Source: Bacillota bacterium (lineage in GTDB: Bacteria > Bacillota > Clostridia > Christensenellales > WQRI01). From it: a stretch of 52,977 bases of DNA. The notes beneath the pieces were generated by a model that had not been told where the DNA came from, made no database searches, and worked only from the letters and a program-made list of their open reading frames with translations. This document shows, in pieces, positions 1 through 52,977 of this stretch. The stretch is from assembly GCA_009786825.1 (NCBI GenBank), contig WQRI01000003.1, positions 1-52,977 on the forward strand, in the 5' to 3' direction. Position 1 is the first letter of the stretch. Each line of letters starts with the position of its first letter. The translations under genes and the position numbers were made by a program.

Positions 1-117
1 ATAATCGGCACACTTTCAGTAGCAGGCGTAGGCGCAGCCGGCACAGCAGGCTATATAGCACAAAGCAAAATTAGAGCGCGCAGAAATAGCGAAGCAAACG
101 AGTGGGGAATGGACTAA
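1..117 (+). CDS. 3' end of an unidentified ORF entering from upstream (hydrophobic segment plus basic tail)
   Basis: Frame 1 is open from base 1 to TAA at 115-117. Translation IIGTLSVAGVGAAGTAGYIAQSKIRARRNSEANEWGMD* resembles a C-terminal membrane anchor. No family recognised. Confidence 0.3.
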   Translation: MIGTLSVAGVGAAGTAGYIAQSKIRARRNSEANEWGMD

Positions 118-123
118 AGTCAA

Positions 124-366
124 ATTCAGAATTATGAATTCAGAATTATGAATTATTTCACCCGCTACCGCGGGAAAGATTTACGTGAGTACTTATGTAA
201 TTGTCACCCTGAACGTAGTGAAGGGTCTAGCGAAGCGAAAACACGGCTACGCCTAGATTCTTCGCTTCGCTCAGAATGACACTTAAAACAAATCGCTAAC
301 TGTTCAAACGTAAAGCATTTAATGGGTTGCAACCATTATTCATTATTCAATATTCATTATTCATTC
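124..366 (+). repeat. F1 heptad-arm hairpin element, copy A (composite, carries an F4 module)
   Basis: Left arm ATTCAGAATTATGAATTCAGAATTATGAATTAT, core TTCACCCGCTACCGCGGGAAAG, then AACTGTTCAAACG, right arm CCATTATTCATTATTCAATATTCATTATTCATTC. Confidence 0.8.
202..281 (+). repeat. F4 nested palindromic module (copy 1 of 2)
   Basis: TGTCACCCTGAACGTAGTGAAGGGTCTAGCGAAGCG...CGCCTAGATTCTTCGCTTCGCTCAGAATGACA. Nested inverted repeats TGTCA/TGACA, ACCCT/AGGGT and AGCGAAGCGAA/TTCGCTTCGCT. About 85% identical to 50383-50462. Confidence 0.8.
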
Positions 367-370
367 AACT

Positions 371-405
371 AAAAAAAGTAGTACGGGTTTCCGTACTACT
401 TTTTT
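371..405. terminator. Bidirectional rho-independent terminator
   Basis: A7 run, 9-bp stem GTAGTACGG (378-386) / CCGTACTAC (391-399), loop GTTT, T6 run. Sits at the 3' end of the minus-strand ORF 404-1576. Confidence 0.8.
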
Positions 406-1576
406 AGTTGAGAGATGCTCTGGTTAGTTCTATTAGTCTGCCGTTTTGTTTTGCTGTTTTGACGACTTCGTCGTTTATTATTGTGCCTTTGGTTATTACT
501 AGGCGGCCGCCTGTGTTGTAGATATCTTTATTGACTTGGCGGCGAAGTAAGAATTTAAACTCGCCTAGAATGCGTGGTTGTTGTATTGTTGTGCGTGGGG
601 ATAGGTTTGCGTCGAATATGATTGCGTTTGTGCGAATGTTGCGCTCTGGTACGGATATTCTTGTTGTTGGGCTTTTTGTTATGCTTGATAGGTGTTGTGG
701 GTAAGACGATGGGGTTAGTGCGGGGCGCGGGGCGGGCATAGGTATAAATACTGGAAGTGGTTGCTGAGTTTCAGTTTGTTCTGTGAAAGGTTGCTCTATC
801 GGCTGTGGTTGATGTATAATGTTTGGGGTAGGTTGTGGTTGTATAAAAGTAGGTTCAGGGATATGCTGTGGTGTTGGGTGAATAGGTTGTGGTTGTATAA
901 AAGTAGGCTCTGGGGTAGGCTCGATTTCTTTGTGTATAATAATAGGTTGTGGTTGTGGGGTAGGTACAGGTGTAGGTATAGGTTCGGTAGGAACGATAGG
1001 CGGGGTAGGTATAATAGGCTCAGTAGGTATAACGGGCGCAACAACAGCGATAGGTTTTGGTGGGGCTTTGGGTTTCTTTTTTTGCGGTGCGGCTTCTCTT
1101 AGAATAACGGCATCGGTTGCGCCTATTATGCGCTCTTTGCTGTAGTTTGTGCGCTTGCGCTCTAGCGTTACTTCTATGCGCTCTGTTAGTCTGTTTTCTA
1201 AATCTATATCTGAGATAGCCCCTAGATATTTGCCAAGCGAGTTAAACACGCTTAGGTTGTAAGGCGACACTAAGTTTTCTGGCACGGGCTTTAGTGGGCG
1301 CAAGGTTTTTATAACAACCGCGTCTGTGCCTATGTTGTGTATGCTGGACATACGAAGTAGGGCGTATCCACTTTTTAGTTGCTTGCAAGCCTCGAACATC
1401 TCGCCCAAAAGGTTTTTTAAGTTAGAGAGATATTCTTCTTTAATTTCGATAAGCATACTGCTTGTTCGCCTTAGTTTTTTGTCAAATAAAAAATCTGCCA
1501 CTACGCCAATAGTGCCACTAACATTAAGTGCGATTACGGGTTTGTTAATGTAATCTTTTAGTTTGATTTTTTCCAT
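404..1576 (-). CDS. Hypothetical protein: PRC-barrel-like N-terminal modules, about 130-aa proline-rich spacer, small C-terminal domain
   Basis: 390-aa ORF. N-terminus KDYINKPVIALNVSGTIGVVADFLFDKKLRR resembles PRC-barrel proteins. The centre is P/T/Q/I-rich, with PEPTFIQPQP occurring twice. The C-terminus GRLVITKGTIINDEVVKTAKQNGRLIELT is typical of clostridial PRC-barrel proteins. Confidence 0.55.
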   Translation of the reverse strand: MEKIKLKDYINKPVIALNVSGTIGVVADFLFDKKLRRTSSMLIEIKEEYLSNLKNLLGEMFEACKQLKSGYALLRMSSIHNIGTDAVVIKTLRPLKPVPENLVSPYNLSVFNSLGKYLGAISDIDLENRLTERIEVTLERKRTNYSKERIIGATDAVILREAAPQKKKPKAPPKPIAVVAPVIPTEPIIPTPPIVPTEPIPTPVPTPQPQPIIIHKEIEPTPEPTFIQPQPIHPTPQHIPEPTFIQPQPTPNIIHQPQPIEQPFTEQTETQQPLPVFIPMPAPRPALTPSSYPQHLSSITKSPTTRISVPERNIRTNAIIFDANLSPRTTIQQPRILGEFKFLLRRQVNKDIYNTGGRLVITKGTIINDEVVKTAKQNGRLIELTRASLN

Positions 1577-1766
1577 AATTTTTTTCTCAATGCAGAATAT
1601 TTTAAGGAAGTTAGTTTTTAAGCGCTTCCTTTAATTTCGGCAATACTTTTTCCATAATATGCTATGTACTATTGTATGTGTGACAAAATTTTTATAGCAC
1701 AGATAATTTTGTCGCATATTGAAGTATAAGTTTTTAAGTTTTTTTCACTTAGAATGCTTTTATTAG

Positions 1767-1795
1767 TTGAAAAAAAATGTGTGTTGTGTTACAAT
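1767..1795 (+). promoter_or_regulatory. Sigma-A type promoter with extended -10, positioned for a leaderless transcript
   Basis: TTGAAA (1767-1772), 17-nt spacer, TGT-TACAAT (-10 at 1790-1795). The ATG at 1802 lies 7 nt after the -10. Confidence 0.55.
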
Positions 1796-1801
1796 AGAGA
1801 T

Positions 1802-2620
1802 ATGGGAAAAGTTATAAAAGAATTTGTTAAGTTTGAGACGCACCTACACACCAAAGAAACTTTTGCGTGTGCTAAGGTGGCGGCGGAAGAAATTCCGCAA
1901 ATTTACAAAAAACTTGGGTTTGACGGCATTGTTGTTACAAACCATTTTATGCAAAAAGTTTTAGACCAATACGAAGTGTGTTGCGCCGAGCCGAGCCTTA
2001 AACTACATACTGCGTATGAGGGGCGCGAGATTAGCCTTAACACAAACGAATGCTGTTGGCATAAAAAAGTAGACGGCTATTTGCAAGGCTTTAAAAATAT
2101 GCAAAAGGCGGGCAAGAAGGCAGGCGTTAAGATTTTTTTCGGGCTAGAACTTGGGCTTTTAGAGTACGACAAACTAGATGGTAAAGACCCAGCGATAGAA
2201 CTTTTAGTATACGGCGTGGAAGCGAAAGATTTATACGACACAGTAAATTTTCACGCGCTGAGCCACGCGAGGCTTTTTGAGATTGCAAACCAAAAGGGTT
2301 GGCTTATTTATCAAGCCCACCCAGCAAGAAAAGTTTCTAAGTATGCAGACCCAAAACTTTTGCACGGGGCAGAAGTTTGGAATGCAAACCCGCGCCACTA
2401 TAACTTTAACGACGAGGCGCTTGGTTGGGTGAGTAACCTAAACTTAAAAGAGGGGTTTAATTTAAAAAAGTTATCGGGTTCTGATTTTCATAGAGAGTGT
2501 ACGGCGGGCAGGGCTGGCATTATGGTTCCGAAAGGCTTAAAGAATATACAGCAACTAGTAGAGTTTTTACGCCACAACGACCCGGGGCTTATAATGGGCG
2601 ATTTACATAGGATTTATTAG
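1802..2620 (+). CDS. PHP-domain metal-dependent phosphoesterase (paralog 1)
   Basis: FETHLHTKE...GFDGIVVTNHF...LIYQAHPAR...GSDFH motifs. The start was moved from the ORF-track 1754 to ATG 1802 because the promoter lies inside the upstream part of the track ORF. Confidence 0.75.
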   Translation: MGKVIKEFVKFETHLHTKETFACAKVAAEEIPQIYKKLGFDGIVVTNHFMQKVLDQYEVCCAEPSLKLHTAYEGREISLNTNECCWHKKVDGYLQGFKNMQKAGKKAGVKIFFGLELGLLEYDKLDGKDPAIELLVYGVEAKDLYDTVNFHALSHARLFEIANQKGWLIYQAHPARKVSKYADPKLLHGAEVWNANPRHYNFNDEALGWVSNLNLKEGFNLKKLSGSDFHRECTAGRAGIMVPKGLKNIQQLVEFLRHNDPGLIMGDLHRIY

Positions 2621-2810
2621 TGTTAAATTTTAAATGTTGAATGTTGGGTGTTCAATTTTAAATTTTAAATGTTGAATGTTAAATGTCTAAACTCATTAAA
2701 TGCAAATACGTTTGAACAGTCAGCGATAGCAATAGTTTAGAATTTGCAAATGTTAGTCCGCGCGTAAGCGCGTATAAACATTTAACATTTAAAATTTAGC
2801 ATTTAACATT
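2621..2810 (-). repeat. F1 element copy B (reverse orientation, long left arm)
   Basis: Starts 1 nt after TAG 2618-2620. TAAACTCATT, TTTGAACAG, ATTTGCAAAT, CCGCGCGTAAGCGCGTATAAAC, flanked by AAATGTT/AACATTT heptad arms. Confidence 0.8.
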
Positions 2811-2819
2811 CGGGGAATT

Positions 2820-3542
2820 ATGGAAAATTATTATAAATTAGAGATGCATTTGCATACGGCGGGGGCGTCTAATTGTGGGCGCGTTGCGGCGTCGATTATT
2901 CCTAAACTATATAAAGATGTTGGCTTTGGGGGCATTGTTGTGACCAACCATTTTTCTAAGCATCATCTAAAATTTATTGGTGCAAAAAGTTGGGAAGACG
3001 GCGTAAACAGATACGTAAAAGGTTACGAGGCGGCGAAAAGGGCGGGCGAGAGTATTGGGCTTCGGGTTTTTTTTGGTTTAGAATTACACTTAAAAGAGTA
3101 TTTGCCGCACGGCGCAGTTACAGACCTTTTGGTGTATGGCATTACAAAGCAAGATTTGCTAGAGCATAGATTTATATTTAATTATACGCACAAACAACTT
3201 TTCGAGTTGGCAGAAAAAAAGGGGTGGCTGATTTATCAAGCCCACCCAGCGCGCGCTATGGATATTTTTTCTAATAGTTTTGCACCGCCACACCTTATAC
3301 ACGGGGTAGAAGTTTATAATGCTTCTGGCTTTTGGTATGAGTCTGATGCTAACAATAATCACAAAGCATTAGAGTTTGCTAACAAGCATAAACTAAAGCA
3401 AATTGCAGGCTCTGATTTTCACAACGTTGGTTGTGAGGGGAGCGCGGGTATTTACGTGCCAAACAGCGTAGATAGCATAGAGAGTTTGGTTGCGTATTTA
3501 AAAGCCGAGCAGCCTAGGCTTATCACGAATGTAAAAGATTAA
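2820..3542 (+). CDS. PHP-domain metal-dependent phosphoesterase (paralog 2)
   Basis: LEMHLHTAG...GFGGIVVTNHF...WLIYQAHPARA...GSDFH. Collinear with the 1802-2620 product. Confidence 0.8.
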   Translation: MENYYKLEMHLHTAGASNCGRVAASIIPKLYKDVGFGGIVVTNHFSKHHLKFIGAKSWEDGVNRYVKGYEAAKRAGESIGLRVFFGLELHLKEYLPHGAVTDLLVYGITKQDLLEHRFIFNYTHKQLFELAEKKGWLIYQAHPARAMDIFSNSFAPPHLIHGVEVYNASGFWYESDANNNHKALEFANKHKLKQIAGSDFHNVGCEGSAGIYVPNSVDSIESLVAYLKAEQPRLITNVKD

Positions 3543-3614
3543 GTAGGCGCTAGCCCAAAACTATAAAGGAATTCAAAAGTATTGTTAGATGCTAAAATAA
3601 GGAGAATAAACAGT

Positions 3615-3812
3615 ATGGAAAAAATTACAAAAACAACAACAATTCAAGAAGTAATTGAGATGGGGGATAAGGCAGTAGAAGTATTGCTATCTTTTGGCAG
3701 AAGATGTGTGGGTTGCCCAAAAGCCAGAACAGAAACAGTAGAATTGGTTTCTCAAAAATACGGCATAGAGTTAGAAGAGTTTTTAGCAAAACTAAACGAA
3801 GCCGTGTCTTAA
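3615..3812 (+). CDS. DUF1858 / hybrid-cluster-associated redox disulfide family small protein
   Basis: ITKTTTIQEVIEMGDKAVEVLLSFGRRCVGCPKARTETVELVSQKYGIELEEFLAKLNE, with the CxxC motif of the family. SD AAGGAG at 3598-3603 favours ATG 3615 over the track start 3582. Confidence 0.65.
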   Translation: MEKITKTTTIQEVIEMGDKAVEVLLSFGRRCVGCPKARTETVELVSQKYGIELEEFLAKLNEAVS

Positions 3813-3970
3813 GGCGGGTGTTGGGTATTGCTAAATAATTTAGGTTATTACTAAAATCGCTACAAATACTACGCCCATTAATCGTTATATTAGTGTAGGG
3901 GTTTTAAGTGCGGTTTAGTGCTGATAAATTCCTACAAACTAAATTCACAAAAAATAAGGAGAGAAGTATT

Positions 3971-4678
3971 TTGATTAAAATGCAAAATGTGTCTAAGCGG
4001 TTTGGCGATAAACTTGTTTTAGACGATGTTAACTTAGAAGTTCCTGTTGGTCGAATATTTGGTCTGTTAGGACCATCAGGCTCTGGAAAAACAACAATCA
4101 TAAATATTTTAGCAAAGCAAATTCCGGCTTGTGTAGGGACTTCTAGCGTAGAGGCTAAGCCATTTGAAGTTGGTTTGATGCTAGATGATGATGGGTTGTA
4201 TGAGAGAATTTCTGTAAAGCACAACCTAGAGTTGTTTGCACGAATTTATGGTTTAGACAAAACGGCGGCGGAACAGACCCTTAGGGGTGTTGGTCTTTTT
4301 GAAGAAAGAGACAAGCCGGTGTTAAAATTATCTAGGGGAATGAAACAGCGTTTGGCGCTGTCGCGTGCAATTGTGCATAAGCCAAAGGTTCTGTTTTTAG
4401 ACGAGCCAACAGCAAACCTAGACCCTAACACAGCGCGCGGTATACACGGGCTTATACTTGGGCTTAGAGAGCGCGGCACAACAGTTTTTTTAACAACTCA
4501 CAATATGCAAGAGGCGGTAAACCTTTGCGATGAGATTGCGCTTTTATACAAGGGCAAAATAATAGAAAGCGGCACTCCAGAGGGCGTTTGTCAAAAATAT
4601 AACTCTTATAAAACTATACCAGACTTAGAAAGCGTTTTTATCAGGCTAACCGAGCAAGCGGCGGGAGGTGCAGTATGA
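3971..4678 (+). CDS. ABC transporter ATP-binding protein
   Basis: Walker A GPSGSGKTT, signature LSRGMKQR, Walker B LFLDEPT. SD AAGGAGA at 3955-3961 favours TTG 3971 (MIKMQNVSKRFG). ATG 3980 is the alternative. Confidence 0.85.
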   Translation: MIKMQNVSKRFGDKLVLDDVNLEVPVGRIFGLLGPSGSGKTTIINILAKQIPACVGTSSVEAKPFEVGLMLDDDGLYERISVKHNLELFARIYGLDKTAAEQTLRGVGLFEERDKPVLKLSRGMKQRLALSRAIVHKPKVLFLDEPTANLDPNTARGIHGLILGLRERGTTVFLTTHNMQEAVNLCDEIALLYKGKIIESGTPEGVCQKYNSYKTIPDLESVFIRLTEQAAGGAV

Positions 4679-5424
4679 GAATAGTTTCAGCATTATTTTT
4701 AAACAACTTTCGCGACTTGCTTAAAACACCTACGCTTTTAATAAGTTTACTTATGTTTCCGGCAATAGCAGTTATAATGGCAATGTTCTTGCCTGTGCCT
4801 GAATATGGCGAAGAAAACTATTTAGAAGGGCTTACTGCCGGGCTTTTAGCGGCGAGTATGTTTGCGCCGATGTTTGTTGCTATGGGACCAATCAACACAG
4901 CCTCTAATAGCATAGCGGAAGATATAGAAAAGAAGCGCTTACGCTTTTTGATTATGGCAGGGGTAAATGCCGGGCATTATTTGGCGGCTATAATACTTTT
5001 TGTTATGGCAACATCTATACCGCCGATTATTGTTTTTGGGCTTATTGCACAGTTAAGTGTGTTTGGCTTTTCGGTGTTTTTTGGGGTTATGTTGGTGTCT
5101 ACGCTTGCGGCTACTGTTTTGGGTGCTATGGTTGGTATACTGTCTAAGAGTTTGCAACAAGCGGGGTCTATTAGCATAATGGCTATGATGTTTTTTGGTT
5201 TTATACCGATGTTTGTACCAATGATGGATATAGATGCGCTGAGCAACATAGCACAGTTTTTGTTTACGTATCAACTAAGGGAAGTTATGTTTTACGAATT
5301 AGTAGATGATGTAAATTTACTAAGGGCTATCGGAATAATTTTAGCAAATTTTGCTGTGTTTATAGCATTGTTTGCATATGTATATAGAAAGAGAGGCTTA
5401 AAGGGCAAACTGAGTGAAGAGTAA
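4675..5424 (+). CDS. ABC-2 type transporter permease
   Basis: 249-aa polytopic hydrophobic protein. Its ATG overlaps the ATPase stop (ATGA at 4675-4678). Confidence 0.75.
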   Translation: MRIVSALFLNNFRDLLKTPTLLISLLMFPAIAVIMAMFLPVPEYGEENYLEGLTAGLLAASMFAPMFVAMGPINTASNSIAEDIEKKRLRFLIMAGVNAGHYLAAIILFVMATSIPPIIVFGLIAQLSVFGFSVFFGVMLVSTLAATVLGAMVGILSKSLQQAGSISIMAMMFFGFIPMFVPMMDIDALSNIAQFLFTYQLREVMFYELVDDVNLLRAIGIILANFAVFIALFAYVYRKRGLKGKLSEE

Positions 5425-5426
5425 AC

Positions 5427-5585
5427 AATTTTAAATTTTAAATTTTTAATGTTAAATGTTTTCACCGCTAGCGCGGGCAAGATTACGTTTTGCAAATTGC
5501 GAGAATGTGTAACTTGTGGCTGTTAAAAAGTTTTGTCTATTACGAGTTTAATAATTTAACATTTAAAATTTAAAATTTAACATTA
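5427..5585 (+). repeat. F1 element copy C (forward)
   Basis: Arm AATTTTAAATTTTAAATTTTTAATGTTAAATG, TTTTCACCGCTAGCGCGGGCAAG, TTTGCAAAT, GCTGTTAAAAAG, CGAGTTTAA, right arm AATTTAACATTTAAAATTTAAAATTTAACATT. Confidence 0.9.
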
Positions 5586-5592
5586 AAATAAT

Positions 5593-6528
5593 ATGTTACA
5601 TAAATCTATTACAACCCTTGTGGGAAATACACCGCTTATAGAACTTGTTAATTATAACAAGGCTAATGGTTTGGGCTGTAAAATTATCGGTAAGTTAGAG
5701 AGTTTTAACCCAGCGGGCAGCGTTAAGGATAGAATTGCCCTTAATATGATTTTGGAAGCAGAGCGCGCGGGCTTGTTAAAGGCAGATAGTACTATTGTAG
5801 AGCCAACAAGTGGCAACACGGGGATTGGGCTTGCTAGTATTGCAGCGTCGCGGGGCTATAAAGTTATACTTACAATGCCCTCAAGTATGAGCAAAGAGAG
5901 GGTGCAATTGTTTAAAGCATACGGCGCGGAAGTTGTTTTAACCGAGGGCGCTTTGGGTATGAAGGGCGCAATTGCTAAGGCAGAGCAAATTGCTGCCGAA
6001 ACCAAAAATTCTTTTATGCCAAAACAGTTTGATAATGCGGCTAACCCTGCCGTTCATTTCGCAACTACAGGTCCAGAGATTTGGAAAGACACGGGTGGTG
6101 CTATAGATATTTTTGTAAGTGGCGTTGGCACGGGCGGAACAATTACGGGGGCGGGCAGTTTTTTAAAGTCTAAAAACCCTAGTCTTAAAATTGTTGCGGT
6201 AGAGCCTTTCGACAGCCCGGTTTTGTCTAAAGGCGTTGCTGCGCCACACAAAATACAAGGCATAGGGGCGGGATTTGTTCCAAGTATATTAAACACAGAA
6301 ATCTACGACGATATTATAACAGTTACAACAGAAAACGCAACACTCACTTCACGCGCCCTTGCAAAACTAGAGGGCTTACTTATGGGGATATCCTCAGGCG
6401 CTGCGCTTTTTGCAGCAACCCAGTTAGCAAAAAAACAAGAGAACAAAAACAAAACCATAGTAGTAATACTGCCCGACACGGGCGAGCGATATTTATCGAC
6501 AGAGTTGTTTTGCGAAGCAAAACAATGA
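5593..6528 (+). CDS. cysK: Cysteine synthase A (O-acetylserine sulfhydrylase)
   Basis: GNTPLIEL...[16 protein letters not shown]...[10 protein letters not shown]...[10 protein letters not shown] motifs, 311 aa. Confidence 0.9.
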
Positions 6529-6529
6529 T

Positions 6530-6679
6530 AAATGTTAAATTTTAAATGTTAAATGTTTTCACCGCTATCGCGTACAAAATCTATTTGCAAATTGCTTGCA
6601 AGCAAAAATTGCGACTGTTCAAAAGTTGTGGATTTTATGAATTCAGACATTTAACATTTAAAATTTACAATTTAACATT
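6530..6679 (+). repeat. F1 element copy D (forward)
   Basis: AAATGTTAAATTTTAAATGTTAAATG, TTTTCACCGCTATCGCGTACAAAAT, ATTTGCAAAT, ACTGTTCAAAAG, ATGAATTCAGA, CATTTAACATTTAAAATTTACAATTTAACATT. Confidence 0.9.
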
Positions 6680-6695
6680 ACCAAAAGGAGATTTT

Positions 6696-7361
6696 ATGGA
6701 AAATTTTTTAGAAAGACGTCAAGGTGTAGAAGACTTGCTTAGTTGTTTATTACGAGAGCCGTTCAGCGAGACTGAAGCAAAAGTTTTGCTAAAGTTTGGT
6801 ATTGCAAAAAATATAGACAACAGCAAGTTAGAAGAATTTCTAAGTGCGCTAGGCGAGACAAAACAAAGCATAAAAAAAGACCAGCAGTTTTTGTATGATA
6901 ACGACCCGTCCGTTACGGGCGTAGACCAAATTGCAAGTTTTACAAGTTTTTTTGCAGTAGCCGCTTACAGAATAGCGCACATTTTTCCGTGCGAAAAAAT
7001 TGCAAGGCAAATCTCTGAGTTTGCAAAATCTCTTACGGGGGTAGATATTCACCCAAAAGCAAAAATAGGCGTACCCTTTGCGGTAGACCACGGCGTAGGC
7101 ACAGTTATAGGTGAGACTGCCGTTATAGGCGATAGTTCTATGCTATACCACGGCGTAACCCTAGGCGCAAAGCATCTAAAAGAGCGCGAGCAAGTAGGGG
7201 AAGACCGCCACCCAAAACTAGGCAACAAAGTAATAGTATACTCTAACACAACAATACTAGGCAACATAAACGTACCCGACGGGCTAATCATAGGCGCAAA
7301 CAAATTCATAAAAAGCCAACAAGAAATAGATGAACTACAATCTAAATTCGGAAGCAGGTAG
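6696..7361 (+). CDS. cysE: Serine O-acetyltransferase
   Basis: Hexapeptide-repeat region HPKAKIGVPFAVDHGVGTVIGETAVIGDSSMLYHGVTLGA...HPKLGNKVIVYSNTTILGN. SD AAGGAG at 6685-6690. The first 50 aa of the track ORF are translation of F1 copy D. Confidence 0.85.
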   Translation: MENFLERRQGVEDLLSCLLREPFSETEAKVLLKFGIAKNIDNSKLEEFLSALGETKQSIKKDQQFLYDNDPSVTGVDQIASFTSFFAVAAYRIAHIFPCEKIARQISEFAKSLTGVDIHPKAKIGVPFAVDHGVGTVIGETAVIGDSSMLYHGVTLGAKHLKEREQVGEDRHPKLGNKVIVYSNTTILGNINVPDGLIIGANKFIKSQQEIDELQSKFGSR

Positions 7362-7364
7362 GTG

Positions 7365-7446
7365 TGCAAGCCACCACTTAAATGCTAATCGCGTACCACT
7401 TAAAATGTTAAGTGGCACGCTTGCATTCTGCTTTCACATTTTTTTA
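7365..7446 (+). terminator. Nested hairpins after cysE (weak terminator candidate)
   Basis: Outer stem TGCAAGC (7365-7371) / GCTTGCA (7419-7425), inner stem CCACTTAA (7396-7403) / TTAAGTGG (7408-7415). The T-run comes only at 7439-7445, not adjacent to a stem. Confidence 0.3.
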
Positions 7447-7509
7447 ACTAACATTTTTACCTAAGCGAAAAATATTCGGAAAGTTTTTTTAAAAGATGTG
7501 TTCAAACGC

Positions 7510-7538
7510 TTGCGTTTTTTTTGGGTTTGTTATATAAT
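7510..7538 (+). promoter_or_regulatory. Candidate promoter of the S10 operon
   Basis: TTGCGT (7510-7515), 17-nt spacer, TATAAT (7533-7538), with an A/T-rich upstream region. Followed by the hairpin AAGACTGT-TTGT-ACAGTCTT and an approximately 290-nt leader. Confidence 0.5.
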
Positions 7539-7836
7539 AATAAGACTGTTTGTACAGTCTTATTTGTTCAAGTTGCGCGACACACACGGGCGAGTGTAAG
7601 TTCGCTTGATACGAAAAAATTTCTTGCGCGCGTTTTGTTCCAAAACGCTAATGCCGAAATTTTTTGTATCTGCGCTCACACGCTTCAAATACCTTAAATC
7701 TGTAAGGGTGAGTTTTGGGGCTTTGTGGCTTTTGGTAGTTTGGCGCTTGCGTTTGCGCTTGGTAGGATTTCGTATAGGCAATATTAAAAATTAAAGTAAT
7801 TCACATTTAGATATATAGTAAACAGGAGTATTTAGA

Positions 7837-8154
7837 ATGGCACAAATTATGCGTGTAAAATTAAGGGCTTACGACCACAGCGTTTTAGACTTGGCTGCTA
7901 AAAGGTTAGTTGATACTGCTAAAAGGGCAGGCGCTAAGGTTACTGGTCCTATTCCTATCCCAACGGACGTAGAGAAAATTACTATTATAAGGGCGACTCA
8001 TAAGTATAAAGATAGCAGAGAGCAGTTTGAAAAGCGTACGCACAAAAGGCTTGTAGATATCTTTAACCCGTCGCCAAAAATAGTAGACAGTCTGACAAAA
8101 CTAGACTTGCCAGCGGGTGTAGATGTTAATATAAAGTTGCGCTCTATGAAGTAG
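7837..8154 (+). CDS. rpsJ: 30S ribosomal protein S10 (uS10)
   Basis: [13 protein letters not shown]...GPIPIPT...[29 protein letters not shown] lies upstream. Confidence 0.97.
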
Positions 8155-8398
8155 ATTGTTTAAAGCCCATATACGCGTGCATTTAAACTGCTACGTGTCT
8201 AGGCTTCAAAACAACTTTGGTAATAATAAAGTAAATATAAAAAAATGCAAATCGCATTAGAAAAAATAAAATCTAGGTAACCTATGGTTTAGTCTATGTT
8301 ACCAATTGCGAGGAGGGAATGCAAGGCTTGTTGTTTGTAAAGTTTTGCGATGTGTGTTTGGGCTTTTATATTATAAAGGTCGGGACACTAAAAAAGAT

Positions 8399-9112
8399 AT
8401 GAAAACGTTTAAGACTTTTAAAAAGAAGCCTGCAAAGGCGGGCAAAATTACTAAGGCTATACTTGGTAAAAAAATTGGAATGACACAAGTTTTCTCGGAC
8501 ACGGGTTTAAGAATTCCGGTAACAGTTGTGTTGGCTACGCCAAACGTGGTTGTACAAAAAAAGACAATAGAAAAGGACGGGTATAACAGCGTAGCATTCG
8601 GCTTTGGCGAGATAAGAGACAAGTTAGTTAACAGACCAAAAATGGGGCTGTTTAAAAAGGCGGGCGTTAAGCCTGTTAGGCATTTAAGAGAGTTTAGGTT
8701 TGTAGACATACAGCCTTACGAAGTTGGCGCGCAAGTAAAAGTAGATGTGTTTAATGTGGGCGACACGATAGATGTGCAAGGCATAACTAGGGGTAGGGGT
8801 TTCACGGGCAGAATTGCAAGGTGGAATATGAGCCGCGGACCAGAGACGCACGGCTCTAAGCACCACAGACAAATGGGTTCTACGGGCGCTTGTTCTACAC
8901 CATCTCGCGTATTTAAAGGCAAAAAGATGCCGGGTCACTACGGGGTAGAGAGAGTGACAATACAAAACCTAGAGATAGTAAAAGTAGATTTAGACAGAAA
9001 CGTATTACTTATAAAGGGCGGAATACCGGGACCAAAGGGAAGTTTAGTTATAGTTAAAAATGCTGTAAAGGGGCAGAAGAGACCTAAGCAAATTCAACAA
9101 AAAAAGAAATAG
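8399..9112 (+). CDS. rplC: 50S ribosomal protein L3 (uL3), with an approximately 20-aa basic N-terminal extension
   Basis: [12 protein letters not shown]...VTVV...[17 protein letters not shown] 8399 chosen, but no clear SD, so the start is uncertain (track ORF starts at TTG 8306). Confidence 0.85.
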
Positions 9113-9121
9113 TAATTTGGT

Positions 9122-9248
9122 AATTTAAGCCCTATGTGCTACGCAATACGGCGTCAAACATCAAATTTGTTCGGATTGCGTACATCAAGTACGCGCACCT
9201 CACAAATTTTCGTTTTTCTTGTCTTGCTTGCACCTAGAACTTAAATTT
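9122..9248 (+). repeat. F2 element copy 1 (short form)
   Basis: Outer IR AATTTAAG/CTTAAATT, CTATGTGCTACGCAATACGGCGTCAA, stem AAATTTGT/ACAAATTT around hairpin GCGTAC-ATCAA-GTACGC, CTTGTCTTGCTTGCACCTAG. Confidence 0.85.
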
Positions 9249-9321
9249 CTTGTGACAAACTTCTGACTTTCAGAAAAATACGCGAGTTGTGTCTACAGCA
9301 ATAGAGAACAAAATATTAAAA

Positions 9322-9361
9322 GTGAAACAATTCATAATTCTGAATTCTGAATTCAGAATTA
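9322..9361 (-). repeat. F1 fragment E (core end plus one arm)
   Basis: GTGAAAC followed by AATTCATAATTCTGAATTCTGAATTCAGAATTA, directly upstream of the rplD SD. Confidence 0.6.
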
Positions 9362-9376
9362 CCAAAAGAGGATATT

Positions 9377-10039
9377 ATGCCAAAGGTAAAAGTATATAAT
9401 CAAAAAGGTGCGGCGGCTGGTGAGTTGCAGTTGAAAAAAGAAGTGTTTGGGGCAGAGTACAAGCCTGCGCTTATTCATCAAGTAGTGGTTGCACAACAAA
9501 ATAATTTAAGGCAAGGCACAAAGTCTACACTAACAAGGGCGCAAGTAAGGGGCGGTGGGCGCAAGCCTTGGAGACAAAAGGGTACTGGTAACGCAAGACA
9601 CGGAAGTATCAGAAACCCGCAATGGAAAGGTGGTGGGGTTGTATTTGCCCCAAAGCCTAGAGATTTCTCTCAAAAGGTTAACAAAAAGGCTAAGCGCGTT
9701 GCTATAAAGTCGGCGCTATCAAGAAAAGTAGAATTAGGCAACTTTATAGTGTTAGACGAGATTAAACTTAAAGAAGCAAAAACAAAGCAGATGGTTAAGG
9801 TGTTAGAGAACTTGAAGTTAGCAAAATCTGTTTTGATAGTAACAGATGTTAACGATGCAAGTGTTGTAAGGGCAACTTCAAACATACCAAAGACTAATAC
9901 AATAACGGCAGAGTTAATAAACGTTTTAGACTTAGTAAAGTTTACACACCTTGTAATTACAAAAGCGGCGGTTGCAAAACTAGAAGAGATGTTTACAGAC
10001 CAGCCAGTAGAAAAGGTGGCAACAAAAGTTGCAAAATAA
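9377..10039 (+). CDS. rplD: 50S ribosomal protein L4 (uL4)
   Basis: QGTKSTLTRAQVRGGGRKPWRQKGTGNARHGSIRNPQWKGGGVVF motif. SD AGAGGA. Confidence 0.97.
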   Translation: MPKVKVYNQKGAAAGELQLKKEVFGAEYKPALIHQVVVAQQNNLRQGTKSTLTRAQVRGGGRKPWRQKGTGNARHGSIRNPQWKGGGVVFAPKPRDFSQKVNKKAKRVAIKSALSRKVELGNFIVLDEIKLKEAKTKQMVKVLENLKLAKSVLIVTDVNDASVVRATSNIPKTNTITAELINVLDLVKFTHLVITKAAVAKLEEMFTDQPVEKVATKVAK

Positions 10040-10088
10040 CAAAGGCAACAACAATTGTAAATAAAATTTTCAAATAGGATATAAAATT

Positions 10089-10379
10089 ATGAATGCATAC
10101 GATATTATCTTAAAACCTGTTTTAACAGAAAAGAGTTACGATGGGGTTGCAATTAAGCGATATACATTTATTGTACACCCAGATGCTAACAAAACACAAG
10201 TTAAGCAGGCAGTAGAAGAAATATTTAAAGTACAAGTTGAAAAAGTAAATATACTAAACCAACTTGGCAAAATTAAAAGACAAGGCAGAACAAAGGGCAG
10301 GCGCGCTTCTTACAAAAAGGCATACGTTCAACTAAAGCCAAAGTCTAAATCGATAGAGTTTTTCGACAGTTTATCGTAA
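10089..10379 (+). CDS. rplW: 50S ribosomal protein L23 (uL23)
   Basis: YDIILKPVLTEKS...YTFIVHPDANKTQVKQAVEEIFKVQVEKVN. Confidence 0.95.
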   Translation: MNAYDIILKPVLTEKSYDGVAIKRYTFIVHPDANKTQVKQAVEEIFKVQVEKVNILNQLGKIKRQGRTKGRRASYKKAYVQLKPKSKSIEFFDSLS

Positions 10380-10381
10380 AA

Positions 10382-10416
10382 GCGCAAATATATATTTTAA
10401 CAAATATATATTTGCG
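10382..10416. repeat. A/T hairpin immediately after the rplW stop
   Basis: GCAAATATATAT-TTTAACA-ATATATATTTGC perfect 12-bp palindrome arms. Confidence 0.6.
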
Positions 10417-10575
10417 AATGAATAATTAATAATTAATAGTGAATAATGGTTTCACCTGCTTCGCAGAAAAGATTGCTATTTGCAAAATATACGCAATTTG
10501 TAATCGTAGGCTGTTCAAAAGTTGTATCAATTATGAGTTCAGCAATTATTCATTATTCAATATTCATTATTCATT
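10417..10575 (+). repeat. F1 element copy F (forward)
   Basis: Arm AATGAATAATTAATAATTAATAGTGAATAATG, GTTTCACCTGCTTCGCAGAAAAG, ATTTGCAAAAT, GCTGTTCAAAAG, ATGAGTTCAG, arm CAATTATTCATTATTCAATATTCATTATTCATT. Confidence 0.9.
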
Positions 10576-10599
10576 AAAAAAAGAAGTGAGGATATATAT

Positions 10600-11430
10600 A
10601 TGGGAATTAGAAGGTTTAAACCAAGAACACCGGGAACGCGTTTTAAAAGCGTATTAACCTACGAAGAGTTACAAGGAAGTACCGAGCCGGAAAGAAGTTT
10701 ACTTACATCTAAAAAGAAAAACGCGGGTCGTAACTTTCAGGGTAAGATTACAATAAGGCACAGGGGCGGTGGTAATCGTCAAAAATATAGAATTATAGAT
10801 TTTAAAAGAGACAAAGATAACATACCAGCAAAAGTAAACTGTATTCAGTACGACCCTAATCGCTCGGCAAACATAGCGCTATTGTTTTATGCAGACGGCG
10901 AAAAGAGATATATACTAGCGCCGCTTGGGCTTAACGTTGGTGACATAGTTGTGTCGGGTCCGACTTCAGACATAAAGGTTGGAAACGCGCTACCGCTAAA
11001 TGCTATACCTGTAGGTACTGTTGTTCATAACATAGAGATGCAACCGGGTAGGGGCGGACAGATTGCTAAGTCTGCTGGAACATCGGCTCAGTTAATGGCA
11101 AAAGAAGGTAAGCACGCAACGCTTAGGCTACCTTCAGGTGAGATGCGCTACATTCCGATAAATTGTAAAGCAACAATCGGACAAGTGGGCAACATACATC
11201 ACGAAAACGTATCTTTAGGTAAGGCGGGCAGAAAGCGCCACTTAGGTATTCGCCCAACAGTACGTGGTTCTGCTATGAACCCAGTAGACCACCCGCACGG
11301 TGGAGGGGAAGGTAAATCTCCAATCGGTAGACCGGGTCCGGTAACGCCGTGGGGTAAGCCAACACTAGGATACAAAACAAGAAAGAAAAAGAAAAACAGC
11401 GACAGATTTATTATAAAAAGAATTAACTAA
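10600..11430 (+). CDS. rplB: 50S ribosomal protein L2 (uL2)
   Basis: RHRGGG.RQKYR..DF.R...YDPNRSA.IAL...[26 protein letters not shown]. Confidence 0.98.
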
Positions 11431-11438
11431 CTAACTAG

Positions 11439-11594
11439 AAATTACAAATTACAAATTACAAATTACAAATGTTATACTCAGAATATGCAAAACGTTTTGT
11501 CAGTTATAATTGCACTTGTGCGCATAGTTCATATGAATTTTGCCCGCGCTAAGCGGTGAAACATTTGTACACTGTACATTGTACATTGTAATTT
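11439..11594 (-). repeat. F1 element copy G (reverse)
   Basis: Arm GAAATTACAAATTACAAATTACAAATTACAAATG ... TTTTGCCCGCGCTAAGCGGTGAAAC, arm ATTTGTACACTGTACATTGTACATTGTAATTT. Confidence 0.85.
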
Positions 11595-11605
11595 ACGAGG
11601 ATATT

Positions 11606-11896
11606 ATGGGTAGGTCATTAAAGAAAGGACCTTTCGTCTGCGAGAGGTTATTAAAAAGAGTAGAAGATATGAACGCAAAAGGCGAGAAAAAGCCAGTTAG
11701 AACTTGGTCGCGCTCGTCTACTATCTTCCCAGAGTTTGTAGGGCATACGATTGCTGTACACAACGGAAAAAAGCATATACCAGTATATTGCACGGAAGAT
11801 ATGGTAGGGCATAAACTTGGCGAATTTTCTCCAACAAGAACTTACTATGGGCATATAGTGGATAAGAAGAAGAAGGGTTCGGGCAAGAAGAAATAA
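11606..11896 (+). CDS. rpsS: 30S ribosomal protein S19 (uS19)
   Basis: [10 protein letters not shown]...[47 protein letters not shown] at 11597-11600. The track ORF's N-terminus is translation of F1 copy G. Confidence 0.97.
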
Positions 11897-12049
11897 TGTT
11901 AAATGCTAAATGCTAAATGTTAAATTGTTATACCGCTAGCGCGGGCAAGTTTCACCTTGCAAACTATCAAAAGGCAGAAATTGCAAACTGTTCAAATGCA
12001 GATGCTGTTAATGTGTTTAACCATTTAACATTAAAAATTTAACATTAAA
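11896..12049 (+). repeat. F1 element copy H (forward)
   Basis: AATGTTAAATGCTAAATGCTAAATGTTAAATTG, TTATACCGCTAGCGCGGGCAAG, CTTGCAAAC, ACTGTTCAAATG, CCATTTAACATTAAAAATTTAACATT. The arm begins with the last A of the rpsS TAA. Confidence 0.85.
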
Positions 12050-12108
12050 AATTATAACTTAAATTACAAAACTTAAACCGAATATTTTAAGTTTTAAGGG
12101 ATAACAAA

Positions 12109-12495
12109 ATGGCAACAAGAAGTAAAGAAAAAGCAGCAAAAAGAAAAGAAAATAAAGACAAGCGCCCGCGCGCTCACGCGAGATATATAAGAATATCTCC
12201 AAGCAAGGTGCGTATTGTTATAGATTTAATTAGGGGCAAAGAGTATTACGAGGCTTTGGCTATTTTAGAAAATACTCCAAAGGCGGCGTCTCCTATTGTA
12301 AAAAAGGTTTTAAATTCGGCGGCAGCAAATGCTGAGAATAACCTTAACCTTTCTAAAGATGGTTTGTTTGTTGCAGAAATTTTTGCAGACAGCGGACCAA
12401 CATACAAAAGGTTCAGACCACGCGCAAGGGGCAGAGCGCACAGAATATTAAAGCGCACTTGTCATATAACGGTAATACTAGAAAGCGCGATATAA
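12109..12495 (+). CDS. rplV: 50S ribosomal protein L22 (uL22), basic N-terminal extension
   Basis: [19 protein letters not shown]....A..IL...PK.A...V.KVL.SA.ANAENN. Confidence 0.95.
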
Positions 12496-12496
12496 T

Positions 12497-12655
12497 AAAT
12501 GTTAAATGCTAAATTTTAAATGTTTAATTGTTACACCGCTTAGCGCGGGGCAAAATCAATTTGCAAATTTTATACAAATCAAAGTGCTAACTGTTCAAAA
12601 TTAAAGTATTTAAAGGGTTTAAACATTTAACATTCAACATTTAAAATTAAACATT
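12497..12655 (+). repeat. F1 element copy I (forward)
   Basis: AAATGTTAAATGCTAAATTTTAAATGTTTAATTG, TTACACCGCTTAGCGCGGGGCAAAAT, ATTTGCAAAT, ACTGTTCAAAAT, AACATTTAACATTCAACATTTAAAATTAAACATT. Confidence 0.9.
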
Positions 12656-12670
12656 ATATAGAGGAAAATA

Positions 12671-13360
12671 ATGGGACAAAAAGTTAATCCGATAGGCCTT
12701 AGAGTAGGCATAATAAAAGATTGGGAATCTAAGTGGTTTGCAGACAAAAAAGACTTTGCAAATTTTTTGCACGAAGACCATAAAATCAGAAACCACATAT
12801 TTAACAAGTATGGTAACCATAGTTCTAGTAACTATTGCGGTATTTCGCAAGTTATAATAGAGCGCGCGGCTACAAGGCTTACTGTGTCTATTCACACTTT
12901 TAAGCCGGGGCTTTTAATTGGTAAGGGCGGTGCTGGTATAGAGGCACTAAAGCGCGAGCTTAAAAGAATAGTTAAAACAAACAAGCAAATTTTTATAAAT
13001 GTTATAGAAGTTAAGCGCCCAGACTTAGATGCAAAACTTCTAGCAGAGAGAGTTGCCCTGCAACTAGAAAAGCGTGGCTCGTTTAGGCGCGCTATGCGTT
13101 CTGCAATTCAGAGCGCTATGAGAGCGGGTGCTAAGGGTGTTAAGACTATGGTAAGCGGGCGACTAGACGGGGCAGAAATTGCAAGGTCAGAGCATTACCT
13201 AGAAGGTTCTATTCCGCTTCACACACTAAGGGCAGATATAGATTATGCTATTGCAGAGGCAAGAACAGCCTTTGGTCAGGTTGGTGTAAAAGTTTGGATA
13301 TATAAAGGCGACATTATCGGTAACGAGACTAGCAAAGAAAAGCAGAAAATAACGTTGTAG
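12671..13360 (+). CDS. rpsC: 30S ribosomal protein S3 (uS3)
   Basis: [12 protein letters not shown]....W.S.WFA....KPG..IGK.G..IE.L...EV..P.LDA.L.A...A.QLE.R..FRRAM. Confidence 0.97.
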
Positions 13361-13368
13361 AAAAATAG

Positions 13369-13440
13369 CCAATTAACAATTGGGGCTAACAATTCAAGTT
13401 TAAAATACTTGTTAACTGTTACTTGTTAGTTGTTACTTGG
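13369..13440. repeat. Arms-only heptad hairpin (F1-like arms, no core)
   Basis: CCAATTAACAATTGGGGCTAACAATTCAAG, 9-nt loop TTTAAAATA, then CTTGTTAACTGTTACTTGTTAGTTGTTACTTGG. Confidence 0.7.
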
Positions 13441-13455
13441 GTGGAGATAAATATT

Positions 13456-13992
13456 ATGTTAATGCCAAGAAGGGTAAAAAGAAGAAAACAACATAGAGGT
13501 AGAATGAAGGGTATTGCCACAAGGGGTAATGTTATTGCCAATGGAGAATTTGGTATAATGGCACTAGAACCTTCGTGGATGACAAGCAGACAAATAGAAG
13601 CCGCACGTCGTGCTATGACAAGGTCTATTAGGCGTGGTGGTAAAGTATGGATAAACGTATTCCCTCATAAGCCAATTACTAAAAAGCCGGCTGAGACGCG
13701 AATGGGTAAAGGTAAGGGTAGCCCGGAGTATTGGGTTGCTGTTGTTAAGCCTAATCGTATTTTATTTGAAATGAGCGGGGTATCGGAAGAAGCGGCAAGA
13801 GAGGCTATGCGCCTTGCAATTAACAAACTGCCTATGAAGGCTAAGTTTGTTACGCGCAAAGAGTTAGAGGCAAGTGGCGTTATATCTCAAAAAATATTAA
13901 ACAATAAAATAAGGGCAGAAAAAGAAACTGCTAAAAAGGCTACAGAAGTGGCAGAAGCAACACAAGCAACTGACAAAGTGGAGGGCAAATAA
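13456..13992 (+). CDS. rplP: 50S ribosomal protein L16 (uL16), with an approximately 40-aa C-terminal tail
   Basis: [24 protein letters not shown]....GEFG..ALE. SD GGTGGAG at 13439-13445. Tail [39 protein letters not shown]. Confidence 0.95.
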
Positions 13993-14390
13993 TGAAAGCA
14001 AAAGAATGGAACAAGTTAACGGACGACGAGTTGATGTCTAAACTTAAAGATTTAAAAAATGAGTTATTTAACCTGCGCTTTGCCCACGCGACAAGACAAT
14101 TGTCTAACCCTTTGTCGCTTCGCACTACAAAAAAGGATATAGCAAGAATAAAAACAATTCTGCACGAGAGAGAACTTAAAACGGGTATAAAGCCTACGCA
14201 AGTTAAGGCACTAGAAACTAAGGCTGTTAAAAAGCCGGTGGAAACTAAAAAAGTTGAAGCAAAAAAAGTTGAAGCAAAAAAATCGGCTGAAGTAAAAAAG
14301 CCTACTGAGACTAAGGCGACAAGTGTTAAAAAAGTGGCAGAGGCTAAACAGACTGGCGCTATAGAAAAAAAGGCAGGAGGAGATAAATAA
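13992..14390 (+). CDS. rpmC: 50S ribosomal protein L29 (uL29), with an approximately 65-aa Lys-rich C-terminal tail
   Basis: [32 protein letters not shown] core. The ATG overlaps the rplP TAA by 1 nt. The tail contains [12 protein letters not shown]. Confidence 0.93.
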
Positions 14391-15817
14391 TGAGTGAAAA
14401 AAATATCCCTGCCACCAAGGCAGAAAAGTTAAAACAAACTATAGCAGACAACAAAGAAAAGGTTAAAGAAGCAAAGGTTGCACTATCTACTCTTCAAAAA
14501 GATGAAAAGGCAGCGTCTGCTTTAGTACTTAAATACGAAAAAAGTCTAGATACTTCTAACAAGTCTTTACAAAAGGCTGTTGGGCTTAAAGAGAGTTTAG
14601 CTTTAGCGGTAGAAAAAGCAAATGCTGGCAAGGCTGATGCGGCTGCAAACCTAAAGCAAAAGCAAGCAGATGCTAAGGCTAAAAAGGGTGACGGCAAAGC
14701 GGCGGAAGCAGTAGCAAAAGCGGAAGAGAGGCTTCAAAAAGCGAACACGTCCCTAGAGGCTGCTAAAATTAAAAACTCAGCAAACGAAATTATCATAAAA
14801 GAAAAGACTAAAGAAGTAGCGGGCATACAAAAAGATATAGAAAAAACGCAAAAAAGCGTTGCGGGTATAACTTCTAAACTACCTACGGCGCAAAAAAAGA
14901 TAGACGACCTAGAAGCAAAACTTACAAAAGCACTAGCAGACTTAGAAGCAGAAAAGGCTAAGGGCGCAGAGACTAAAGGCAAGGTTGCACCAGCGCCAAA
15001 GGCTACAGAGGCTAAGGCGGCTGCACCAAAAAAAGTTGCGGACAAGCCGGCGGCTAAGGCAGGGGCGAAAGCTGAAAAGCCGAAAGCTAGTCCAAGGGCA
15101 ACTGAAAAGGTTGCGACTAAGGTCAGTGAAAAAACAGCACCAAAGGCTACTACGGCAGAACCTGCAAAGGCTGTAAAGGCTACTACGCCAGCACCAACAC
15201 CAATAATTACTAAAAAGGCGGTAACTGTTAAGGAAGTAGATGGCGCAATTGTTGCTACTAAAAAAGTGGTAACAGTTAAGCAAGCGGGTGATAGCATAGC
15301 GGTTGTAACATCTAAGCAGGCAGTAACAGTAAAGCAAGCAGACGGAACATCAGTTACGCACAAGCCAAAAATTGTAGGCGAGTCTGATGTATCTGTATCA
15401 GAGTTTACAAGACCAGAAAAAAGGCAACAACTACAAACTGCTAAAAAGCAAAAACCACGTAAGGCGGTTGCATACTCTAGACCAGTTAAAACAATTAAAG
15501 AGGTTAAGCGCCAAAGAGAAGATGCGGCTAAAAAATCTGCAGAACTACTAGTAGAGCGTGCAGAGCGCAGACCACTTAGAAAAACAAGAACAGGAATTGT
15601 CGTATCTAACAAAATGGACAAAACAATTGTTGTTGCTGTTGTGTCTAAAGTTAAGCACCCAATCTACAAAAAAACAGTTAACCAAACAAAGAGATATAAA
15701 GCGCACGACGAAAACAACACAGCGGGCATAGGCGACACAGTATTAATTGCAGAGACTAGAAAACTTTCTAAAAACAAGTATTTTAGACTAGTAGATATTG
15801 TTGCACGCGCCAAATAA
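14390..15817 (+). CDS. rpsQ: 30S ribosomal protein S17 (uS17) fused to an approximately 391-aa N-terminal Lys/Ala-rich extension
   Basis: The C-terminal 84 aa (from about 15563), [69 protein letters not shown], are canonical S17. SD AGGAGGAG, and ATG 14390 overlaps the rpmC TAA. No start codon or SD lies near the core. Confidence 0.9.
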
Positions 15818-15972
15818 TGTTAAATTGTAAATGTTAAATGTTTAATTGTTTCACTCGCTAACGCTACAATATTTTTTGCACATTATACGTAATACAAAAT
15901 TTAGACTGTTAAAAAGCAAAAGCCTTAAAAGCGTGCAAACACTTTACACTTTACATTCTACATTTTACACTA
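15817..15972 (+). repeat. F1 element copy K (forward, diverged core)
   Basis: AATGTTAAATTGTAAATGTTAAATGTTTAATTG, TTTCACTCGCTAACGCTACAAT, TTTTGCACAT, ACTGTTAAAAAG, arm CACTTTACACTTTACATTCTACATTTTACAC. Confidence 0.8.
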
Positions 15973-16029
15973 TAAAAAAGAGTTGTGATTTGTAAAACAA
16001 GTTATAAATAGACAAGGAGACCAAACAAA

Positions 16030-16404
16030 ATGGTACAAATGCAAACGAGGCTAGTAGTTGCAGATAACTCTGGTGCAAAAGAGATTATGTGCATTAGGGT
16101 ACTAGGCGGCTCATTTAGAAAAAGCGGTAATATTGGCGATATAATTGTAGCAAGTGTTAAGTCGGCAAACCCGGGCGGAAACGTTAAAAAGGGTGATGTT
16201 GTAAAGGCACTTATTGTTAGAACGCACAAGGGCATAACGCGCCCAGATGGCTCTACAATTAAATTCGATGATAATGCGGCAGTAATAATAGATAATAACA
16301 AGCAACCACGCGGAAGCCGTGTTTTCGGACCAGTTGCAAGAGAAATAAGAGATAAAGATGCGGCTTTTGCAAAAATAGCATCTTTAGCACCAGAAGTTTT
16401 ATAA
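16030..16404 (+). CDS. rplN: 50S ribosomal protein L14 (uL14)
   Basis: [23 protein letters not shown]...[36 protein letters not shown]. Confidence 0.98.
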
Positions 16405-16608
16405 ATGTTAAATTGTAAATGTTAAATGTTTAATGGTTTCACCGCTAGCGCGGGCAATATTATATTTGCAAATTGTATTAATTATGAAAATGCAGGCTGT
16501 TAAAAAGTTTGGTATATAATGAGTTCAGCCATTTAACATTTAAAATTAAACATTTAACATTTACAATTTAACATTAAAATAAGCATTTAACATTAAAAAT
16601 TTAACATT
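16404..16608 (+). repeat. F1 element copy L (forward, extra partial right arm)
   Basis: AATGTTAAATTGTAAATGTTAAATGTTTAATG, GTTTCACCGCTAGCGCGGGCAAT, ATTTGCAAAT, GCTGTTAAAAAG, ATGAGTTCAGC, CATTTAACATTTAAAATTAAACATTTAACATTTACAATTTAACATT, plus a second arm piece at 16584-16608. Confidence 0.9.
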
Positions 16609-16623
16609 AATATAAGGGTGAAT

Positions 16624-17094
16624 ATGAATACTTTACACGTAAAAAAAGGTGATACGGTTTTGGTACTTGCTGGAAAAGACAAAGGTAAAAAAGGCAAGGT
16701 GTCTGCTACGTTCCCTAAAAAAAATAGAGTAGTAGTTGATGGAGTTAACACAATTACTAAGCACAAAAAAGCAAGAGACCCTAAAGATAAGTCGGGCAGA
16801 ATAAAGTTAGATGCGCCAATTAATGCATCTAATGTTATGGTAATTTGCTCTAAGTGCAACAAAGCAACGCGTATTGCAAAAGTAAAGGCAGAAAACGGCA
16901 AAATGGTAAGGGCTTGCAAAAAGTGTAATGCATTACTTGGTAACACTAGCATTGCTAAAAAGCGTACGGCTAAGTCTGACAAGGCTGATAAGGCGGTAGA
17001 CAAGGCAGACAAAAAGGTTGCTAAAAAAGAGAAAGAGCCAAAAGTTGCAGACGAGAAAGAAACCAAAAAGAAAAAAGATAAAATATTAGTGTAA
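16624..17094 (+). CDS. rplX: 50S ribosomal protein L24 (uL24), with a Cys4 knuckle and an approximately 50-aa Lys-rich C-terminal tail
   Basis: LHVKKGDTVLVLAGKDKGKKGKV...KNRVVV.GVN. KOW core. CSKCNK...CKKCN. Tail AKKRTAKSDKADKAVDKADKKVAKKEKEPKVADEKETKKKKDKILV. GTG 16618 is the alternative start. Confidence 0.92.
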   Translation: MNTLHVKKGDTVLVLAGKDKGKKGKVSATFPKKNRVVVDGVNTITKHKKARDPKDKSGRIKLDAPINASNVMVICSKCNKATRIAKVKAENGKMVRACKKCNALLGNTSIAKKRTAKSDKADKAVDKADKKVAKKEKEPKVADEKETKKKKDKILV

Positions 17095-17104
17095 TACTAT
17101 TACA

Positions 17105-17149
17105 CTAGCGGTGAAACCATTAAACATTTTACATTAAAAATTTAACATT
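17105..17149 (-). repeat. F1 fragment M (core end plus arm)
   Basis: CTAGCGGTGAAAC then CATTAAACATTTTACATTAAAAATTTAACATT. The following AATATAAGGGT(G/T)AAT...ATG duplicates the sequence upstream of rplX. Confidence 0.65.
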
Positions 17150-17167
17150 AATATAAGGGTTAATAAA

Positions 17168-20100
17168 ATGAGTAAGGAAAAAAATCAGGTTGCTAAAGCA
17201 ACTGCAACCGATAAAACGAAAAAGCCAGCAGACAAAAAAGTTGTGGCTAAAAAAGAAACTGCTGCTAAAAAGCCAGCGGTAAAAAAAGAAGCGAAGCCAG
17301 CAGTTAAAAAAGAAACTGCTGTTAAGAAGCCTGCTAGTGCGGGTGCTTTAGATATTTCTAAGCAAAAAGCGGCGGCGTACAAAGTGTACGAGGCTAGCAT
17401 TAAAACAATCGCTGGTATAGAAAAAGATTTAGGGGCTTCTCACCTACAGCAAGCAAAAGCACTAGAGGCTGTAAGCAAACTTAACAAGTCGGCGGAAGCG
17501 CTTGTGACTAAGCAAGGCTCACTTCAAAAGCAATCTGATGATGCTAAGAAAAAACTTGAGGTGGCAAACAAAGAAGTTACAACTGCTAAGGCAGAAGTTA
17601 CAAAAGTAAAGGCTACGGCAACAAAAGCAAAGGCAGATGCATCTAAGGCAGAAGCAGATTTTAAAAAGGCGCAAACAAAAGTTGCACCTATTAAAGATGC
17701 GGTTGCAAAACTAGATAAAGAGTTAAAGGGCGCAAACGAAGCAACGCAAAAGGTTAAAAAAGCGGTTGTAGATACGTCCAGTGCGCTTAACACAACGGCT
17801 AAAGATGTAGAGGCTACATCTAAGGCTGTGCAAGATACATCTAAAACATTGCAAGACAGCACTAAGGCTTTAGGGGTTGCTGCTAAAGAAACTATTAAGG
17901 CACTAGAGAAGTTAAACAAAGTAAAAGCGGGTGACGACAAAGCAAAAAAAGCGGCAGAAGCCGAGCATAAAAAAGCGGTTAGCGCAGAAGAAAAGGCTAA
18001 GGCTTCTAACGAGAAGGCTAAGGTTGCAAGCGAAAAAGCAAAAGCGGCAAGCGAAAAGGCTAAGGCTGTAAACGAAAAAGCAAAGGCGGATAATGCTAAG
18101 GCTAAGACTGAGTCTAAAAAGTCTGATGAAAAACTAGCAAATGCGCAAAAAGACCAAAAGGCAAAGCAAGCAGACTTAACAAAGGCAGAGGCAGATGTTG
18201 CTAAGTTGTCTAAAGCGGTTGAGAGTGCAAAAACGGCGCAAAAATCGGCAGAGACAAAAGCGACGGCGCACGAGCAAAAAGTTAAGACGCTTGAGACAAA
18301 ACTTAAAGCAGAAAAAGATAAAGAAACAAAAATTTCGGCAGATATAAATAAAACAAAAGCAGAACTAGATAAAACAAAAAAGCAACTAGTTGTAGAGACT
18401 AAAAAAGAAAAAGACATAACAACTAAAGTATCTAAACTAGAAAAAGATGTAGACAAAGCGGCAAAAGAAAAAGAGAAGGCTTTTAACGCTTTAGTTAAGG
18501 TTATAACAACAGACATCAATCAAACAGAAGCGCAAAAAATTGCGGTAGACAAAGAGTTAACAAACGCTAAAGGGCAAGTTAGCACATTGGCTAAAGAAAA
18601 CACGGCTTTAAGCGCGCAAGTTAAAAAGTTAGAATCAGATGTTGCAAAAGCAACGCAAGGCTCTAACAAGTCGGCAGAAAAGGCAAAGCAGACAGCAGAG
18701 CGTGTTAAAAAGGCGTCGTTAGATGTTAAAGAAGCAAACAAAAAAGTACAAGAGAGTTTAAACGACCTTGTAAAAATAGATAAAGACACTAAAAAAGAAA
18801 GAGACGATTTTGCTAAAGCAGTAGAAAAGGCGGGCGCGCAAGATAAGGCGGCTAGTGATAAGTTAAACGCTAATTTTGCTAAAGCAAAAGCAGATATAGA
18901 TAAGGCTAATGCAAACAAAACAGCGCTAGAAGATGCTAGAAAAAAGGCTACAGAGCAACTAGCGCAAGCGCACCAAAAGTATAAAGATGCAGATGCGAAA
19001 GTTAAACTAGCGGGCAAAGAAAAGGTTTCGGGAGAGCTTCTAGATAAAATTAACAAAACGTTTGCGGGCGCGGCGGAAAGGCTAGAAAAGGCAAAGGCAA
19101 CAGAAAAGACTGCTAAAGACAAAATTGTGGCAAACGACAAACTAGTTAAAGACAAAGAAAAAGAGTTAGCAAAACACAAAGCAGACCTAGACAAACTTAA
19201 CAAAAAAATACAAGCAGACAAAACTAAGAGTGCGGACGCTAAAAAGAAACTAGATGAAAAAATAAAGGGGCTGATAGAAAAAACTAATGCTAAGCGCGAG
19301 GCGGCAAGTAGTGCTAAAGCAAAAGCAGACGAGGCTTTCAAGCAAGCAGAAGCACAAAATGCTCAGATTGTAGATGAAAAGAAAAAGGCAGATGATGTTA
19401 CAAAAACGTTGTCAGCGCAAAAGCAAGATGTAGATAAGAAGTTCCCTGTTGTTGCTAAACAACTAAAAGATGTTGAAGCGACTATTGCAAAAAATGAGCC
19501 TGTATCTAAAGCGCTAGGGGTAGAGATTGCAAGTAAGCGTGCAGAACTAGAGGCACTAATTGGCAAAACTAAAATGCCGGCGGTTAAAAAGCCAGCGGAA
19601 GTTAAAGTTGTTGCTAAGCCAAAACCACCAGCAGTTATTGCTAAGCCTGAGACTAAGGTGGCAGACAAAGCACAACCTAAGGTGGCAGATAAGGCAGAGC
19701 CGGTTAAGCCAGTTGCCCAGCCAATTGTAAGGGACAGAACTGCTGCTAAAGCGGATGCGGCGGCTCAGCGCGAGCAGCAACGTGCAGACCAAGTGGCTGC
19801 TAAACTGCAAAGCCAAAAGCAAGCGGCAGAGGCAGAAGCGGCAAGGCGCGCGACTGCTAAAGTTGAGGGTGATACTAGGCGTGCGGCAGAGCAAGCGGCA
19901 GCGGCTGCAGAGCAAGCGGAAGCAAGGCGTGCAGAAGCACTAGCAAGGCGCGAAGCAGAAGCACAAGAGGCGGCGACTAGCGCAGAAGCGGCAGAGCGCG
20001 AAAAACTAGCGACTCAAAAAGCAGAAGAAAAGGCAGCGGCAGAAAAAGCGACAAGGGAAGCAGAGGCAAAAGAAAGAGCAGAGCGCGAAGCGGCAGAAGC

Positions 20101-20749
20101 AAAAGCAAGGGCAGAGCGCGAGGCACTAGAGCGCGCTAAAAGAGAGGCTCAAGCACGCGAAAAAGCGGCAGAAGCGGTTGCAAAACTTAAGCGCCCAGCA
20201 ACGCCAAGACACCGCCTAAAACAGCACTACATCAACAACGTTATGCCGGCTTTAATGAAAGAGTACGCATACAAAAATGTAATGCAAGTTCCTAAAATAG
20301 ATAAAATCGTACTTAATATGGGGCTAGGCGATGTTAAAGACGACAGCAAAAAACTTCAGCAAGCGGTTAAAGAGTTAGAGCTTATCGCGGGTCAGCGCCC
20401 TGTTATCACTAAGGCTAAAAAATCTATAGCAACATACAGACTACGTCAGGGTATGAGCATAGGTTGTAAGGTAACACTTAGAGGCGAGCGTATGTACGAG
20501 TTTTTAGATAGATTTATCTCAATAGCACTACCAAGAAAGCGCGACTTTAGGGGTATCCCATCAAAGTCTTTCGATGGTAGGGGTAACTACGCAATGGGTA
20601 TAAAAGAACAACTTATTTTCCCAGAAATCTCGTACGATACTGTAGACAAAATAAGGGGCTTCGACATTGCAATTGTTACAACAGCCTACACAGATAAAGA
20701 AGCACTATCTCTACTTAAATCACTAGGCTTACCATTTACGACAAACTAA
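17168..20749 (+). CDS. rplE: 50S ribosomal protein L5 (uL5) fused to an approximately 1015-aa N-terminal Lys/Ala/Glu-rich, coiled-coil-like extension
   Basis: The last approximately 178 aa (from about 20213), [40 protein letters not shown]...[20 protein letters not shown], are canonical L5. A single uninterrupted ORF of 1193 aa. No ATG/GTG/TTG with SD lies at the core boundary. Confidence 0.88.
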
Positions 20750-20796
20750 GGGCGAGATGTTGTGGAAAGGCTTCTCAAAGTAAATTAATTTTAAGG

Positions 20797-20835
20797 GTAA
20801 AACAATTCAGAATTCATAATTCAGAATTCGTAATT
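20797..20835 (-). repeat. F1 fragment N (core end plus arm)
   Basis: GTAAAAC then AATTCAGAATTCATAATTCAGAATTCGTAATT, just upstream of rpsN. Same arm type as fragment E. Confidence 0.55.
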
Positions 20836-20844
20836 AAAAAGATT

Positions 20845-21030
20845 ATGGCAAGAGCAGGTATAAAACAAAGACACAAAAAACAGCAGAAATTTGCTGTTAG
20901 AGAATACACAAGGTGCAACATTTGTGGGCGCCCTAAGTCTGTATTCAAAAAATATGGTATTTGCCGTATATGCTTTAGAAACCTAGCGTATAAGGGGCAG
21001 ATTCCGGGGGTTAAAAAGTCCTCCTGGTAG
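20845..21030 (+). CDS. rpsN: 30S ribosomal protein S14, type Z (zinc-binding, 61 aa)
   Basis: [38 protein letters not shown]. Confidence 0.95.
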
Positions 21031-21215
21031 TATCAAGCACTATAAACGGCGCAATACTTCGTTAAGGTTTACGGTTTTCTTGTTTGCGTACGCCAAGTAC
21101 GCGGCACGGCGAAAATCCGCACCTTTCCGACCGAGCCGTAAACCGTAAGGTTTTAGCCTTTTGCGTAGCAAAAGCGTCAAAAGGCGAGGTGTCTTGCTTG
21201 TTTCTAGCACTTGAT
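21031..21215 (+). repeat. F2 element copy 2 (long form, with the 65-nt module)
   Basis: Starts at the base after TAG. Outer IR TATCAAGCAC.../...GCACTTGATA, hairpin GCGTAC-GCCAA-GTACGC, module CGACCGAGCCGTAAACCGTAAGGTTTTAGCCTTTTGCGTAGCAAAAGCGTCAAAAGGCGAGGTGT at 21128-21192. Confidence 0.88.
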
Positions 21216-21337
21216 ACGACATTCTACTCAATTTGGTTAGTTTAGAAATATTGAATTGTAGAGACATATTCACAAACCAAAATCTAGGGGGTAAGTAGGT
21301 TTTAAGCCTATACTGCTTCCAAGGAGGTATAAATAAA

Positions 21338-21730
21338 ATGACAGATCCTATAGCAGATATGTTAACAAGAATTAGGAATGGGCTGATGGCAAAGCACGAC
21401 ACGGTTGAGATTCCTACAAGCAAAATTAAAAGAGCAATAGCAGATATATTGCTAAGTGAGGGCTTTATAAACAAGGTAGAATACTTCGATGAAAAGCCTC
21501 AAGGCAGTATACGCATAACACTAAAGTACGGCAAGGGTGGCGAAAAGGTTATAAGGGGCATTAAAAGAATATCCAAGCCGGGTCTTAGAATTTACTCGGG
21601 CTATAAAGATATTCCGCGTATTTTAGGTGGTATGGGTGTTGTAATACTTTCTACTCCGCACGGCGTGTTGTCAGACAAAGAAGCAAGGCAACATAAGGTG
21701 GGGGGCGAAGTATTGGCTTATGTATGGTAA
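21338..21730 (+). CDS. rpsH: 30S ribosomal protein S8 (uS8)
   Basis: [15 protein letters not shown]......V.IP.SK.K..IA.IL..EGFI...ISKPGLR.Y......P....G.G..ILST..G...D. SD AGGAGG. Confidence 0.97.
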
Positions 21731-21766
21731 AAGTTCTATGTACTTCGTTATGCTTCGTTGAGATTT
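21731..21766 (+). repeat. F2 left-end fragment
   Basis: AAGTTCTATGTACTTCGTTATGCTTCGTTGAGATTT matches the F2 left end (compare 48961-48990). Begins right after the rpsH TAA. Confidence 0.5.
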
Positions 21767-21922
21767 TTACCAGCAATAATAAAGAATACCCATTAAGTCA
21801 ACTTAGTGGGGAACGCCCGCCTAGTCGCATTTGCGATATATAGGTTGCACCTTTGGTTTATGCCGTTGGTTTGCACTATAAGCAATGCGTTATAAGTTTA
21901 TAGGCGGAAGGAGATAAATATT

Positions 21923-22465
21923 ATGTCAAGAGTTGGAAGAAGCCCGATAGTTATTCCGGCGGGGGTAGAGGTTGATATCAGCGGTACAACCATTACAATC
22001 AAGGGAAAGTTGGGCGAACTTAAAAGAGAAATAAACCCAAGCATCAAGGTGGCTGTTGAGGGTGGCGAAATTATTTTAACAAGGTCGTCTGATGTTAAAC
22101 AGCATAAGTCGCTTCACGGACTATACAGAGCGCTTATTGCAAATATGGTTAAAGGTGTTAGCGAGGGTTGGGAAAAGACGCTTATACTAAATGGTGTTGG
22201 TTACAGAGCGGCAATTGCGGGTAACAAAATAACGCTAAACATAGGCTATTCACACCCAATAGAAGTAACAGCGCCAGACAACTTAAAGGTAGAACTTATC
22301 TCTAACACAGAGATTAAAGTAAGCGGTATATCTAACGAAGAAGTAGGGCAGTTTGCAGCAAACGTAAGGGCATTCAGAAAGCCAGAGCCATATCACGCGT
22401 ACGGAATCAGATATAAAGACGAAGTTATTATACGTAAGGAAGGCAAAACCTCAGGCAAGAAATAA
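21923..22465 (+). CDS. rplF: 50S ribosomal protein L6 (uL6)
   Basis: MSRVGRSPI.IP.GV.V......I..KG.LGEL...GVGYRA......L.L..GYSHP......PEPY.G.GIRY..E. Confidence 0.97.
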   Translation: MSRVGRSPIVIPAGVEVDISGTTITIKGKLGELKREINPSIKVAVEGGEIILTRSSDVKQHKSLHGLYRALIANMVKGVSEGWEKTLILNGVGYRAAIAGNKITLNIGYSHPIEVTAPDNLKVELISNTEIKVSGISNEEVGQFAANVRAFRKPEPYHAYGIRYKDEVIIRKEGKTSGKK

Positions 22466-22653
22466 TTAAAATCCGTATATACTTCGCAATACGGCGTCAA
22501 GGCTTACGGTTTGCGCGGTTACGTACCGAGTGGTACGCGCCCTTGCAAATCCGCGCCTTTTCGACCGAGCCGTAAACCGTAAGGTTTTAGCCTTTTGCGG
22601 TAGCAAAAGCGTCAAAAGGCGAGGTGTCTTGCTTGTATCTACGAATTTTAATT
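22465..22653 (+). repeat. F2 element copy 3 (long form)
   Basis: Outer IR AATTAAAAT/ATTTTAATT. The first A is the last base of the rplF TAA. GCGCGG/CCGCGC stem, hairpin CGTACC-GAG-TGGTACG, 65-nt module at 22562-22627. Confidence 0.88.
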
Positions 22654-22737
22654 CCTTTGAAAGTTAGGCAAGCGAATAAAGAATATTATTTTGCGGGTGG
22701 GGTGAATTGTAACCCCTGCCCAAATGCAACAAAGACA

Positions 22738-22770
22738 CAATTTAAAATTTAACATTTAAAATTTAACATT
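22738..22770. repeat. Solo F1-type arm bracketed by a short IR
   Basis: CAATTTAAAATTTAACATTTAAAATTTAACATT, flanked by AGACACA (22733-22739) and TGTGTCT (22775-22781). Confidence 0.5.
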
Positions 22771-22798
22771 GACGTGTGTCTATAAATAAGGAGAAAGA

Positions 22799-23167
22799 AT
22801 GATTACTAAAAGAGATAGCAATAAAGAGAGAAAAAAGCGTCATAAAAGAGTAAGGGCTAAAGTAAACGGAACGACAGAGAGACCAAGGCTTAATGTTTAC
22901 AGAAGCACGGCTCACATTTATGCACAAGTAATAGACGATGTTAAAGGACACACACTAGCAAGTAGTTCTACACTAGACAAAAAGTTAAAGGCAAAACTTA
23001 AGGGCAAAACAAAAAAAGAACAAGCAAAAATAGTAGGGCTAGATGTTGCTCAAAAGGCAATGGCTAAAAAAGTAACCACAGTAGTATTTGATAGAGGCGG
23101 GTATTTGTACACGGGTCGAGTAAAAGATTTAGCAGACGGGGCTAGAGAGGGTGGTCTAATATTCTAA
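22799..23167 (+). CDS. rplR: 50S ribosomal protein L18 (uL18)
   Basis: [40 protein letters not shown]...[22 protein letters not shown]. Confidence 0.97.
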
Positions 23168-23227
23168 CAGACAAAACTGAAGCAATTTCTACGATAATTT
23201 TTAGAATAAAAAATAGAGGATATAAAA

Positions 23228-24511
23228 ATGTCAGAAGTTAAAGATAAAACAAAAAAGGAAGCAAAGCCAAAGGCAGAACCTAAAGCAAAGGCTGAAAAAG
23301 CGCCAGCAAAGGCTAAAGCTGAACCTAAGGCTACTACTGCAAAGGCAGAGCCAAAAGCAAAAGCAGAAAAAGTACCTGCTAAGTCTACTGCTACTAAAGT
23401 AGAAAAGCCAAAGGCAGAGCCTAAGGCTAAGGCTGAACCTAAGGCTAAGGCTGAGAAAGCGCCGGCTAAAGCTACTACTGCTAAAGCAGAGAAGCCAAAG
23501 GCTGAGCCTAAGGCTAAGGCGGAGCCAAAAGCAAAAGCTGAAAAAGCACCTGCTAAAGCAAAGGCAGAACCTAAGGCAAAAGCAGAACCAAAAGCAAAAG
23601 CTGAAAAAGCACCTGCTAAGTCTACTGCTACTAAAGCAGAGAAGCCAAAAGCAGAGCCTAAGGCAAAAGCAGAAAAAGCACCTACTAAAGTGGAAAAGCC
23701 AAAGGCTGAGACTAAGCCAAAGGCAGAGCCAAAGAAAGCAGAGCCTAAGGCAGAAAAAGTGGTTGCTGAAAAGGCGGTGGCTAAGGCTACTGCTAAGCCT
23801 GCTGAAAAGGCAGTCGTTGCTGAAAAGCCAACTGATAAGCCAGTTAGGGCAGACAAGGCTACTGCTACTGGGGCAGACAAGGCGGCGGCAAGAACTGGTG
23901 GTGCAGATAGAACAAGACAAACGGATAGACCAGCGGGCAGAGATGGTGAGGCTCAATCTAGCGAAAGAGGTCAGCGCGAACGTGGCGACAGACGCCCACC
24001 AAGAGAGCAAGACGATACAAAGCGTAAACTTATTGCTGTTAGGCGCGTTACTAAAGTTGTTAAGGGCGGACGCAATATGCGATTTAGTGCTTTAGTAGTT
24101 GTAGGGGATGGCGCTGGTATGATAGGCATAGGCTCGGGGCGCGCTAACGAAGTTCCGTCTGCTATTGAAAAGGCGGTGCAAGAAGCAAAGCGCAAAATGC
24201 AAAAGGTTTCACTTTTCGATACAACTATACCGCACAATGTAATCGGCAAGTTTGGCACTTCTCGCGTTATAATGTTACCAGCATCTAGGGGTACTGGTGT
24301 TATAGCGGGTGGTCCGGTTCGTGCTGTTATGGAAGCGGTAGGAATTAAAGATATCAGAACAAAGTGCCACGGCACGAATAACCCTATAAATGTTACAAGG
24401 GCTGTTATAGATGGGCTTATGCAACTAAGAACCAAAGAAGAAGTAGCGGCGCTTAGGGGCAAAACAGTAGCAGAATTAATGGGACAAAAAGAGACTGGGG
24501 AGGTGAAGTAA
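23228..24511 (+). CDS. rpsE: 30S ribosomal protein S5 (uS5) fused to an approximately 264-aa N-terminal KAEPKAKAE-repeat extension
   Basis: Core from about 24020: [55 protein letters not shown]...[25 protein letters not shown] precedes ATG 23228. No internal start at the core boundary. Confidence 0.9.
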
Positions 24512-24512
24512 T

Positions 24513-25160
24513 ATGTCTAAAGAGAAAGAAAAAGTAAAGACTACTACCGCCTCAAAGCCAAAGGCAGAGCCTAAAGCAAAGGTAGAAAAGCCAAAGACTG
24601 CGGACAAGCCAAAAGTAGAAAAGGCAAAGGCAGAAAAAACTTCGCCATCTAAAATGGAAAAGCCGGCTACAAAAACCAAAGAAGTTGCTACAAAAACAGA
24701 AAAAGCAAAGGCAGAAGTTACTAAGGCTACAAAGACTACGGAAAAGACTGCACCAAAAACTACAACTGAAAAGGCAGAAAAAACAGCAAGTGCTAAGCAG
24801 TCTGTGCCACAAGTTAAGGCTTCTAAAGCGGCTAGTAAAACTACAAAGTCTAACAGACAAGTTCATATAACTAAAAAAGCAAAAAAGAAGCCAGACTTTA
24901 AAGGCTCTGTAAAAATAGTGCTTGTAAAGTCTACAATTGGGGCTTTACAAAGGCACATAGATACTATTACGTCTTTGGGCTTAAAGCGCATAAGAGACGA
25001 AGTTATACAACCTTTTAACGCGGCAACGGCGGGCAAAATTCACCACATCAAGCACTTAGTAAAAGTAGAATATATGCCTACAACTAATGCCCCAAAAAAG
25101 CCAAAGCACGTAAGCAAGTATAAAGCAAGCAAGTTAGAAGCAGCAAAAAAAGCAAAGTAG
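24513..25160 (+). CDS. rpmD: 50S ribosomal protein L30 (uL30), with an approximately 132-aa N-terminal Lys/Thr/Ala-rich extension and an approximately 25-aa C-terminal tail
   Basis: Core VKIVLVKSTIGALQRHIDTITSLGLKRIRDEVIQPFNAATAGKIHHIKHLVKVE from about 24909. SD GGAGG, and the ATG lies 1 nt after the rpsE TAA. Confidence 0.88.
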   Translation: MSKEKEKVKTTTASKPKAEPKAKVEKPKTADKPKVEKAKAEKTSPSKMEKPATKTKEVATKTEKAKAEVTKATKTTEKTAPKTTTEKAEKTASAKQSVPQVKASKAASKTTKSNRQVHITKKAKKKPDFKGSVKIVLVKSTIGALQRHIDTITSLGLKRIRDEVIQPFNAATAGKIHHIKHLVKVEYMPTTNAPKKPKHVSKYKASKLEAAKKAK

Positions 25161-25162
25161 TC

Positions 25163-25326
25163 AATGTTAAATGTTTAATTTTAAATGTTAAATGGTTAAA
25201 CTCATTATTGCAAATAGTTTCAAACAGCCTGCATTTAATCTTTTATTATAATTTGCAAAATGAGATTTTGCCCGCGCTAAGCGGTGAAACCATTAAACAT
25301 TAAAAATTTAACATTAAAAATTTAAC
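25163..25326 (-). repeat. F1 element copy O (reverse)
   Basis: AATGTTAAATGTTTAATTTTAAATGTTAAATG, GTTAAACTCATT, TTTCAAACAGCC, ATTTGCAAAAT, TTTTGCCCGCGCTAAGCGGTGAAAC, CATTAAACATTAAAAATTTAACATTAAAAATTTAAC. Confidence 0.9.
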
Positions 25327-25341
25327 CAATAGAGGTAATAT

Positions 25342-25788
25342 ATGTTTTTACACGAATTAGCGCCAGCAGATGGTGCAAAAAAAAGAAGGAAGCGCTTAGG
25401 TCGCGGTGTTGGAAGTGGAAAGGGCAAAACCAGCGGAAAGGGTCATAAAGGTCAAAATGCACGCTCTGGCGGTGGTGTTAGACCGGGCTTTGAGGGTGGA
25501 CAAACTCGCCTTGCTATGCGCCTACCAAAGCGTGGCTTTAAAAACAGAAACAAAAAGATTTACACAATAGTAAACCTAGACGACTTAGAAAAGCGTTTTA
25601 AAGCAGGCACAGTTATAGATGCTGCCTTCCTATTAAAAGAGGGTGCTATTTCTAAAATAGAAGAGTACGGGCTTAAAATTTTAGGGGACGGCAACTTAAC
25701 AAAGGCTTTTACTATAAAGGCTAAAAAATTTACAAAGCAAGCAGAAGAAAAAATCACAAAGGCTGGCGGTAAATTTGAAGTTGTATAA
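25342..25788 (+). CDS. rplO: 50S ribosomal protein L15 (uL15)
   Basis: [48 protein letters not shown]. Confidence 0.97.
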
Positions 25789-25857
25789 AGATAAGTTTAA
25801 AACGATGTTTTGTACTATAAAAATTATCGCGAAGCGGGTGTAGCATCCGTTAACAAA

Positions 25858-25917
25858 TCATATCATACAAGAATTTCCTTGTGTAGCGTAGCGGAATAGA
25901 AATTCGTTATGATATGA
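25858..25917. other. Long imperfect hairpin in the rplO-secY spacer
   Basis: TCATATCATA (25858-25867) pairs with TATGATATGA (25908-25917). Inner GAATTTC (25871-25877) pairs with GAAATTC (25899-25905). Confidence 0.55.
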
Positions 25918-25981
25918 CTTTGTTTGGGCGATACTTAAAGAGAGAATACTAAAGCAGGCGGGCTTCGATAAAAGGAGTAAA

Positions 25982-27304
25982 ATGTTCAGTACATTAGTAA
26001 GAGGGTTTGCAGACCCATCAATTAGAAAAAAGTTAATCGTAACACTTTTGCTGGTTGTAGTATATAGAATAGGTTGTATTGTTCCGGTTCCCGGAATTGA
26101 TGCACAAATTTTTAACGACGAAGTTGCGAACAACGAGTTTTTAGGAATATTAAGCGCGATAACAGGTGGAGCGTTAGCCAACGGGGCTTTCTTTGCTATG
26201 GGTATAGCGCCGTATATTAACGCTAGTATAATAATGCAACTTTTAACTATTGCCTTGCCACGACTTCAAGCATTATCTAAGCAAGGCACAGATGGGCGTA
26301 AAAAAATAGCACGATATACAAGATACCTAACACTTGTTCTAGCAATTATACAAGCGGTTGGCTTAGTTGTTGCGTGGGGCGATGCTTCAATTTCAACAAC
26401 TCTACTAGAGCCTATTTTCGGAACGAACGATGCGGCTAATAGGTGGGTAACAACCATTATGGTTATATTGTTCTTTACGGCGGGTACTGCATTTACTGTT
26501 TGGATAGGAGAGCGCATAACAGACCTAGGCATAGGTAATGGTATATCACTACTAATTTTTGTAGGAATAATAGCAACGGCGGGTAACGCATTAAGAGACA
26601 ACATACTAGCAATTTCTATGGATAACTTGTACCCAGTTTGGGGACTCTTAGGCTTTGTCGGCTTGTTAATACTGATATTTGCGCTAATTATATATGTAGA
26701 TATGGCACAGCGGAAAATCCCCGTACAGTACGCAAAACAAGTTAAGGGCAGAAAAATGTATGGCGGACAAAGCACTTTCATACCAATGAAAATAAACGCG
26801 AGCGGTGTTTTACCTATTATATTTGCTTCCAGTTTGGTTGCATTCCCAAGCCTTATACTAATGGTTTTCAATATAACTGATGGGTGGTTTGCAGACTTTT
26901 GGAACAGATTTATGTTAATGGGTCGCCCGCTATATACAGTTGTAACTGGTTTGTTGATATTAGGTTTTGCGTTTTTCTATGCGCAGGCTAATTTCGACCC
27001 AATAGATGTATCTAGAAACATTCAGCAAAACGGGGGCTTCATACCGGGAATCAGACCGGGCAGACCAACGGCAGAATATCTAAAGCGGGTTCACACGCGC
27101 ATAACACTTTTTGGTGCGCTATTCTTAGCGGCAGTTGCAATAATACCGGCATTTATATTTGGCTTTGTTGTTCCGGGTAACCAAACGCTTATTAATGCGT
27201 TTACAGCAACCGGTATGCTAATTGTTGTATCCGTAGCGCTAGAGTTAGACAGACAAATACAAGCACAATTAATGATGAAGCAATACAAAGGCTTTTTAGA
27301 TTGA
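25982..27304 (+). CDS. secY: Preprotein translocase subunit SecY
   Basis: 440-aa polytopic protein. RKKLIVTLLLVVVYRIG..VPVPGID...GI.PYI.ASII.QLL...GGFIPGIRPG..T..YL. SD AAAGGAG. Confidence 0.97.
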   Translation: MFSTLVRGFADPSIRKKLIVTLLLVVVYRIGCIVPVPGIDAQIFNDEVANNEFLGILSAITGGALANGAFFAMGIAPYINASIIMQLLTIALPRLQALSKQGTDGRKKIARYTRYLTLVLAIIQAVGLVVAWGDASISTTLLEPIFGTNDAANRWVTTIMVILFFTAGTAFTVWIGERITDLGIGNGISLLIFVGIIATAGNALRDNILAISMDNLYPVWGLLGFVGLLILIFALIIYVDMAQRKIPVQYAKQVKGRKMYGGQSTFIPMKINASGVLPIIFASSLVAFPSLILMVFNITDGWFADFWNRFMLMGRPLYTVVTGLLILGFAFFYAQANFDPIDVSRNIQQNGGFIPGIRPGRPTAEYLKRVHTRITLFGALFLAAVAIIPAFIFGFVVPGNQTLINAFTATGMLIVVSVALELDRQIQAQLMMKQYKGFLD

Positions 27305-27307
27305 TAA

Positions 27308-27457
27308 AATGTTAAGTGTTAAATTTTTAATGTTAAATGGTTTCACCGCTTAGCGCGGGCAAAATGATTTTGCAAAATGGGTAAAATTTTCTAGCATACA
27401 CTTAAACAGTTTTGTGGTTTAACAATTTAAAATTTAACATTCAACATTTAGCATTAA
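27308..27457 (+). repeat. F1 element copy P (forward)
   Basis: AATGTTAAGTGTTAAATTTTTAATGTTAAATG, GTTTCACCGCTTAGCGCGGGCAAAAT, TTTTGCAAAAT, ... right arm AACAATTTAAAATTTAACATTCAACATTTAGCATT. Confidence 0.85.
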
Positions 27458-27462
27458 AACTT

Positions 27463-28152
27463 ATGAACATAATTATACTTGGTGCGCAGGGGTCTGGAAA
27501 AGGCACTCAGTGCGAAAAATTGAAACAGCATTATAACATACCGCACATAGCAACGGGTGATATACTAAGGTATAATATAAAAATGCAAACGGAATTAGGC
27601 AAAAAGGTAGAGCCGATTGTTAAAAGTGGCGCACTTGTTCCGGACGACATACTAATAGAGTTAATGGGCGGCAGAATAAAAGAGGCGGATGCAGAAAAGG
27701 GCTTTTTACTAGATGGCTTTCCGCGTACTTTGGCGCAAGCGGTAGGGCTAGAAAACATTAAGGCTATAGATGTTTGCGTATATATAGAAGTAGACCAGCA
27801 AGCATTAATACAAAGGCTTTCTAATAGGCGAATGTGTGATACGTGCGGTAACATTGTAAGTGTGCTAACACACACGGGTGATGTTTGCGGTAAGGCTAGC
27901 CAAACTACTAGCGAGGGCGAGAGCAAAGGCAAGGTTAAGGGCGAAGCAAGCCAATGCAAAGGCAAATTATTTCAGCGAGACGACGACAAGCCAGAAGCAA
28001 TAAAAACAAGGCTAGATGCTTTCTACACACAAACTTTTCCGCTTATAGACTATTACAAAAATCAGAACAAACTTGCTCGCGTAGATGGCAACCAAAGTGT
28101 AGAGCAAGTGTTTACAGACATCAAAGAAGCGCTACTAAAAGCAGGTTTTTAA
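27463..28152 (+). CDS. adk: Adenylate kinase, with an enlarged zinc LID
   Basis: MNIIILGAQGSGKGTQ...GDILR...LLDGFPRT..Q...RR.C..CG...QRDDD. The track ORF's first 17 aa are translation of an F1 arm. Confidence 0.95.
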   Translation: MNIIILGAQGSGKGTQCEKLKQHYNIPHIATGDILRYNIKMQTELGKKVEPIVKSGALVPDDILIELMGGRIKEADAEKGFLLDGFPRTLAQAVGLENIKAIDVCVYIEVDQQALIQRLSNRRMCDTCGNIVSVLTHTGDVCGKASQTTSEGESKGKVKGEASQCKGKLFQRDDDKPEAIKTRLDAFYTQTFPLIDYYKNQNKLARVDGNQSVEQVFTDIKEALLKAGF

Positions 28153-28228
28153 TTAAGTGTAGCAGGTTTTTAATAAAGTTTTAAGACCCGCCAAAACTTA
28201 CTAATACCAAATTATAAAAGGCTAGTTT

Positions 28229-28978
28229 ATGAGAATTATTCCAAAAAGTGCAGACGAAATAAAAAAAATTAAAGCCAGTAGTGCCATCGTAAAAAGCGTG
28301 TTAGACCACCTAGAAGAATACCTTTGCGTTGGCATATCAAGTTTAGACCTAGACAAAATCGCGCACGACTACATTGTTAAGCGCGGTGCAAAGCCTGCAT
28401 TTTTAGGCTATGGTGGTTTTCCTGCAAGCCTATGCGTATCCATAAACGACGAAGTTGTACACGGGCTTCCAAAGGAAGGCAAGGTTGTAAGGTGTGGCGA
28501 TGTTGTGGCTTTAGATGTTGGCGTATACTACAACGGATATAATTCGGACGCGGGCAGAACTTACATTGTCGGGCGCGGGAATGAGCATAAACAAAAACTT
28601 GTAGACACCACAAAAAATTCACTTTACGTTGGGCTTAAAAATATAAAAGCGGGCAGTCGTGTTGGAGATATATCTAAGGCTATACAAAAAACTGTCGAGG
28701 CGGGCGGATACTCTGTTGTGCGCGACTTAACCGGACACGGCATAGGAAAAAAACTTCACGAAGAGCCAAGCATACCAAATTTCTTTCACCCACGCTACAA
28801 TCAAATTTTACCGGCGGGCGCAACAATTTGTGTAGAGCCAATGGTAAATGCCGGCAAGTACCACGTGGTGCTAGACATAGATGGCTTCACATACAAAAGC
28901 AAAGACGGAAGCCTATCAGCCTTTTACGAGCATTGTATAGTTATATTATCAGATGGCATAGAAATACTAACAAGTTAG
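28229..28978 (+). CDS. map: Methionine aminopeptidase, type I
   Basis: GYGGFPAS.C.S.N.EV.HG.P....GD.V..DVG....GY..D...T...G...H.IG..HE.P.IP...EPM...G. Confidence 0.95.
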   Translation: MRIIPKSADEIKKIKASSAIVKSVLDHLEEYLCVGISSLDLDKIAHDYIVKRGAKPAFLGYGGFPASLCVSINDEVVHGLPKEGKVVRCGDVVALDVGVYYNGYNSDAGRTYIVGRGNEHKQKLVDTTKNSLYVGLKNIKAGSRVGDISKAIQKTVEAGGYSVVRDLTGHGIGKKLHEEPSIPNFFHPRYNQILPAGATICVEPMVNAGKYHVVLDIDGFTYKSKDGSLSAFYEHCIVILSDGIEILTS

Positions 28979-28980
28979 AT

Positions 28981-29004
28981 GATACTAATTTGCAAATTAG
29001 TATC
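28981..29004. other. Perfect 11-bp palindrome after the map stop
   Basis: GATACTAATTT-GC-AAATTAGTATC. Confidence 0.6.
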
Positions 29005-29053
29005 AGAATTCAGAATTTTAGGATTTAGGATTCCGAATTGTTTCACCGCTAGC
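29005..29053 (+). repeat. F1 fragment Q (left arm plus start of core)
   Basis: AGAATTCAGAATTTTAGGATTTAGGATTCCGAATTG then TTTCACCGCTAGC. The rest of the element is absent. Confidence 0.6.
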
Positions 29054-29081
29054 ATTAGTTTTTTTGCAAGGGGTACATTAA

Positions 29082-29450
29082 ATGAATAAAACAGCAAAGT
29101 CAGCAAAAAAGAAAAAAGGCAAAATAGAACATAGCAAAGTTTTACTAGGGGCGCAGATGCCAGAATCTAACCCAAAGCCTGTCTACATTGCAAAAGTAGG
29201 TAGTGTGGTGAAATCACTCGCGGGCAGAGACAAGGGCAGTTTGTATATAATATACAGTATTATAGATGCGAATTTTGTCTACTTAGTAGATGGGCGTGGC
29301 AAAAAAATTACAACTCCTAAAAAGAAAAAACTAAAGCACATAAAACTAACGGGAGATGAGTTAGCAAACATAGCCTTAAAAATTAAAGAAAGCAAAGTTA
29401 TACACGATGCGGAAATCTCAAGCGCATTAAGAAAGTTATCACAAGTTTAA
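29082..29450 (+). CDS. KOW-domain RNA-binding protein, found between map and infA in Clostridia
   Basis: VGSVVKSLAGRDKGSLYIIYSIIDANFVYLVDGRGKKITTPKKKKLKHIKL. The start is ambiguous (ATG 29082 with AAGGGG, or ATG 29157 with AGGGG). Confidence 0.7.
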   Translation: MNKTAKSAKKKKGKIEHSKVLLGAQMPESNPKPVYIAKVGSVVKSLAGRDKGSLYIIYSIIDANFVYLVDGRGKKITTPKKKKLKHIKLTGDELANIALKIKESKVIHDAEISSALRKLSQV

Positions 29451-29548
29451 GGGTGTTTGTAGCAAAGTTTAAGGTTGCTTGTGATAAGGTTAGTGGTTGC
29501 AATAATGTTTAAAGCATTTGTAAAAACAAAAAAACAAGAGGTGGGTTT

Positions 29549-29770
29549 ATGGCAAAAAGTGATATGATAGAAGCAGAAGGTATTGTACTAGAGACATTAA
29601 GAGACGCAAGGTTTAAAGTGCAACTAACTAATGGCCATATTATCACGGCGGTAATAAGTGGTAGGCTAAGGCAAAACTGGATAAAAATATTAGAGGGCGA
29701 CAAAGTAAAAGTTGAGATGTCACCCTATGATTTAACAAAAGGGCGCATAACGTGGCGTGACAAAAAATAA
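29549..29770 (+). CDS. infA: Translation initiation factor IF-1
   Basis: [70 protein letters not shown]. Confidence 0.97.
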
Positions 29771-29900
29771 TATTTGAAGTGCTATATACGGCGTTATACT
29801 TCGGCGAGTGTTGCGGTTTTCTGCGGTTGCGTACAAGTAGTACGCGCCCTTCGCAAAGCCGCAGACTTCCATGCCTAACTCGCATCTAGTCTCAAATATC
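29771..29900 (+). repeat. F2 element copy 4 (short form)
   Basis: Starts at the base after TAA. Outer IR TATTTGAAG/(T)CTCAAATA, CTATATACGGCGTTATACTTCGGCG, stem CTGCGG/CCGCAG, hairpin GCGTAC-AAGTA-GTACGC. Confidence 0.85.
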
Positions 29901-30000
29901 TAGTGTTAGCCTGTGTTTGAGTATTTTTAAGTAGTTTTCGCTTGTAATCAGATTTCGATTTACTAACGCAAAAAGTCAGTTTTAAAAGGAGTATATAAAA

Positions 30001-30117
30001 ATGAAAGTAAGAGCAGGGGTAAAACCAATCTGCGATAAGTGCAGAATAATAAGGCGCAAGGGTAGGGTAATGGTTATTTGTGCTAAATATCCGCGTCACA
30101 AGCAAAAGCAAGGCTAG
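30001..30117 (+). CDS. rpmJ: 50S ribosomal protein L36 (bL36)
   Basis: Not in the ORF track (38 aa): [47 protein letters not shown] at 29986-29992. Confidence 0.95.
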
Positions 30118-30187
30118 TTAGTTATAGCGTTTGCAAAAAACTTTTTTTGTAAAGTTTTGTCAAATGCTTTCAAAATTAATTAATTTA

Positions 30188-30196
30188 TGGTATAAT
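30188..30196 (+). promoter_or_regulatory. Extended -10 (TGGTATAAT), a candidate internal promoter upstream of rpsM
   Basis: TGG-TATAAT at 30188-30196. Only a weak -35 (TTTCAA) at 17-nt spacing. Confidence 0.35.
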
Positions 30197-30289
30197 TGAT
30201 AAGTTAAGGGTTTTCAAATAAACTTGTCAAATATTTTTTAAAACAAAAATATTGTAATTAATATAATTACACATTAACACGGAGGAGTT

Positions 30290-30664
30290 ATGGCTCGTAT
30301 AGCAGGTGTAGATTTACCAAGAGAAAAAAGGGTTCTTATAGGGCTTACTTATATATATGGAATCGGAAGGCATACTTCAGAGCGCATACTTAATGCGGTA
30401 GGTATTCCTTTAGACGCGCGCATTAAAAACTTAACAGAGTCAGATGTTGGTGCATTAAGAAACTATATAGATACTAATATTAAGGTAGAGGGAGACGCAA
30501 GGCGCGAGGTTCAACTTAATATTAAAAGATTAATGGATATAGGCTCTTACAGAGGCATACGCCACAGAAAAGGTTTGCCAGTAAGGGGGCAGTCAACAAA
30601 GCAAAACGCAAGAACTAGGAAGGGACCGAAGAAGACTGTGTCTAAGGGCAAAAAGAAAAAATAG
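30290..30664 (+). CDS. rpsM: 30S ribosomal protein S13 (uS13)
   Basis: [29 protein letters not shown]...GI.......L.E.......I....[47 protein letters not shown]. Confidence 0.97.
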
Positions 30665-30665
30665 G

Positions 30666-30794
30666 TTTTTAATGGTTATAAACTTCGCAATACTTCGTCA
30701 AACTTCGAATTTGCTCAGTTTGCGTACGCCAAGTACGCGGCACTTCGCAAATTCTCGTTTTCCTTGTCTTGCTCGCTTCTAACCATTAAAAATA
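30666..30794 (+). repeat. F2 element copy 5 (short form)
   Basis: Outer IR TTTTTAATGGTTA/TAACCATTAAAAA, ACTTCG x3, stem GAATTTGC/GCAAATTC, hairpin GCGTAC-GCCAA-GTACGC. Confidence 0.85.
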
Positions 30795-30947
30795 CGCAGC
30801 ATATCTCAGAACTTCAAACGGGCTTGCGAGATGCTCGCTTCTAACCATTAAAAATGCGCAAAACGGGCTTGCGTGCGTAACCATTAAAAATATTCCCGCG
30901 ATAGCGGGTGAAGCCATTTAACATTTAGCATTTAAAATTTAACATTA
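30795..30947. repeat. Repeat debris: two extra F2 right ends plus reverse F1 fragment R
   Basis: GCTCGCTTCTAACCATTAAAAAT recurs at 30833-30855, GCGTGCGTAACCATTAAAAAT at 30871-30891, and CCCGCGATAGCGGGTGAAGCCATTTAACATTTAGCATTTAAAATTTAACATT at 30895-30947. Confidence 0.65.
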
Positions 30948-31020
30948 AGTATACGAGAAAAGTAATTTTTTCGGAGGGTTTTGTGGTAGGCTTGTTAAAA
31001 GTCGGTCACTTGAAAGAAAT

Positions 31021-31422
31021 ATGTCTAAACAGAAAAGGGGGCAGTCATCTGCCAGAAGAAAAAAGTCAACCAAAAATATTGATAGGGGCAAGGTATTTAT
31101 ATCTAGTTCTTTTAACAATACAATTATCACAATAACAGATATGGGCGGGAACGCTATCGCTTGGGGTAGTGGCGGTTCTGTGGGCTTTAAGGGTTCTAGA
31201 AAGTCTACTGCTTATGCGGCACAAGTTGCGGCAGAAAAAGCAGCAAGGGCGGCTAAAGAACACGGCTTTCGCTCTGCAGAAGTTTACGTTAAAGGACCGG
31301 GCGCTGGTCGCGAGTCTGCTATAAGGGCGCTTCAATCTGCACAGATTCAAGTTACACTTATAAAAGATGTATCCCCAATCCCACACAATGGTTGCAGACC
31401 ACCAAAAAAGAGAAGAATTTAA
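31021..31422 (+). CDS. rpsK: 30S ribosomal protein S11 (uS11)
   Basis: G...I..SFNNTI.T.TD..GN...[25 protein letters not shown].......VKGPG.GRE.AIRAL...G......[16 protein letters not shown]. Confidence 0.97.
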
Positions 31423-31684
31423 AAAAGGCGGCTTTGCCGCTTCCCTCGCTTGAGGCTCGGCTTTTTTGGCGAGGCAGTTGTACTAGGTTCTCAAAAACGA
31501 TATTTCCTAGTGCATAAAAAAAACCACACGTTTTACGTTGTGTCTTAGAATTAGTAGTCTACGTGTAAGTGTGCGATTAATCAGACTATACTAATCAGAC
31601 TATACATTTTTACGATGTGTTAGAAGTTGCCTTTAATCAGCAACATTGTACTTAAAAACAAACAAAAAACATAGAGGTCAAAAT

Positions 31685-32305
31685 ATGGCAAGGTATACAG
31701 GTCCGGTTTGCAGACTTTGCAGACGTGAAGGAACAAAATTATTTTTAAAGGGCGACAGATGTATGGGTCCTAAATGTGCTATTGTTAAGCGCCCATTTAT
31801 ACCGGGTGTACACGCACACGGCAGAAAAAAGTTTTCTGAATACGGAATTCAGTTAAGAGAAAAGCAAAAGGTTAAGCGCGCTTATGGCTTGTTAGAAAAG
31901 CAGTTTAAGGGCTATTATTTCAGAGCCATCAAAGTTAAGGGTAAAACTGGCGAGGCGCTTTTACAGTTTTTAGAGCGTCGTTTAGATAACGTTGTTTACA
32001 GAATGGGCATTGGGGCTTCTCGCCCGCAAGCAAGGCAGTTTGTAAACCACGGACACATCACAGTTAACGGAAAAACTGTAGACATACCATCTTACTTAGT
32101 AAAGGCGGGAGACATTATATCCATTAAAGAAAGCAAGCAGTCTATGCAAATGTATAAAGACTTACGCGGCGCAAAGGTAACAATGCCAAAGTGGTTGCAG
32201 TTCGACTTTAATAAACTTAGTGGCTCTGTGCTTCAACTGCCAGAGCGCGATGATATAGATTTAAACATTAACGAGCAGTTAATCGTAGAATTATACAGCC
32301 GTTAA
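31685..32305 (+). CDS. rpsD: 30S ribosomal protein S4 (uS4)
   Basis: [24 protein letters not shown]...C...R...PG.HG....K.SEYG.QLREKQK.KR.YG. SD AGAGGT at 31673-31678. Confidence 0.96.
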
Positions 32306-32327
32306 TTTTTAAAGCACTATGCGCTAG

Positions 32328-32476
32328 TATTCAATGAACATTGAACACTTAACATTGAATAATTTTTTTGTCTTAGCGGACGGCAAAGTTCGTACAACCA
32401 AAAAACACTAACAATTAAAAAGGCTTCGAAGAAGCCATAAAGCAATTGTTCAGTGTTCAATGTTCAGTGTTAATTG
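32328..32476. repeat. F1-like element copy S (GAACATT-type arms, divergent core)
   Basis: Left arm TATTCAATGAACATTGAACACTTAACATTGAATAATT, right arm CAATTGTTCAGTGTTCAATGTTCAGTGTTAATTG. The interior lacks the GTTTCACC core but has the hairpin GGCTTC-GAA-GAAGCC. Confidence 0.65.
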
Positions 32477-32513
32477 TAATTTGTAATTTAAATTAATCGG
32501 AGAAAAATAAATT

Positions 32514-33470
32514 ATGATGCAAGTAGAAACGCCAAAAATCAGACTGGAAAAAGAAAGTGCAGATTTGTCTTTTGCTAGATTTGTGGTAGACCCACTAGAG
32601 CGCGGTTACGGAACTACTTTAGGAAATTCGCTTAGGCGAATGCTTTTGTCTCAGTTGCCGGGTGCGGCGGCGGTTGGTGTTACTATAGATGGGGTTGCAC
32701 ACGAGTTTTCAACAATTAAGGGTGTTAAAGAAGATGTTGTAGACATCATACTAAACCTTAAAGGCTTAGCGGTTAAAATTTTAGATGAAGATATCACAAG
32801 CAAAAAAACTCTAAGGCTTATAGCAAACAAGGCAGGCATACTAACAGCGAAAGATTTTGAAACTAACCCAGAAGTAGAAATTCTAAACCCAGAACACTAT
32901 ATCTGCACGCTAGACAAAGGCGGTAAGATAGATATGCACGTTGTTGTGGGTAGGGGGCGCGGATATGTGTCTGCAGAGCGCAATAAAGACCCTCGCCAAC
33001 CAATTGGTTACATACCAATGGATAGCACTTTTACACCTGTTATAAAAGCAAACTATTTTGTAGAAAACACGCGTGTTGGACAAAATATAGACTACGACAA
33101 ACTAACGCTAGAAGTTACAACAAACGCAACAGTATCAGCAAAAGAAGTAGTAGCACTATCTGCAAAAATTGTAGAAGAGCATACTCAACTGTTCGTAACG
33201 CTAGTAGAAGATATAGCCAGAACAACAATACTAACTCAGCCGCAAGAAGACAAAGAGAAAGAAATTTTAGAAATGTCTATAGAAGACTTAGAGCTTTCTG
33301 TTAGAAGTTCTAACTGCTTAAAGCGCGCAAACATTCACACAGTACAAGATTTAATAAACAAAACAGAAGATGAAATGCTAAGGGTTAAAAACCTAGGCAA
33401 AAAGTCTTTAGACGAAATTGTAAACAAGTTAGCGAATATGGGGTTGGGATTCCGCACGGAAGAAGACTAA
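32514..33470 (+). CDS. rpoA: DNA-directed RNA polymerase subunit alpha
   Basis: F.V.PLERGYG.TLGN.LRR.LLS.LPG.A...V.IDGV.HEF....GV.EDV..I.LNLK...L..S.R..NCLKRA.I.T...L......E....KN.G.KSL.EI. Confidence 0.97.
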   Translation: MMQVETPKIRLEKESADLSFARFVVDPLERGYGTTLGNSLRRMLLSQLPGAAAVGVTIDGVAHEFSTIKGVKEDVVDIILNLKGLAVKILDEDITSKKTLRLIANKAGILTAKDFETNPEVEILNPEHYICTLDKGGKIDMHVVVGRGRGYVSAERNKDPRQPIGYIPMDSTFTPVIKANYFVENTRVGQNIDYDKLTLEVTTNATVSAKEVVALSAKIVEEHTQLFVTLVEDIARTTILTQPQEDKEKEILEMSIEDLELSVRSSNCLKRANIHTVQDLINKTEDEMLRVKNLGKKSLDEIVNKLANMGLGFRTEED

Positions 33471-33658
33471 ATTTGAAGTCGTATATACTGCGCAATACTT
33501 CGTCGAGCGTTACGGTTTTCTGCGGTCACGTACATTTAGTACGCTCCCTTGAAAATCCGCCGCTCTTCGACCGAGCCGTAAACCGTAAGGTTTTAGCCTT
33601 TTGCGTAGCGAAAGCGTCAAAAGGCGAGGTGTCTTGCTTGTATCTACAACTTCAAATC
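33470..33658 (+). repeat. F2 element copy 6 (long form), followed by a duplicated right end at 33675-33693
   Basis: Outer IR AATTTGAAGT/ACTTCAAAT. The first A is the last base of the rpoA TAA. Hairpin CGTAC-ATTTA-GTACG, 65-nt module at 33568-33632. ATCTACAACTTCAAATCAT is repeated 14 nt downstream. Confidence 0.88.
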
Positions 33659-33745
33659 ATAAAGGAAACTAATTATCTACAACTTCAAATCATTAGGGGA
33701 ACTATTTTTCAAGTTTTAAACGCTTGACACTTTGGAGATAAAATA

Positions 33746-34264
33746 ATGGGAGCAAATAATCAAAGAAAATTAGGTAGAGACTCAGCACACAGAAAAGCGC
33801 TTTTAAGAAATCAAGCGTCGTTTTTACTGTGGTATGGCAGAATAGAAACTACTTTGCATAAGGCAAAAGAAGTTAGGTCTTACGCCGAGAAAATAATTAC
33901 TCTGGCAGTAAATTCTTACACCGATGTAACTAAGGTTAAAAAGCAAAAGGTAAACGTTAAGGGCAACAAGGTAACAGTAGATGTTGTTAACGACGGACCA
34001 AAGCGTTTAAACGCAAGGCGTCTTATAATGTCTAAAGTGTACGACTTGCAAGAGTTACAACACCCAAAAGAAAAAAAGGCAGCATTCAAAGCAAGAACGC
34101 GCTCTATAAACCACCCACTAGTAGAGAAAATCTTTAACGAATACGCACCACGCTACGCAAAGCGCAAAGAAGAAACAGGACAAGGCGGCGGCTACACTCG
34201 CATAATCAAACTAGGCAGGCGCCAAGGCGACAACGCAGAAATCGCAATCCTAGAACTAGTGTAA
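33746..34264 (+). CDS. rplQ: 50S ribosomal protein L17 (bL17), with an internal insertion
   Basis: RKLGR.S.HRKALLRN.A..L...G.I.TT..KAKE.R...EK.IT.A...GGYTRI.K...R.GD.AE.A..ELV. About 40 extra residues (SYTDVTKVKKQKVNVKGNKVTVDVVNDGP) compared with typical 115-130 aa proteins. Confidence 0.93.
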   Translation: MGANNQRKLGRDSAHRKALLRNQASFLLWYGRIETTLHKAKEVRSYAEKIITLAVNSYTDVTKVKKQKVNVKGNKVTVDVVNDGPKRLNARRLIMSKVYDLQELQHPKEKKAAFKARTRSINHPLVEKIFNEYAPRYAKRKEETGQGGGYTRIIKLGRRQGDNAEIAILELV

Positions 34265-34287
34265 CACTATTTTTATTGTATGGAACC

Positions 34288-34326
34288 AAAACCTTTAAAT
34301 GTGCTTTGCTATTTAAAGGTTTTTTG
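34288..34326 (+). terminator. Rho-independent terminator closing the ribosomal super-operon
   Basis: Stem AAAACCTTTAAAT (34288-34300) / ATTTAAAGGTTTT (34311-34323), 10-nt loop, trailing T-run. Confidence 0.8.
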
Positions 34327-34397
34327 CTATACCGCAACTTTTTTCACAGAACCTAAAAATTGTTATATCTAGTAAGAGAATTTTTTGCTTGAAATGC

Positions 34398-34426
34398 TTG
34401 CTTTATTTTGCGGAATTTGGTATAAT
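34398..34426 (+). promoter_or_regulatory. Strong sigma-A promoter with extended -10
   Basis: TTGCTT (34398-34403), 17-nt spacer, TGG-TATAAT (-10 at 34421-34426). Confidence 0.6.
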
Positions 34427-34580
34427 ATGGGGGTTGGATTTGTTGTGTGATTTTTTTGAAATATGATTAACAAAGGTTTTTGTAGATGAAGCGTAGTAAA
34501 TTCCAAAATAAAATAGTAATGCATATTGATAGTAAGAGAGTTGCTTGCGTGTTTTATATTTTTATCAGTTGTTATAATTA

Positions 34581-34612
34581 ATACCGCTACTTTTGTAGTG
34601 GTATTTTTTTTG
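34581..34612 (+). terminator. Rho-independent terminator or attenuator about 150 nt downstream of the 34398 promoter
   Basis: ATACCGCTAC-TTTT-GTAGTGGTAT (one G-U pair), followed by T8. Confidence 0.65.
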
Positions 34613-34789
34613 TGAGTTGCGTAAGTTTTGGATAGGTGACACACGCTTAACTGTTGGTTTTGCAAAAGGTTGAATAAGGTAGAAAGGTGGCAAGGCAGAA
34701 AGTGCGGTAGAAAAACTTATAGTCAGAAAAAATATTTTTATATATAAATACCGGTTTTAAAAACTGGGCAAAAAAGGAGACACATCAAA

Positions 34790-36496
34790 ATGAATGACAA
34801 CACGGACAACAAAGAAGTGGAAAGCACAGAAGTGCAAACCACTAACGAACAGGTGCCTGCTGTGGCGGGCGGACAGGCTGGCTTTTCTGTTAAAAGAAAA
34901 ATCAGTTTATCTACAGAATACGAGGCTGGTCATATACCAGACAACAAGCGCAAAGGCTTTTTAGTTATGTTTGTGCTTATGGTTACCTTCACGCTTTTTT
35001 CGGCTAGTATGTGGGCTGGAAACACGCTTGGTGGTGGACTTCAACTTTCTGATTTTATTTGGGCTATTGTAATTGGTGGTCTTATTTTAATGACCTACAC
35101 ATCTTTACTTGCATACATAGGTAGCAAGACGGGTTTTAGTATGGACCTTTTAGCAAGGCGCTCTTTCGGTAAATTCGGCTCTTTCTTGCCATCTGTAATG
35201 ATAGGCTTTACGCAAATCGGCTGGGTTGGTGTAGGTATTGGTATGTTAGCGATTCCGGTTGCTAATTACTTAGATATTAACCACTGGTGGTTGATTATTG
35301 GTGGTGGTGCGCTTATGACTGCTACTGCGTTTTTTGGCATTAGAGGACTACAAGTTTTAAGCTTTATATCTATGCCATTAATTGTTATACTTGGTAGTAT
35401 TTCTATGGGTATGGCGCTTAATGATTTTGACGGACCATTCCGCAACATTTTTGGTGGTGGCGAACAAATTACAGTTATGGCTGGTATCGGAATTGTTATT
35501 GGTACGTTTATAAGTGGTGGTACGGCTACGCCAAACTTTGCACGATTTGCAAAAAGCGCTAGAATTGCTGTAATATGTACTGCGGCGGCTTTCTTTTTAG
35601 GAAACACGCTTATGTTTATGTTTGGTGCTGTGGGTGGCGGTGTTATGGGTCCGGATTACAACGACATATTTAATGTTATGATAGCGCAAAACTTAGCACT
35701 TGTAGCAATAGTTGTTTTAGGTTTAAACATTTGGACAACGAACGACAGCGGGTTATACTCGGCGTCTTTAGGTATGCACAATATTGCAAACACAACAAAG
35801 GACGAACTTTATGAGAGCGGCGCTATAAAGCAAACGCAGGTTGTAAAGCAAAACGTAAAACCACAAGAGACAGAAGAGAAAGGCTTTACATTACTTAGCA
35901 AAAGAAATATGGTATTAGTGGGCGGTATTATCGCAACACTTGCGGCATACTGGCTTTACTGGAATTTTGTTACGTGGCTTGGTTTTTTAAGTGCTACGCT
36001 TCCGCCGATTGGTATAATACTAATACTAGACTATTTTATTAGAAAAAGAAACTACGCAAAAGACACTAACCCTACAAGAACAATAAATCATTTTGCGATA
36101 GCGGGTGTTGTTGTTGCGGCTTTAATTGCAAATATACCAACCATTTTCGAAGTAGAGCCATTTGGTATTGCGCCAGTTAATGCGATGGTAGTTGCTGCAT
36201 TGTTCTATTTTATTGGCTTGTTTGTAAACTTTAGAGTAAACAATTTAAAGGCTGATGGGCAAGCGGCAGAGATAGGCAGAACAATTGTTGCAAGTGTTAT
36301 GCTTTTAGCGGGTGCTATTTTTGTGGCGGCTTTCTTAGTGGGCTTTGTGATTATCCACGGGTTTACATCTAACATAACGCTTGTTGTTACGCATATTGCT
36401 TTAATAATAGGTGCTATATTTATTTGCGCGGCTGGTACGCTTTTCCAAGGTAAAGAAAAAGACCCGCTTGCACAGCAAGAGGTGCTTGATAAATAA
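34790..36496 (+). CDS. codB: Cytosine permease (NCS1 family), enlarged
   Basis: Collinear with E. coli CodB: FSASMW.G.TLG.GL...F....IG.L.L..Y.S.L.YIG.KTG....LLAR.SFG..GS.LPS...G.TQ.GW.GVG...LGLNIWTTND..LY.ASLG. Has extra N- and C-terminal segments and a hydrophilic insert (TKDELYESGAIKQTQVVKQNVKPQETEEKG). Confidence 0.9.
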   Translation: MNDNTDNKEVESTEVQTTNEQVPAVAGGQAGFSVKRKISLSTEYEAGHIPDNKRKGFLVMFVLMVTFTLFSASMWAGNTLGGGLQLSDFIWAIVIGGLILMTYTSLLAYIGSKTGFSMDLLARRSFGKFGSFLPSVMIGFTQIGWVGVGIGMLAIPVANYLDINHWWLIIGGGALMTATAFFGIRGLQVLSFISMPLIVILGSISMGMALNDFDGPFRNIFGGGEQITVMAGIGIVIGTFISGGTATPNFARFAKSARIAVICTAAAFFLGNTLMFMFGAVGGGVMGPDYNDIFNVMIAQNLALVAIVVLGLNIWTTNDSGLYSASLGMHNIANTTKDELYESGAIKQTQVVKQNVKPQETEEKGFTLLSKRNMVLVGGIIATLAAYWLYWNFVTWLGFLSATLPPIGIILILDYFIRKRNYAKDTNPTRTINHFAIAGVVVAALIANIPTIFEVEPFGIAPVNAMVVAALFYFIGLFVNFRVNNLKADGQAAEIGRTIVASVMLLAGAIFVAAFLVGFVIIHGFTSNITLVVTHIALIIGAIFICAAGTLFQGKEKDPLAQQEVLDK

Positions 36497-36621
36497 AATT
36501 TTTGTCTGAGTGCCTCCGCAGTTTTCAGGTAGCGTTTGGCTTAAGGCTTGCGGGCGTAGTCACAAGGTCAAAAATTTTATATATCTGCGCTGACATCTCA
36601 CCACAACCTAGAACTATAATA
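36493..36621 (+). repeat. F3 element copy 1
   Basis: ATAAAATTTTTGTC (overlapping the codB TAA) pairs with GTCAAAAATTTTAT at 36567-36580. The block AAGGTCAAAAATTTTATATATCT...CACAACCTAGAACTATAATA is shared with 38669-38765. Confidence 0.65.
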
Positions 36622-36769
36622 GGGCTAAGGAACTTGCGAGATAAGGCGTGCTATTTCACCTTTAATAATATGTAGGGGTGGTTACGGAAGTTAAGGGGGC
36701 GGTGGAATGTTAACCGCCCTTTTGATTTAAGTAGAATTTTCAGTTCTGCATTCTCTGATGGGGATAATT

Positions 36770-38002
36770 ATGCTTATAAAAAATGTATTTTTAGAAAACG
36801 CTAAAGAAGCGGTTGATGTTAGGGTAAAAGATGGCAAGTTTGAGACTATTGCCAAAAACATTACAAAAAAGGCGGGCGAGAATGTGTTAGACTTAGGTGG
36901 TAAGTTGATGCTTCCGCCATTTATAGACTCTCATATGCATCTAGATTCTGTGCTGACGGCGGGCGAGCCGGTTTGGAATTTAAGTGGTACGCTGTTTGAA
37001 GGGATAGAGATATGGTCTAAAAGGAAGCAAACGCTTACGGCAGATGATGTGAAGTCGCGCGTGAATAGGGCGGTTAGAATGCAAGCGGCGCACGGCATTC
37101 AGCATATTCGCACGCACGTAGATGTGACGGACGAAAAACTTACGGCGCTAAAAGCGATTGTAGAGTTAAGGGAAGAGTTGAAAAATTTTGTAAACATACA
37201 AATTGTTGCCTTTCCGCAAGAGGGGATAATGTCTTACAAAAATGGGCGCGCGCTAATGGAGAGAGCAATTGCAGAGGGGGCAGATGTTGTTGGGGCTATT
37301 CCGCATTTTGAGTATACGAGAGAGTATGGGGTCGAGTCTGTAAATTTTGCGATAGAACTAGCCCTAAAGCACAACAAACTTGTGGATATTCATTGCGATG
37401 AGATAGATGACGATGCTTCGCGCTTTTTAGAGACTGTTGCGACTCGCGCGTACGAGAGCGGTTTAAAAAGCAAGGTTACGGCTTCTCACACAACGGCTAT
37501 GGGTTCTTACAATAATGCTTACGCTTACAAGTTGTTCAGGATTTTGGGCAAGAGTGATATCAACTTTGTATCCAACCCGCACATAAACACTCACATTCAA
37601 GGTAGGACTGATACCTACCCAAAAAGGCGCGGGCTAACGCGAGTGAAAGAACTTTTGGCAAACGGCAATAATGTGTCGTTTGGCTACGACTGCATACAAG
37701 ACCCGTGGTACCCACTAGGCACGGGCAATATGCTAGACCCGGTTCATATGGGGCTGCACGTGTGCCAGATGATGGGCTATGAAGAAATTCTAAACTCTTA
37801 CAAACTAGTAACCACAAACGCAGCAAAAACCCTAAGCCTAAAAAACTACGGCATAAAAAAGGGCAACCCCGCAAGCTTTATAATACTAGATGCGACCAAC
37901 TTCCACGAAGCCCTAAGCACGCGCGCACCAGTTCTATACTCTTATAAAAACGGAAACCTACTAGCCTCAACACAACCCGCAAAAACCCAAATAACATTCT
38001 AG
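36770..38002 (+). CDS. codA: Cytosine deaminase
   Basis: PPFIDSHMHLDSVLTAGEPVWNLSGTLFEGIEIWSKRKQTLTADDVKSR......AHGIQHIRTHVDV matches the E. coli CodA metal-site region. ATG 36770 is preferred (GGGGA 5 nt upstream); ATG 36758 is the alternative. Confidence 0.92.
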   Translation: MLIKNVFLENAKEAVDVRVKDGKFETIAKNITKKAGENVLDLGGKLMLPPFIDSHMHLDSVLTAGEPVWNLSGTLFEGIEIWSKRKQTLTADDVKSRVNRAVRMQAAHGIQHIRTHVDVTDEKLTALKAIVELREELKNFVNIQIVAFPQEGIMSYKNGRALMERAIAEGADVVGAIPHFEYTREYGVESVNFAIELALKHNKLVDIHCDEIDDDASRFLETVATRAYESGLKSKVTASHTTAMGSYNNAYAYKLFRILGKSDINFVSNPHINTHIQGRTDTYPKRRGLTRVKELLANGNNVSFGYDCIQDPWYPLGTGNMLDPVHMGLHVCQMMGYEEILNSYKLVTTNAAKTLSLKNYGIKKGNPASFIILDATNFHEALSTRAPVLYSYKNGNLLASTQPAKTQITF

Positions 38003-38174
38003 ATGTATATCTCGCCGGGTACTATAAAAGATTGACTTGTGATTTTGAATGTGGTAAAATAAATGCACGAAGCACAGGGTGATTTATAAGTTGTACGTGC
38101 ATTCGCAAAACCCTGTTGGCAAAGCGAATATAAGGAGAGTTAGAGCATTTTAAAATTTTTAGGAGTGAAAGATT

Positions 38175-38774
38175 ATGGTTGTTATTGATGTGAGTGGGGT
38201 TGTGTTGGAGACTGAGCGGCTTGTTTTGCGGGCTTTTAGGTTAGACGATTTGGACGATTTTTATGAGTATGCGAGTGTGGCTGGTGTTGGTGAGATGGCG
38301 GGTTGGAGTTATCATAAAAGTAAGACCGAGAGCCTAGAGATTTTAAATATGTTTATAAGTGGTAAGAAAGAGTTTGCTATTGTAGACAAGGCGACTGTTA
38401 GTGCTGTTCACCCGCGCGGTAAACTTATAGGCAGTTTGGGTATTAATGAGAGTGTTAGAACCCAAGCGGACAACAAAATTTATGCAGGGCTTATTATGAG
38501 AGAGTTAGGGTTTGTTTTGTCTAAGGCTTATTGGGGGCGCGGGCTTATACCCGAGGCTTGTCGCGCTGTGATTGAGTGGCTGTTTAGTGAGACTAACTTA
38601 GATGCCATTACGATTAGCCACTTTATAGAAAATGCACAAAGCAAGCGCGTAATAGCCCGGCACTCGAAGTATAAAATTTTGTCGGTTGTTTGCCTACGGC
38701 AAGCCAAAGGTCAAAATTTTATACATTCTCGTGCCAACGAACAACACAACCTAGAACAATATACTCATTTATGA
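38175..38774 (+). pseudogene. GNAT (RimJ/RimL-like) N-acetyltransferase, with the 3' end replaced by F3 repeat sequence (possibly truncated)
   Basis: LETERLVLRAF...DDL.DFYEY....GEMAGW....ELGFVLSKAYWGRGLIPEACRAVIEWLF....LDAITISHFIENAQSKRVI is a typical GNAT sequence. From about 38652 the frame reads through F3 copy 2 (RHSKYKILSVVCLRQAKGQNFIHSRANEQHNLEQYTHL). Confidence 0.5.
38669..38765 (+). repeat. F3 element copy 2
   Basis: GTATAAAATTTTGTC...GTCAAAATTTTATAC inverted repeat enclosing the hairpin TTGCC-TACG-GCAAG, then CATTCTCGTGCCAACGAACAACACAACCTAGAACAATATAC. Confidence 0.65.
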
Positions 38775-38848
38775 ACTTACGTGCTGAAAGTAAGGAGGTA
38801 AGTGGGGGAGTTGCTGAAAAAATTCTAGAAAAAGTTTTACAAAAATGA

Positions 38849-38877
38849 TTGCATTATTTTTGTAAAAGTGTTATAAT
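38849..38877 (+). promoter_or_regulatory. Strong sigma-A promoter with extended -10, upstream of rpiB
   Basis: TTGCAT (38849-38854), 17-nt spacer, TGT-TATAAT (-10 at 38872-38877). Confidence 0.6.
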
Positions 38878-39087
38878 ATTATTGTATAGGGAGTTAAGCC
38901 CTTTAAATATATAGCGCTTTTGTTAGTGGCTGGCTATAAGTTTTTTTTCTAACGTTTGTCTTTTAAGTTAGGTTTAAATCGTTTGCTACATATCTTGTGT
39001 AGCAAGGCTGGTGACTAGCGCGGTGCGTATTTTACACTATTTTGTTTAATGCAAATTAGTCCACCATATGTTTTGGGGGTAAGCGGA

Positions 39088-39549
39088 ATGATTGCTATCG
39101 CTTGTGACCACGCTGGATTTAAACTTAAAAACCAGATTATTAAACATTTTAGCGGCAAGGTTCTACCTTGTAGCTTTAGTGGTGAAAGCCAAAAACTAGA
39201 GTTTAAAGACTTAGGAGCCGACTCTGAGCAGTCTGTTGATTATCCCGATTTTGCAAAATTAGTGGCATTTTCTGTTGCCGCGGGGGAGAGCAAGGTCGGT
39301 TTTTTAATTTGCGGCAGCGGGATAGGAATGAGCATAGCGGCAAACAAAGTTGGTGGCATAAGGGCAGCACTTGTAGAAGACGCCGAGCGCGCAAAACTTA
39401 CAAGGCAACATAACGACGCAAATGTTTTAGTGTTGGGCGCAAGATTTTTAGAAAACGAAGCAGAAGTATATAGTATTATAGAAAACTTTTTAACCACAAA
39501 GTTTGAGGGCGGTAGGCACAAGGCTCGGGTGGATAAAATAGAGAAATAA
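39088..39549 (+). CDS. rpiB: Ribose-5-phosphate isomerase B (RpiB/LacAB family)
   Basis: MIAIACDHAGFKLKN.I......VDYPDFA..V......G....G.LICGSGIGMSIAANKV.GIRAAL..D...A.L.R.HNDANVL.LGAR........I...FL.T.FEGGRH..RV.KI. The track start 39049 was moved to ATG 39088. Confidence 0.88.
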   Translation: MIAIACDHAGFKLKNQIIKHFSGKVLPCSFSGESQKLEFKDLGADSEQSVDYPDFAKLVAFSVAAGESKVGFLICGSGIGMSIAANKVGGIRAALVEDAERAKLTRQHNDANVLVLGARFLENEAEVYSIIENFLTTKFEGGRHKARVDKIEK

Positions 39550-39564
39550 GAAATTTATAGAATA

Positions 39565-39726
39565 AATTAAATTACAAATTACAATTTACAAATTACAAAT
39601 GCGAAACTCATAAAACGCAAAGCGTTAGAGCAGTTACACAACTAGTGCGCACAATTTGAACTTGCAATATTCTCGCGAAGCGAGTTAAATCATTTGTACA
39701 TTGTACATTGTACACTACTGTAATTT
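39565..39726 (-). repeat. F1 element copy T (reverse)
   Basis: Arm AAATTAAATTACAAATTACAATTTACAAATTACAAATG, GCGAAACTCATAA, ... TCTCGCGAAGCGAGTTAAATC (hairpin CTCGC-GAA-GCGAG), arm ATTTGTACATTGTACATTGTACACTACTGTAATTT. Confidence 0.85.
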
Positions 39727-39735
39727 GGAGAAGTT

Positions 39736-40173
39736 ATGCAAAACAAGTTAATTAAAGAGATTTTAGCGGCAGAGGCAGAGGCAGACATTATTGTTAAAGA
39801 TGCAAGAGAGAAGTCTGCACAAATTGTTACTAGCGCAAAAAGGCAAGCAGAGACCATTATTGAAGAGTTAGCAAAAAAGGCTAACATTGAGACTGCTCAG
39901 ATATTGTCTAGCATAGAAACAGATGAGAGAGTTATAAAAAAGTACGAGGCAGAGTTTAGCGAAAAGGCAAAAAACTTAAAGGCGGAAGCAACAAAAAAGT
40001 ATGCTAAAGTTGCTGATTTTATAGTTGGCGCTGTAGTGCAAAAATATTCGGGCGTGGAAGAGACTGCGGCTAAAAAAGCACCGGCTAAGGCTTCGGCTTC
40101 TAAGGCTACTGCTAAGGCTGCGCCAAAGACTACTGCTTCTAAAACTACGGCTAAAAAGCCAGCAAAAAAATAG
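39736..40173 (+). CDS. ntpF: V-type ATPase small peripheral-stalk subunit (NtpF/G-like), with an Ala/Lys/Thr-rich C-terminal tail
   Basis: First gene of the ntp cluster. N-terminus LIKEILAAEAEADIIVKDAREKSAQIVTSAKRQAE is typical of stalk subunits. Tail AAKKAPAKASASKATAKAAPKTTASKTTAKKPAKK. Confidence 0.6.
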   Translation: MQNKLIKEILAAEAEADIIVKDAREKSAQIVTSAKRQAETIIEELAKKANIETAQILSSIETDERVIKKYEAEFSEKAKNLKAEATKKYAKVADFIVGAVVQKYSGVEETAAKKAPAKASASKATAKAAPKTTASKTTAKKPAKK

Positions 40174-40203
40174 AGCAGAATGCAAAGATAGAGCAGAATG
40201 CAA

Positions 40204-40239
40204 TTTAACATTTACAATTAAAAATTTAACATTCAACAT
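40204..40239. repeat. Solo F1-type arm (fragment U)
   Basis: TTTAACATTTACAATTAAAAATTTAACATTCAACAT, upstream of the ntpI SD. Confidence 0.5.
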
Positions 40240-40255
40240 AGAAAGGTGAGCAAAT

Positions 40256-42268
40256 ATGTCTATCATCAAAATGAAAAAAATGACAGCCGTTGGGTTGCTG
40301 TCTGATAGAGATGTAATACTTAACGAGATTGAAAGGCTGCAATGCATTGATATATCTAACCTAGATGGCGTAGAGCGAACAAAGTTTGACGCTGATAGTG
40401 GTTTTGTGTATCAGACTAAACTTGAAAGGGTTACGCAGGCTATTAAATTTGCTAACGAGTATTATAGCATCTTAAAAAAGAAAAAGCAAAATACATATGG
40501 GGCGGAAGCGGTAATAGAGGGTGGCAGTTTAGACATCTCGCACGATAAGTTTTTGTCTTTTTACGAAAACGAGCAAATATTTGTAGAGGCAGAAAAACTT
40601 TTAGAAATTGCGGGCAAAACTACGCTTGCTAAAAGAGAGTACGACTCACTTTTAAACAAGCGTAATGACGCTAGGTTTTTTAATAATTTCTCTAACAAGT
40701 TTTCTGAAATGAGACTAAGCGCGGCTACTGTAAAGTTTTTAGGAACAGTAAAGACCAAAGCGGTAGACAGCATTATAAAAGAGATTGGCGAGAGCGAAGA
40801 GTATTCTAGCCTTGGCATTTTATTCGAAGTTGTGGGCGGCGCTAAAAAAACAAGTGGTGTTTTGGCGGTTGCGGCGGTTGAGCATAAAGAGAAGTTAGAG
40901 GCTTTATTACACACTTACGATTTTAAGCCAACAATGCTTAAAGACGACAAAACGGGCGTAGAGCTTTTAAACTATATAGACACAAAGGTTGCGGCTTTAG
41001 AAAAAGAAATTTTTGATGGTCAAACGCAGGTTATGCAAATTTACGCAAAAAGTGGCACAGACTTTAAAATTGCTCACGATAGTTTGCTTTCAGCGCTAGC
41101 AAGGTTAGATGCAACACAAAGCAGTTTAAAAACAAGAACGGCGTTTGCGTTTACGGCGTGGGTGCCAGAGACTCATCAAGATGATGTTAAAACTGCGCTT
41201 GAGAAAGCCTGCACTAGAATAGAAGTTGGTTTTGATGAGGCAAGCGAAGAAGAAACCCCACCTACATATTTAAAAAACCCTAAGTTAGTAAAGCCATTTG
41301 AGAGCGTTGCTAATATGTATAGCCCGCCAAGCCACAAGCAAACTAACCCAACGCTTTTTGTTGGTGTGTGGTTTTGGATATTGTTTGGCGCGATGTTGGG
41401 CGACTTGGGCTATGGGCTTATCTTATTTGTGGGTCTTGGTCCTTACCTTTTAATTAAAAAGCCACAAGGTGGTTTTGCGGCAGTACTAAGAGTTTTAGCA
41501 ATGTGCGGACTTGCGGCAATATTCTGGGGATTAGCCTTTGGCTCTTTCTTTGGAGTTCCACCACAGTATTTGGGCGGTTTTGGTGACTTTTTAACAACAG
41601 TATCATTTATAGACCCACTATCCGATGCAGTAGATATGATGATGCTTTGTATAATAATAGCGTGCTTACACCTTGGCACATCTAACATATTTGGTTTGGC
41701 AGAAAGGGCAAGGGAAGGCAACTTACTAGAGGGCATAATTAAAAACGGAAGTTGGATGCTAATATTGTTTGGGCTTTTCTTTGTACTGATTGGTCAAGAA
41801 GAGTTTATGGGCGCTGAGTTATTTATGACGGGCATAGCGGCGCTAACTACACTAGGCTTGGTGTTTATTGTGGGCGGAACAGTATTACTTTTAGCAAATG
41901 GATATCAGAGTAGGTCTATATTCGGAAAAGTGTTTGGCGGGCTTGGCGGGCTTTATGGTTATGTTAATCATTTATCAGATGTACTATCATATCTACGTGT
42001 ATTAGGTTTGGCACTTTCTACGGGCGTATTCGGGCTTGTATTCTTTAGTTTGGCGCAGATGTTTGCAGATGCGGGCGGGGCTGCTATAATAGGAAGCGTG
42101 CTAGTTTTAATTGTGGGGCATACATTCTCACTTGCGCTTGCACTTTTAAGCACGTATATCCAAACACTTAGATTACAGTTTGTAGAATCGTTCCCGCGTT
42201 TTTACGAGGGTGGCGGTAGACTGTTTGTTCCATTCGGCGGACAACATAAATATGTAAAAGTAAATTAA
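40256..42268 (+). CDS. ntpI: V-type ATPase subunit I (a-type membrane subunit)
   Basis: 670 aa: hydrophilic N-terminal half, polytopic C-terminal half with LSYLRV.GL.LS motifs. Position is second in the ntp operon. Confidence 0.88.
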   Translation: MSIIKMKKMTAVGLLSDRDVILNEIERLQCIDISNLDGVERTKFDADSGFVYQTKLERVTQAIKFANEYYSILKKKKQNTYGAEAVIEGGSLDISHDKFLSFYENEQIFVEAEKLLEIAGKTTLAKREYDSLLNKRNDARFFNNFSNKFSEMRLSAATVKFLGTVKTKAVDSIIKEIGESEEYSSLGILFEVVGGAKKTSGVLAVAAVEHKEKLEALLHTYDFKPTMLKDDKTGVELLNYIDTKVAALEKEIFDGQTQVMQIYAKSGTDFKIAHDSLLSALARLDATQSSLKTRTAFAFTAWVPETHQDDVKTALEKACTRIEVGFDEASEEETPPTYLKNPKLVKPFESVANMYSPPSHKQTNPTLFVGVWFWILFGAMLGDLGYGLILFVGLGPYLLIKKPQGGFAAVLRVLAMCGLAAIFWGLAFGSFFGVPPQYLGGFGDFLTTVSFIDPLSDAVDMMMLCIIIACLHLGTSNIFGLAERAREGNLLEGIIKNGSWMLILFGLFFVLIGQEEFMGAELFMTGIAALTTLGLVFIVGGTVLLLANGYQSRSIFGKVFGGLGGLYGYVNHLSDVLSYLRVLGLALSTGVFGLVFFSLAQMFADAGGAAIIGSVLVLIVGHTFSLALALLSTYIQTLRLQFVESFPRFYEGGGRLFVPFGGQHKYVKVN

Positions 42269-42271
42269 TTC

Positions 42272-42430
42272 AATGTTAAATTTTAAATGTTTAATGTTTA
42301 ATGGTTTCACCTGCTTCGCGGGCAAGTTTCATTTTGCAAATTTAAAGCAAATGAAAACTGCGACGCTCAAATGTACGGCATATAATGAGTTTAACCATTT
42401 AACATTTAAAATTAAACATTTAACATTTTA
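42272..42430 (+). repeat. F1 element copy V (forward)
   Basis: AATGTTAAATTTTAAATGTTTAATGTTTAATG, GTTTCACCTGCTTCGCGGGCAAG, TTTTGCAAAT, ATAATGAGTTTAAC, CATTTAACATTTAAAATTAAACATTTAACATTTTAAAT. Confidence 0.88.
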
Positions 42431-42486
42431 AATAAATAAATAAAATTCATAAAGTTGGTTTTGTGTAACCAACAAGGAGAAAAAAA

Positions 42487-43020
42487 ATGATACTTACTAT
42501 GGGTATAGCGTGGGGCTTCTTAGGAGCCGCTATAGCAGTAGCGGGTGCTGGTATCGGTTCTAGTATTGGTGCTGGTAGAATAGGTGCATTCTCAACGGGC
42601 GTTGTTGCAGAAAGACCAGAACTTTTTGCAAGGGCATTAATTATTCAATTATTCCCGTCTACACAAATTATTTACGGACTTTTAATATCTTTCTTAATAC
42701 TTTTAGATATCGGAGTTATCGGTGGAAGCGACGATATTTACATCTCTACAGAGCAAGGTATTGCTTATGCCTTTGCTGCACTTCCGGTTGGTATATTAGG
42801 TTTTGCGTCTGCGGCGGCGCAGGGTGGTGCTGGTCAGGGCGCTGTTGCTATGATAGCGAAAAACCCGGCGTTTATGGGTCGTGCGTTTATTAAGGTTGCA
42901 CTAATCGAGACGTTCGCGATTTTCGGCTTACTTATAAGTTTCTTACTTGTTAACGCGGTTTCGGGTTCTGAGCCATACATTCCATACGTACCAACATTGC
43001 CAATATATCCAACGCCGTAA
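42487..43020 (+). CDS. ntpK: V-type ATPase proteolipid subunit K (c, double hairpin)
   Basis: Four predicted TM helices, Gly-rich GAAIAVAGAGIGSSIG, PSTQIIYG in helix 2, LIETFAIFGLLISF in helix 4. SD AAGGAGA. Confidence 0.9.
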   Translation: MILTMGIAWGFLGAAIAVAGAGIGSSIGAGRIGAFSTGVVAERPELFARALIIQLFPSTQIIYGLLISFLILLDIGVIGGSDDIYISTEQGIAYAFAALPVGILGFASAAAQGGAGQGAVAMIAKNPAFMGRAFIKVALIETFAIFGLLISFLLVNAVSGSEPYIPYVPTLPIYPTP

Positions 43021-43051
43021 AAATGCTTAGTGAATGAGTATTGCTTAGTGT

Positions 43052-43129
43052 AAAAAACAAATATTTTTGGTGTTAGTGCAAAAAATAAATATTTTGGTGT
43101 TAGTGCAAAAATAGGTATTTTTGGTAGAC
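43052..43129 (+). repeat. Tandem direct repeat of about 27 bp, 2.8 units
   Basis: AAAAAACAAATATTTTTGGTGTTAGTGC / AAAAAATAAATATTTTGGTGTTAGTGC / AAAAATAGGTATTTTTGGTAGAC. Confidence 0.8.
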
Positions 43130-43226
43130 TAAGTTTTAAGGGCTAGGGGCAGTTTAACGGTAACACTTAAATTATAGAGAGCAAAAAGTTAATGCAAATT
43201 TTTAGAGTTTGCACGAGAGTAACAAA

Positions 43227-43808
43227 ATGGGTAAAAAAGAAATTATTTCTAAAATTTTAGAAACTGCTAAGGCAGAAGCAGACCTTCTTTTGTCGGAGGC
43301 ACAAGCAGAAGCAGAAGCGCTTATAGGTTCGGCTCAAGCTATGGCAGACAGAAGTTATAAAGATGCTTTGCAACAAGCCGAGGCAGAAGTTAGGGCAATT
43401 AAAGAAAGGCAAGAGGCATCTAGCAAAAATGCAACTCGTGATGTTTATGTAAATGCGCAAAACGAGGTTTTAGAAATTGCGTTTTCTAAAGCGCGCGAGG
43501 CTTTTGCAAAGATGAAAGACGCAGACTATAAAAAATTGTTTGAGACACTTATAATATCAGTTGCGGACGATGGCGACGAGGTTGTTGTATCTAAAAAAGA
43601 TGAGAAAGTGTTTACGCAAGCTTTTATAGATGGTGCTGCTAAAAAGGCTGGTAAGAAGTTAAAAATAGCAAAGCATAAAAATGAATTGCAGTCTGGGCTT
43701 TTATTAACGGGCAAAAGGGCAGACAAAATTATAACAATAGAAGCACTTGTTGCAAACACGCGCGTAGATATAGAGCCAAGTGTTGTAGCGCAACTAATTA
43801 ATGCATAA
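43227..43808 (+). CDS. ntpE: V-type ATPase subunit E
   Basis: Charged helical N-terminus ISKILETAKAEADLLLSEAQAEAEALIGSAQ. Size and position match NtpE. ATG 43227 is preferred over TTG 43209. Confidence 0.8.
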   Translation: MGKKEIISKILETAKAEADLLLSEAQAEAEALIGSAQAMADRSYKDALQQAEAEVRAIKERQEASSKNATRDVYVNAQNEVLEIAFSKAREAFAKMKDADYKKLFETLIISVADDGDEVVVSKKDEKVFTQAFIDGAAKKAGKKLKIAKHKNELQSGLLLTGKRADKIITIEALVANTRVDIEPSVVAQLINA

Positions 43809-43820
43809 ATGCATTAATTA

Positions 43821-43979
43821 GATTGAACATTGAACACTGAACATTGAATAATTGTTAAATACGATAAACACAAAAGCGTTTTAACAGTTGTAACTTGGTT
43901 TTGCTGGAATTTTTGAAATGTAATATTTCTTGCGAAGCAAGGTGAAACAATTGTTCATTGTTAATTGTTCAGTGTTCAG
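43821..43979 (-). repeat. F1 element copy W (reverse)
   Basis: Arm GATTGAACATTGAACACTGAACATTGAATAATTG ... TTTCTTGCGAAGCAAGGTGAAAC (hairpin CTTGC-GAA-GCAAG), arm AATTGTTCATTGTTAATTGTTCAGTGTTCAG. Confidence 0.85.
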
Positions 43980-44004
43980 TTAAAAAAACGGAGTTTTTTT
44001 AGAT

Positions 44005-44991
44005 ATGGGAAATTTATTTGCGAATGGTAGAATTGTTGTTATCAGAAACAACTTAATGTCGGCAGAGGCTATAAACAGACTTGCTAAGGCTGAGAATATG
44101 TCTGTTGCTTTATCTATGCTAACGGACGCGGGCTACAACGCAGAAGCGCTTAAGGCGGGCGACTTCGAAAAAGCAATAAGGCTAGAGCAAGCTAAGACAA
44201 TAGAGGTTTTTGAGAGCGTAGCAACAAATTCTAGCGTGCGACGGGTTTTTCTATCTAAACTAAACTATCACAACGCTAAGGCGCTTTTAAAAATAAAGTT
44301 TGCGGGCATTAAAGAAGGCGACTTAATGCTTTATGATGGTAGCGACATTAGTGTTGCCGAGTTAAACAGATTTATAGAGCAAGGGGACGGCAATTTCGAC
44401 ACTAACTTGCACGCGGCTATACGCGAGGTTATAGACACTAGCAAAAGAGAAAGCCCAAGGGATATAGATTTAACAATAGACGGCGCACTTTTCGAAGTTA
44501 TTAAAAACGAGATAAGGGGTGTTAAGTGTACTACGCTTGCAACTTACGTGAAGTCTGAGATAGACTTTATAAACATACTATCCGTTTTAAGAACAAAGCC
44601 TTTAAACTTTTCGGTAGACCAACTTGCTTCGTCTTTAATTAGTGGGGGCAACATACCTTTAACTACTTTGATAATGGCTTACGCAAACGAGCAACCTTTA
44701 GAGTTTTTAAACTCTATAAGGCTGTACTACCCGCAAGTTATTGCAGATGTTATAGATGGTAGCGCGCAAGGTAGTGTGGGTGATATCACACTTATTCTAG
44801 AAAGAGAAGCAGACAACTATTTGCTAAAACTGTTTGATGAAAAGAAAAACAACTTTACGGGAATACAACCCTACATCGCATACTATCTATCTAAACTAAA
44901 CGAGATAAGGGTTGTAAAACTAATACTAATAGCAATAAAATACGAGTTGCCACCAGAAGCGTTGGCAAAACGTATGCGCAAAATATTTTAA
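44005..44991 (+). CDS. ntpC: V-type ATPase subunit C (d-type)
   Basis: 328 aa. Position between E and F(G) subunits, and helical composition typical of V-type subunit d/C. Confidence 0.75.
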   Translation: MGNLFANGRIVVIRNNLMSAEAINRLAKAENMSVALSMLTDAGYNAEALKAGDFEKAIRLEQAKTIEVFESVATNSSVRRVFLSKLNYHNAKALLKIKFAGIKEGDLMLYDGSDISVAELNRFIEQGDGNFDTNLHAAIREVIDTSKRESPRDIDLTIDGALFEVIKNEIRGVKCTTLATYVKSEIDFINILSVLRTKPLNFSVDQLASSLISGGNIPLTTLIMAYANEQPLEFLNSIRLYYPQVIADVIDGSAQGSVGDITLILEREADNYLLKLFDEKKNNFTGIQPYIAYYLSKLNEIRVVKLILIAIKYELPPEALAKRMRKIF

Positions 44992-44993
44992 TT

Positions 44994-45147
44994 AATGTTA
45001 AATTTTAAATTTTTAATGGTAAATGTTTTCACCTGCTTCGCAGAAATATTTATTTGCAAGTTGTTCGCAAGTGAAAATTCTGACTGTCAAAAGAAAAAAA
45101 CACAAAGGATAAAACAATTAAAAATTTAACATTTAAAATTTAACATT
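44994..45147 (+). repeat. F1 element copy X (forward)
   Basis: AATGTTAAATTTTAAATTTTTAATGGTAAATG, TTTTCACCTGCTTCGCAGAAAT, ATTTGCAAGT, GACTGTCAAAAG, arm CAATTAAAAATTTAACATTTAAAATTTAACATT. Confidence 0.88.
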
Positions 45148-45161
45148 GCGGAGCGTTATAA

Positions 45162-45488
45162 ATGGCAAAAGGTAAAATAGCAGTAATTGGGGATAAAGAG
45201 AGTATAATTGCTTTTAAGGCAGTTGGTATGGAGACGTTCCCCGTAGAAAAAGATAAAGACGAGATAAGAAAAACTTTGCGCCGCTTAGCAAACGAAGAGT
45301 ACAGCGTTATATTTATAACAGAAGAAGCGTGCGAGGGGCAAGACGAAATTCTAGAGCGCTTTATGGCACAACCTTTCCCATCAATCATACCAATACCAAG
45401 CTCTAACGGCACAATGGGTTTAGGTATGACCAACTTGAAGCGAAATATAGAGAAGGCTATAGGGGCGGACATTCTATTAGGCGAATAA
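45162..45488 (+). CDS. ntpG: V-type ATPase subunit F (NtpG)
   Basis: KIAVIGDKESIIAFKAVGMETFPV......E......L.....Y.VIFITEE is typical of V-type F subunits, 108 aa. Confidence 0.85.
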   Translation: MAKGKIAVIGDKESIIAFKAVGMETFPVEKDKDEIRKTLRRLANEEYSVIFITEEACEGQDEILERFMAQPFPSIIPIPSSNGTMGLGMTNLKRNIEKAIGADILLGE

Positions 45489-45613
45489 TTTAAGCGCTAT
45501 ATGCGGCGTAATACTTCGTTGAATGTTACGGTTTTCTGCGGTCACGTACAATTAGTACGCTCCCTTGAAAATCCGCCATTCGCCTTGTCTTACTTGCATC
45601 TAGCACTTAAATT
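45488..45613 (+). repeat. F2 element copy 7 (short form)
   Basis: Outer IR AATTTAAGC/GCACTTAAATT. The first A is the last base of the ntpG TAA. CTATATGCGGCGTAATACTTCGTT, TTACGGTTTTCTGCGG, hairpin CGTAC-AATTA-GTACG, CTTGTCTTACTTGCATCTAG. Confidence 0.88.
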
Positions 45614-45749
45614 TAGCGTTTAGCATTGCACTTTTAAAGATATAAAAAGGTTTTATATATAAACTACACACAAAATAATTTTTTTAGGGGGTGTGGGGGA
45701 ATTTTTTTCCCAAAAAACTGTCCCCCGCAAAACAAATAAAGAGGAAAAT

Positions 45750-47513
45750 ATGGCTGGTAAAATTGTAAAAGTATCGGGACCATTAGTTGTAGCGTCGGGA
45801 ATGGCAGATGCTAGAATGTACGACGTTGTACAAGTTTCTAAAGAGAGGCTGATTGGCGAGATTATAGAGCTTAGGGGCGATATGGCGTCTATTCAAGTTT
45901 ATGAAGAGACATCGGGAATCGGTCCGGGTGAGCCTGTAGTTTCTACGGGCGCGCCGCTAGAGTTAGAGCTTGGTCCGGGGCTTGTTGAAGGAATTTTCGA
46001 CGGAATACAGCGTCCGCTAACAGAAATTATAAAGTTAAGCGGCGAGCGTATTGCGCGTGGCTTAGAAGTTCATAACCTAGACAGAAATAAAAAATGGGAG
46101 TTTAAAGCAACCGCTAAAGTTAAAGACAAAGTGGCGGCGGGCGATGTTATTGGCGTTGTTCAAGAAACCCCGCTTGTAGAGCATAGGATAATGGTGCCGT
46201 TTGGGGTTGATGGCGAGATTACAGAAATCAAGTCGGGCAACTTCACAATAGTAGATGTTGTTGCAAAAATCAAAACTAAAGACGGCGTACGCGATGTTAT
46301 TATGATGCAAAAGTGGCCTGTTAGGCGTGGCAGACCTTATGCTTCTAAACTTAGCCCAGATATCCCACTTATGACAGGACAACGCAGCATAGATATGTTT
46401 TTCCCAATTGCTAAGGGGGGTGTATCTGCTGTTCCGGGTCCGTTCGGGTCGGGCAAAACAGTTGTTCAGCACCAACTAGCAAAGTGGGCAGATGCCGAGA
46501 TTGTTGTATACGTAGGCTGTGGCGAGCGCGGTAACGAGATGACAGACGTTTTAGTAGAATTCCCAGAACTTGCAGACCCAAAGTCTGGCAGACCACTAAT
46601 GGAGCGCACAGTTTTAGTTGCTAACACATCAGATATGCCCGTTGCGGCGCGCGAGGCTAGCATATACACGGGTATTACAATAGCAGAATATTTTAGAGAT
46701 ATGGGCTACTCTGTTGCTATAATGGCAGACAGTACATCGCGCTGGGCAGAAGCACTTAGAGAAATCTCGGGCAGACTAGAAGAGATGCCGGGTGAAGAGG
46801 GCTACCCTGCTTACTTAGGCTCGCGAATTGCAGAGTACTACGAAAGGGCTGGTCGCGTAAACTGTTTAGGCACACAAGGGCGCGTTGGTGCAATATCGGC
46901 AATCGGTGCAGTATCGCCACCGGGTGGCGACTTAGCAGAGCCAGTATCTCAAGGCACGCTGAGAATAGTAAAAGCATATTGGGGGCTGTCATCATCACTT
47001 TCTTACAAGCGTCACTTCCCAGCAATAGACTGGCTATTATCATACTCGCTTTATGTAGAAACACTAGGCAAGTGGTACGACGAAAACGTTGCGCCTGATT
47101 GGTCGGCTAACAGAAAAGCGGCAATGGCATTACTTCAAGAAGAAGCGAAGTTAGATGAGATTGTAAGGCTTGTAGGTATGGATGCATTATCGCCAAGAGA
47201 TAGATGGAAAATGGAAAGCGCAAAATCGCTAAGGGAAGACTTCTTACAACAAGATGCATACGACAAAGTAGACACTTACGCATCGCCACAAAAAATGATA
47301 ACGCTGCTTCGCATAATAATGAATATGTATAAGTTGGGTAACGACGCTTTAGACGCAAACGTAGAAATTAGAGACCTACTTAAAATAAAAGCGTTCGAGC
47401 AACTAGGTCGGGCAAAGTTTAACCCAGAAAAAGACTTACACATTATAGAAAAAATCGGCACAGATATGGTTGATGAAATTGGCGAATTAATTGCAAAAGG
47501 AGGGCAAGACTAA
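45750..47513 (+). CDS. ntpA: V-type ATPase catalytic subunit A
   Basis: [15 protein letters not shown]....A.MYD.V.V....L.GEII.L.GD.A.IQVYEET.G..PGEPV. P-loop [17 protein letters not shown] at 45739-45744. Confidence 0.96.
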
Positions 47514-48949
47514 TGTTTGTAGAATATAAAACGATTAATGAAAGTGTCGGACCTCTTATGCTTGTAGAGGGTGTTAGGGGCGTTAAGTATAACGAACTTG
47601 TAGAAGTTATTCAAATTGATGGGCGCGTTAGAATGGGCAGAGTTTTAGAAATGAACGAAGATAAGGCGCTTGTTCAGTTGTTCGAGTCTTCTCAAGGGCT
47701 TCAGATTAATACTTCACGCGCTAGGTTTATCGGTAAGTCTCTAACTTTCGATGCTAGCCCAGACATTTTAGGGCGCGTATTCGACGGGCTAGGCAGAACA
47801 AAAGATAGCGGACCACCAGTAGTAGCGCACCAGCGTTTAGACATAAACGGGCTACCAATAAACCCAGCAGCAAGAACATTCCCATCAGACTTTATTCAAA
47901 CAGGCGTATCGGCAATAGATGGCTTAAACACGCTTGTTAGGGGACAAAAACTTCCGGTTTTCTCGGCTTCGGGCTTGCCGCACGCGCAACTTGCTGCACA
48001 AATCGCAAGGCAAGCAAGGGTTTTGAAAGCAGATGAGAGTTTTGCGGTTGTTTTCGCGGCGGTTGGTATAACGTACGAAGAAGCAGATTATTTCGTACAA
48101 AGTTTTAAAGAAACGGGCGCAATAGACAGAACAGTTATGTTTATGAACCTAGCGGACGACCCGGCGGTAGAGCGTATCGCTACACCGCGTATGGCGCTTA
48201 CGGCTGCTGAGTATTTGGCGTTTGAACTTGATATGCACGTACTTGTTATAATAACAGACATCACAAACTATGCGGACGCGCTTCGCGAAGTTTCTGCCGC
48301 TAGAAAAGAAGTTCCGGGCAGGCGTGGTTATCCGGGCTATCTATATACAGACCTAGCATCTATGTATGAGAGAGCAGGTTGTATCAAGGGCAAAAAAGGC
48401 TCTATCACGCAAATACCAATTCTAACAATGCCAGAAGATGATAAGACTCACCCAATTCCAGACTTAACGGGCTATATCACAGAAGGGCAGATAATGCTAG
48501 ACCGCTCACTTAACAAAAAGGGTATATTCCCACCAATAGATGTACTGCCGTCACTCTCACGCTTAAAAGATAAAGGTATGGGCGAGGGCAAAACAAGAGA
48601 AGACCACTCTAGCGTACTAAACCAACTTTTTGCGTGCTATGCGCGTGGTAAAGATGCTAAAGAACTAGCGTCTATACTAGGTGAAGCGGCACTAACAGAT
48701 ATAGACAAAATCTACGCAAAGTTTGCAGAAGAGTTTGAAAAAGTATTTGTAGGGCAAGGCTGGCAAACAAACAGAAATATAGTAGACACGCTAGATATAG
48801 GTTGGAAACTTATGGGTATGCTTCCAAAGTCAGAACTTAAGCGCGCCAAAGCAAACCACATAGAAAAATACTATGTGCCAACTCAAATAGGCGAGGGCGG
48901 CTTAGCAAAAAAGATACCGGGGCAGATTGACAAAAAAGAACAACACTAA
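47513..48949 (+). CDS. ntpB: V-type ATPase subunit B
   Basis: EYKTI..V.GPL..VE.V.GV.Y.ELVE......R.G.VLE...D.A.VQ.FE...G...RGYPGY.YTDLA..YERAG. The ATG overlaps the ntpA TAA by 1 nt. Confidence 0.96.
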
Positions 48950-48952
48950 TAA

Positions 48953-49080
48953 AAATTAATGTCTATATGCGGCATAATACTGCGTTGAGATTTACGTTTT
49001 GTTTCGGTCACGTACAATAAGTACGCTCCCTCACAAATCCGCATCTCGCCTTGTCTTATTTGCATCTAGCCATTAATTTA
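48953..49080 (+). repeat. F2 element copy 8 (short form)
   Basis: Outer IR AAATTAATG(T)/(G)CCATTAATTT, CTATATGCGGCATAATACTGCGTTGAGATTTACG, hairpin CGTAC-AATAA-GTACG, CTTGTCTTATTTGCATCTAG. Confidence 0.85.
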
Positions 49081-49123
49081 AGGGTATCTTAAAACGATTT
49101 TTAAAAAAGCAAAGTGTAATGCA

Positions 49124-49254
49124 TAATTAAGCACTAGAAGCAAGCTAGGCAAGGAAATCTGCGGCTTTGCGAAAGGCGCGTACCACTCGGTACGTAACTT
49201 GAGCAAAACGTAAAGATTGACGAAGCATAGCGAAGTTTATAGGGCTTAATTAAC
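49124..49254 (-). repeat. F2 element copy 9 (reverse orientation)
   Basis: The reverse complement reads GTTAATTAAGCCCTATAAACTTCGCTATGCTTCGTCAA...CGTACC-GAG-TGGTACG...CTTGCCTAGCTTGCTTCTAGTGC. Convergent with copy 8. Confidence 0.85.
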
Positions 49255-49265
49255 TAAGGGATATT

Positions 49266-49946
49266 ATGGCAGAATTACTTAGAGTCAACCCCACAAGAAT
49301 GGAGTTGAAAAGGCTTCAAGCGCGTCACAAAACGGCGGTTAGGGGTCATAAGTTATTAAAAGATAAAGCAGATGAAATGGTAAGGCAGTTTTTATTAATC
49401 ATAAAAAGGTGTCGCGATTTACGTATTGAAGTAGAGCGCGAACTTACAGCAGCCCTTAGACAGTTTAAACTTGCAAGTGCAATATCGCCAACCCAAAGTA
49501 TAGAAACGGCGCTTGCTATGCCGGCGGCTAAGGCTACACTTGCAGTCTCACTAGGCAACATAATGAGCGTTAAAGTACCAATACTACAACTTAATGTAGC
49601 AGATTCTACAGACCTTATCCCGTACAGTTTTTTAGGCATAACGGCAGATTTAGATGCAAGCATAGTTACTATTTCAAAACTTTTAGAAAAAATGGTGTCC
49701 CTTGCGCAACTAGAAAAAACTTGTTCTATGCTAGCAGATGAGATAGAAAAAACACGTCGCCGCGTTAACGCACTAGAACACGTACTTATCCCGCAAATGC
49801 TAAAAACAATAAAATACATCAAAATGAAACTAGGCGAAGATGAGCGGAGCGTAATAGTAAGACTAATGAAAGTTAAATCTATGATACAAAAGCGCGATGA
49901 GCAACTAGCCGCAAAAAAAGCCGAAGCCCAAAAGGGCAACAAGTAA
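49266..49946 (+). CDS. ntpD: V-type ATPase subunit D
   Basis: NPTRMELKRLQARHKTAVRGHKLLKDKADEM......R.NALEHVLIP. is typical of V-type D subunits. Confidence 0.92.
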   Translation: MAELLRVNPTRMELKRLQARHKTAVRGHKLLKDKADEMVRQFLLIIKRCRDLRIEVERELTAALRQFKLASAISPTQSIETALAMPAAKATLAVSLGNIMSVKVPILQLNVADSTDLIPYSFLGITADLDASIVTISKLLEKMVSLAQLEKTCSMLADEIEKTRRRVNALEHVLIPQMLKTIKYIKMKLGEDERSVIVRLMKVKSMIQKRDEQLAAKKAEAQKGNK

Positions 49947-49986
49947 ATCAACAAGTAACTATAGTCCAAACTCAAAAAAGCGTATT

Positions 49987-50016
49987 AAACCACCCATTCG
50001 TTATGGGTGGTTTTTT
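49987..50016 (+). terminator. Rho-independent terminator of the ntp operon
   Basis: AAACCACCCAT-TCGTT-ATGGGTGGTTT, followed by a T-run. Confidence 0.85.
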
Positions 50017-50196
50017 CTAATGACCTAGGATATATCGCCACCTTTTTTATTTTCCAGCACCGCCGTGTCGAATTTTGTCGCCAAAAATAATGTCCAGTCG
50101 CTTAAAAGTAGTATTCAACTAAAACAATAAAATTTGTGTTTAATTTAATACATAAAAGTTTGTTGTTAATATTTGTTAAAAGTTTGTTCATATGCT

Positions 50197-50227
50197 TGAC
50201 TTTTTTTTTTTTTTGATAAAATATACT
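50197..50227 (+). promoter_or_regulatory. Candidate promoter whose spacer is a T13 homopolymer
   Basis: TTGACT (50197-50202), then T-run 50202-50214. Possible -10 sites are TAAAAT (50217-50222, 14-nt spacer) or TATACT (50222-50227, 19-nt spacer). Neither spacing is optimal. Confidence 0.35.
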
Positions 50228-50306
50228 TATACACTTTAACAGAATGTTCATAGGTTTTGCGCGCGAAGTGGCGTATTTGTGGACATAGTGTTAAAACGGA
50301 AACGGT

Positions 50307-50462
50307 AATTAATTGAACAATGAATACTGAACATTGAACAATGGTTACACCCGCTTGCGCGGTAATTAAATCAAAATAAAAGTGTCACCCTGAACGAAGT
50401 GAAGGGTCTAGCGAAGCGGAATTCGGCTACGCCTAGATACTTCGCTTCGCTCAGTATGACAT
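50307..50462 (+). repeat. F1 element copy Y (forward, composite with F4 module, right arm missing)
   Basis: Arm AATTAATTGAACAATGAATACTGAACATTGAACAATG, core GTTACACCCGCTTGCGCGGTAA, then F4 copy 2 at 50383-50462 (GTGTCACCCTGAACGAAGTGAAGGGTCTAGCGAAGCG...TTCGCTTCGCTCAGTATGACAT). Confidence 0.8.
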
Positions 50463-50480
50463 AAAAAGGGGGAAAGAATT

Positions 50481-52977
50481 ATGGGGAAACAAAATTTAAG
50501 AGTTGGGGCTGGTAAATCTAAGTGGTTTACTAGGCTTATAATGCTAGCGATGGGGCTAGTTTTATCAGTTGGGGGTGTAGTGGGCGTTGTTCACTTTACA
50601 AACTCTAACGAGCAAGAGTATGCTGATGCTCAGATATTTGATAGAGCGTTTTTTAGTGGGGGTGCAATACATTGGGAGGTAAGGGCAGGTAGAGCCAGTC
50701 CAAACTCTAATAACAATAACAGATATATTTATAGTATTAGAATTATAGGTGGCGGAGCAAATGTAAGAGTATTTCATCAGTCAAATGCCGTGGCTGCACC
50801 AAATACGCATACTGGTAATTTAAACTTGAACAATGGAGTTCATTTTGCATTTGGAACACATTCTGTGCGTATAGAAATGCGAACAGGTCAAAGAAGTGGA
50901 GATGCTGGTGCTTGGACTAGTGGTTCATTTAGATATTTGGATAGTAATGCTTTTAATATAACGCAAAGCCATAACTTAGCACAGCCTACTAATGTTAGGG
51001 TAGACGGTGACACGCTTAGATGGAACGCAGTTGCTCACGCAAATGGTTACCAAATTAGAGTAGGAAGTAGTATTGCGCATTCAGTTGGAAATGTAACATC
51101 AGTTAATCTTGCGGGCATATCCGGCATACCCATTGGTAATAACAATAACATAAACGTTGTTGCTACAAATACTCACGCCAATGTACATAATTCGGCGGCG
51201 AGTAGTAATGTGTCGTGGACGCGGAGTGGGACTTTGGGTGTGCCGGGTAATGTTAGGCTTGAGGGTAGTGTGCTTAGGTGGAATGAGGTTGCTAGTGCTA
51301 ATCAGTATAGGGTGTATAGGAATGGGGTGTATTTTAGGACTGTTGGTGCGGTGCTTGAGTTGAATTTGGCGGGGCTTACGACTGTTGGAAATGGTGATAC
51401 GTTTAGGGTGCGTGCGCGTAATGCTGGGGCTTCGTATTGGGCTGATAGTTTGCAGAGTACTGCTGTTGGTTGGACTGCGCTTGGTGTGCCGGGCGGTGTT
51501 AGTGTGAGTGGTGGGTCTACGCTTAATTGGAGCGGGGTTGCTAATGCGACTCACTATAGAATATATCGCGACAATGTTTTTGTGACGCAAGTGGCGGCGG
51601 CTGGGGCGAGTGGCGCGGCTCAGGCGGGCGTTGCTAACAGCCTTAACTTACTTACTTGGGCTGGCACTAATGATGCGGGCGGCTCGGTTATTCCGGCTAG
51701 GGCGAATATGCAAATGAGAGTTGTGGCTGTGAATACTGGCGCGAATGCCTTTGTAAACTCGGCTCAGTCGGCACCCGTAAACTTTACGCGCGCGGGGCGT
51801 GTAGACAGCGTTAGCATAAGCGCGCCGGGTGTTAGTGGCGGTATAATGTCGCTTGGTATTGCGTGGCCGCGTCCACTAAGCGTAGAGCAGATGCCAAGTG
51901 TACAACTATCGGCAAATGTGGCTGGCATATACGGCACGGACACGGGCGTTACGTGGTCTTCCAACAGAACGAGCGTAGCCACAGTTGACGCGGTAAGCGG
52001 TTTTGTGCGCGCGACGTGGCAAGCGAATATGTGGGAGCATAGTATGCTTCCAGACCTATCCACCATAATCACGGCGCGCTCTAACTTCGATAACAGCGTT
52101 GTGGGTCAGTTCACCATTCAGGTTGTTTTCTCAGACCCACCTTACGCGTGGGCTGTAGGTGTGGCGATTGAAGCGGGCGGGCTTAGAGAGATAGAGCTTC
52201 CGCCTTGTGGCTCACCTCTTACAAACGTAACTCAGTTTTTTGCGAGTGCTTATGGCTACAACTTGCCAAGCGCTATGCGCGGCGTAGTATGGAGTTCTAG
52301 CGACACCGAGATTGCTACAATAGATGCGACTACTGGTAGGCTTACGGCGCACTCAGAGGGCGTTGTGAGAATAACCGCAACAAGCCTTGTTCAGCCGTTT
52401 GTGCCAAGCGCGTTTTACATAACTGTTGCGCGTGACGGCTCTGCAGTTGCAACAAACGTAACAATTTTCTGCACGGCTGACAGAACAGATGAGCATCGCC
52501 TTGTAATACCGCACGGCGACGCGGCACTTCCTTTCGTAGACCTTCGCGCAATAATAGAAGGGCATAATATTGCAAGCCAACTTGTTACGTGGACGTCTAG
52601 TTGCGGCGCGCGTATTGGTAGCCCAAGCGAGTTTTTAACTCTTTCACACGCGGCTTACGGCGTGCGCGTAACAGGCACGGCTGCTGCTGGTCCTATAATT
52701 ATTACGGCTACACCGGTTGGCGCTATTGGCGCAGTCGGCACGTTCAGAATATTTGTGGCGGTGTCTGACCCGGAAGTAACGGCAGTAACAATTGCCCCGC
52801 CTACAAACTCAACGCTACTAATACCTATGACGCGCCCGATAGAAACTGCACTTCCGCGTGTAAGCCTAACAGCAAGCACAAGCGGCTTTGGCGGTGGAAC
52901 AAACTCGGGGGTTGTGTGGACAAGTTCTTGTGGCGCAGTTGCGGGCGTTGGCATACAAAACGTAGCGGGTCAGTTCG
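50481..52977 (+). CDS. Large surface protein (5' partial): signal-anchor, FN3-like repeats, Big_2-like Ig domains
   Basis: Absent from the ORF track because it has no stop in the window. My translation from ATG 50481 (SD AAAGGGGG) is open for 832 codons. N-terminal TM FTRLIMLAMGLVLSVGGVVGVV. Three W..V..A..Y.(V/I)(Y/R) modules (LRWNAVAHANGYQIRV, LRWNEVASANQYRVYRNG, LNWSGVANATHYRIYRDN). Big_2-like VTWSSNRTSVATVDAVSGFVRA and VVWSSSDTEIATIDATTGRLTAHSEGVVRITAT. Confidence 0.8.
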   Translation, partial: MGKQNLRVGAGKSKWFTRLIMLAMGLVLSVGGVVGVVHFTNSNEQEYADAQIFDRAFFSGGAIHWEVRAGRASPNSNNNNRYIYSIRIIGGGANVRVFHQSNAVAAPNTHTGNLNLNNGVHFAFGTHSVRIEMRTGQRSGDAGAWTSGSFRYLDSNAFNITQSHNLAQPTNVRVDGDTLRWNAVAHANGYQIRVGSSIAHSVGNVTSVNLAGISGIPIGNNNNINVVATNTHANVHNSAASSNVSWTRSGTLGVPGNVRLEGSVLRWNEVASANQYRVYRNGVYFRTVGAVLELNLAGLTTVGNGDTFRVRARNAGASYWADSLQSTAVGWTALGVPGGVSVSGGSTLNWSGVANATHYRIYRDNVFVTQVAAAGASGAAQAGVANSLNLLTWAGTNDAGGSVIPARANMQMRVVAVNTGANAFVNSAQSAPVNFTRAGRVDSVSISAPGVSGGIMSLGIAWPRPLSVEQMPSVQLSANVAGIYGTDTGVTWSSNRTSVATVDAVSGFVRATWQANMWEHSMLPDLSTIITARSNFDNSVVGQFTIQVVFSDPPYAWAVGVAIEAGGLREIELPPCGSPLTNVTQFFASAYGYNLPSAMRGVVWSSSDTEIATIDATTGRLTAHSEGVVRITATSLVQPFVPSAFYITVARDGSAVATNVTIFCTADRTDEHRLVIPHGDAALPFVDLRAIIEGHNIASQLVTWTSSCGARIGSPSEFLTLSHAAYGVRVTGTAAAGPIIITATPVGAIGAVGTFRIFVAVSDPEVTAVTIAPPTNSTLLIPMTRPIETALPRVSLTASTSGFGGGTNSGVVWTSSCGAVAGVGIQNVAGQF

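Follow-up and report, generated by a model that had tools for sequence, protein, structure and literature searches.

Bacterial MITEs are A+T-rich elements of less than 200 bp that are co-transcribed and whose transcripts are predicted to contain long stem-loops (PMC2229807). Most of them carry a target-site duplication and a terminal TA; ERIC consists of old copies without a known cognate transposase (PMC2229807). When co-transcribed, MITEs can alter the fate of the mRNA, with RNase III involved for Correia and RNase E for ERIC (PMC2229807). Direct arrays of the heptamer TAACTGA occur in Beggiatoaceae, cyanobacteria and Bacteroidetes, usually with 2–6 units (PMC4679880). They lie few nt upstream of start codons, in some cases overlapping the upstream stop codon, are present in r-protein operons and contain stop codons in all frames (PMC4679880). 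Each is a single direct array of one fixed heptamer, without core or inverted partner; for CspB, binding of one protein per heptamer is cited in the same paper (PMC4679880).

Here we analysed a DNA stretch of 52,977 nucleotides (the window) from an uncultured termite-gut bacterium of a deep-branching, Bacillota-like lineage. The analysis confirmed that its ~157-nt repeats with five-heptad arms are a real family without an existing name. The repeats resemble small mobile DNA of a novel and unusual type rather than a folded regulatory RNA. A previous, sequence-only reading had counted 18 full-length copies and about 8 fragments. This is matched by the hits of an nhmmer profile trained on 13 copies: 15 full-length copies of the window are clean (E = 1e-22 to 1e-40), 3 more are interrupted, truncated or divergent, and there are ~9 fragments. 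A 20-base core pattern occurred 5 times in the window compared to 0.00 times in shuffles. The element length, previously given as 150–200 nt, is 148–170 nt with a mode of 156–159 nt. Searching Rfam provided no match even at E<=1, in agreement with the earlier view of an unnamed family, and no close relative was found. The family is not confined to the window but occurs genome-wide in the same organism, with 58 distinct full copies in ~250 kb. Most copies are old: the median pairwise identity is 63%, and values above 90% were seen for two pairs only. Two pairs of neighbouring copies share 96% and 91% identity; here the likeness ends at the element boundaries and the flanks are unrelated.

Each element consists of two inverted 33-nt arms that enclose a ~90-nt core. 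The 7-nt-periodic arms of ~30 nt described before are indeed made of heptads, but of almost always exactly five, each comprising the shared ARTG and a variable triplet (NNN). The 5–6 arm types are distinguished by this 3-nt part, while ARTG/CAYT is kept at 7-nt spacing in all of them, and the element ends are sharp (5'-ARTG...CAYT-3'). T1 arms (AAATGTT/AACATTT) are found in the full copies at 5427–5584 (+, E=5.4e-38), 11895–12053 (+, E=2.6e-36), 12498–12655 (+, E=9e-38) and 25163–25322 (-, E=2.7e-36), as well as at 2654–2810 (-, E=5.6e-37; stem variant CGCGC/GCGCG), 6524–6679 (+, E=3.1e-39; hairpin decayed to 3 bp), 16404–16561 (+, E=1.8e-39; with an additional solo heptad array downstream), 27308–27455 (+, E=9.9e-25; core shortened), 42272–42427 (+, E=2.8e-40; hairpin CCTGC-TTC-GCGGG, a wobble intermediate) and 44994–45147 (+, E=7.3e-30; hairpin CTGC-TTC-GCAG). 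Full copies of other types are a T3 copy (TGAACAA/TTGTTCA) at 43822–43980 (-, E=1.4e-26; hairpin CTTGC-TTC-GCAAG), a T4 copy (GAATAAT/ATTATTC) at 10417–10575 (+, E=6.2e-29; hairpin CTGC-TTC-GCAG) and T5 copies (ATGTACA and AATTACA units) at 11439–11594 (-, E=9.3e-23) and 39569–39723 (-, E=4.5e-24; hairpin CTCGC-TTC-GCGAG). T3 arms are further carried by a copy with divergent core at 32330–32476 (-; in reverse reading, box TTTATG followed by hairpin GGCTTC-TTC-GAAGCC) and by the 5' part of a copy at 50309–50382 (+, E=7.2e-06), comprising left arm, box and hairpin CCGC-TTGC-GCGG.

The right arm had been described as the approximate reverse complement of the left arm of the same copy. This holds for the arm type, which agrees in 54/58 copies, but the mean complementarity is 80% and the remaining 4 copies are chimeras. 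Two chimeras, with mismatched arms, lie in the window: the nhmmer-detected full copy at 15816–15971 (+; T1 left, T2 (ACACTTT) right) and the interrupted copy at 123–365 (+; GAATTCW-type left, T4 right; nhmmer pieces 122–181 and 287–365). The latter is split by an unrelated hairpin, 'family C', at 201–286, which also adjoins the partial copy ending at 50382 (at 50383–50461).

The internal blocks reported previously are present as described, with TTTCACC, TTTGCAAAT, CTGTTCAAAAG and ATGAGTTTAAC as conserved core boxes. A small GC hairpin sits at the junction of left arm and core. Beside the majority stem CCGC/GCGG, seven other perfect stems occur (CCTGC/GCGGG, CCTGC/GCAGG, CCTAC/GTAGG, CTGC/GCAG, CTCGC/GCGAG, CTTGC/GCAAG and GGCTTC/GAAGCC), and 9/23 non-majority copies retain a perfect stem, compared to 1.6 ± 1.2 in shuffles. 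The small hairpin thus undergoes compensatory change, as had been proposed; such structural conservation is expected for a protein recognition element. The hairpin class assorts across arm types. Core similarity barely follows arm type: for 22/54 copies the nearest core neighbour has the same arm type, with 0.33 expected.

All copies in the window are intergenic and nearly all lie between co-oriented genes, as previously noted. Loci with copies are the PHP and ABC/Cys genes, the S10-spc-alpha operon and the V-ATPase operon, but the family is not restricted to these operons and occurs genome-wide. The orientation in the window (12 forward, 5 reverse) was reproduced, and relative to transcription the core orientation is random (25 same, 23 opposite). 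Elements start at a median of 1 nt past the upstream stop codon, and their ends precede the following start codon by a median of 13 nt. In the sampled genome 49/169 tandem (~29%), 3/11 convergent and 0/12 divergent spacers were occupied (divergent versus tandem: p about 0.04). Two further palindromic repeat families occupy the same spacers, indicating that this genome generally tolerates such insertions. The nearest relatives by SecY, of which the closest is only 59% identical, have compact operons without the element and with 10–20-nt spacers at the same junctions.

Like the Correia/NEMIS, RUP and ERIC/IRU MITEs, the element is a non-coding, multi-copy, intergenic and A+T-rich sequence below 200 bp with inverted ends, for which transcripts with long stem-loops are predicted and which is co-transcribed with flanking genes in both orientations (PMC2229807). 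As for ERIC, the copies are old and come without a cognate transposase in the sampled DNA. Different from these MITEs, neither target-site duplications at the copies nor a terminal TA at the element ends were found; the 33-nt arms are built from five tandem heptads, with 5–6 types on one core; interior boxes and covarying hairpin are at least as well kept as the arms; and copies are very dense inside essential operons of a deep-branching, Bacillota-like host. We know of no sequence similarity between the element and these MITEs. REPs are GC-rich hairpins of 20–40 nt, and PATEs have two subterminal hairpins in direct orientation. With REP/BIME-RAYT and the IS200/IS605-derived PATEs the element shares the absence of a target-site duplication, the extragenic position, often 3' of genes, and a structurally kept small GC hairpin as candidate single-strand recognition element. 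It differs in having one hairpin within 157 nt and long A+T-rich inverted arms, and the sampled DNA showed no Y1-transposase gene.

On balance, we favour the view that the repeats are old, lineage-specific, non-coding, MITE-like palindromic mobile DNA of ~157 bp with an architecture not described before. A mobile nature is supported by the uniform multi-copy unit, the sharp copied ends, the presence of both orientations and the equal folding of both strands. Several observations count against it. As noted previously for the window, no transposase or recombinase is encoded there, nor was one found in ~250 kb of other contigs, and the sampled DNA holds no longer segment flanked by an arm pair. 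Absence of target-site duplication and terminal TA as well as the age of the copies have the same bearing. The length of the arms, their sequence within a type (~83%) and the boxes (0.73–0.79) are far better preserved than the variable core segments (0.44–0.47). This suggests that resident copies are under constraint or undergo gene conversion, and it counts against a purely selfish, decaying relic, which should not show such preservation. Finally, both arms of a copy share the heptad type, yet without heptad-by-heptad matching.

A rather unlikely alternative is that the elements are host-selected cis-acting RNAs that punctuate operons, perhaps once mobile DNA whose long mRNA stem is now useful. 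Such RNAs may direct RNase III processing to stable monocistronic units, protect 3' ends or re-couple stop codon and ribosome-binding site, for which Correia/RNase III and ERIC/RNase E are precedents (PMC2229807). The preservation of arms and boxes in old copies while the remaining core drifts, the fixed number of five heptads, the covarying small hairpin and the empty divergent, promoter-containing spacers would agree with this, as does the folding of every non-chimeric copy well below shuffles. However, folding is similar for sense and antisense strand (z-scores of -4.2 and -4.6), and the core orientation is random with respect to transcription. Arm pairing over all copies exceeds that in shuffles (82.3% versus 72.2%). 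The proposed arm covariation holds between types, but it is confined to type-defining heptad positions (~5 events) and absent at copy level. Arms pair better across copies than within their own copy (T1: 0.834 versus 0.808; T2: 0.824 versus 0.797; T5: 0.843 versus 0.797). Among the arm mismatches 245/344 (71%) are transversions, which disrupt pairing on both strands. Enrichment of G.U-compatible mismatches was seen on neither strand (42 versus 57), and RNAalifold yielded no consensus structure (0 pairs). Stemless chimeras persist in the r-protein operon (that at 15816–15971 has lost the long stem, with z about 0), the coding strand lacks a predicted terminator-like site, and the nearest relatives lack the element. 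The idea that the arms are selected as folded RNA was thus not borne out, leaving the earlier interpretation partly supported. An oriented RNA motif accounts less well for the pairing, folding and orientation data than a palindromic, strand-symmetric element at the DNA level that has subfamilies.

Even less probably, the heptad array is the functional part and the palindrome or full element a mere delivery vehicle. The five CAYT+NNN units, placed closely ahead of a ribosome-binding site, would act either as single-strand platform (for Csp- or S1-like proteins, one per heptad) or as outward promoters. Right-type solo arrays precede the uL24 ORF by 10 nt (16581–16608, +, nhmmer), uL18 by 29 nt (22736–22773, +, E=1.1e-05) and V-ATPase subunit I by 23 nt (40200–40239, +, E=6.4e-04); a weak left-type array of 4 heptads adjoins the full copy at 2654 (2616–2643, E=0.31). 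Of the further fragments, a box with palindromic GAATTCW array precedes uL4 by 17 nt (9321–9363, -, nhmmer), a half hairpin with box and arm precedes uL5 by 19 nt (17107–17152, -, E=3.8e-08), and an element right half with GAATTCW array lies upstream of uS14 (20743–20840, +, E=3.1e-05). Those upstream of ORF 29082 and uS11 are a GAATTCW-like left arm with box and half hairpin (28995–29069, +, nhmmer) and a hairpin with box and arm (30888–30950, -, E=1.5e-13), respectively. Most solo arrays are found no more than 30 nt ahead of a start codon, more often in right-arm sense (~9–10 versus ~4), but this bias is weak (~10:4). T1 arms match promoter-like TTAACA-N16-TAACAT/TAAAAT, pointing outward at both ends, and the region contains 51 promoter-like sites compared to 27.7 ± 5.4 in shuffles. 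By sequence inspection, though, promoter-likeness extends to T1, T2 and T5 and not clearly to T3 and T4, A+T-rich repeats of any kind score in promoter scans, and the left arm would transcribe antisense into the upstream gene. The constant ARTG/CAYT spacing next to a variable triplet suits an array function, with the TAACTGA repeats as precedent (PMC4679880). The likeness to these comprises tandem heptamers near start codons, occasional overlap with the upstream stop codon, r-protein operons and stops in all frames; here, though, exactly five units form inverted pairs round a conserved core and the heptamer varies by copy. Core boxes, hairpin and same-type inverted pairing would be left unexplained.

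That the elements are attC-like recombination sites, read as folded single strands and marking gene cassettes, is very improbable: like attC and Vibrio cholerae repeats they are uniform-length imperfect palindromes directly after stops of co-oriented genes, with structure better preserved than sequence and T1 heptads that read as GTTRRRY/RYYYAAC, but both orientations within a single gene array and intervening universal r-protein genes in ancestral order, as in element-free relatives, largely refute this, and the core-site-like motifs, limited to T1, have reversed order and no integrase is found in the window.

Within the favoured reading as MITE-like mobile DNA, the elements would have spread at the DNA level by a strand-symmetric process, mobilised by an enzyme acting in trans. 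This enzyme would probably recognise not the arm sequence but the folded ends, made up of the long stem and, at its base, the box and hairpin. The 54/58 arm-type match, the 4 chimeras and the assortment of hairpin classes suggest that the 5–6 arm types arose from few master lineages and inter-copy recombination, not from copy-by-copy compensation. Copies would persist only where harmless, in the 10–20 nt that ancestrally separated a stop codon from the following Shine-Dalgarno sequence. Once co-transcribed, a copy is expected to fold into an imperfect A-U-rich stem of ~30 bp that loops out the core. The tolerance in essential operons could be explained because this stem would rejoin the stop codon with the next ribosome-binding site. 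The element may also have a function in the host.

Repeat finding, a hand-seeded alignment and an nhmmer profile concurred on the intergenic repeat family of the sequence-only reading (family A) and on the positions of its copies. With the profile we found 15 clean full copies in the window (E = 1e-22 to 1e-40), 3 interrupted, divergent or truncated copies and about 9 fragments. The 20-base core pattern occurs five times in the window, compared to 0.00 times in shuffles. The conserved blocks, the heptad periodicity, the copy-specific heptads and the 12:5 orientation count described earlier were all reproduced.

The element is 148-170 nt long, most commonly 156-159 nt, and has sharp ends (5'-ARTG...CAYT-3') within heterogeneous flanking sequence. 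Its two inverted arms enclose a core, and each arm consists almost always of exactly five heptads (33 nt). Read in a common phase, the heptad is ARTG followed by a variable triplet that sets the arm type: AAATGTT (T1), AAAGTGT/AGAGTGT (T2), TGAACAA (T3), GAATAAT (T4), a mix of AATTACA and ATGTACA (T5) and a palindromic GAATTCW type. The core contains TTTCACC, a GC hairpin, CAAnAT, TTTGCAAAT, (GCAGA)CTGTTCAAAAG and ATGAGTTTAAC. In the boxes the column identity amounts to 0.73-0.79, and in the arms, compared within a type, to about 0.83; the variable core segments reach 0.44-0.47, where 0.29 is expected at random. In a few cases the arms have grown to 7-8 heptads (13934-13986, 3936-3988 and 12228-12273 on the metagenome loci L030, L031 and L047, respectively). 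Since these expansions show that slippage happens, the otherwise constant count of five heptads looks constrained.

Searching with the core pattern yielded 27 genuine loci on long contigs of one metagenome (Ga0209755, JGI24695J34938), which have about 40% GC and no overlap with the window; the element is therefore not peculiar to the ribosomal and V-ATPase operons. In total, 58 distinct full-length copies were counted over about 250 kb of the window and these other loci (L016-L052). Matches to the core pattern in GC-rich genomes and metagenomes all lacked a profile match and are due to chance. A scan of the genome collection with TTTCACCGCTN{1,3}GCGCGGGCAA provided 12 single matches in unrelated GC-rich genomes, which is the chance level, and no profile match, such that the host is absent from the species representatives. 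Scanned viral contigs gave no match.

The window sequence was also assembled independently in ENA ERZ27257340, Logan SRR6219166 and JGI 3300002450, by which an assembly artefact is rejected. All recovered contigs stem from the same few metagenome samples and are 100% identical wherever they overlap one another or the window. The uL2 protein is nearest to proteins of Staphylococcus, Listeria, Bacillus and Enterococcus, and the best homologue of SecY (25982-27304) among 5.8 billion proteins searched, which carries a Clostridia/Firmicutes MAG label, is just 59% identical. This indicates a deep-branching, unsampled Bacillota-like host. Nearly all genes of the window lie on the plus strand. It contains the complete S10-spc-alpha ribosomal operon (7837-34264); the V-type ATPase operon occupies 39736-49946, and the other genes comprise PHP-domain genes, an ABC transporter, CysK/CysE-like genes, a permease, an amidohydrolase, GNAT, RpiB and a Big_2 surface protein. 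From S10 to L17 the window spans 26.4 kb, compared to 16.2-16.7 kb in the nearest relatives. Several ribosomal proteins carry very large, internally repetitive N-terminal extensions rich in Lys, Ala and Glu, with the Pfam domain at the C-terminal end. Compared to relatives with 58-59% SecY identity these are uL5 (17168-20749, 1193 aa vs 202-217 aa), uS17 (14390-15817, 475 aa vs 87-88 aa), uS5 (23228-24511, 427 aa vs about 175 aa) and uL30 (24513-25160, 215 aa vs 63 aa).

It had been proposed that the arms vary between copies yet stay self-complementary. Across all copies this appears to hold: The left and right arm types agree in 54 of 58 copies, and the arms form a terminal inverted repeat with 80.5% complementarity in register. 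In the 52-sequence alignment 82.3% of the arm cells pair; shuffles reach 72.2%, and sliding the partner by 1-3 columns lowers the value to 29-46%. The arm covariation score is 0.276 vs 0.126 in shuffles. The covarying columns are, however, exactly the type-defining heptad positions, such that about five type switches account for the signal. As decisive control we compared, within one arm type, the pairing of own arms with that between arms of different copies (permutation p for own ≥ random). Within a type, own arms paired worse than those of other copies: 0.808 vs 0.834 for T1 (p = 0.9998), 0.797 vs 0.824 for T2 (p = 0.999) and 0.797 vs 0.843 for T5 (p = 0.98). A pairing matrix from the window only gave the same answer. 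Under this control, the further proposal of an RNA structure in the arms, held by compensatory evolution, does not stand.

The left-left and right-right identity of the arms (0.837) equals the left-right cross identity (0.834). Both arms hence use one pool of heptad variants, with a mild avoidance of a perfect palindrome in each element. The small but consistent pairing deficit of own arms within each type (58 full copies) resembles such an avoidance, and counter-selection by SbcCD or RNase III is a possible cause. Among the in-register arm mismatches 245 of 344 are transversions, mainly G/T (ATGT vs ATTT), which are unpaired on either strand; wobble-compatible mismatches were not enriched on either strand (42 vs 57). 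RNAalifold predicted 0 pairs for 52 copies. Chimeric copies with unrelated arms exist, one of them between uS17 and uL14, and fold no better than shuffles. That the heptads follow the gene frame, with the core inverting between fixed arms, is unsupported: viewed in the core frame, forward and reverse copies share identical right-arm patterns, and left-left similarity equals left-right similarity.

Each of the non-chimeric copies can form a long imperfect stem, for which dG averages -40 kcal/mol and pairing covers about 23 of 33 arm positions. The two strands fold equally, as seen from z-scores of -4.2 (sense) and -4.6 (antisense). Structural covariation is real in the small core hairpin only and not in the arms. 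Beside the majority form of the hairpin, CCGC-TAGC-GCGG, seven other perfect stems occur, all with a TTC loop, and CCTGC/GCGGG constitutes a wobble intermediate. A perfect stem of at least 4 bp is kept in 9 of 23 non-majority copies, compared to 1.6 ± 1.2 in shuffles, with none of 2000 shuffles reaching 9; the covariation of the hairpin noted in the sequence-only reading thereby stands. A covariance model of the box plus hairpin (R1) was discarded: It was built on the majority variant, pushed the stems of other variants onto C.G columns and overlooked the bulk of the TTC-loop copies. The "zero covariation" from this model is therefore an artefact, and the direct test of the stems against shuffles was used instead.

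In favour of mobility, the element is a discrete unit with many copies, relatives do not have it, and two other palindromic families (described below) take up the same kind of spacer. It also speaks for mobility that in two neighbouring copy pairs (96% and 91% identical) the similarity ends at the element boundaries, with unrelated flanks. On the other side, the family is old (median pairwise identity between copies 63%), and its arms and boxes are nevertheless far better kept than the remaining core. This suggests constraint on resident copies, gene conversion or long-lived, diverse active masters. Also in favour of mobility, arm type, hairpin class and core similarity are combined in ways that are largely independent of one another which, together with the chimeras, indicates recombination between copies. 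On the other side again, no 3-5-nt direct repeat exceeded shuffled left/right pairings at any offset, and the only 2-nt direct-repeat signal falls inside the element. There is no transposase among the ORFs of the window, and within the about 250 kb of this incomplete genome neither an arm pair flanking a long segment nor a multi-copy ORF was found as autonomous partner. The compact operons of relatives (closest SecY 59%), which do not contain the element, show lineage specificity rather than individual insertion events.

Taken as a class, the repeats are small, non-coding, dispersed and of uniform length (58 copies, 148-170 nt), as are bacterial MITEs. They behave most like the bacterial MITE or ERIC/Correia class, with which they share A+T-richness, the palindromic form, putative co-transcription and the occurrence in both orientations (PMC2229807). 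Two usual features of MITEs are lacking, namely the target-site duplication and the terminal TA. A cognate transposase is not known. As expected for ERIC/IRU-like repeats, old copies of an imperfect palindrome lie in either orientation in intergenic regions that are transcribed, judging from the operon context. Our most likely reading, which we hold as slightly more probable than not, is that the element is an old MITE-like palindrome, recognised via its structure and tolerated in intercistronic gaps. A function for the host is an alternative that we regard as unlikely.

Among the 52 full copies with a placement, the flanking genes are co-directional for 48, convergent for 4 and divergent for none; the corresponding spacer occupancy is 49/169 for tandem, 3/11 for convergent and 0/12 for divergent spacers (p about 0.04). 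The element starts at a median of 1 nt past the upstream stop codon, which is often supplied by the element itself. Its other end falls right before the Shine-Dalgarno sequence, at a median distance of 13 nt from the downstream start. In the nearest relatives the same junctions have spacers of 10-20 nt, and the element is absent. The precise placement follows because a tolerated insertion must land in such an ancestral-type gap. The asymmetric core runs in the direction of transcription in 25 copies and opposite to it in 23, which disfavours the core boxes as an oriented RNA motif. A generic cis-regulatory RNA would have a fixed orientation and compensatory pairing at the level of copies; here the 4-6-bp hairpin alone covaries. 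A role as intrinsic terminator is rejected, since no terminator-like site is predicted on the coding strand within 5000-17500.

Quite unlikely, in our estimate, is a new class of repeat whose arms are not passed on base by base, with a short heptad template from which each arm is independently produced or restored, or with homogenisation between the two arms, and whose resident copies may also be kept by the host as operon punctuation, either as five-heptad protein-binding platforms or as stems re-coupling stop codon and ribosome binding site. Templated or homogenised arms would explain the shared type, the lack of a heptad-by-heptad match and the pairing deficit of own arms. If true, such a mechanism or punctuation role would be undescribed for bacterial interspersed repeats.

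That the heptad arrays themselves have a role appears very unlikely. At both element ends the T1 arms give sigma-70-like matches that face outward (TTAACA-N16-TAACAT/TAAAAT) and arise because three heptads span 21 nt. Such matches lie at 5428-5455(-), 5556-5583(+), 6525-6552(-), 6651-6678(+), 11896-11923(-), 16533-16560(+) and 17142-17169(+), and 5000-17500 holds 51 promoter-like sites, compared to 27.7 ± 5.4 in shuffles. Core-less solo arrays of five heptads occur in the window at 16584-16608, 17118-17149, 22739-22770, 30915-30946 and 40202-40233, and on other contigs at L016 5803, L020 3469, L044 7963 and L038 3060 and 8623. Most of them read in the CAYT (right-arm) sense relative to the gene and have the start codon no more than 30 nt downstream (about 9-10 vs about 4); the sense bias of about 10:4 is not decisive. 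As functional leads the promoter-like matches and the placement of the solo arrays are suggestive only. In the literature on similar elements the one partial analogue found was the TAACTGA heptamer arrays of Beggiatoaceae, which precede start codons and were proposed to bind Csp or S1 (PMC4679880). Five-heptad arms with type switching were not found in this literature. The solo arrays are partly alike, with about 9-10 of about 14 in forward sense and at most 30 nt from the start codon, but the unit is not TAACTGA and most arrays here are inverted pairs around a core.

Homology of the element to the enterobacterial ERIC consensus is unlikely, the host being Bacillota-like. Integron attC sites form same-orientation arrays with 5'-RYYYAAC...GTTRRRY-3' core sites and a nearby intI; they were rejected given the mixed orientation within the operon, the ancestral order of the r-protein genes, a motif order that is reversed, motifs that occur only in T1, and the absence of an integrase from the window. 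CRISPR, tRNA and tmRNA were rejected outright, and the element is also not REP. Rfam gave no match at gathering score over the whole window and none at E ≤ 1 over 15700-17200 (2 full copies, 2 fragments), which within these bounds agrees with the earlier view of an unnamed family. We conclude that the repeats constitute a genuine, new family of unusual architecture.

Two more palindromic repeat families fill the same kind of spacer. Family B, which is unrelated to family A and occupies other spacers of the same operons, starts with AAGYNCTATAWACNGCGYAATACTTCG and has a central GCGTAC...GTACGC hairpin; a 201-nt copy folds at a dG of -61.5. Its copies are found in the window at ~9128-9215, 21035-21235, 22470-22650, 29777-29905, 30671-30780, 33476-33660, 45492-45600, 48958-49085 and 49150-49247(-), and elsewhere at L026 ~9490-9530 and L038 ~8763-8837. 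Family C is a very stable hairpin of ~80 nt (dG -37 to -39) without an Rfam match, seen at 201-286 and 50383-50461 in the window as well as at L044 9211-9293, L049 6054-6136 and L020 5785-5928, with one copy lying within a family A element. Three copies directly precede Big_2 surface-protein genes that are paralogous (window 50475, L044 9265, L049 6464), which suggests that these genes have a leader or regulatory element in common. At 43021-43208, in the spacer upstream of V-ATPase subunit E, about three ~30-nt direct repeats (…AAATATTTTTGGTGTTAGTGCAAAAA…) occur that are unrelated to families A-C.

On the methodological side, strong column-wise covariation can stem wholly from subfamilies; here a within-subfamily control reversed the conclusion. 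Current MITE definitions do not cover five-heptad arms with a conserved ARTG and a type triplet, the lack of a target-site duplication and a junction hairpin conserved in structure; this architecture could indicate a mobilising enzyme that reads structure and not sequence. The host is itself unusual, belonging to a deep-branching lineage with ribosomal proteins of up to 1193 aa. If our reading is right, an essential gene cluster that is normally tightly packed can take up palindromic repeats totalling about 4.5 kb, with one repeat in almost every gap, and remain functional. Such a tolerance of long structured spacers, with an S10-spc-alpha region of 26.4 kb compared to about 16.5 kb in relatives, bears on translational coupling and on operon transcription.

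Follow-up and report, generated by a model that had tools for sequence, protein, structure and literature searches.

F1 and F2 are unrelated families of dispersed MITE/REP-like repeats that are short, lack coding capacity and form hairpins, and their copies commonly begin at or just past the stop codon of the upstream gene. On balance we favour the view that these stop-adjacent repeats are fillers of the sole free space within operons, with a further cause needed for F2 and its relative F2b. The window (the whole 52,977-nt stretch of DNA analysed) carries universally ordered S10-spc-alpha and V-ATPase operons, and its host belongs to an uncultured lineage of termite-gut Clostridia.

The upstream ORFs at the listed stops are real genes. 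Pfam domains identify PHP, ABC-2, PALP/CysK, S19, L22, S17, L14, L30, S14, L6 and V-ATPase C, F and B, and SecY, IF-1, S13, RpoA and V-ATPase I were identified in addition. The Pfam domains extend to the C-termini of the upstream proteins, and thus the stops adjoining the elements are native. Over 2028 nt spanning two elements the window contig matches an independent Logan contig at 100% identity, which excludes an assembly artefact for this contig.

Anatomy and copies of the repeats

F1 is a foldback repeat of ~155 nt in which a conserved core lies between two complementary arms. The core (~90 nt) comprises GGTTTCACC, a GC hairpin, TTTGCAAATTG, GACTGTTCAAAAG and TTAATGAGTTTAACC, and each arm consists of four or five 7-nt units. 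Full-length alignment yielded 54 full copies, 16 of them within the window, which also holds ~8 half copies; F1 accounts for 112 of the 126 heptamer arrays. Its arms fall into at least five subfamilies and complement each other within a subfamily (28–30 of 38 positions) but not across subfamilies (20–22); the stems that they are predicted to form measure ~31–35 bp, 87% of the pairs being Watson-Crick. Unlike typical MITEs, F1 combines a conserved core with variable arms. Neither orientation is preferred (26:21). Because (T)AA opens each arm unit, F1 can share the last base of the stop codon; with one TAA per 7 nt, an arm closes every reading frame within 21 nt. The AA or TAA at the head of the heptamer also leaves arm boundaries uncertain by a few nucleotides.

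Full copies of F1 in the window are as follows (coordinates, strand, description):

2621..2810, minus: core reversed, left arm duplicated; PHP1/PHP2 spacer
5427..5584, plus: arm type A (AATGTTA); ABC permease/cysK
6529..6679, plus: type A; cysK/hexapeptide transferase, TGA stop followed immediately by the arm TAA
10417..10575, plus: arm type D (AATGAAT); rplW/rplB, 37 nt past the stop, from which a 37-nt hairpin separates the arm
11439..11594, minus: arm type C (TTACAAA); rplB/rpsS, stop gap 8 nt
11896..12055, plus: type A; rpsS/rplV, first heptamer in register with the stop TAA
12497..12655, plus: type A; rplV/rpsC
15817..15973, plus: degenerate, right arm type-B-like; rpsQ/rplN
16404..16612, plus: type A, right arm array extended; rplN/rplX
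25163..25325, minus: core reversed, type A; rpmD/rplO
27307..27455, plus: type A; secY/adk, TGA then TAA, adk lacking a Shine-Dalgarno sequence (SD)
32329..32490, plus: F1-like, arm type E (GAACATT), divergent core; rpsD/rpoA, stop gap 23 nt, immediately preceded by a 20-nt remnant resembling an F2 end (32309–32328)
39569..39726, minus: type C; rpiB/ntpH (V-ATPase G-like gene), stop gap 19 nt
42272..42427, plus: type A; ntpI/ntpK
43822..43978, minus: type E; ntpE/ntpC, stop gap 15 nt
44994..45147, plus: type A; ntpC/ntpF

Interrupted and partial copies of F1 are:

123..367, plus: two nhmmer pieces (left half 123–181, right half 289–367); convergent junction, beginning 5 nt past the stop of an ORF ending at 117
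9327..9360, plus: solo heptamer arm (CAGAATT type); 16 nt ahead of the rplD start, F2 upstream
17105..17156, minus: half copy (GC-hairpin side and arm); 18 nt ahead of the rplE start
20797..20835, plus: solo heptamer arm (CAGAATT type); 9 nt ahead of the rpsN start
22737..22779, plus: solo type-A right arm; precedes the rplR start, F2 upstream
29006..29055, plus: left half (CAGAATT-type arm and TTTCACCGCTAGC); map/orf29082, following a stop-adjacent hairpin
30886..30954, minus: half copy (GC hairpin and arm); rpsM/rpsK, F2 upstream
40197..40240, plus: solo type-A right arm; 15–19 nt ahead of the ntpI start
50312..50365, plus: left half (type E arm and GC hairpin); long ntpD/surface-protein spacer

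F2 is a structured hairpin of ~135 nt with 39 pairs, in which 95% of cells are paired. Compensatory changes occur in 22 of the pairs, and the covariation score is 0.47 versus at most 0.11 for slid controls. Copies score 100–149 bits on the sense strand versus 20–45 bits on the antisense strand. The 53-kb window holds nine full copies, versus two in 205 kb of JGI contigs. F2 and related or similarly placed elements in the window are:

8156..8215, plus: mini-F2 (F2-like ends, interior deleted); 1–2 nt past the rpsJ stop
9123..9250, plus: short form; rplC/rplD, P1 stem beginning 10 nt past the stop
21031..21226, plus: long form with a 70-nt insert in the 3' internal loop; rpsN/rpsH, 0 nt past TAG
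21731..21766, plus: 5' fragment; 0 nt past the rpsH stop
22464..22664, plus: long form; rplF/rplR, stem overlapping the stop by up to 2 nt
29770..29908, plus: short form; infA/rpmJ
30666..30803, plus: short form; rpsM/rpsK, outer stem TTTTTAATGGTTA like an F1 arm, 3' end present three more times downstream
31423..31526, plus: F3, a third interspersed repeat, terminator-like; +1 after the rpsK TAA
33471..33667, plus: long form; rpoA/rplQ, 3' end duplicated 13 nt downstream
45487..45622, plus: short form; ntpF/ntpA
48953..49089, plus: short form; ntpB/ntpD
49116..49254, minus: reversed F2; adjoins the ntpD start and pairs with the forward F2 of the ntpB/ntpD spacer, the entire spacer forming one predicted hairpin

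Neither F1 nor F2 matched Rfam or a promoter or terminator consensus. No target-site duplication or conserved flank was found at either family, and no transposase, RAYT-like or other multi-copy ORF is present in ~250 kb.

The original prediction had listed 11 F1 and 7 F2 copies as starting at upstream stop codons. Every one of these stops lies where it was placed, and the repeats begin 0–5 nt later. The lists were selective, however: five full F1 copies that have other arm heptamers and start 8–37 nt past the stop were missing, and the nine full F2 copies include one at rplC/rplD (10 nt) and one that is reversed.

Placement between stop and start codons

Placement of F1 was analysed for 45 co-directional full copies from the window and JGI loci L002–L028, the latter belonging to ~205 kb of independent metagenome contigs with the same elements. 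The gap on the stop side has a median of 2 nt and is at most 4 nt in 27 copies and at most 10 nt in 31; the median gap on the start side is 12 nt. If placement were uniform, 13.6 copies would be expected at most 4 nt from the stop (P = 5e-6), so the stop proximity of F1 is not due to chance or to a small sample. When 8 nt are reserved before the start the expectation rises to 22.0, and when 12 nt are reserved for the ribosome-binding site (RBS) it reaches 25.0 (P = 0.22), which indicates that F1 fills the entire space from stop to RBS. The start distance had been described as variable; for F1 this is misleading, because the elements fit equally tightly at both ends after ~12 nt are allowed for the RBS. 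The same rule applies in mirror image at minus-strand genes and in both F1 orientations, and the stop-adjacent pattern recurs on the JGI contigs.

Junctions occupied by F1 retain a median of only 14 nt of non-element sequence. F1 occupies 35% of junctions and none of 10 divergent promoter junctions (2.4 kb). Unoccupied co-directional spacers have a median length of 95 nt, so room is available elsewhere. Stops adjacent to F1 are not enriched in TAA (75% versus 69%, P = 0.48).

F2 behaves differently. Its 10 forward copies lie −1 to 10 nt from the stop (median 1.5) and 69–221 nt from the start, and its 10:1 orientation follows GC skew as well as transcription. Taken together, 12 of 13 F2 and F2b copies are co-oriented with the upstream gene (sign test, 0.002), with the 5' stem at −3 to +10 nt from the stop and 69–221 nt left on the start side. 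If copies were placed uniformly outside a reserved RBS, the joint probability of this arrangement would be ~9e-11. Geometry is insufficient to account for the orientation and one-sided placement of F2/F2b, and an extra cause is needed. As these two features exceed what geometry gives, one of the explanations first offered, a role linked to the preceding cistron's 3' end, is a live option for F2/F2b only.

Spacers in relatives lacking the elements are short. Their operon spacers measure 0–30 nt, with the Shine-Dalgarno sequence (GGAG) directly after the stop. In one relative (63% RpoA identity), in which neither F1 nor F2 was found, ribosomal protein spacers range from −4 to 30 nt, for example taaGGAGACGCGTTatg. 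These spacers, the RBS-reserved model and the short residual sequence at occupied junctions support the suggestion, for F1, of purifying selection on the rest of the spacer. A more distant relative (L034) has an F1-like element, TGAATAG repeated four times, beginning 0 nt after TAG. A stop-adjacent start is thus common to four unrelated families (F1, F2, F2b and F3) and to this element, which favours a common filter over family-specific targeting.

Explanations for the stop-adjacent starts

The repeats would have accumulated in the intra-operon spacers of a termite-gut Clostridia lineage whose ancestral spacers held only a ribosome-binding site. Some 150 nt could then be inserted without harm to either gene only in the 0–5 nt between stop and Shine-Dalgarno, and F1 would consequently abut the stop at one end and the RBS at the other. 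Because heptamers start with (T)AA and TAA recurs periodically, the arm register would run into the stop codon, and arm arrays could lengthen by whole heptamers up to the coding sequence. The filter is probably selection against damage to the RBS or stop, and the elements are presumably mobile or were so formerly. For F2/F2b the extra cause may be strand-specific insertion beside the stop; alternatively, the folded RNA may act at the 3' end of the preceding cistron. Several points count against this account. Unbiased later insertions should sometimes have pushed F2 off the stop, dense occupancy of 0–5-nt sites is hard to reach through random insertion and filtering alone, and F1 is missing from 10 of 10 divergent junctions despite its overall occupancy. 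Signs of mobility are also missing: we saw no duplication, no transposase in ~250 kb and no empty/filled allele pair.

A spreading machinery that recognises stop-proximal sequence or structure (TAA/TAG followed by A/T-rich DNA, or a small hairpin) could produce the same placement, with F2 inserted strand-specifically relative to replication like IS200/IS605 or REP/RAYT single-strand transposons. A TAA or TAG does form the first bases of F2, F2b and F3 or immediately precede them, ATAA precedes F3 even where no gene ends, and at rplC/rplD and locus L011 the F2 stem opens with a repeat of the 6–7 stop-proximal nucleotides. In 4–5 spacers that also hold F1 remnants, F2 is the element nearer the stop, and its orientation bias and the F1-free divergent junctions fit as well. 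We nevertheless consider targeting rather unlikely: neither family has a conserved flank or duplication, no candidate enzyme was found in the ~250 kb, F1 has no orientation bias and its stops no TAA enrichment, DNA-level machinery cannot sense a stop codon as such, and one and the same preference would have to be shared by four unrelated families.

We give similarly low odds to a role in mRNA processing or stability, in which the A-U stems of F1 and the F2 hairpin would be cut by RNase III/Y or block 3' exonucleases and so split the polycistronic ribosomal protein and V-ATPase transcripts into units of differing stability. The long F1 stems, the compensated pairs and sense-strand scores of F2 and its enrichment in highly expressed operons are what such a role would predict, and Correia, ERIC, REP and cip-cel operon stem-loops offer precedents (PMC10969869, PMC2229807, PMC10311766). 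However, neither processing nor protection requires that a stem touch the stop codon, F1 could function both ways round only if the hairpin alone matters, G-U pairs are few, and DNA palindromes can gain compensated changes by template-switch correction or gene conversion.

Somewhat less likely again is a shunt-like hairpin for translational coupling that would span the distance from stop to next start. A terminating ribosome would melt the stop-proximal arm and free the start-proximal heptamer array, 0–15 nt before the start; as the stem holds its two ends close together, reinitiation by the ribosome or the 30S subunit could bridge ~150 nt. Only copies with the stem within ribosome reach (~12 nt of the stop or less) would keep coupling and survive within operons, in line with the 31 of 45 F1 stop gaps that are at most 10 nt. 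Many spacers are predicted to fold as one hairpin from 0–5 nt past the stop to 5–15 nt before the start, although the ends of isolated spacers tend to pair in any MFE fold. Solo right arms at starts are retained more often than solo left halves at stops, and TAACTGA arrays before SD-less starts have been proposed as binding sites for translational regulators (PMC4679880). No obvious SD precedes ~45% of the genes that follow an F1 arm (cysK and adk, for example), but the same is true of 36–38% of genes away from F1. On the transcribed strand G.U pairs are not in excess over A.C mismatches (36 versus 25, P = 0.2), and the start side of F2 is distant.

A terminator-plus-promoter cassette that makes every gene its own transcription unit is very improbable. 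The F1 core does include TATAAT-like strings, GGTATATAATGAG among them, as well as a small GC hairpin, but the hairpin lacks a subsequent U-tract, both F1 orientations are equally frequent, and consensus scans gave 32 promoter-like sites versus 28.8 expected and 14 terminator-like sites versus 14.0 expected, with no strong site inside F1 or F2. Least credible is a small-sample coincidence or boundary artefact, which the fuzzy F1 arm limits might suggest and which is refuted by the probabilities for F1 against uniform placement (5e-6) and for F2 (~9e-11), the pattern being replicated in 29 further co-directional copies on independent JGI contigs.

Comparison with known repeats

Integron attC sites are imperfect palindromes whose start coincides with the preceding ORF's stop codon or falls inside it, and the F1 unit GTTAAAT fits their core consensus, GTTRRRY. 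F1 differs in having four or five tandem units rather than R/L boxes and in lying between S10-spc-alpha and V-ATPase genes rather than cassettes; the window contains no integrase.

Correia/NEMIS elements, a Neisseria MITE, resemble F1 and F2 in size (~100–160 bp), in their location in transcribed intergenic DNA, in terminal inverted repeats (TIRs) that fold in mRNA and undergo RNase III cleavage, and in the all-frame stops of the long form (PMC2229807, PMC10969869). Their TIRs are conserved and 26 bp long, and they carry an IHF site and are flanked by a TA target duplication (see also PMC2229807), whereas F1 has a conserved core, subfamily-specific tandem-heptamer arms and no duplication that we could see. 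The enterobacterial REP/BIME/REPIN sequences are likewise extragenic palindromes that gather 1–20 nt downstream of ORFs (PMC12306157), and REPs within 15 nt of a stop cause ribosome stalling and lower expression (Liang et al. 2015, as summarised in PMC12306157). In contrast to F1 and F2, which are 135–200 nt long, mostly A/T-rich and located within operons between stop and RBS, REPs are ~35–40 nt, GC-rich and RAYT-linked, and prefer operon ends and convergent genes.

TAACTGA repeats of Beggiatoaceae, cyanobacteria and Bacteroidetes are tandem 7-nt intergenic units that, like F1 arms, hug starts, often where the SD is missing and upstream of ribosomal protein genes; their indels come in 7-nt steps, and they overlap upstream stops because all three frames are closed (PMC4679880). 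They form single direct arrays, whereas F1 has two inverted arrays of other heptamers around a 90-nt core. Two further repeats with inverted ends (127–235 bp), ERIC/IRU in Yersinia and the MITE Chunjie in Geobacter, lie within operons (as Chunjie does) or at gene 3' ends and leave the operon unbroken; ERIC alters mRNA decay (PMC10969869). Both differ from F1 and F2 in their target duplications, conserved TIRs, far lower density and lack of heptamer periodicity.

In the cip-cel operon of Ruminiclostridium, clostridial intergenic stem-loops set transcript stoichiometry; they are locus-specific rather than dispersed families, and the text consulted (PMC10311766) reports no link to the stop codon. 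Selective RNA processing and stabilisation of the cip-cel type is a possible role for F2.

Placement and anatomy of F1

The original prediction held that copies of two repeat families in the window, F1 (a foldback repeat of about 155 nt with heptamer arms around a core) and F2 (a hairpin repeat of about 135 nt), begin directly after the stop codon of the upstream gene, and it listed 11 F1 and seven F2 pairs of stop and element. We found 18 of the 18 listed stop codons in place, with the repeats starting 0–5 nt later, and the ORFs upstream of these elements are genuine genes whose Pfam domains extend to the C-terminus. The entries are correct, but the list is selective. A profile search of the window recovered 16 full F1 copies along with about 8 halves; the five F1 copies absent from the list have other arm sequences and start 8–37 nt after the stop. 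There are also nine full F2 copies, one of which starts 10 nt after its stop and one of which is reversed and adjoins a start codon.

The window is metagenome contig k141_2207079 (ENA ERZ27257340), and the only public run that contains it is one DNA run labelled termite gut metagenome. Over 2028 nt that cover one F1 and the start of an F2, an independent Logan contig shows 100% identity to the window, and the repeats are therefore not assembly artefacts. No other database protein exceeds 66% identity to the RpoA protein, whose best named matches are Clostridia and Christensenellales MAGs, and exact-protein look-ups with RpoA and InfA for other strains gave the same organism only. All confirmed genes from position 1754 onward lie on the plus strand, in the order two PHP-domain genes, an ABC-2 transporter, cysK, the S10-spc-alpha operons, a few metabolic genes and a V-type ATPase operon; no tRNA or tmRNA was found in the window. 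Four of the ribosomal proteins carry very long, repetitive N-terminal extensions rich in Lys, Ala and Glu, with their Pfam domains confined to the C-terminal end. L5 is also long (424 aa) in L030, a locus from a relative.

Ribosomal proteins with long N-terminal extensions in the window
14390–15817, plus strand, S17 (475 aa)
17168–20749, plus strand, L5 (1193 aa)
23228–24511, plus strand, S5 (427 aa)
24513–25160, plus strand, L30 (215 aa)

A scan of GTDB species representatives with the F1 hairpin motif gave no matches, and the same motif was found in 27 loci of JGI metagenomes (L numbers below). Without three duplicates these loci amount to about 205 kb, free of overlaps and equal to the window in GC content. 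Together with the window (about 250 kb) they hold 85 F1 matches, of which 54 are full length and the rest partial. Gene content is shared between the window and these loci at a single point, a large ORF with internal repeats at 50481–52977, likely a surface protein, which runs past the window end and is 64% identical to an ORF at L026 6488–8866.

The F1 unit spans about 155 nt. The left arm consists of four or five tandem heptamers and is followed by GGTTTCACC, a small GC hairpin, GCAA..ATTTGCAAATTG, a variable stretch, and then GCAGACTGTTCAAAAG and TTAATGAGTTTAACC; the right arm is the reverse complement of the left. The stem of the GC hairpin covaries (CCGC/GCGG, CTGC/GCAG, CGCGC/GCGCG). The arms are 31–35 nt long, 87% complementary and composed of 4–6 tandem heptamers, and 112 of the 126 period-7 arrays in our data belong to F1. 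At least five subfamilies can be told apart by their arms among the 54 full copies.

Arm units of F1 and the full copies that carry them
AATGTTA, 29 full copies
AGTGTAA, 14 full copies
TTACAAA, 4 full copies
GAACATT, 4 full copies
AATGAAT, 3 full copies
CAGAATT, half copies only

The two arms of a single copy are complementary to each other no better than to arms from different copies of the same subfamily (28–30 of 38 positions), whereas complementarity across subfamilies is much lower (20–22 of 38). Copy-specific covariation is absent from the arms, which covary solely between subfamilies. The core is therefore the conserved part of F1 and the arms the variable part, which is the reverse of an ordinary MITE. 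In the chimeric copy at L024 5724–5900 a type-D left arm (AATGAAT) is joined to a type-A right arm (AACATTT) and only 20 of 38 arm positions pair, a composition that suggests recombination between subfamilies. Extra unpaired heptamers extend one arm up to the stop or the ribosome-binding site (RBS) at window positions 2621 and 16404 and at L014 13809, which suggests that the arrays may grow by slippage until coding sequence is reached. Solo start-proximal arms lie 9–28 nt before five starts, and solo stop-proximal halves are rarer; decay of F1 seems to spare the start-adjacent arm. Small stand-alone hairpins also occur directly after, or across, stop codons, particularly before type-D and type-E F1 arms.

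Solo start-proximal heptamer arms in the window
9327–9360, before rplD
17118–17149, before rplE
20797–20835, before rpsN
22737–22779, before rplR
40197–40240, before ntpI

Stand-alone hairpins at stop codons
10380–10416, window
28979–29005, window
5724–5745, L024
2178–2197, L006
5161–5186, L022

We called genes by a codon-usage score that recovers the known genes of the window. We took arm ends from the complementarity of the arms and then moved them outward along the heptamer period; F1 boundaries are uncertain by a few nucleotides. The gap between the stop codon and the element has a median of 2 nt in the 45 full co-directional copies and is 4 nt or less in 27. This adjacency is mirrored for minus-strand genes and occurs in both orientations of the core (26 versus 21). 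Uniform placement within each spacer predicts only 13.6 copies within 4 nt of the stop (P = 5e-6). Stop adjacency is thus real, and not the small-sample effect that the original prediction had named as its refutation. When 8 nt before the start codon are reserved for the RBS the expectation rises to 22.0 (P = 0.03), and with 12 nt reserved it is 25.0 (P = 0.22).

On the start side, the gap has a median of 12 nt and is never usefully below 5 nt. The right arm ends 0–15 nt before the start codon or the Shine-Dalgarno (SD) motif, and the distance from arm end to SD is usually 0–6 nt. The non-element sequence left in occupied junctions has a median of 14 nt; in short, F1 fills all available space. 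The 193 co-directional junctions include 45 with full and 23 with only partial copies, and 5 of 12 convergent junctions are occupied. No F1 was found in the 10 divergent junctions (2.4 kb), and every F1 follows the end of one neighbouring gene or of both. The motif ..(A/G)TT ATG is found at many starts, and about 36–45% of called genes have no obvious SD. Loss of the SD behind F1 was considered and rejected: it is missing from 45% of genes behind an F1 arm versus 36–38% elsewhere, which is no clear or significant difference, the start calls in the JGI loci being our own and possibly imprecise.

Several stops share bases with the element. The type-A unit reads (T)AAATGT, which places the TAA stops of rpsS, rpsQ and rplN in register with the first heptamer. 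After the stop of rplV, and after the TGA stops of cysK and secY, the element's own TAA follows. With one TAA every 7 nt, all three frames are closed within 21 nt on either side, so that an ORF never runs far into an arm and small negative stop gaps result; as ORFs do run into arms, mis-called stops and starts are possible in annotation of this lineage. We considered that the element itself supplies the stop codon and rejected this, since TAA is not enriched at F1-adjacent stops (75% versus 69%, P = 0.48). These stops are native, as the unenriched TAA and the Pfam domains that reach the C-termini of the encoded proteins show.

Predicted structure and polarity of F2

F2 is 135 nt long and reaches about 200 nt where a 3' internal loop carries a 70-nt insert; it is predicted to fold into one long imperfect hairpin whose ends pair as P1. 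An RNAalifold consensus of the 11 copies from the window and the JGI loci contains 39 pairs, in which 95.3% of cells are paired versus 30–43% when the partners are slid. Changes on both sides were seen in 22 pairs. The covariation score is 0.47, as compared with at most 0.11 for slid controls and 0.16 for shuffles, and none of 500 shuffles reached the observed score. The CGTAC..GTACG domain at the apex does not vary. Almost every copy has basal stems P1 and P3 of its own, fully compensated, even where the apical 50 nt are almost identical (rpoA, ntpF and L011), and G-U pairs are few. F2 thus has the conserved predicted structure backed by covariation that characterizes a new structured-RNA family, a pattern that would look the same for a selected RNA and for a palindrome preserved at the DNA level through gene conversion or template-switch correction.

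A covariance model scores the sense strand of F2 at 100–149 bits versus 20–45 bits for the antisense strand. Searching with it returned the same 11 copies and two copies of a relative, F2b, at L013 about 680–830 and L008 about 5884–6050. F2b has an outer stem TAGAGTTGC..GCAACTCTA, whose TAG serves in L013 as the upstream gene's stop codon and in L008 directly follows that gene's own TAG. Ten of 11 F2 copies and both copies of F2b run in the direction of the upstream gene, a polarity that fits transcription and replication alike, since in every locus the GC skew goes with the genes.

In the ten forward F2 copies, −1 to 10 nt (median 1.5) separate the stop from the first paired base, and three truncated remnants in the window also start 0–5 nt after a stop. 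On the start side of the ten copies, 69–221 nt of other sequence precede the next start codon, including F1 halves, duplicated F2 3' ends and other repeats. This pattern has a joint probability of about 9e-11 under uniform placement with the RBS reserved (sign test, 0.002; orientation test, 0.012). Geometry alone does not explain it; unbiased later insertions should sometimes have parted F2 from the stop. F2 is a well-supported candidate for a new structured element that is strictly tied to the cistron before it. The F2 3' end is tandemly repeated in two spacers. The ntpB–ntpD spacer is filled by two opposed F2 copies, which are predicted to pair as one giant hairpin.

F2 arrangements in the window
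30780–30890, F2 3' end repeated three times (rpsM–rpsK)
33645–33705, F2 3' end repeated twice (rpoA–rplQ)
48953–49254, two opposed F2 copies (ntpB–ntpD)

Relation to known classes of repeats

F1 and F2 are like MITE- and REP-type intergenic repeats in kind. Both have the size and copy character of MITEs (<300–600 bp, non-coding, dispersed), and the F1 arms and F2 ends (P1) correspond to terminal inverted repeats. No target-site duplication, direct repeat or conserved dinucleotide was found at their flanks, where the ends are fuzzy and a 2-nt duplication is possible, and no multi-copy ORF is present in about 250 kb, hence no autonomous partner was sampled. Since the MITE class fails on the target-site duplication and the elements are only putatively mobile, we file F1 and F2 outside any named family.

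REPs and REPINs are palindromes of about 20–40 nt, single or in inverted pairs, that go with a RAYT gene. The units described here are 135–200 nt long with a long non-palindromic core, and our comparison of repeated ORFs showed none that is RAYT-like in about 250 kb. Palindromic repeats close to stop codons are documented for E. coli REPs, which stall ribosomes when less than 16 nt from a stop (PMC12306157). TAACTGA heptamer arrays overlap stop codons with a unit that closes all three frames (PMC4679880). The F1 arms share both properties, with tandem 7-nt units near starts and all three frames closed toward the upstream ORF. The F1-type units (AATGTTA, AGTGTAA, TTACAAA, AATGAAT, GAACATT, CAGAATT) lack the identity and stand-alone character of TAACTGA.

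Other classes were rejected. Terminator or SPRITE-like terminator repeats do not describe F1 or F2, as the 14 terminator sites equal the 14.0 expected and none lies in either family; a third family, F3, does have a GC stem and U-tract (31423–31526). Promoter/terminator cassettes fail likewise, with 32 promoter-like sites versus 28.8 expected and no strong site in F1 or F2. Integron attC sites, which follow mobile gene cassettes arrayed beside intI/attI, are contradicted by a gene order that is that of the conserved S10-spc-alpha and ntp operons of relatives, and no integrase was found in the window. Rfam covariance models, which include ribozymes, r-protein leaders and riboswitches, gave no match at the gathering score in the whole window and, at E ≤ 1 on 41900–45800 (three F1 and one F2), only a chance match to IS009 (E = 0.64). 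What is new in F1 is a conserved core with tandem-heptamer arms that differ by subfamily, and in F2 a well-supported predicted structure with strict polarity. The near-saturation of ribosomal-protein operon junctions with repeats is also new here.

Accounts of stop adjacency

Element-free orthologous spacers are known only from distant relatives. L030 (63% RpoA identity) has the same gene order as the window with spacers of −4 to 30 nt, in which GGAG often directly follows the stop (taaGGAGACGCGTTatg), and contains neither F1 nor F2; two further relatives are similar. In spacers of this kind, the position 0–5 nt after the stop would be the sole insertion point that spares both the stop and the RBS. 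The best-supported account for F1 is that these foldback repeats survive only at this one neutral point of a compact operon spacer, and therefore abut the stop at one end and the RBS at the opposite end. Of the three explanations offered by the original prediction, this corresponds to purifying selection on the rest of the spacer, and the 12-nt RBS reserve reproduces the F1 counts.

Insertion targeted at A/T-rich sites that contain a stop codon was another of these explanations. At least four unrelated families are stop-adjacent: F1, F2/F2b, F3, whose window copy starts at +1 after the rpsK stop, and an element with the arm TGAATAG repeated four times in L034, a more distant relative from another JGI sample (62% RpoA identity). 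The last is a shorter F1-like element in the adk–map spacer (541–658) that starts 0 nt after the adk stop, retains the TTGCAAAG and ACTGTTC core motifs and was not detected by the F1 profile; the stop-adjacent habit is therefore older than the F1 family. That four unrelated families behave alike speaks for a filter common to all and against targeting specific to each family. Insertion beside the stop in a strand-specific manner is compatible with the data as a non-exclusive addition.

Two additions involving a function at the upstream 3' end, the remaining explanation, are similarly compatible with the data and non-exclusive. One is translational coupling by a stem whose start the terminating ribosome can reach. 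The other is that the elements may process or protect mRNA by analogy with Correia, ERIC, REP and clostridial intercistronic stem-loops, for which this has been shown (PMC10969869, PMC2229807, PMC12306157, PMC10311766). Selection at the RNA level finds no clear mark in the F1 arms, where G·U versus A·C mismatches on the transcribed strand number 36 versus 25 (P = 0.2).

We think it rather unlikely that the contact with the stop is functional and not merely tolerated, with F1 and F2 acting as portable 'operon spacer' modules whose basal stem lies within reach of the terminating ribosome. If it were, that ribosome would melt the stop-side arm of F1 and expose the start-side heptamer array, which could serve as an SD-independent landing pad. 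Such a bacterial analogue of ribosome shunting would let 150-nt repeats live in ribosomal-protein operons. F2 would be a new strand-specific structured RNA read out at cistron 3' ends in processing, stability or release.

Few parts of bacterial genomes are as compact and conserved as ribosomal-protein operons. Hairpin repeats have expanded nearly every junction here from about 10–20 nt to 150–350 nt with gene order unchanged, which shows the insertion load that an operon absorbs when the insert sits exactly between stop and RBS and is folded back. These junctions form a natural test set for the effect of stop-adjacent structure on termination, coupling and mRNA processing, and for the question whether such elements owe their position to a filter or to targeting; F2 merits an experimental look.

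Two further interspersed repeats were seen. F3 is terminator-like in both directions. ATAA stands before every copy, also at sites that are not the end of a gene, and the repeat ends in ..CATAAAAAA, a possible terminal direct repeat. F4 occupies part of the rplO–secY spacer and is 93% identical to a copy in L009.

Copies of F3 and F4
31423–31526, window, F3
1301–1404, L014, F3
772–868, L017, F3
7488–7638, L008, F3
25839–25926, window, F4
5389–5475, L009, F4

Follow-up and report, generated by a model that had tools for sequence, protein, structure and literature searches.

The described repeats closest to F2, the repeat family considered here, are the REP, BIME and REPIN elements of Enterobacteria and Pseudomonas, the ERIC/IRU elements (127 bp) of enterobacteria, the Correia/NEMIS elements of Neisseria and the attC sites of integrons. 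ERIC and Correia elements are ~125-bp imperfect palindromes that are co-transcribed with their flanking genes as long RNA hairpins, exert orientation-dependent effects on mRNA and are cleaved by RNase III, and Correia elements carry 26-bp terminal inverted repeats (TIRs) and a TA duplication. attC sites, such as the 123-126-bp repeats of Vibrio cholerae, are imperfect palindromes located directly after an ORF in a fixed orientation and often over the stop codon, with conserved unpaired bases and variable stems, and their bottom strand forms the better-defined hairpin. REPs are species-specific and are mobilised by RAYT Y1 transposases. A study cited in PMC12306157 placed 260 of 496 E. coli REPs no more than 15 nt from a stop codon. 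Firmicutes are unmentioned in the REP survey PMC3733652, in which Clostridia are not named, and the RepRanger table (PMC12306157) contains three Bacillota genomes, again with Clostridia not named.

F2 is a real, widespread and apparently undescribed repeat family of many uncultured gut Clostridia, and the probability that it constitutes a new REP/REPIN/ERIC-like family of mobile palindromic repeats, non-coding, native to the chromosome and co-transcribed with operons, is put at about one half. In common with REP, BIME and REPIN elements, F2 units are chromosomal, extragenic, multi-copy hairpins of REPIN-like size (~100-125 nt), which lie downstream of genes inside operons, often no more than ~15 nt past the stop codon, leave no target-site duplication (TSD) and form tail-to-tail dimers and clusters. 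Both groups have genome-specific variants with compensated stems, and most copies have no adjacent transposase. F2 also shares with ERIC and Correia elements the form of a ~125-bp imperfect palindrome, and its position inside operons suggests that it would likewise be co-transcribed as a long RNA hairpin. Unlike Correia elements, F2 has neither the 26-bp TIRs nor the TA duplication.

Copies of F2 in the window

The window, the whole stretch of 52,977 nt that was analysed, was searched with a degenerate pattern, GCGTACN{5,7}GTACGN{22,28}CGNNGNATNNNGNNGNNNATA, which is the reverse complement of the element. Nine matches were obtained against 0.00 expected, and a covariance model built on 106 copies recovers the same nine with no additional full copy. 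The nine full copies proposed in the earlier note, eight forward and one reverse, are therefore confirmed by both methods, and its four fragments near 21731, 30833, 30871 and 33675 are genuine, the second of the tandem pair being located at 30878. The features are as follows.

9122-9247, + strand: F2 copy, short form, beginning 9 nt past the stop of the L3 gene (ORF 8306-9112)
21031-21216, + strand: F2 copy, long form, directly 3' of the TAG closing a short ORF; nested insert at 21129-21189
21731-21768, + strand: F2 left-end fragment CTATGTACTTCGTTATGCTTCGTTGAGATTT, adjoining the stop of the S8 gene (21338-21730)
22464-22653, + strand: F2 copy, long form, with the basal stem overlapping the TAA that ends the L6 gene (21923-22465)
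22563-22624: nested insert of the 22464 copy
29770-29899, + strand: F2 copy, short form, adjoining the stop of the IF-1 gene (~29549-29770, set by offset from locus L109)
30665-30793, + strand: F2 copy, short form, 1 nt past the TAG that ends the S13 gene (30290-30664)
30833-30891, + strand: right end of the 30665 copy, partially repeated twice in tandem (30833, GCTCGCTTCTAACCATTAAAAAT; 30878, TAACCATTAAAAAT)
33471-33657, + strand: F2 copy, long form, at the last base of or directly past the rpoA TAA stop (32514-33470) and ahead of the L17 gene; a nested insert occupies 33569-33629
33675-33693, + strand: right-end repeat ATCTACAACTTCAAATCAT of the 33471 copy
45487-45613, + strand: F2 copy, short form, with the basal stem overlapping the TAA that ends the V-ATPase F subunit gene (45162-45488)
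48953-49079, + strand: F2 copy, short form, 3 nt past the TAA that ends the V-ATPase B subunit gene (47513-48949)
49124-49252, - strand: the sole reverse F2 copy, in tail-to-tail arrangement with that at 48953, ending 14 nt ahead of the V-ATPase D gene start (49266)

The flanking genes belong to the S10-spc-alpha ribosomal and V-ATPase operons and are in conserved order; the short ORF preceding the 21031 copy is taken from its translation to be 14-like. Identity among the window copies is just 55-80%, with pairing still good. A further match to the N5 hairpin at 17376 was rejected as a copy, being inside the L5 gene and unrelated. The proposed unit length of ~125 nt applies to the short copies, and the copies at 21031, 22464 and 33471 reach ~190 nt through a nested insert of 61-62 nt. 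This insert occupies the identical internal-loop position in all three, which makes that position a specific target of some process, and its repeated exact entry hints that the F2 hairpin is a recognised substrate.

Fold and covariation

Each F2 unit folds as one long, rod-like imperfect hairpin of ~125 nt, with folding z-scores of -2.7 to -6.3. It consists of a 7-12-bp basal stem that varies from lineage to lineage, three or four covarying internal helices, asymmetric internal loops that are conserved and, at the apex, a short hairpin. In the alignment of 106 copies, 93.6% of the paired cells are complementary, compared with 73.4% after shuffling and 25-45% with the partners slid, and the covariation score is 0.516 against a control of 0.15. 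Double compensatory changes occur in 20 of 28 pairs; columns 23-126, for example, contain UA 64, AU 35, GC 6 and CG 1 with zero broken pairs. Conservation at the apical hairpin and at ten left-arm positions is by construction, since the pattern that seeded the alignment fixes them. The compensatory substitution described previously for the enclosing stems is confirmed and lies, statistically, far beyond the shuffled and slid controls, and the termini do vary yet remain paired. Structure is kept more than sequence, as in attC sites, whereas ERIC copies are highly similar and without the pervasive stem covariation of F2.

The central CGTAC-N5-GTACG hairpin had been considered invariant, which does not hold: N5 is present in seven window copies only, those at 22464 and 49124 having CGTACC-GAGT-GGTACG, and the apical hairpin covaries in other genomes (CATAC/GTATG in L076, TTTAC/GTAAA in L060). 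Similarly, the outer inverted repeat is variable as claimed, but identical basal stems are found at unrelated loci of a single MAG, so that the repeat is specific to a lineage or subfamily and not strictly to each copy.

REP-type and REPIN-type organisation differs from that of F2 in several respects. The conserved REP tag GTAG/GTGG occurs at the hairpin foot in just ~15% of copies, namely the 17 of 116 in which the inner right boundary is TCTACG (antisense CGTAGA), the others having TCTCCG, TCTAAA and similar sequences. Covariation always links the left arm to the right, and within the left half no hairpin covaries, columns 26-27 and 36-37 varying uncompensated. F2 is therefore not a doublet of self-folding REPs, neither half being a REP-like hairpin. 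The REP-type properties that it does have are its extragenic location, high copy number, proximity to stop codons and lack of TSD.

Within ~2960 cells of the alignment, G:U (~55) and A:C (~63) are similarly rare at ~2% each, as expected for a constraint at the DNA level or on a duplex. Moreover, the antisense (bottom) strand folds better in 115 of 128 copies, by a mean of 7.7 kcal/mol, the advantage amounting to 5-10 kcal/mol with RNA and with DNA parameters alike, and the conserved U:C and A:C mismatches of the sense strand become G:U and G:A on the bottom strand. Together, the lack of G:U excess and the better antisense fold suggest that what is constrained is the Watson-Crick complementarity between the two arms, or else the bottom strand, rather than a sense-strand RNA, and the discrete ~125-nt RNA species implied earlier finds no support in the sequence.

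These strand preferences raise the possibility, judged quite improbable, that the functional form is the bottom strand, acting either as a single-stranded DNA hairpin for a strand-specific, attC-like recombinase or as an antisense RNA. In addition to the fold and the mismatches, F2 resembles attC in its ~125-nt imperfect palindrome, its post-ORF position in fixed orientation, often over the stop codon, and its conserved unpaired bases and variable stems, and entry of the nested insert at exactly one internal-loop position in three copies is also consistent with this explanation. Nevertheless, of 116 copies none has both attC core sites, RYYYAAC on the left and GTTRRRY on the right, and F2 was rejected as an attC site. 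An attC cassette array was likewise rejected, because the flanks are ribosomal-protein and V-ATPase genes in conserved operon order in place of cassettes, no integrase is present in the window ORFs examined and no integrase or recombinase recurs near the copies. No promoter-like excess able to drive an antisense RNA was found, and where a gene is co-oriented with replication, the bottom strand would be the leading-strand template, with little single-stranded exposure.

Distribution and putative mobilisation

The same pattern matches more than 108 Clostridia MAG loci, among the matches listed, with the layout shared by all, and the covariance model gives 134 matches in 0.8 Mb of MAG loci. The hosts are Christensenellales, Ca. 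Scatosoma, Borkfalkiaceae and a few Phascolarctobacterium, and the unpaired loop sequences are conserved across these orders. Such conservation is unusual for REPs, which are species-specific, and stands against a REP-like interpretation. No match was obtained in the plasmids and phages searched, and 2.9 million viral contigs gave a single one; the chromosome looks like the home of F2. Copies at unrelated loci of one MAG are 90-96% identical, which indicates recent copying. Tail-to-tail dimers and partial tandem arrays, known also from BIMEs, occur alongside terminal fragments.

If F2 is a REP-like mobile repeat, units would be copied in trans to new gene ends by an enzyme whose gene lies at another place in the genome and which may recognise the folded hairpin and would leave no TSD. 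Changes in both arms together would then reflect the need for the hairpin to stay recognisable. A single-strand-DNA (HUH/Y1, RAYT-like) transposase would be the likeliest candidate, or else a similar recombinase. No protein family, and no transposase, integrase or recombinase, recurs in the neighbourhood of the copies, and, in contrast to REPs, no RAYT was found for F2 in the MAG loci: phmmer with an approximate IS200 TnpA sequence gave no match in ~0.85 Mb. As these loci are MAG windows of no more than 8 kb per MAG, a single-copy gene elsewhere in the genome would escape the search.

The size, palindromic ends, dispersed multi-copy nature and intergenic location of F2 would also fit an ordinary MITE, an internally deleted IS with TIRs that is moved by a DDE transposase. 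This explanation is highly improbable, and F2 was rejected as a TIR-type MITE. Direct matches of 3-8 nt between the flanks are no commoner than in shuffled pairings, consistent with the lack of TSD, and TA at both ends was not found. A parent element, in which the same left and right ends surround an ORF, is absent from 110 loci and the window, and no transposase is nearby. Furthermore, the ends vary most, and covary, and it is the interior loops that are kept, the opposite of what a TIR-defined element would show. The view of the earlier note that F2 is atypical for such MITEs is thereby strengthened.

Placement at stop codons

What stands out most about F2 is how closely it is tied to the stop codons of housekeeping genes. 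Copy and upstream gene share a strand in 102 of 123 cases, and the stop codon of a same-strand upstream gene lies within or against the left basal stem in 80 of 116 copies, compared with 6 of 116 for the mirror case; a stop codon commonly contained in the basal stem distinguishes F2 from REPs. F2 is found after ffh, serS, lysS, clpX and ybaB, which are highly expressed genes, and orthologous sites after ffh, serS and ybaB bear it in several MAGs with compensated divergence. This could mean that each resident copy is under selection for a host function, rather than being subject to selfish turnover. An intrinsic terminator was rejected, as no terminator-like site coincides with F2 in 20500-35000 (five of nine copies) and the number of such sites equals that in shuffles, although the basal stem of some MAG subfamilies is made of an A-run and a T-run.

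The gene-linked orientation and stop-codon coupling, the location inside essential operons and the recurrence at orthologous sites are also consistent with F2 being mainly a cis-acting host RNA element, a conserved intercistronic or 3'-UTR hairpin in the sense transcript. Such a hairpin may be bound by a conserved RNA-binding protein or nuclease (RNase III, RNase Y or an exonuclease barrier), and terminating ribosomes could open its base, coupling termination to processing or decay, with mobility accounting for its origin only. The cross-order conservation of unpaired loops and the good pairing of old, diverged window copies point in the same direction. This interpretation is regarded as rather unlikely, since G:U is not in excess over A:C and the sense strand, with its conserved U:C and A:C mismatches, is the weaker folder. 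Near-identical copies at unrelated loci, partial tandem arrays and fragments are, in addition, marks of a self-copying repeat. F2 also has no Rfam relative: at the gathering threshold neither the window nor 17 MAG loci gave a match to it, so that the earlier note is not contradicted by a known RNA family, and a lenient E-value search of 45400-45700, which contains one copy, gave only a chance miRNA match (E 1.1) downstream of it.

For a REP-like mobile repeat, the observed orientation would place the weaker-folding strand, with its A:C and U:C mismatches, in the mRNA, and this orientation may be kept because the opposite one would give the transcript, or the lagging-strand template DNA, a far more stable hairpin. 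Resident copies could then act, as REPs do, as intercistronic or 3' hairpins that affect translation termination, processing by nucleases or the decay of the mRNA. It is a speculative and unlikely extension that F2 marks an unrecognised system of gut Clostridia, in which a trans-acting enzyme recognises a folded, strand-specific hairpin and places or maintains it precisely where highly expressed genes have their stop codons. If so, the stop codon would be contained in the base of the hairpin, and the system would represent either a new TSD-free mechanism of single-strand transposition or recombination aimed at translation-termination sites, or a host-selected device that couples arrival of the ribosome at the stop to mRNA processing.

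Copies and fold of F2

The window, from a metagenome contig, contains the bacterial S10-spc-alpha ribosomal-protein cluster (L3, L4, L2, S3, L16, L29, S17, L5, S8, L6, L18, S5, L30, L15, SecY, Adk, Map, IF-1, S13, S11, S4, RpoA, L17), after which come permease and amidohydrolase genes and a V-type ATPase operon; nearly all genes are on the plus strand. Within the ribosomal-protein and ATPase operons, the hairpin-forming repeat F2 reaches a density of one copy per 6 kb. Its central motif, CGTAC-N5-GTACG, occurs eight times in the window against an expectation of 0.01; seven of these are F2 copies and the remaining one, at 17376, lies within the L5 gene and is unrelated to F2. A stricter pattern, drawn from the invariant columns of nine copies, matched all nine and nothing else (0 expected), and a covariance model built from 106 F2 copies (R1), run with filters off, returned the same nine without any additional full copy. 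The nine full copies and four fragments reported in the earlier note are thus all genuine. The "invariant" central hairpin described there was slightly overstated, since the N5 loop is present in seven copies and two have CGTACC-GAGT-GGTACG. Six copies measure ~126-130 nt and three (21031, 22464 and 33471) ~187-190 nt, the greater length being due to an internal insert. The lone reverse copy and the copy at 48953 are arranged tail to tail.

Partial copies and inserts in the window:
21731: F2 left-end fragment
30833, 30878, 33675: F2 right-end tandem repeats
21129-21189, 22563-22624, 33569-33629: insert GACCGAGCCGTAAACCGTAAGGTTTTAGCCTTTTGCGTAGCAAAAGCGTCAAAAGGCGAGG

The 61-62-nt insert occupies an identical internal-loop position in the three copies and includes a hairpin of its own. 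The inserts are 97-98% identical, compared with 66-76% for the F2 bodies that host them, and are absent from the rest of the window and from the 190 loci collected, save L109, which is the same contig. The insert looks like a younger mini-element specifically targeting F2.

Every F2 copy folds as one long imperfect hairpin, with z-scores of -2.7 to -6.3. RNAalifold, applied to the 106-copy alignment, gave 28 pairs in six helices, 20 of the pairs with double compensatory changes. Pairing and covariation greatly exceeded those in both controls, which supports the earlier claim of a structured repeat with covarying stems.

Pairing in the 106-copy alignment (observed; shuffled columns; partners slid 1-3 columns)
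Cells paired: 93.6%; 73.4%; 25-45%
Cells changed on both sides: 623; 190; 92-144
Covariation score: 0.516; 0.151; 0.06-0.12

Pair usage at three column pairs of the alignment
Columns 23-126: UA 64, AU 35, GC 6, CG 1; zero broken
Columns 42-109: GC 65, AU 36
Columns 44-107: GC 48, AU 42

The seed pattern fixed the apical (central) hairpin and ten left-arm positions, the invariance of which is therefore by construction, and the evidence for covariation comes from the columns that it left free. Helices deemed constant in the earlier note also covary in some copies, with GCAATAC/GTCTTGC becoming GCTATGC/GCCTAGC, and likewise the apical hairpin, with CGTAC/GTACG becoming CATAC/GTATG or TTTAC/GTAAA. 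The internal loops are conserved and asymmetric, with TAT, TTC, T and TGCGTC on the left and TCCTT, C, TC and CTA on the right.

The basal stem, formed by the outer inverted repeat, is 7-12 bp long in most copies and is not random from copy to copy, the same stems being shared by unrelated loci within a MAG and by related MAGs. Recurring examples are AAAACGRCG/CGYCGTTTT, GAATCGCG/CGCGATT, TTTGAGCGC/GCGCTCAAA and CTAAGCCCG/CGGGCTTAG, and the basal stems of the window share a common AATTTAAG-like theme. Copy-specific outer stems could be explained by insertion of F2 into hairpins already present at stop codons. Empty short hairpins with F2 basal-stem sequences were not found in the MAG loci listed; given this and the identical stems at unrelated loci, such an origin was rejected as a general explanation, and the basal stem is considered part of F2, evolving by compensated change.

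In some MAG subfamilies a conserved unpaired 3' tail extends past the basal stem into the right flank, reading GACGAGTDGCGTACTGTATC or AACGGTRAC (for example, at loci L010, L047, L064 and L101; L015, L016, L020 and L065), and F2 may therefore exceed the length of the hairpin in those lineages.

Stop codons and strand

All forward copies in the window begin 0-9 nt from, or overlap, the stop codon of the preceding gene (L3, an S14-like ORF, L6, IF-1, S13, RpoA, V-ATPase F and V-ATPase B), a property that the earlier note missed. In the wider collection, a simple ORF model puts F2 and its upstream gene on one strand in 102/123 copies, and a long ORF reads into the left end, anchored on the conserved TAT, in 99/124. 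The stop codon starts no more than 24 nt upstream of TAT, or at +2, in ~85 of those 99, and is TAA in 71; in eight copies the TAA within TATAA itself serves as the stop. Stop-codon positions peak at -8, -10, -12 and -13 relative to TAT, which is inside the basal stem, and hence the stop codon typically lies in the paired base of the hairpin with its complement, TTA, in the right arm. Coupling was found in 80/116 copies, compared with 6/116 when the opposite end and strand were tested as a mirror control. The distance from F2 to the next downstream gene varies from ~0 to >1,000 nt. The genes preceding F2 are housekeeping genes, including ffh, serS, lysS, clpX, ybaB and those of ribosomal proteins.

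The window also holds short perfect or near-perfect palindromes on or just after the stops of other genes, which have the flavour of F2 basal stems and are not F2; one, CTAATTAATGCAT..ATGCATTAATTAG, overlaps the stop of ORF 43209-43808.

Palindromes at stop codons in the window:
10383-10416
28980-29005
34288-34323
43794-43821

The main rival reading is that F2 is an RNA element selected by the host. Consistent with this, F2 recurs at several orthologous sites in different MAGs, with stem variants specific to each genome, and pairing remains good in old, diverged copies such as those of the window (55-80% identity). Among orthologous ffh-rpsP spacers, one (locus L076) is empty of F2 and another (L081) has a left-end fragment only. 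A sense-strand RNA under selection normally tolerates G:U but not A:C. In the F2 alignment single-sided changes are rare, and G:U (~55 cells) is no commoner than A:C (~63) among ~2960 cells; the folded RNA species implied by the earlier note is thus not borne out by the substitution pattern. No promoter or terminator signal was found at positions 20500-35000 of the window.

Beyond the F2 fragment at the ffh stop in L081 (L081:1-330, minus strand), an unrelated unit of ~60 nt, TCATTCTGACCGTAGGGAAGAATCCCACGGAAGAAAGTACGGACTTGCGTAATTAGGGATA, occurs twice and is another repeat family of that MAG.

The two strands of F2 differ in stability. The bottom strand, antisense to the upstream gene, has the more stable fold in 115/128 copies, with a mean fold energy of -48.3 kcal/mol as against -40.6 kcal/mol for the sense strand (Wilcoxon p ~3e-20), and DNA parameters gave the same direction in 4/4 copies. 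The difference arises because conserved U:C and A:C mismatches on the sense strand become G:A and G:U on the bottom strand, and because the antisense loops are purine-rich. Either it is the bottom strand whose fold matters, or copies survive in the orientation that gives the mRNA the weaker hairpin.

Copying, distribution and relation to known repeats

Copies at unrelated loci within one MAG show up to 90-96% identity, indicating that F2 recently duplicated into new places or that copies converted one another. Tail-to-tail dimers are present in the window and at two MAG loci (L103 and L034), and the left or right end is frequently duplicated. Tandem arrays occur at two further loci; the units of L060 have a period of 113 nt, lack the left end and carry the apical hairpin TTTAC..GTAAA, not CGTAC..GTACG, and the array in L107 is similar.

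Tandem partial units after a full F2 copy:
L060:540-880, minus strand
L107:4700-5210, minus strand

F2 behaves like the REP/REPIN/ERIC-type repeats, with which it has in common a chromosomal, non-coding, hairpin-forming and multi-copy nature, location inside operons, proximity to stop codons, absence of a TSD, dimers and clusters, and genome-specific variants. A study cited in PMC12306157 puts about half of E. coli REPs 15 nt or less from a stop codon, where they stall terminating ribosomes. By analogy, F2 would act as an intercistronic hairpin, the base of which is opened by the terminating ribosome. Unlike REP, F2 is not a REP doublet and has no GTAG tag, a GTAG foot being present in only ~15% of copies. 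Identity as a TIR-MITE was rejected, as no TSD of 3-8 bp was seen above chance, TA was not found at both ends, and no autonomous parent with a left end-ORF-right end arrangement was found in 110 loci or the window. An integron attC identity was likewise rejected, the core sites occurring together in 0/116 copies. With REP-like traits and failure of the formal tests for REP, TIR-MITE and attC, F2 is therefore placed with the REP-type repeats in general and in no named family.

All-against-all clustering of 729 ORFs yielded no family in more than 7/108 loci, those checked against Pfam being housekeeping, and phmmer with an IS200 TnpA query found no match in the ~0.85 Mb of loci searched. The favoured reading is that F2 is spread by a trans-acting enzyme recognising the hairpin, most plausibly via single-stranded DNA, and that its orientation reflects orientation-selective survival.

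A scan of one genome per species with the F2 pattern matched more than 108 stretches, where only a handful were estimated by chance. Among the matches listed, nearly all belong to Clostridia MAGs of animal or human gut origin, and they include Christensenellales, Ca. Scatosoma, Borkfalkiaceae, 'Clostridia bacterium' and three Phascolarctobacterium. The architecture is uniform across all extracted sequences, and R1 identified 134 copies in 0.8 Mb of those loci, some of them missed by the pattern. A pattern scan of 2.9 million viral contigs found F2 in only one; blastn detected no F2 in plasmids with a window copy or the MAG consensus, and none in phages with the MAG consensus. The search of Rfam proposed in the earlier note gave no matching family in Rfam 15, either at gathering thresholds (window and 17 MAG loci) or at a lenient E-value (one copy). 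Moreover, no description of F2 was found in the literature on REPIN/RAYT and Clostridia, on stop-codon palindromes or by sequence words. F2 appears to be undescribed, yet within a familiar class of bacterial repeats.

Work on interspersed hairpin repeats (REP, ERIC, BOX, Correia) has, to our knowledge, dealt almost entirely with cultured Proteobacteria and a small number of pathogens; F2 is a comparable family, conserved across orders, in the chromosomes of abundant uncultured gut Clostridia. The stop codon in the hairpin base, the clean covariation and the stability gap between strands make F2 a good system for asking what directs repeats to gene ends, whether their action lies in DNA or RNA, and which enzyme mobilises them. 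Interest would be greater if stop-codon targeting or strand asymmetry reflected a new enzymatic mechanism. In addition, R1 can flag F2 in the annotation of MAGs, where unrecognised copies inflate 'intergenic' space and may pass for novel ncRNAs.

Other features of the window

Relatives of the window's SecY (L111-L190) were gathered to find filled and empty F2 sites in related ribosomal operons. The closest in the metagenome collection are 52-54% identical (contigs Ga0123353, Ga0209755 and Ga0123354), and the organism seems to belong to a poorly sampled lineage. F2 was present in only one SecY-related locus (L115, 50% identity), where it abuts the secY stop codon.

Several ribosomal proteins of the window have their N termini extended to great length, a highly unusual feature in a bacterium; the extensions are rich in Lys/Ala/Glu/Pro repeats where the DNA was inspected (L5, S17, S5 and the start of L30).

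Ribosomal genes with long extensions:
17168-20749: L5, 1193 aa, Pfam domains at residues 1037-1190
14390-15817: S17, 475 aa, domain at 402-468
23228-24511: S5, 427 aa, domains at 265-410
24513-25160: L30, 215 aa

A second, more abundant repeat family, presumably the F1 of the earlier note, is found in many spacers of the window as arrays of AATGTTAAAT / ATTTAACATT-type units, inverted, around a CCGCGCTAGCGG-type hairpin.

Examples of spacers with the presumed F1:
5421-5600, 6508-6690
11879-12070, 12482-12670
16388-16615, 25133-25330
27292-27480, 30886-30965
42256-42450, 44978-45147

Together, the presumed F1 and F2 occupy many intergenic spacers of the ribosomal operons.

Follow-up and report, generated by a model that had tools for sequence, protein, structure and literature searches.

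Introduction

Few known proteins are as tightly constrained in size as those of the bacterial ribosome, and the documented extensions of bacterial uS17 amount to tens of residues. In Actinobacteria, additional N-terminal residues precede the uS17 core (about 13 aa in Mycobacterium smegmatis; a 135-aa chain with its core at 54–135 in M. tuberculosis; also Cutibacterium acnes), and this extension stays on the ribosome, where it contacts h7/h9 of the 16S rRNA in the 30S body (PMC5876184, PMC10085706). The longest solved bacterial uS17 chain has 135 aa. Among other ribosomal proteins, uS19 of Parcubacteria carries an A/K-rich tail (PMC9297842), and a literature search on long bacterial ribosomal protein extensions returned only short actinobacterial and CPR precedents. 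Here we describe a uS17 gene from a gut-type Clostridia bacterium that encodes 475 residues, compared with the usual ~85, within a window of 52,977 nt (the whole stretch of DNA that was analysed).

Results

An extended rpsQ in the canonical operon position

Positions 14390–15817 of the forward strand form one uninterrupted open reading frame of 475 codons without stops (475 aa, 50.9 kDa, pI 10.0), which occupies the canonical position of rpsQ between rpmC (uL29) and rplN (uL14) in an S10/spc cluster of gene order uL16-uL29-uS17-uL14-uL24-uL5. Profiles and alignments to solved structures identify aa 396–475 (15575–15814, forward strand) as a canonical bacterial uS17 OB-fold domain. Pfam Ribosomal_S17 (PF00366) matches aa 402–468 with 99.8 bits (cut-off 25.9), NCBIfam uS17_bact (TIGR03635) matches aa 397–468 with 104.9 bits (cut-off 88.7) over model positions 1–72 of 72, a whole-model match above the curated cut-off, and the best solved-structure homologues found by phmmer against the PDB align to aa 392–475. 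Family homology begins at aa 392–397, upstream of Met409. At the level of sequence, the C-terminal 80 residues are shown to make up the whole of a bacterial uS17 OB-fold, encoded at the rpmC-rpsQ-rplN position. The full protein lies far outside the usual uS17 length of ~80–105 residues and exceeds every uS17 chain in the PDB. Because the S17 profile matches start at aa 397 and 402, the extension comprises ~391–396 residues, and the reading frame is exactly as described in the initial annotation, which had proposed a uS17 with an N-terminal extension of ~391 residues.

The ATG at 14390 follows a Shine-Dalgarno (SD) sequence, AGGAGGAG (14375–14382, forward strand, 7 nt 5′ of the ATG), which is the strongest among the ribosomal protein genes of the window; genes of this cluster generally use an SD. 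A TAATG overlap (14388–14392, forward strand) joins the rpmC stop (14388–14390) to the rpsQ start (14390–14392), the final A of the rpmC TAA being the first base of the rpsQ ATG, an arrangement implying that translation of rpsQ would be coupled to that of rpmC. Both the strong SD and the overlapping ATG had been noted initially, and both are present at 14375–14392. In-frame ATG, GTG or TTG codons occur only at codons 1, 293 (GTG), 409 (ATG) and 418 (GTG), with an SD at codon 1 and none at the other three; no in-frame start other than GTG293 separates codon 1 from the onset of S17 homology, and the near-cognate codons ATT127 and ATT287 have weak SD-like 4-mers. An NCBI record starts S17 at Met409 (15614–15616, forward strand), giving a 67-aa product (P0409), although this codon lies inside the conserved OB fold and its use would remove the conserved first strand of S17.

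In all four segments of the extension the S17 frame carries a coding signal of 0.53–0.65 bits per codon, compared with 0.50 in the core, and the signal is negative in the other frames. Stop-free nucleotide shuffles of the extension numbered 0 of 20000 (mean 23 stops), so chance does not account for its run of 391 codons without a stop. Identical DNA is found on contigs of ENA ERZ27257339 and ERZ27257340, Logan SRR6219166 and JGI 3300002450, and the protein is also in the GEM catalogue; an assembler-specific error is excluded, while the source samples may not be biologically independent. All contigs of the locus are 100% identical, leaving no allelic variation and hence no dN/dS. Every test that we ran agrees with co-translation of the extension and the S17 core, and the earlier suggestion that the extension is deliberately translated is supported by the SD, the coupling to rpmC, the start codons and codon bias. 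The start-codon and SD survey, codon bias and the four assemblies gave no sign of the internal initiation or sequencing error that the initial annotation had named as possible objections.

Architecture of the extension

The shift in composition along the extension that was first noted is real, and its K/A/E, AKP and repeat segments could be located. Composition is K/A/E-rich across aa 1–190, and AlphaFold, periodicity and Foldseek lead us to predict an antiparallel coiled-coil hairpin at aa 10–195 (14417–14974, forward strand), made of helix 10–97, a KKGDGK turn at ~aa 98–103 (GDG at aa 100–102) and helix 102–195, with each predicted arm ~90 residues and roughly 13 nm long. AlphaFold pLDDT is 87–97 over the hairpin, and hydrophobic periodicity peaks at 3.5 residues in both helices, a power that shuffles matched in 5% and 0.7% of trials for the two helices; the initial description of this K/A/E segment as helical is strongly supported (pLDDT above 90, heptad periodicity). 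Two long heptad helices with a short turn superpose on solved hairpins in Foldseek (6ewy, TM 0.81; 3g6b, 0.69; 2ysu, 0.83; target-normalised; E 3e-4 to 1.5e-2), a resemblance that is generic only. Searched in pieces, the extension gave no Pfam or NCBIfam match beyond coiled-coil noise below threshold (EzrA, DUF7491). A comparison of the S17 coiled coil with the extension of uL5 reached a local score of 173 (shuffle maximum 152; reversed sequence 147), and we treat this likeness as compositional and periodic similarity rather than as a demonstrated common origin.

The hairpin is followed by an A/K/P/T-rich tether with a net positive charge (aa 196–274; 14975–15211, forward strand; pI 10.3) that is predicted to be disordered from its composition and a pLDDT below 40. 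This segment is dominated by A+K+P, strongly basic and of low complexity (composition over aa 191–274: A 0.29, K 0.21, T 0.13, P 0.13), and contains the AKP stretch of the initial annotation at aa 204–235 (nt 14999–15094). Three tandem 16–18-aa repeats with the core K[KQ]xVTVK[EQ]..[DG][GD] occupy aa 275–324 (15212–15361, forward strand), namely R1 at aa 275–290 (15212–15259), R2 at aa 291–308 (15260–15313) and R3 at aa 309–324 (15314–15361). An off-diagonal 12-mer comparison gave a best score of 43, compared with a shuffle mean of 21 and maximum of 35, so that the three repeats reported initially stand above all 2000 shuffles. Their proposed nature as beta-hairpin units has modest support: strands are predicted in both AlphaFold models, but at a pLDDT of 35–46 in the full-length protein and 56–71 in a sub-fragment, and there was no Foldseek match with E<0.2 and no Pfam match at E≤10. 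A beta-meander over aa 275–324 is weakly predicted. A basic linker (aa 325–395; 15362–15574, forward strand; 21 K+R, 10 D+E) leads to the core and includes a predicted helix at aa 369–393 (15494–15568, forward strand; pLDDT ~80) directly 5′ of the OB fold; the models are single-sequence predictions, confident only for the coiled coil and this one helix. No DNA-level tandem repeats were detected in the S17 extension, no paralogous DNA for it within the window, and no Rfam family in a scan of the whole window.

Homologues and relatives

An exhaustive HMMER search of the full protein against 1.84 billion proteins (representatives) yielded no homologue of the extension among the best 150 matches. 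The only matches below 1e-30 (P0122 and P0123) were rejected as extended relatives, being assembly duplications of S17. A full-length word-indexed search, flooded with low-complexity candidates, yielded one irrelevant fusion (P0001), while a search with aa 324–475 recovered ordinary S17s only, apart from P0046, whose AKP extension is 65 aa long. No comparable S17 was found at any locus in a genome scan (uL14 query) or a metagenome scan (aa 265–475 query). S17 measures 83–129 aa in the 79 complete cases among 80 relatives from the genome scan and 80–99 aa in 76/80 metagenome loci, other N-extended S17s found reach 130–197 aa, and the comparison with rpsQ in relatives, proposed at the outset, leaves 475 aa standing alone among the loci of both scans. 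Matches to uS3 of 334–342 aa, considered as close relatives, were duplicated-assembly artefacts (duplicated uS3: P0273, P0275); the best real uS3 relative is 70% identical and lies on a 1-kb contig. Because no homologue was found, conservation or purifying selection of the extension is not demonstrable.

Other enlarged ribosomal proteins

uS17 is one of at least seven enlarged ribosomal proteins of the same operon, the others extended in the window being uL5 (1193 aa), uS5 (427), uL30 (215), uL29, uL24 and uL16, and the enlarged proteins would add about 2000 residues per ribosome. The uS5 extension is made of recent DNA-level repeats (families D3 and D5), and a non-ribosomal protein at 39736–40173 has similar K/A/P/T tails. 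Extension is milder and patchy in distant relatives, with uL5 of 484 aa in L018 and 312 aa in L004, uS5 of 378 aa and uL30 of 160 aa in L173, and uS17 of 133 aa in L091; both the extension lengths and the proteins that carry them differ greatly among relatives. These varying lengths and the K/A/P/T tails on a non-ribosomal protein fit partly neutral low-complexity growth.

Discussion

A putative solvent-side appendage

We consider it probable that this gene is a genuine rpsQ, translated as one 475-residue protein from the ATG at 14390, and that its extension is an appendage particular to this lineage, located on the ribosome's solvent side. As in any 30S subunit, the uS17 core would bind the 16S rRNA at its 5′ and central domains, and by analogy with the actinobacterial structures its N-terminus would exit by h7/h9 on the solvent face of the 30S body, from where the extension would project outwards instead of lying within the ribosome. 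The basic linker and helix (aa 325–395) probably lie on rRNA near h7/h9, the VTVK repeats and the 80-residue A/K/P/T polycation may act as a flexible, nucleic-acid-friendly tether, and the ~13-nm hairpin (aa 10–195) displayed at its end could serve in protein–protein interaction or as a spacer arm, a function that we infer. Candidate partners of the arm include the coiled coil of uL5, further ribosomes, polyanions and the nucleoid. The extension may be part of an organism-wide growth of surface-exposed ribosomal protein termini, exaggerating a patchy tendency of distantly related Christensenellales-like gut Clostridia. A stronger version, in which long coiled-coil arms projecting from the 30S body (uS17) and from the central protuberance (uL5) are functional tethers of 'hairy' ribosomes, appears rather unlikely to us; such arms would link ribosomes mutually or to a cellular scaffold, the nucleoid or a polyanion phase, and the ~2000 extra residues would represent about 25% more protein mass by rough estimate.

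Alternative explanations

The extension could also be translated and present on the ribosome without any specific function, as the outcome of a mutational bias peculiar to this lineage, with runaway neutral growth of K/A/E/P/T-rich sequence being tolerated at solvent-exposed termini of ribosomal proteins. Extensions of similar composition on seven ribosomal proteins and one non-ribosomal protein, the differences among relatives in the proteins that carry extensions and in their lengths, the recent D3 and D5 repeats of uS5 and the lack of detectable conservation in the S17 extension all point in this direction. However, the S17 extension shows neither the DNA-level repeats nor paralogous DNA in the window, half of it is non-repetitive and heptad-periodic with a very confidently predicted fold, its codon usage equals that of the core, and 390 extra residues on a very abundant cell protein would be costly, which together make purely neutral growth somewhat unlikely. 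Cleavage of the 475-aa product into an S17 of normal size and an independent coiled-coil/AKP protein, or a propeptide that is then discarded, would have a parallel in Firmicutes, where the Prp protease processes the N-terminal propeptide of bL27, and the linker (aa 325–395) would be accessible because it is predicted to be mostly flexible. Nevertheless, no cleavage motif is apparent and no protease gene is adjacent in the 53-kb window, we know of no precedent for uS17 cleavage, and the actinobacterial N-terminal extensions remain attached in ribosome structures, so that we regard processing as decidedly improbable.

The remaining alternatives question the reading frame itself. A short or normal S17 might be initiated at Met409, as in the NCBI record, or at GTG293, leaving the upstream 1.2 kb untranslated or as a separate product; yet neither codon has an SD, Met409 would lose a strand that aligns to family models and structures from aa 392–397, no start codon lies at the usual S17 beginning, and the upstream region is stop-free with a strong in-frame coding signal. 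Internal initiation is very improbable and, judged by these features of the DNA, largely refuted. An assembly chimera or sequencing indel that joined an unrelated ORF to rpsQ is scarcely credible: metagenome assemblies do yield false ribosomal protein fusions and duplications, as in P0122, P0123, P0273 and P0275, but here the same sequence recurs in Logan, JGI, GEM and MEGAHIT-style assemblies from ENA, gene order along the operon is intact, a single frame carries coding signal throughout, and no relative has a fusable gene between rpmC and rpsQ.

If the appendage reading is true, a 51-kDa uS17 with a folded coiled-coil arm, encoded alongside a uL5 of 1193 aa and a uS5 of 427 aa, would imply that ribosomes of a free-living-type bacterium can bear large structured appendages on their surface, and 'hairy' ribosomes, if real, would give bacteria an equivalent of the protein-rich remodelling known elsewhere from mitoribosomes. 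The locus offers a system for asking whether such appendages serve ribosome clustering, localisation, polyanion binding or no purpose at all, and how gigantism of ribosomal proteins begins. A failure of annotation also comes to light, and since an NCBI record reduces rpsQ to 67 aa, homology-guided start calling probably hides further such cases.

Comparison with known systems

The predicted hairpin shares its fold, two ~90-residue helices folded back on each other, with the RipA N-terminal domain (TM 0.81), the chemoreceptor cytoplasmic domain, the colicin receptor-binding domain and Smc arms (Foldseek matches overall: target-normalised TM 0.54–0.83, identity 10–19%, E 3e-4 or weaker); none of these belongs to a ribosomal protein, and the likeness appears to be one of generic fold class, which is no evidence of common descent. 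In composition and positive charge, aa 196–274 resemble histone-H1-like tails such as Chlamydia Hc2 (PF07382), Pseudomonas AlgP, the PAKKA repeats of mycobacterial Ku and the A/K-rich tail of uS19 in Parcubacteria, and K/A-rich bacterial tails of this kind are described as binding DNA, RNA or polyphosphate. In contrast to Hc2-type proteins, the A/K/P/T segment makes up only one fifth of the extension, and Pfam HC2 (PF07382) has no match in the 475-aa protein at E≤0.01. The metagenomic protein P0046 carries a precomputed PF07382 match.

Within uS17 itself, N-terminal additions are tolerated, since archaeal models start ~30 positions upstream of the bacterial core. Kinetoplastid mitoribosomal uS17m (307–336 aa) and archaeal and eukaryotic uS17 are the same OB fold enlarged by terminal additions, but they belong to other domains of life and their extension sequences are unrelated. 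Four A/K/P-rich N-extended uS17s from metagenomes (P0125, 197 aa; P0046, 148 aa; P0126, 143 aa; L091, 133 aa) have a K/A/P-rich, presumably disordered segment before a Clostridia-type S17 core, with a composition resembling aa 196–274, but their extra residues number at most ~110 and are purely low-complexity, without coiled coil or VTVK repeats, and homology with the extension described here is not demonstrable. As in the actinobacterial proteins, a bacterial OB-fold is preceded here by additional N-terminal residues; phmmer against the PDB aligns aa 392–475 only (e.g. to 5v93_q 54–135), with no similarity to the extensions of M. tuberculosis, M. smegmatis or C. acnes. Actinobacterial extensions measure 13–53 residues, compared with ~391 in this protein, which include a predicted 190-residue coiled-coil hairpin.

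uS17 gene and its start region

The uS17 gene lies in its canonical position within an S10-spc-alpha ribosomal protein cluster on the forward strand (uS10 ... uL16, uL29, uS17, uL14, uL24, uL5 ... uS5, uL30, uL15, SecY ... RpoA, uL17), as a continuous, coding-like, Shine-Dalgarno (SD)-driven open reading frame (ORF) of 475 residues (14390..15817) containing a complete uS17 domain. The Pfam Ribosomal_S17 profile matches aa 402–468 and the NCBIfam uS17_bact model aa 397–468 (all 72 model positions covered), both well over the curated cut-offs, and solved bacterial S17 chains in the PDB align from aa 392–394 to 475. Because profiles and solved chains align only from aa 392–397, the complete domain is preceded by ~391–396 residues, in agreement with the ~391-residue extension recognised in the initial annotation. 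The ATG overlaps the rpmC stop codon (TAA, 14388–14390) and follows AGGAGGAG (14375–14382), also as first described; this is the strongest SD in a cluster in which nearly all other ribosomal protein genes have a recognisable one. Every sequence criterion but length places the 475-aa protein in the uS17 family.

Translation of the extension with the S17 domain

In-frame ATG, GTG or TTG codons occur across the ORF only at codons 1, 293, 409 and 418, with an SD at codon 1 only, and among near-cognate in-frame codons only ATT127 and ATT287 are preceded by so much as a weak SD-like 4-mer. Internal initiation of a shorter S17 is favoured by the NCBI record of the same contig, which annotates S17 as exactly a 67-aa product from Met409 (P0409, 15614–15817) with a truncated OB fold. 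However, codons 293, 409 and 418 lack an SD, S17-family homology begins 12–17 residues upstream of Met409, and initiation there would remove the conserved first strand of the S17 fold; in our view, the 67-aa annotation is a start-calling error. The protein collection clusters the 475-aa form under this 67-aa representative, which hides it from homology searches.

A codon model trained on the 27 window genes without a long low-complexity extension gave +0.53 to +0.65 bits per codon for the S17 frame in each of four extension segments, versus +0.50 in the core, and negative values for the other two frames; each of 20000 shuffled versions of the extension DNA contained at least one stop. The locus DNA is 100% identical in two ENA assemblies, one Logan assembly and one JGI metagenome, which show no allelic variation and do not count as independent biological replicates, and the GEM catalogue also contains the 475-aa protein. 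This recurrence excludes an assembler artefact, and artefact in general is the least probable of the readings weighed here. In the relatives examined, no fusable gene lies between rpmC and rpsQ. Given the start codons, the position of Met409, the coding signal, the reproducibility and the lack of a fusable gene, neither internal initiation nor a sequencing error, the two alternatives raised initially, is supported by the sequence, and the former appears very improbable. Deliberate translation of the extension, as originally proposed, agrees with the start-codon, SD, codon-bias and stop-free-frame evidence, and it is highly likely that one translated protein includes the S17 domain. Processing of this protein as a precursor by cleavage seems quite improbable.

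Anatomy of the extension

The whole extension (41.8 kDa, pI 9.9, net charge about +38) shows no DNA-level repetition, and no paralogue of its DNA occurs in the rest of the window. Single-sequence AlphaFold predicts a coiled-coil hairpin at aa 10–195 (block pLDDT 87–97), with helices at aa 10–97 and 102–195 connected by a KKGDGK turn, and the strongest hydrophobic periodicity in both helices is exactly 3.5 residues. Since the only structures onto which Foldseek superposes this model are generic antiparallel coiled-coil hairpins at 10–19% identity (RipA N-terminal domain, TM 0.81; soluble and serine chemoreceptors; colicin receptor-binding domains; Smc arms), the region is best described as a predicted ~13-nm antiparallel coiled-coil hairpin of no identifiable family. 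It is followed by a polycationic tether (aa 196–274, pI 10.3, predicted disordered); composition over aa 191–274 is 29% A, 21% K, 13% T and 13% P, and the AKP-like stretch of the initial annotation corresponds to aa 204–235, matching the reported shift from a helical segment.

The three reported tandem repeats (VTVK repeats, aa 275–324) are present at aa 275–290, 291–308 and 309–324, with a window similarity score of 43 against a maximum of 35 in 2000 composition-preserving shuffles. Their reading as beta-hairpin units receives modest support: consecutive strands are predicted in both AlphaFold runs, but pLDDT is only 35–46 in the full-length model and 56–71 for aa 266–475 alone, with no Pfam match at E<=10 and no Foldseek match below E=0.2. 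A small beta-meander is plausible. The basic linker (aa 325–395; 21 K+R versus 10 D+E) contains one predicted helix at aa 369–393 (pLDDT ~80), directly before the OB fold.

Other enlarged ribosomal proteins and intergenic repeats

The uS17 extension is not isolated within the window, in which ribosomal protein enlargements sum to about 1975 added residues. uL5 (17168–20749, 1193 aa; Pfam core aa 1037–1190) carries a ~1010-residue K/A/E-rich, coiled-coil-like N-terminal extension, uS5 (23228–24511, 427 aa; core from aa 265) a ~260-residue extension of AEPKAKAEK-type repeats still detectable as DNA tandem repeats (23322–23802), and uL30 (24513–25160, 215 aa; core aa 133–183) a K/T/E/A/P N-extension of 132 aa plus a C-terminal tail. 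In uL29 (13992–14390, 132 aa), uL24 (16618–17094, 156–158 aa) and uL16 (13456–13992, 178 aa), the C-terminus is drawn out into a K/E/A-rich tail of roughly 40–70 residues. The four N-terminally extended proteins share an MS[EK]x[KN] start (MSEKN at 14390, MSKEKN at 17168, MSEVKD at 23228, MSKEKE at 24513), a similarity that could stem from common ancestry of the extensions or from selection favouring A-rich codons directly after the start. A 145-aa non-ribosomal protein with no Pfam match (39736–40173), just upstream of the V-type ATPase subunit I gene, ends with a K/A/T/P-rich tail (aa 97–145), and this composition is therefore wider than ribosomal proteins. Between map and infA lies a 122-aa lysine-rich ORF (29082–29450) with no Pfam match; relatives have a 96-aa ORF, also with no Pfam match, at this position.

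Many intergenic spacers contain a MITE-like element with no Rfam match, starting at or near the stop codon and comprising short repeats of the AATGTTAAAT type, then a GC-rich hairpin (CCGC..GCGG), ~100 nt and, immediately ahead of the next RBS, the repeats in reverse complement. These elements account for the unusually long (~200 bp) spacers inside the operon. In the uL14-uL24 copy, the terminal inverted repeats match perfectly over 31 bp (16404–16434 and 16545–16575) and the fold is -55 kcal/mol (z = -5.3); the copy between uS17 and uL14 is degenerate (z = 0.6). Family copies lie at approximately 5423–5603, 6520–6698, 11891–12072, 12494–12674, 15812–15971, 25159–25322, 27304–27455, 42268–42446 and 44990–45147. 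A second intergenic repeat family of about 165–170 bp (84–88% identical) occupies the uL5/uS8 (21041–21206), uL6/uL18 (22474–22642) and rpoA/rplQ (33480–33647) spacers, with an inverted copy overlapping 16402–16561 in the uL14-uL24 spacer, where the MITE-like element also lies.

Lineage and homologues

Judged by sequence identity, the organism is a deep branch. Best ribosomal protein identities to any retrieved genome average 60–64% (SecY 52–55%), top matches are Christensenellales/Christensenellaceae-like gut MAGs, and a search of 5.8 billion clusters for uS3 gave 70% identity at best. The enlargement tendency recurs in these distant relatives, where it is milder and patchy. Christensenellales-like relatives commonly have a C-terminal tail on uL24, uL5 reaches 484 aa (L018) and 312 aa (L004) with shorter K/A/P-rich extensions, one relative (L173) has a 378-aa uS5 and a 160-aa uL30, and in another (L091) most of these proteins bear small AKP extensions, with uS17 at 133 aa. 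The comparison of rpsQ suggested initially gave S17 lengths of 83–129 aa in 79 complete of 80 genomic relatives and 80–99 aa in 76 of 80 metagenomic loci, with no long uS17 in either set.

Exhaustive HMMER searching of 1.84 billion representative proteins returned no match to aa 1–337 among the best 150. The two strongest matches to the 475-aa protein (P0122, P0123) were rejected as assembly-duplicated S17s; like two "long" uS3 proteins (P0273/L169, P0275/L170), they are internal tandem duplications made by metagenome assembly, which top homology rankings because the query is matched twice. Natural N-extended S17s measure 130–197 aa and are A/K/P-rich (P0125, P0126, P0046, P0173, P0221) or acidic and T/E/A/P-rich (P0200, P0249, P0214, P0157).

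Possible role and comparison with known systems

Ribosomes of M. smegmatis and C. acnes have an extended uS17 N-terminus that lies on 16S rRNA h7/h9 at the 30S body (PMC5876184, PMC10085706), and archaeal uS17 models have about 30 additional N-terminal positions, which together suggest that the uS17 N-terminus is a permissive, surface-accessible site. Binding to rRNA near h7/h9 would fall to the basic linker and its helix, a flexible, polyanion-friendly tether would be formed by the beta repeats and AKP polycation, and the coiled-coil hairpin could serve as an interaction or spacer arm held up to tens of nanometres off the subunit. We put this tether-plus-arm mechanism forward tentatively. The main rival, low-complexity growth that is neutral and without function, is consistent with the patchy occurrence among relatives and the lack of detected conservation of the extension, but half of the extension is non-repetitive, heptad-periodic and confidently folded in prediction, and 390 added residues are costly on a very abundant protein; we consider neutral growth unlikely. 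Overall, one translated S17-bearing protein, with the tether-plus-arm mechanism as its tentative mode of action, is the best explanation, and a reasonably probable one.

The extension belongs to none of the families tested: actinobacterial uS17 extensions have no sequence similarity to it, the HC2 profile has no match within it, and coiled-coil hairpins of other proteins resemble aa 10–195 at fold-class level only. Among uS17 chains in the PDB, M. tuberculosis has the longest bacterial one (135 aa), and kinetoplastid mitoribosomal uS17m chains are the longest overall (307–336 aa). N-terminally extended uS17 and bacterial ribosomal proteins with A/K-rich tails are already known; the size of this extension, its putative structured coiled-coil module and the presence alongside it of a 1193-aa uL5 and further enlarged ribosomal proteins appear unprecedented in the databases and literature searched.
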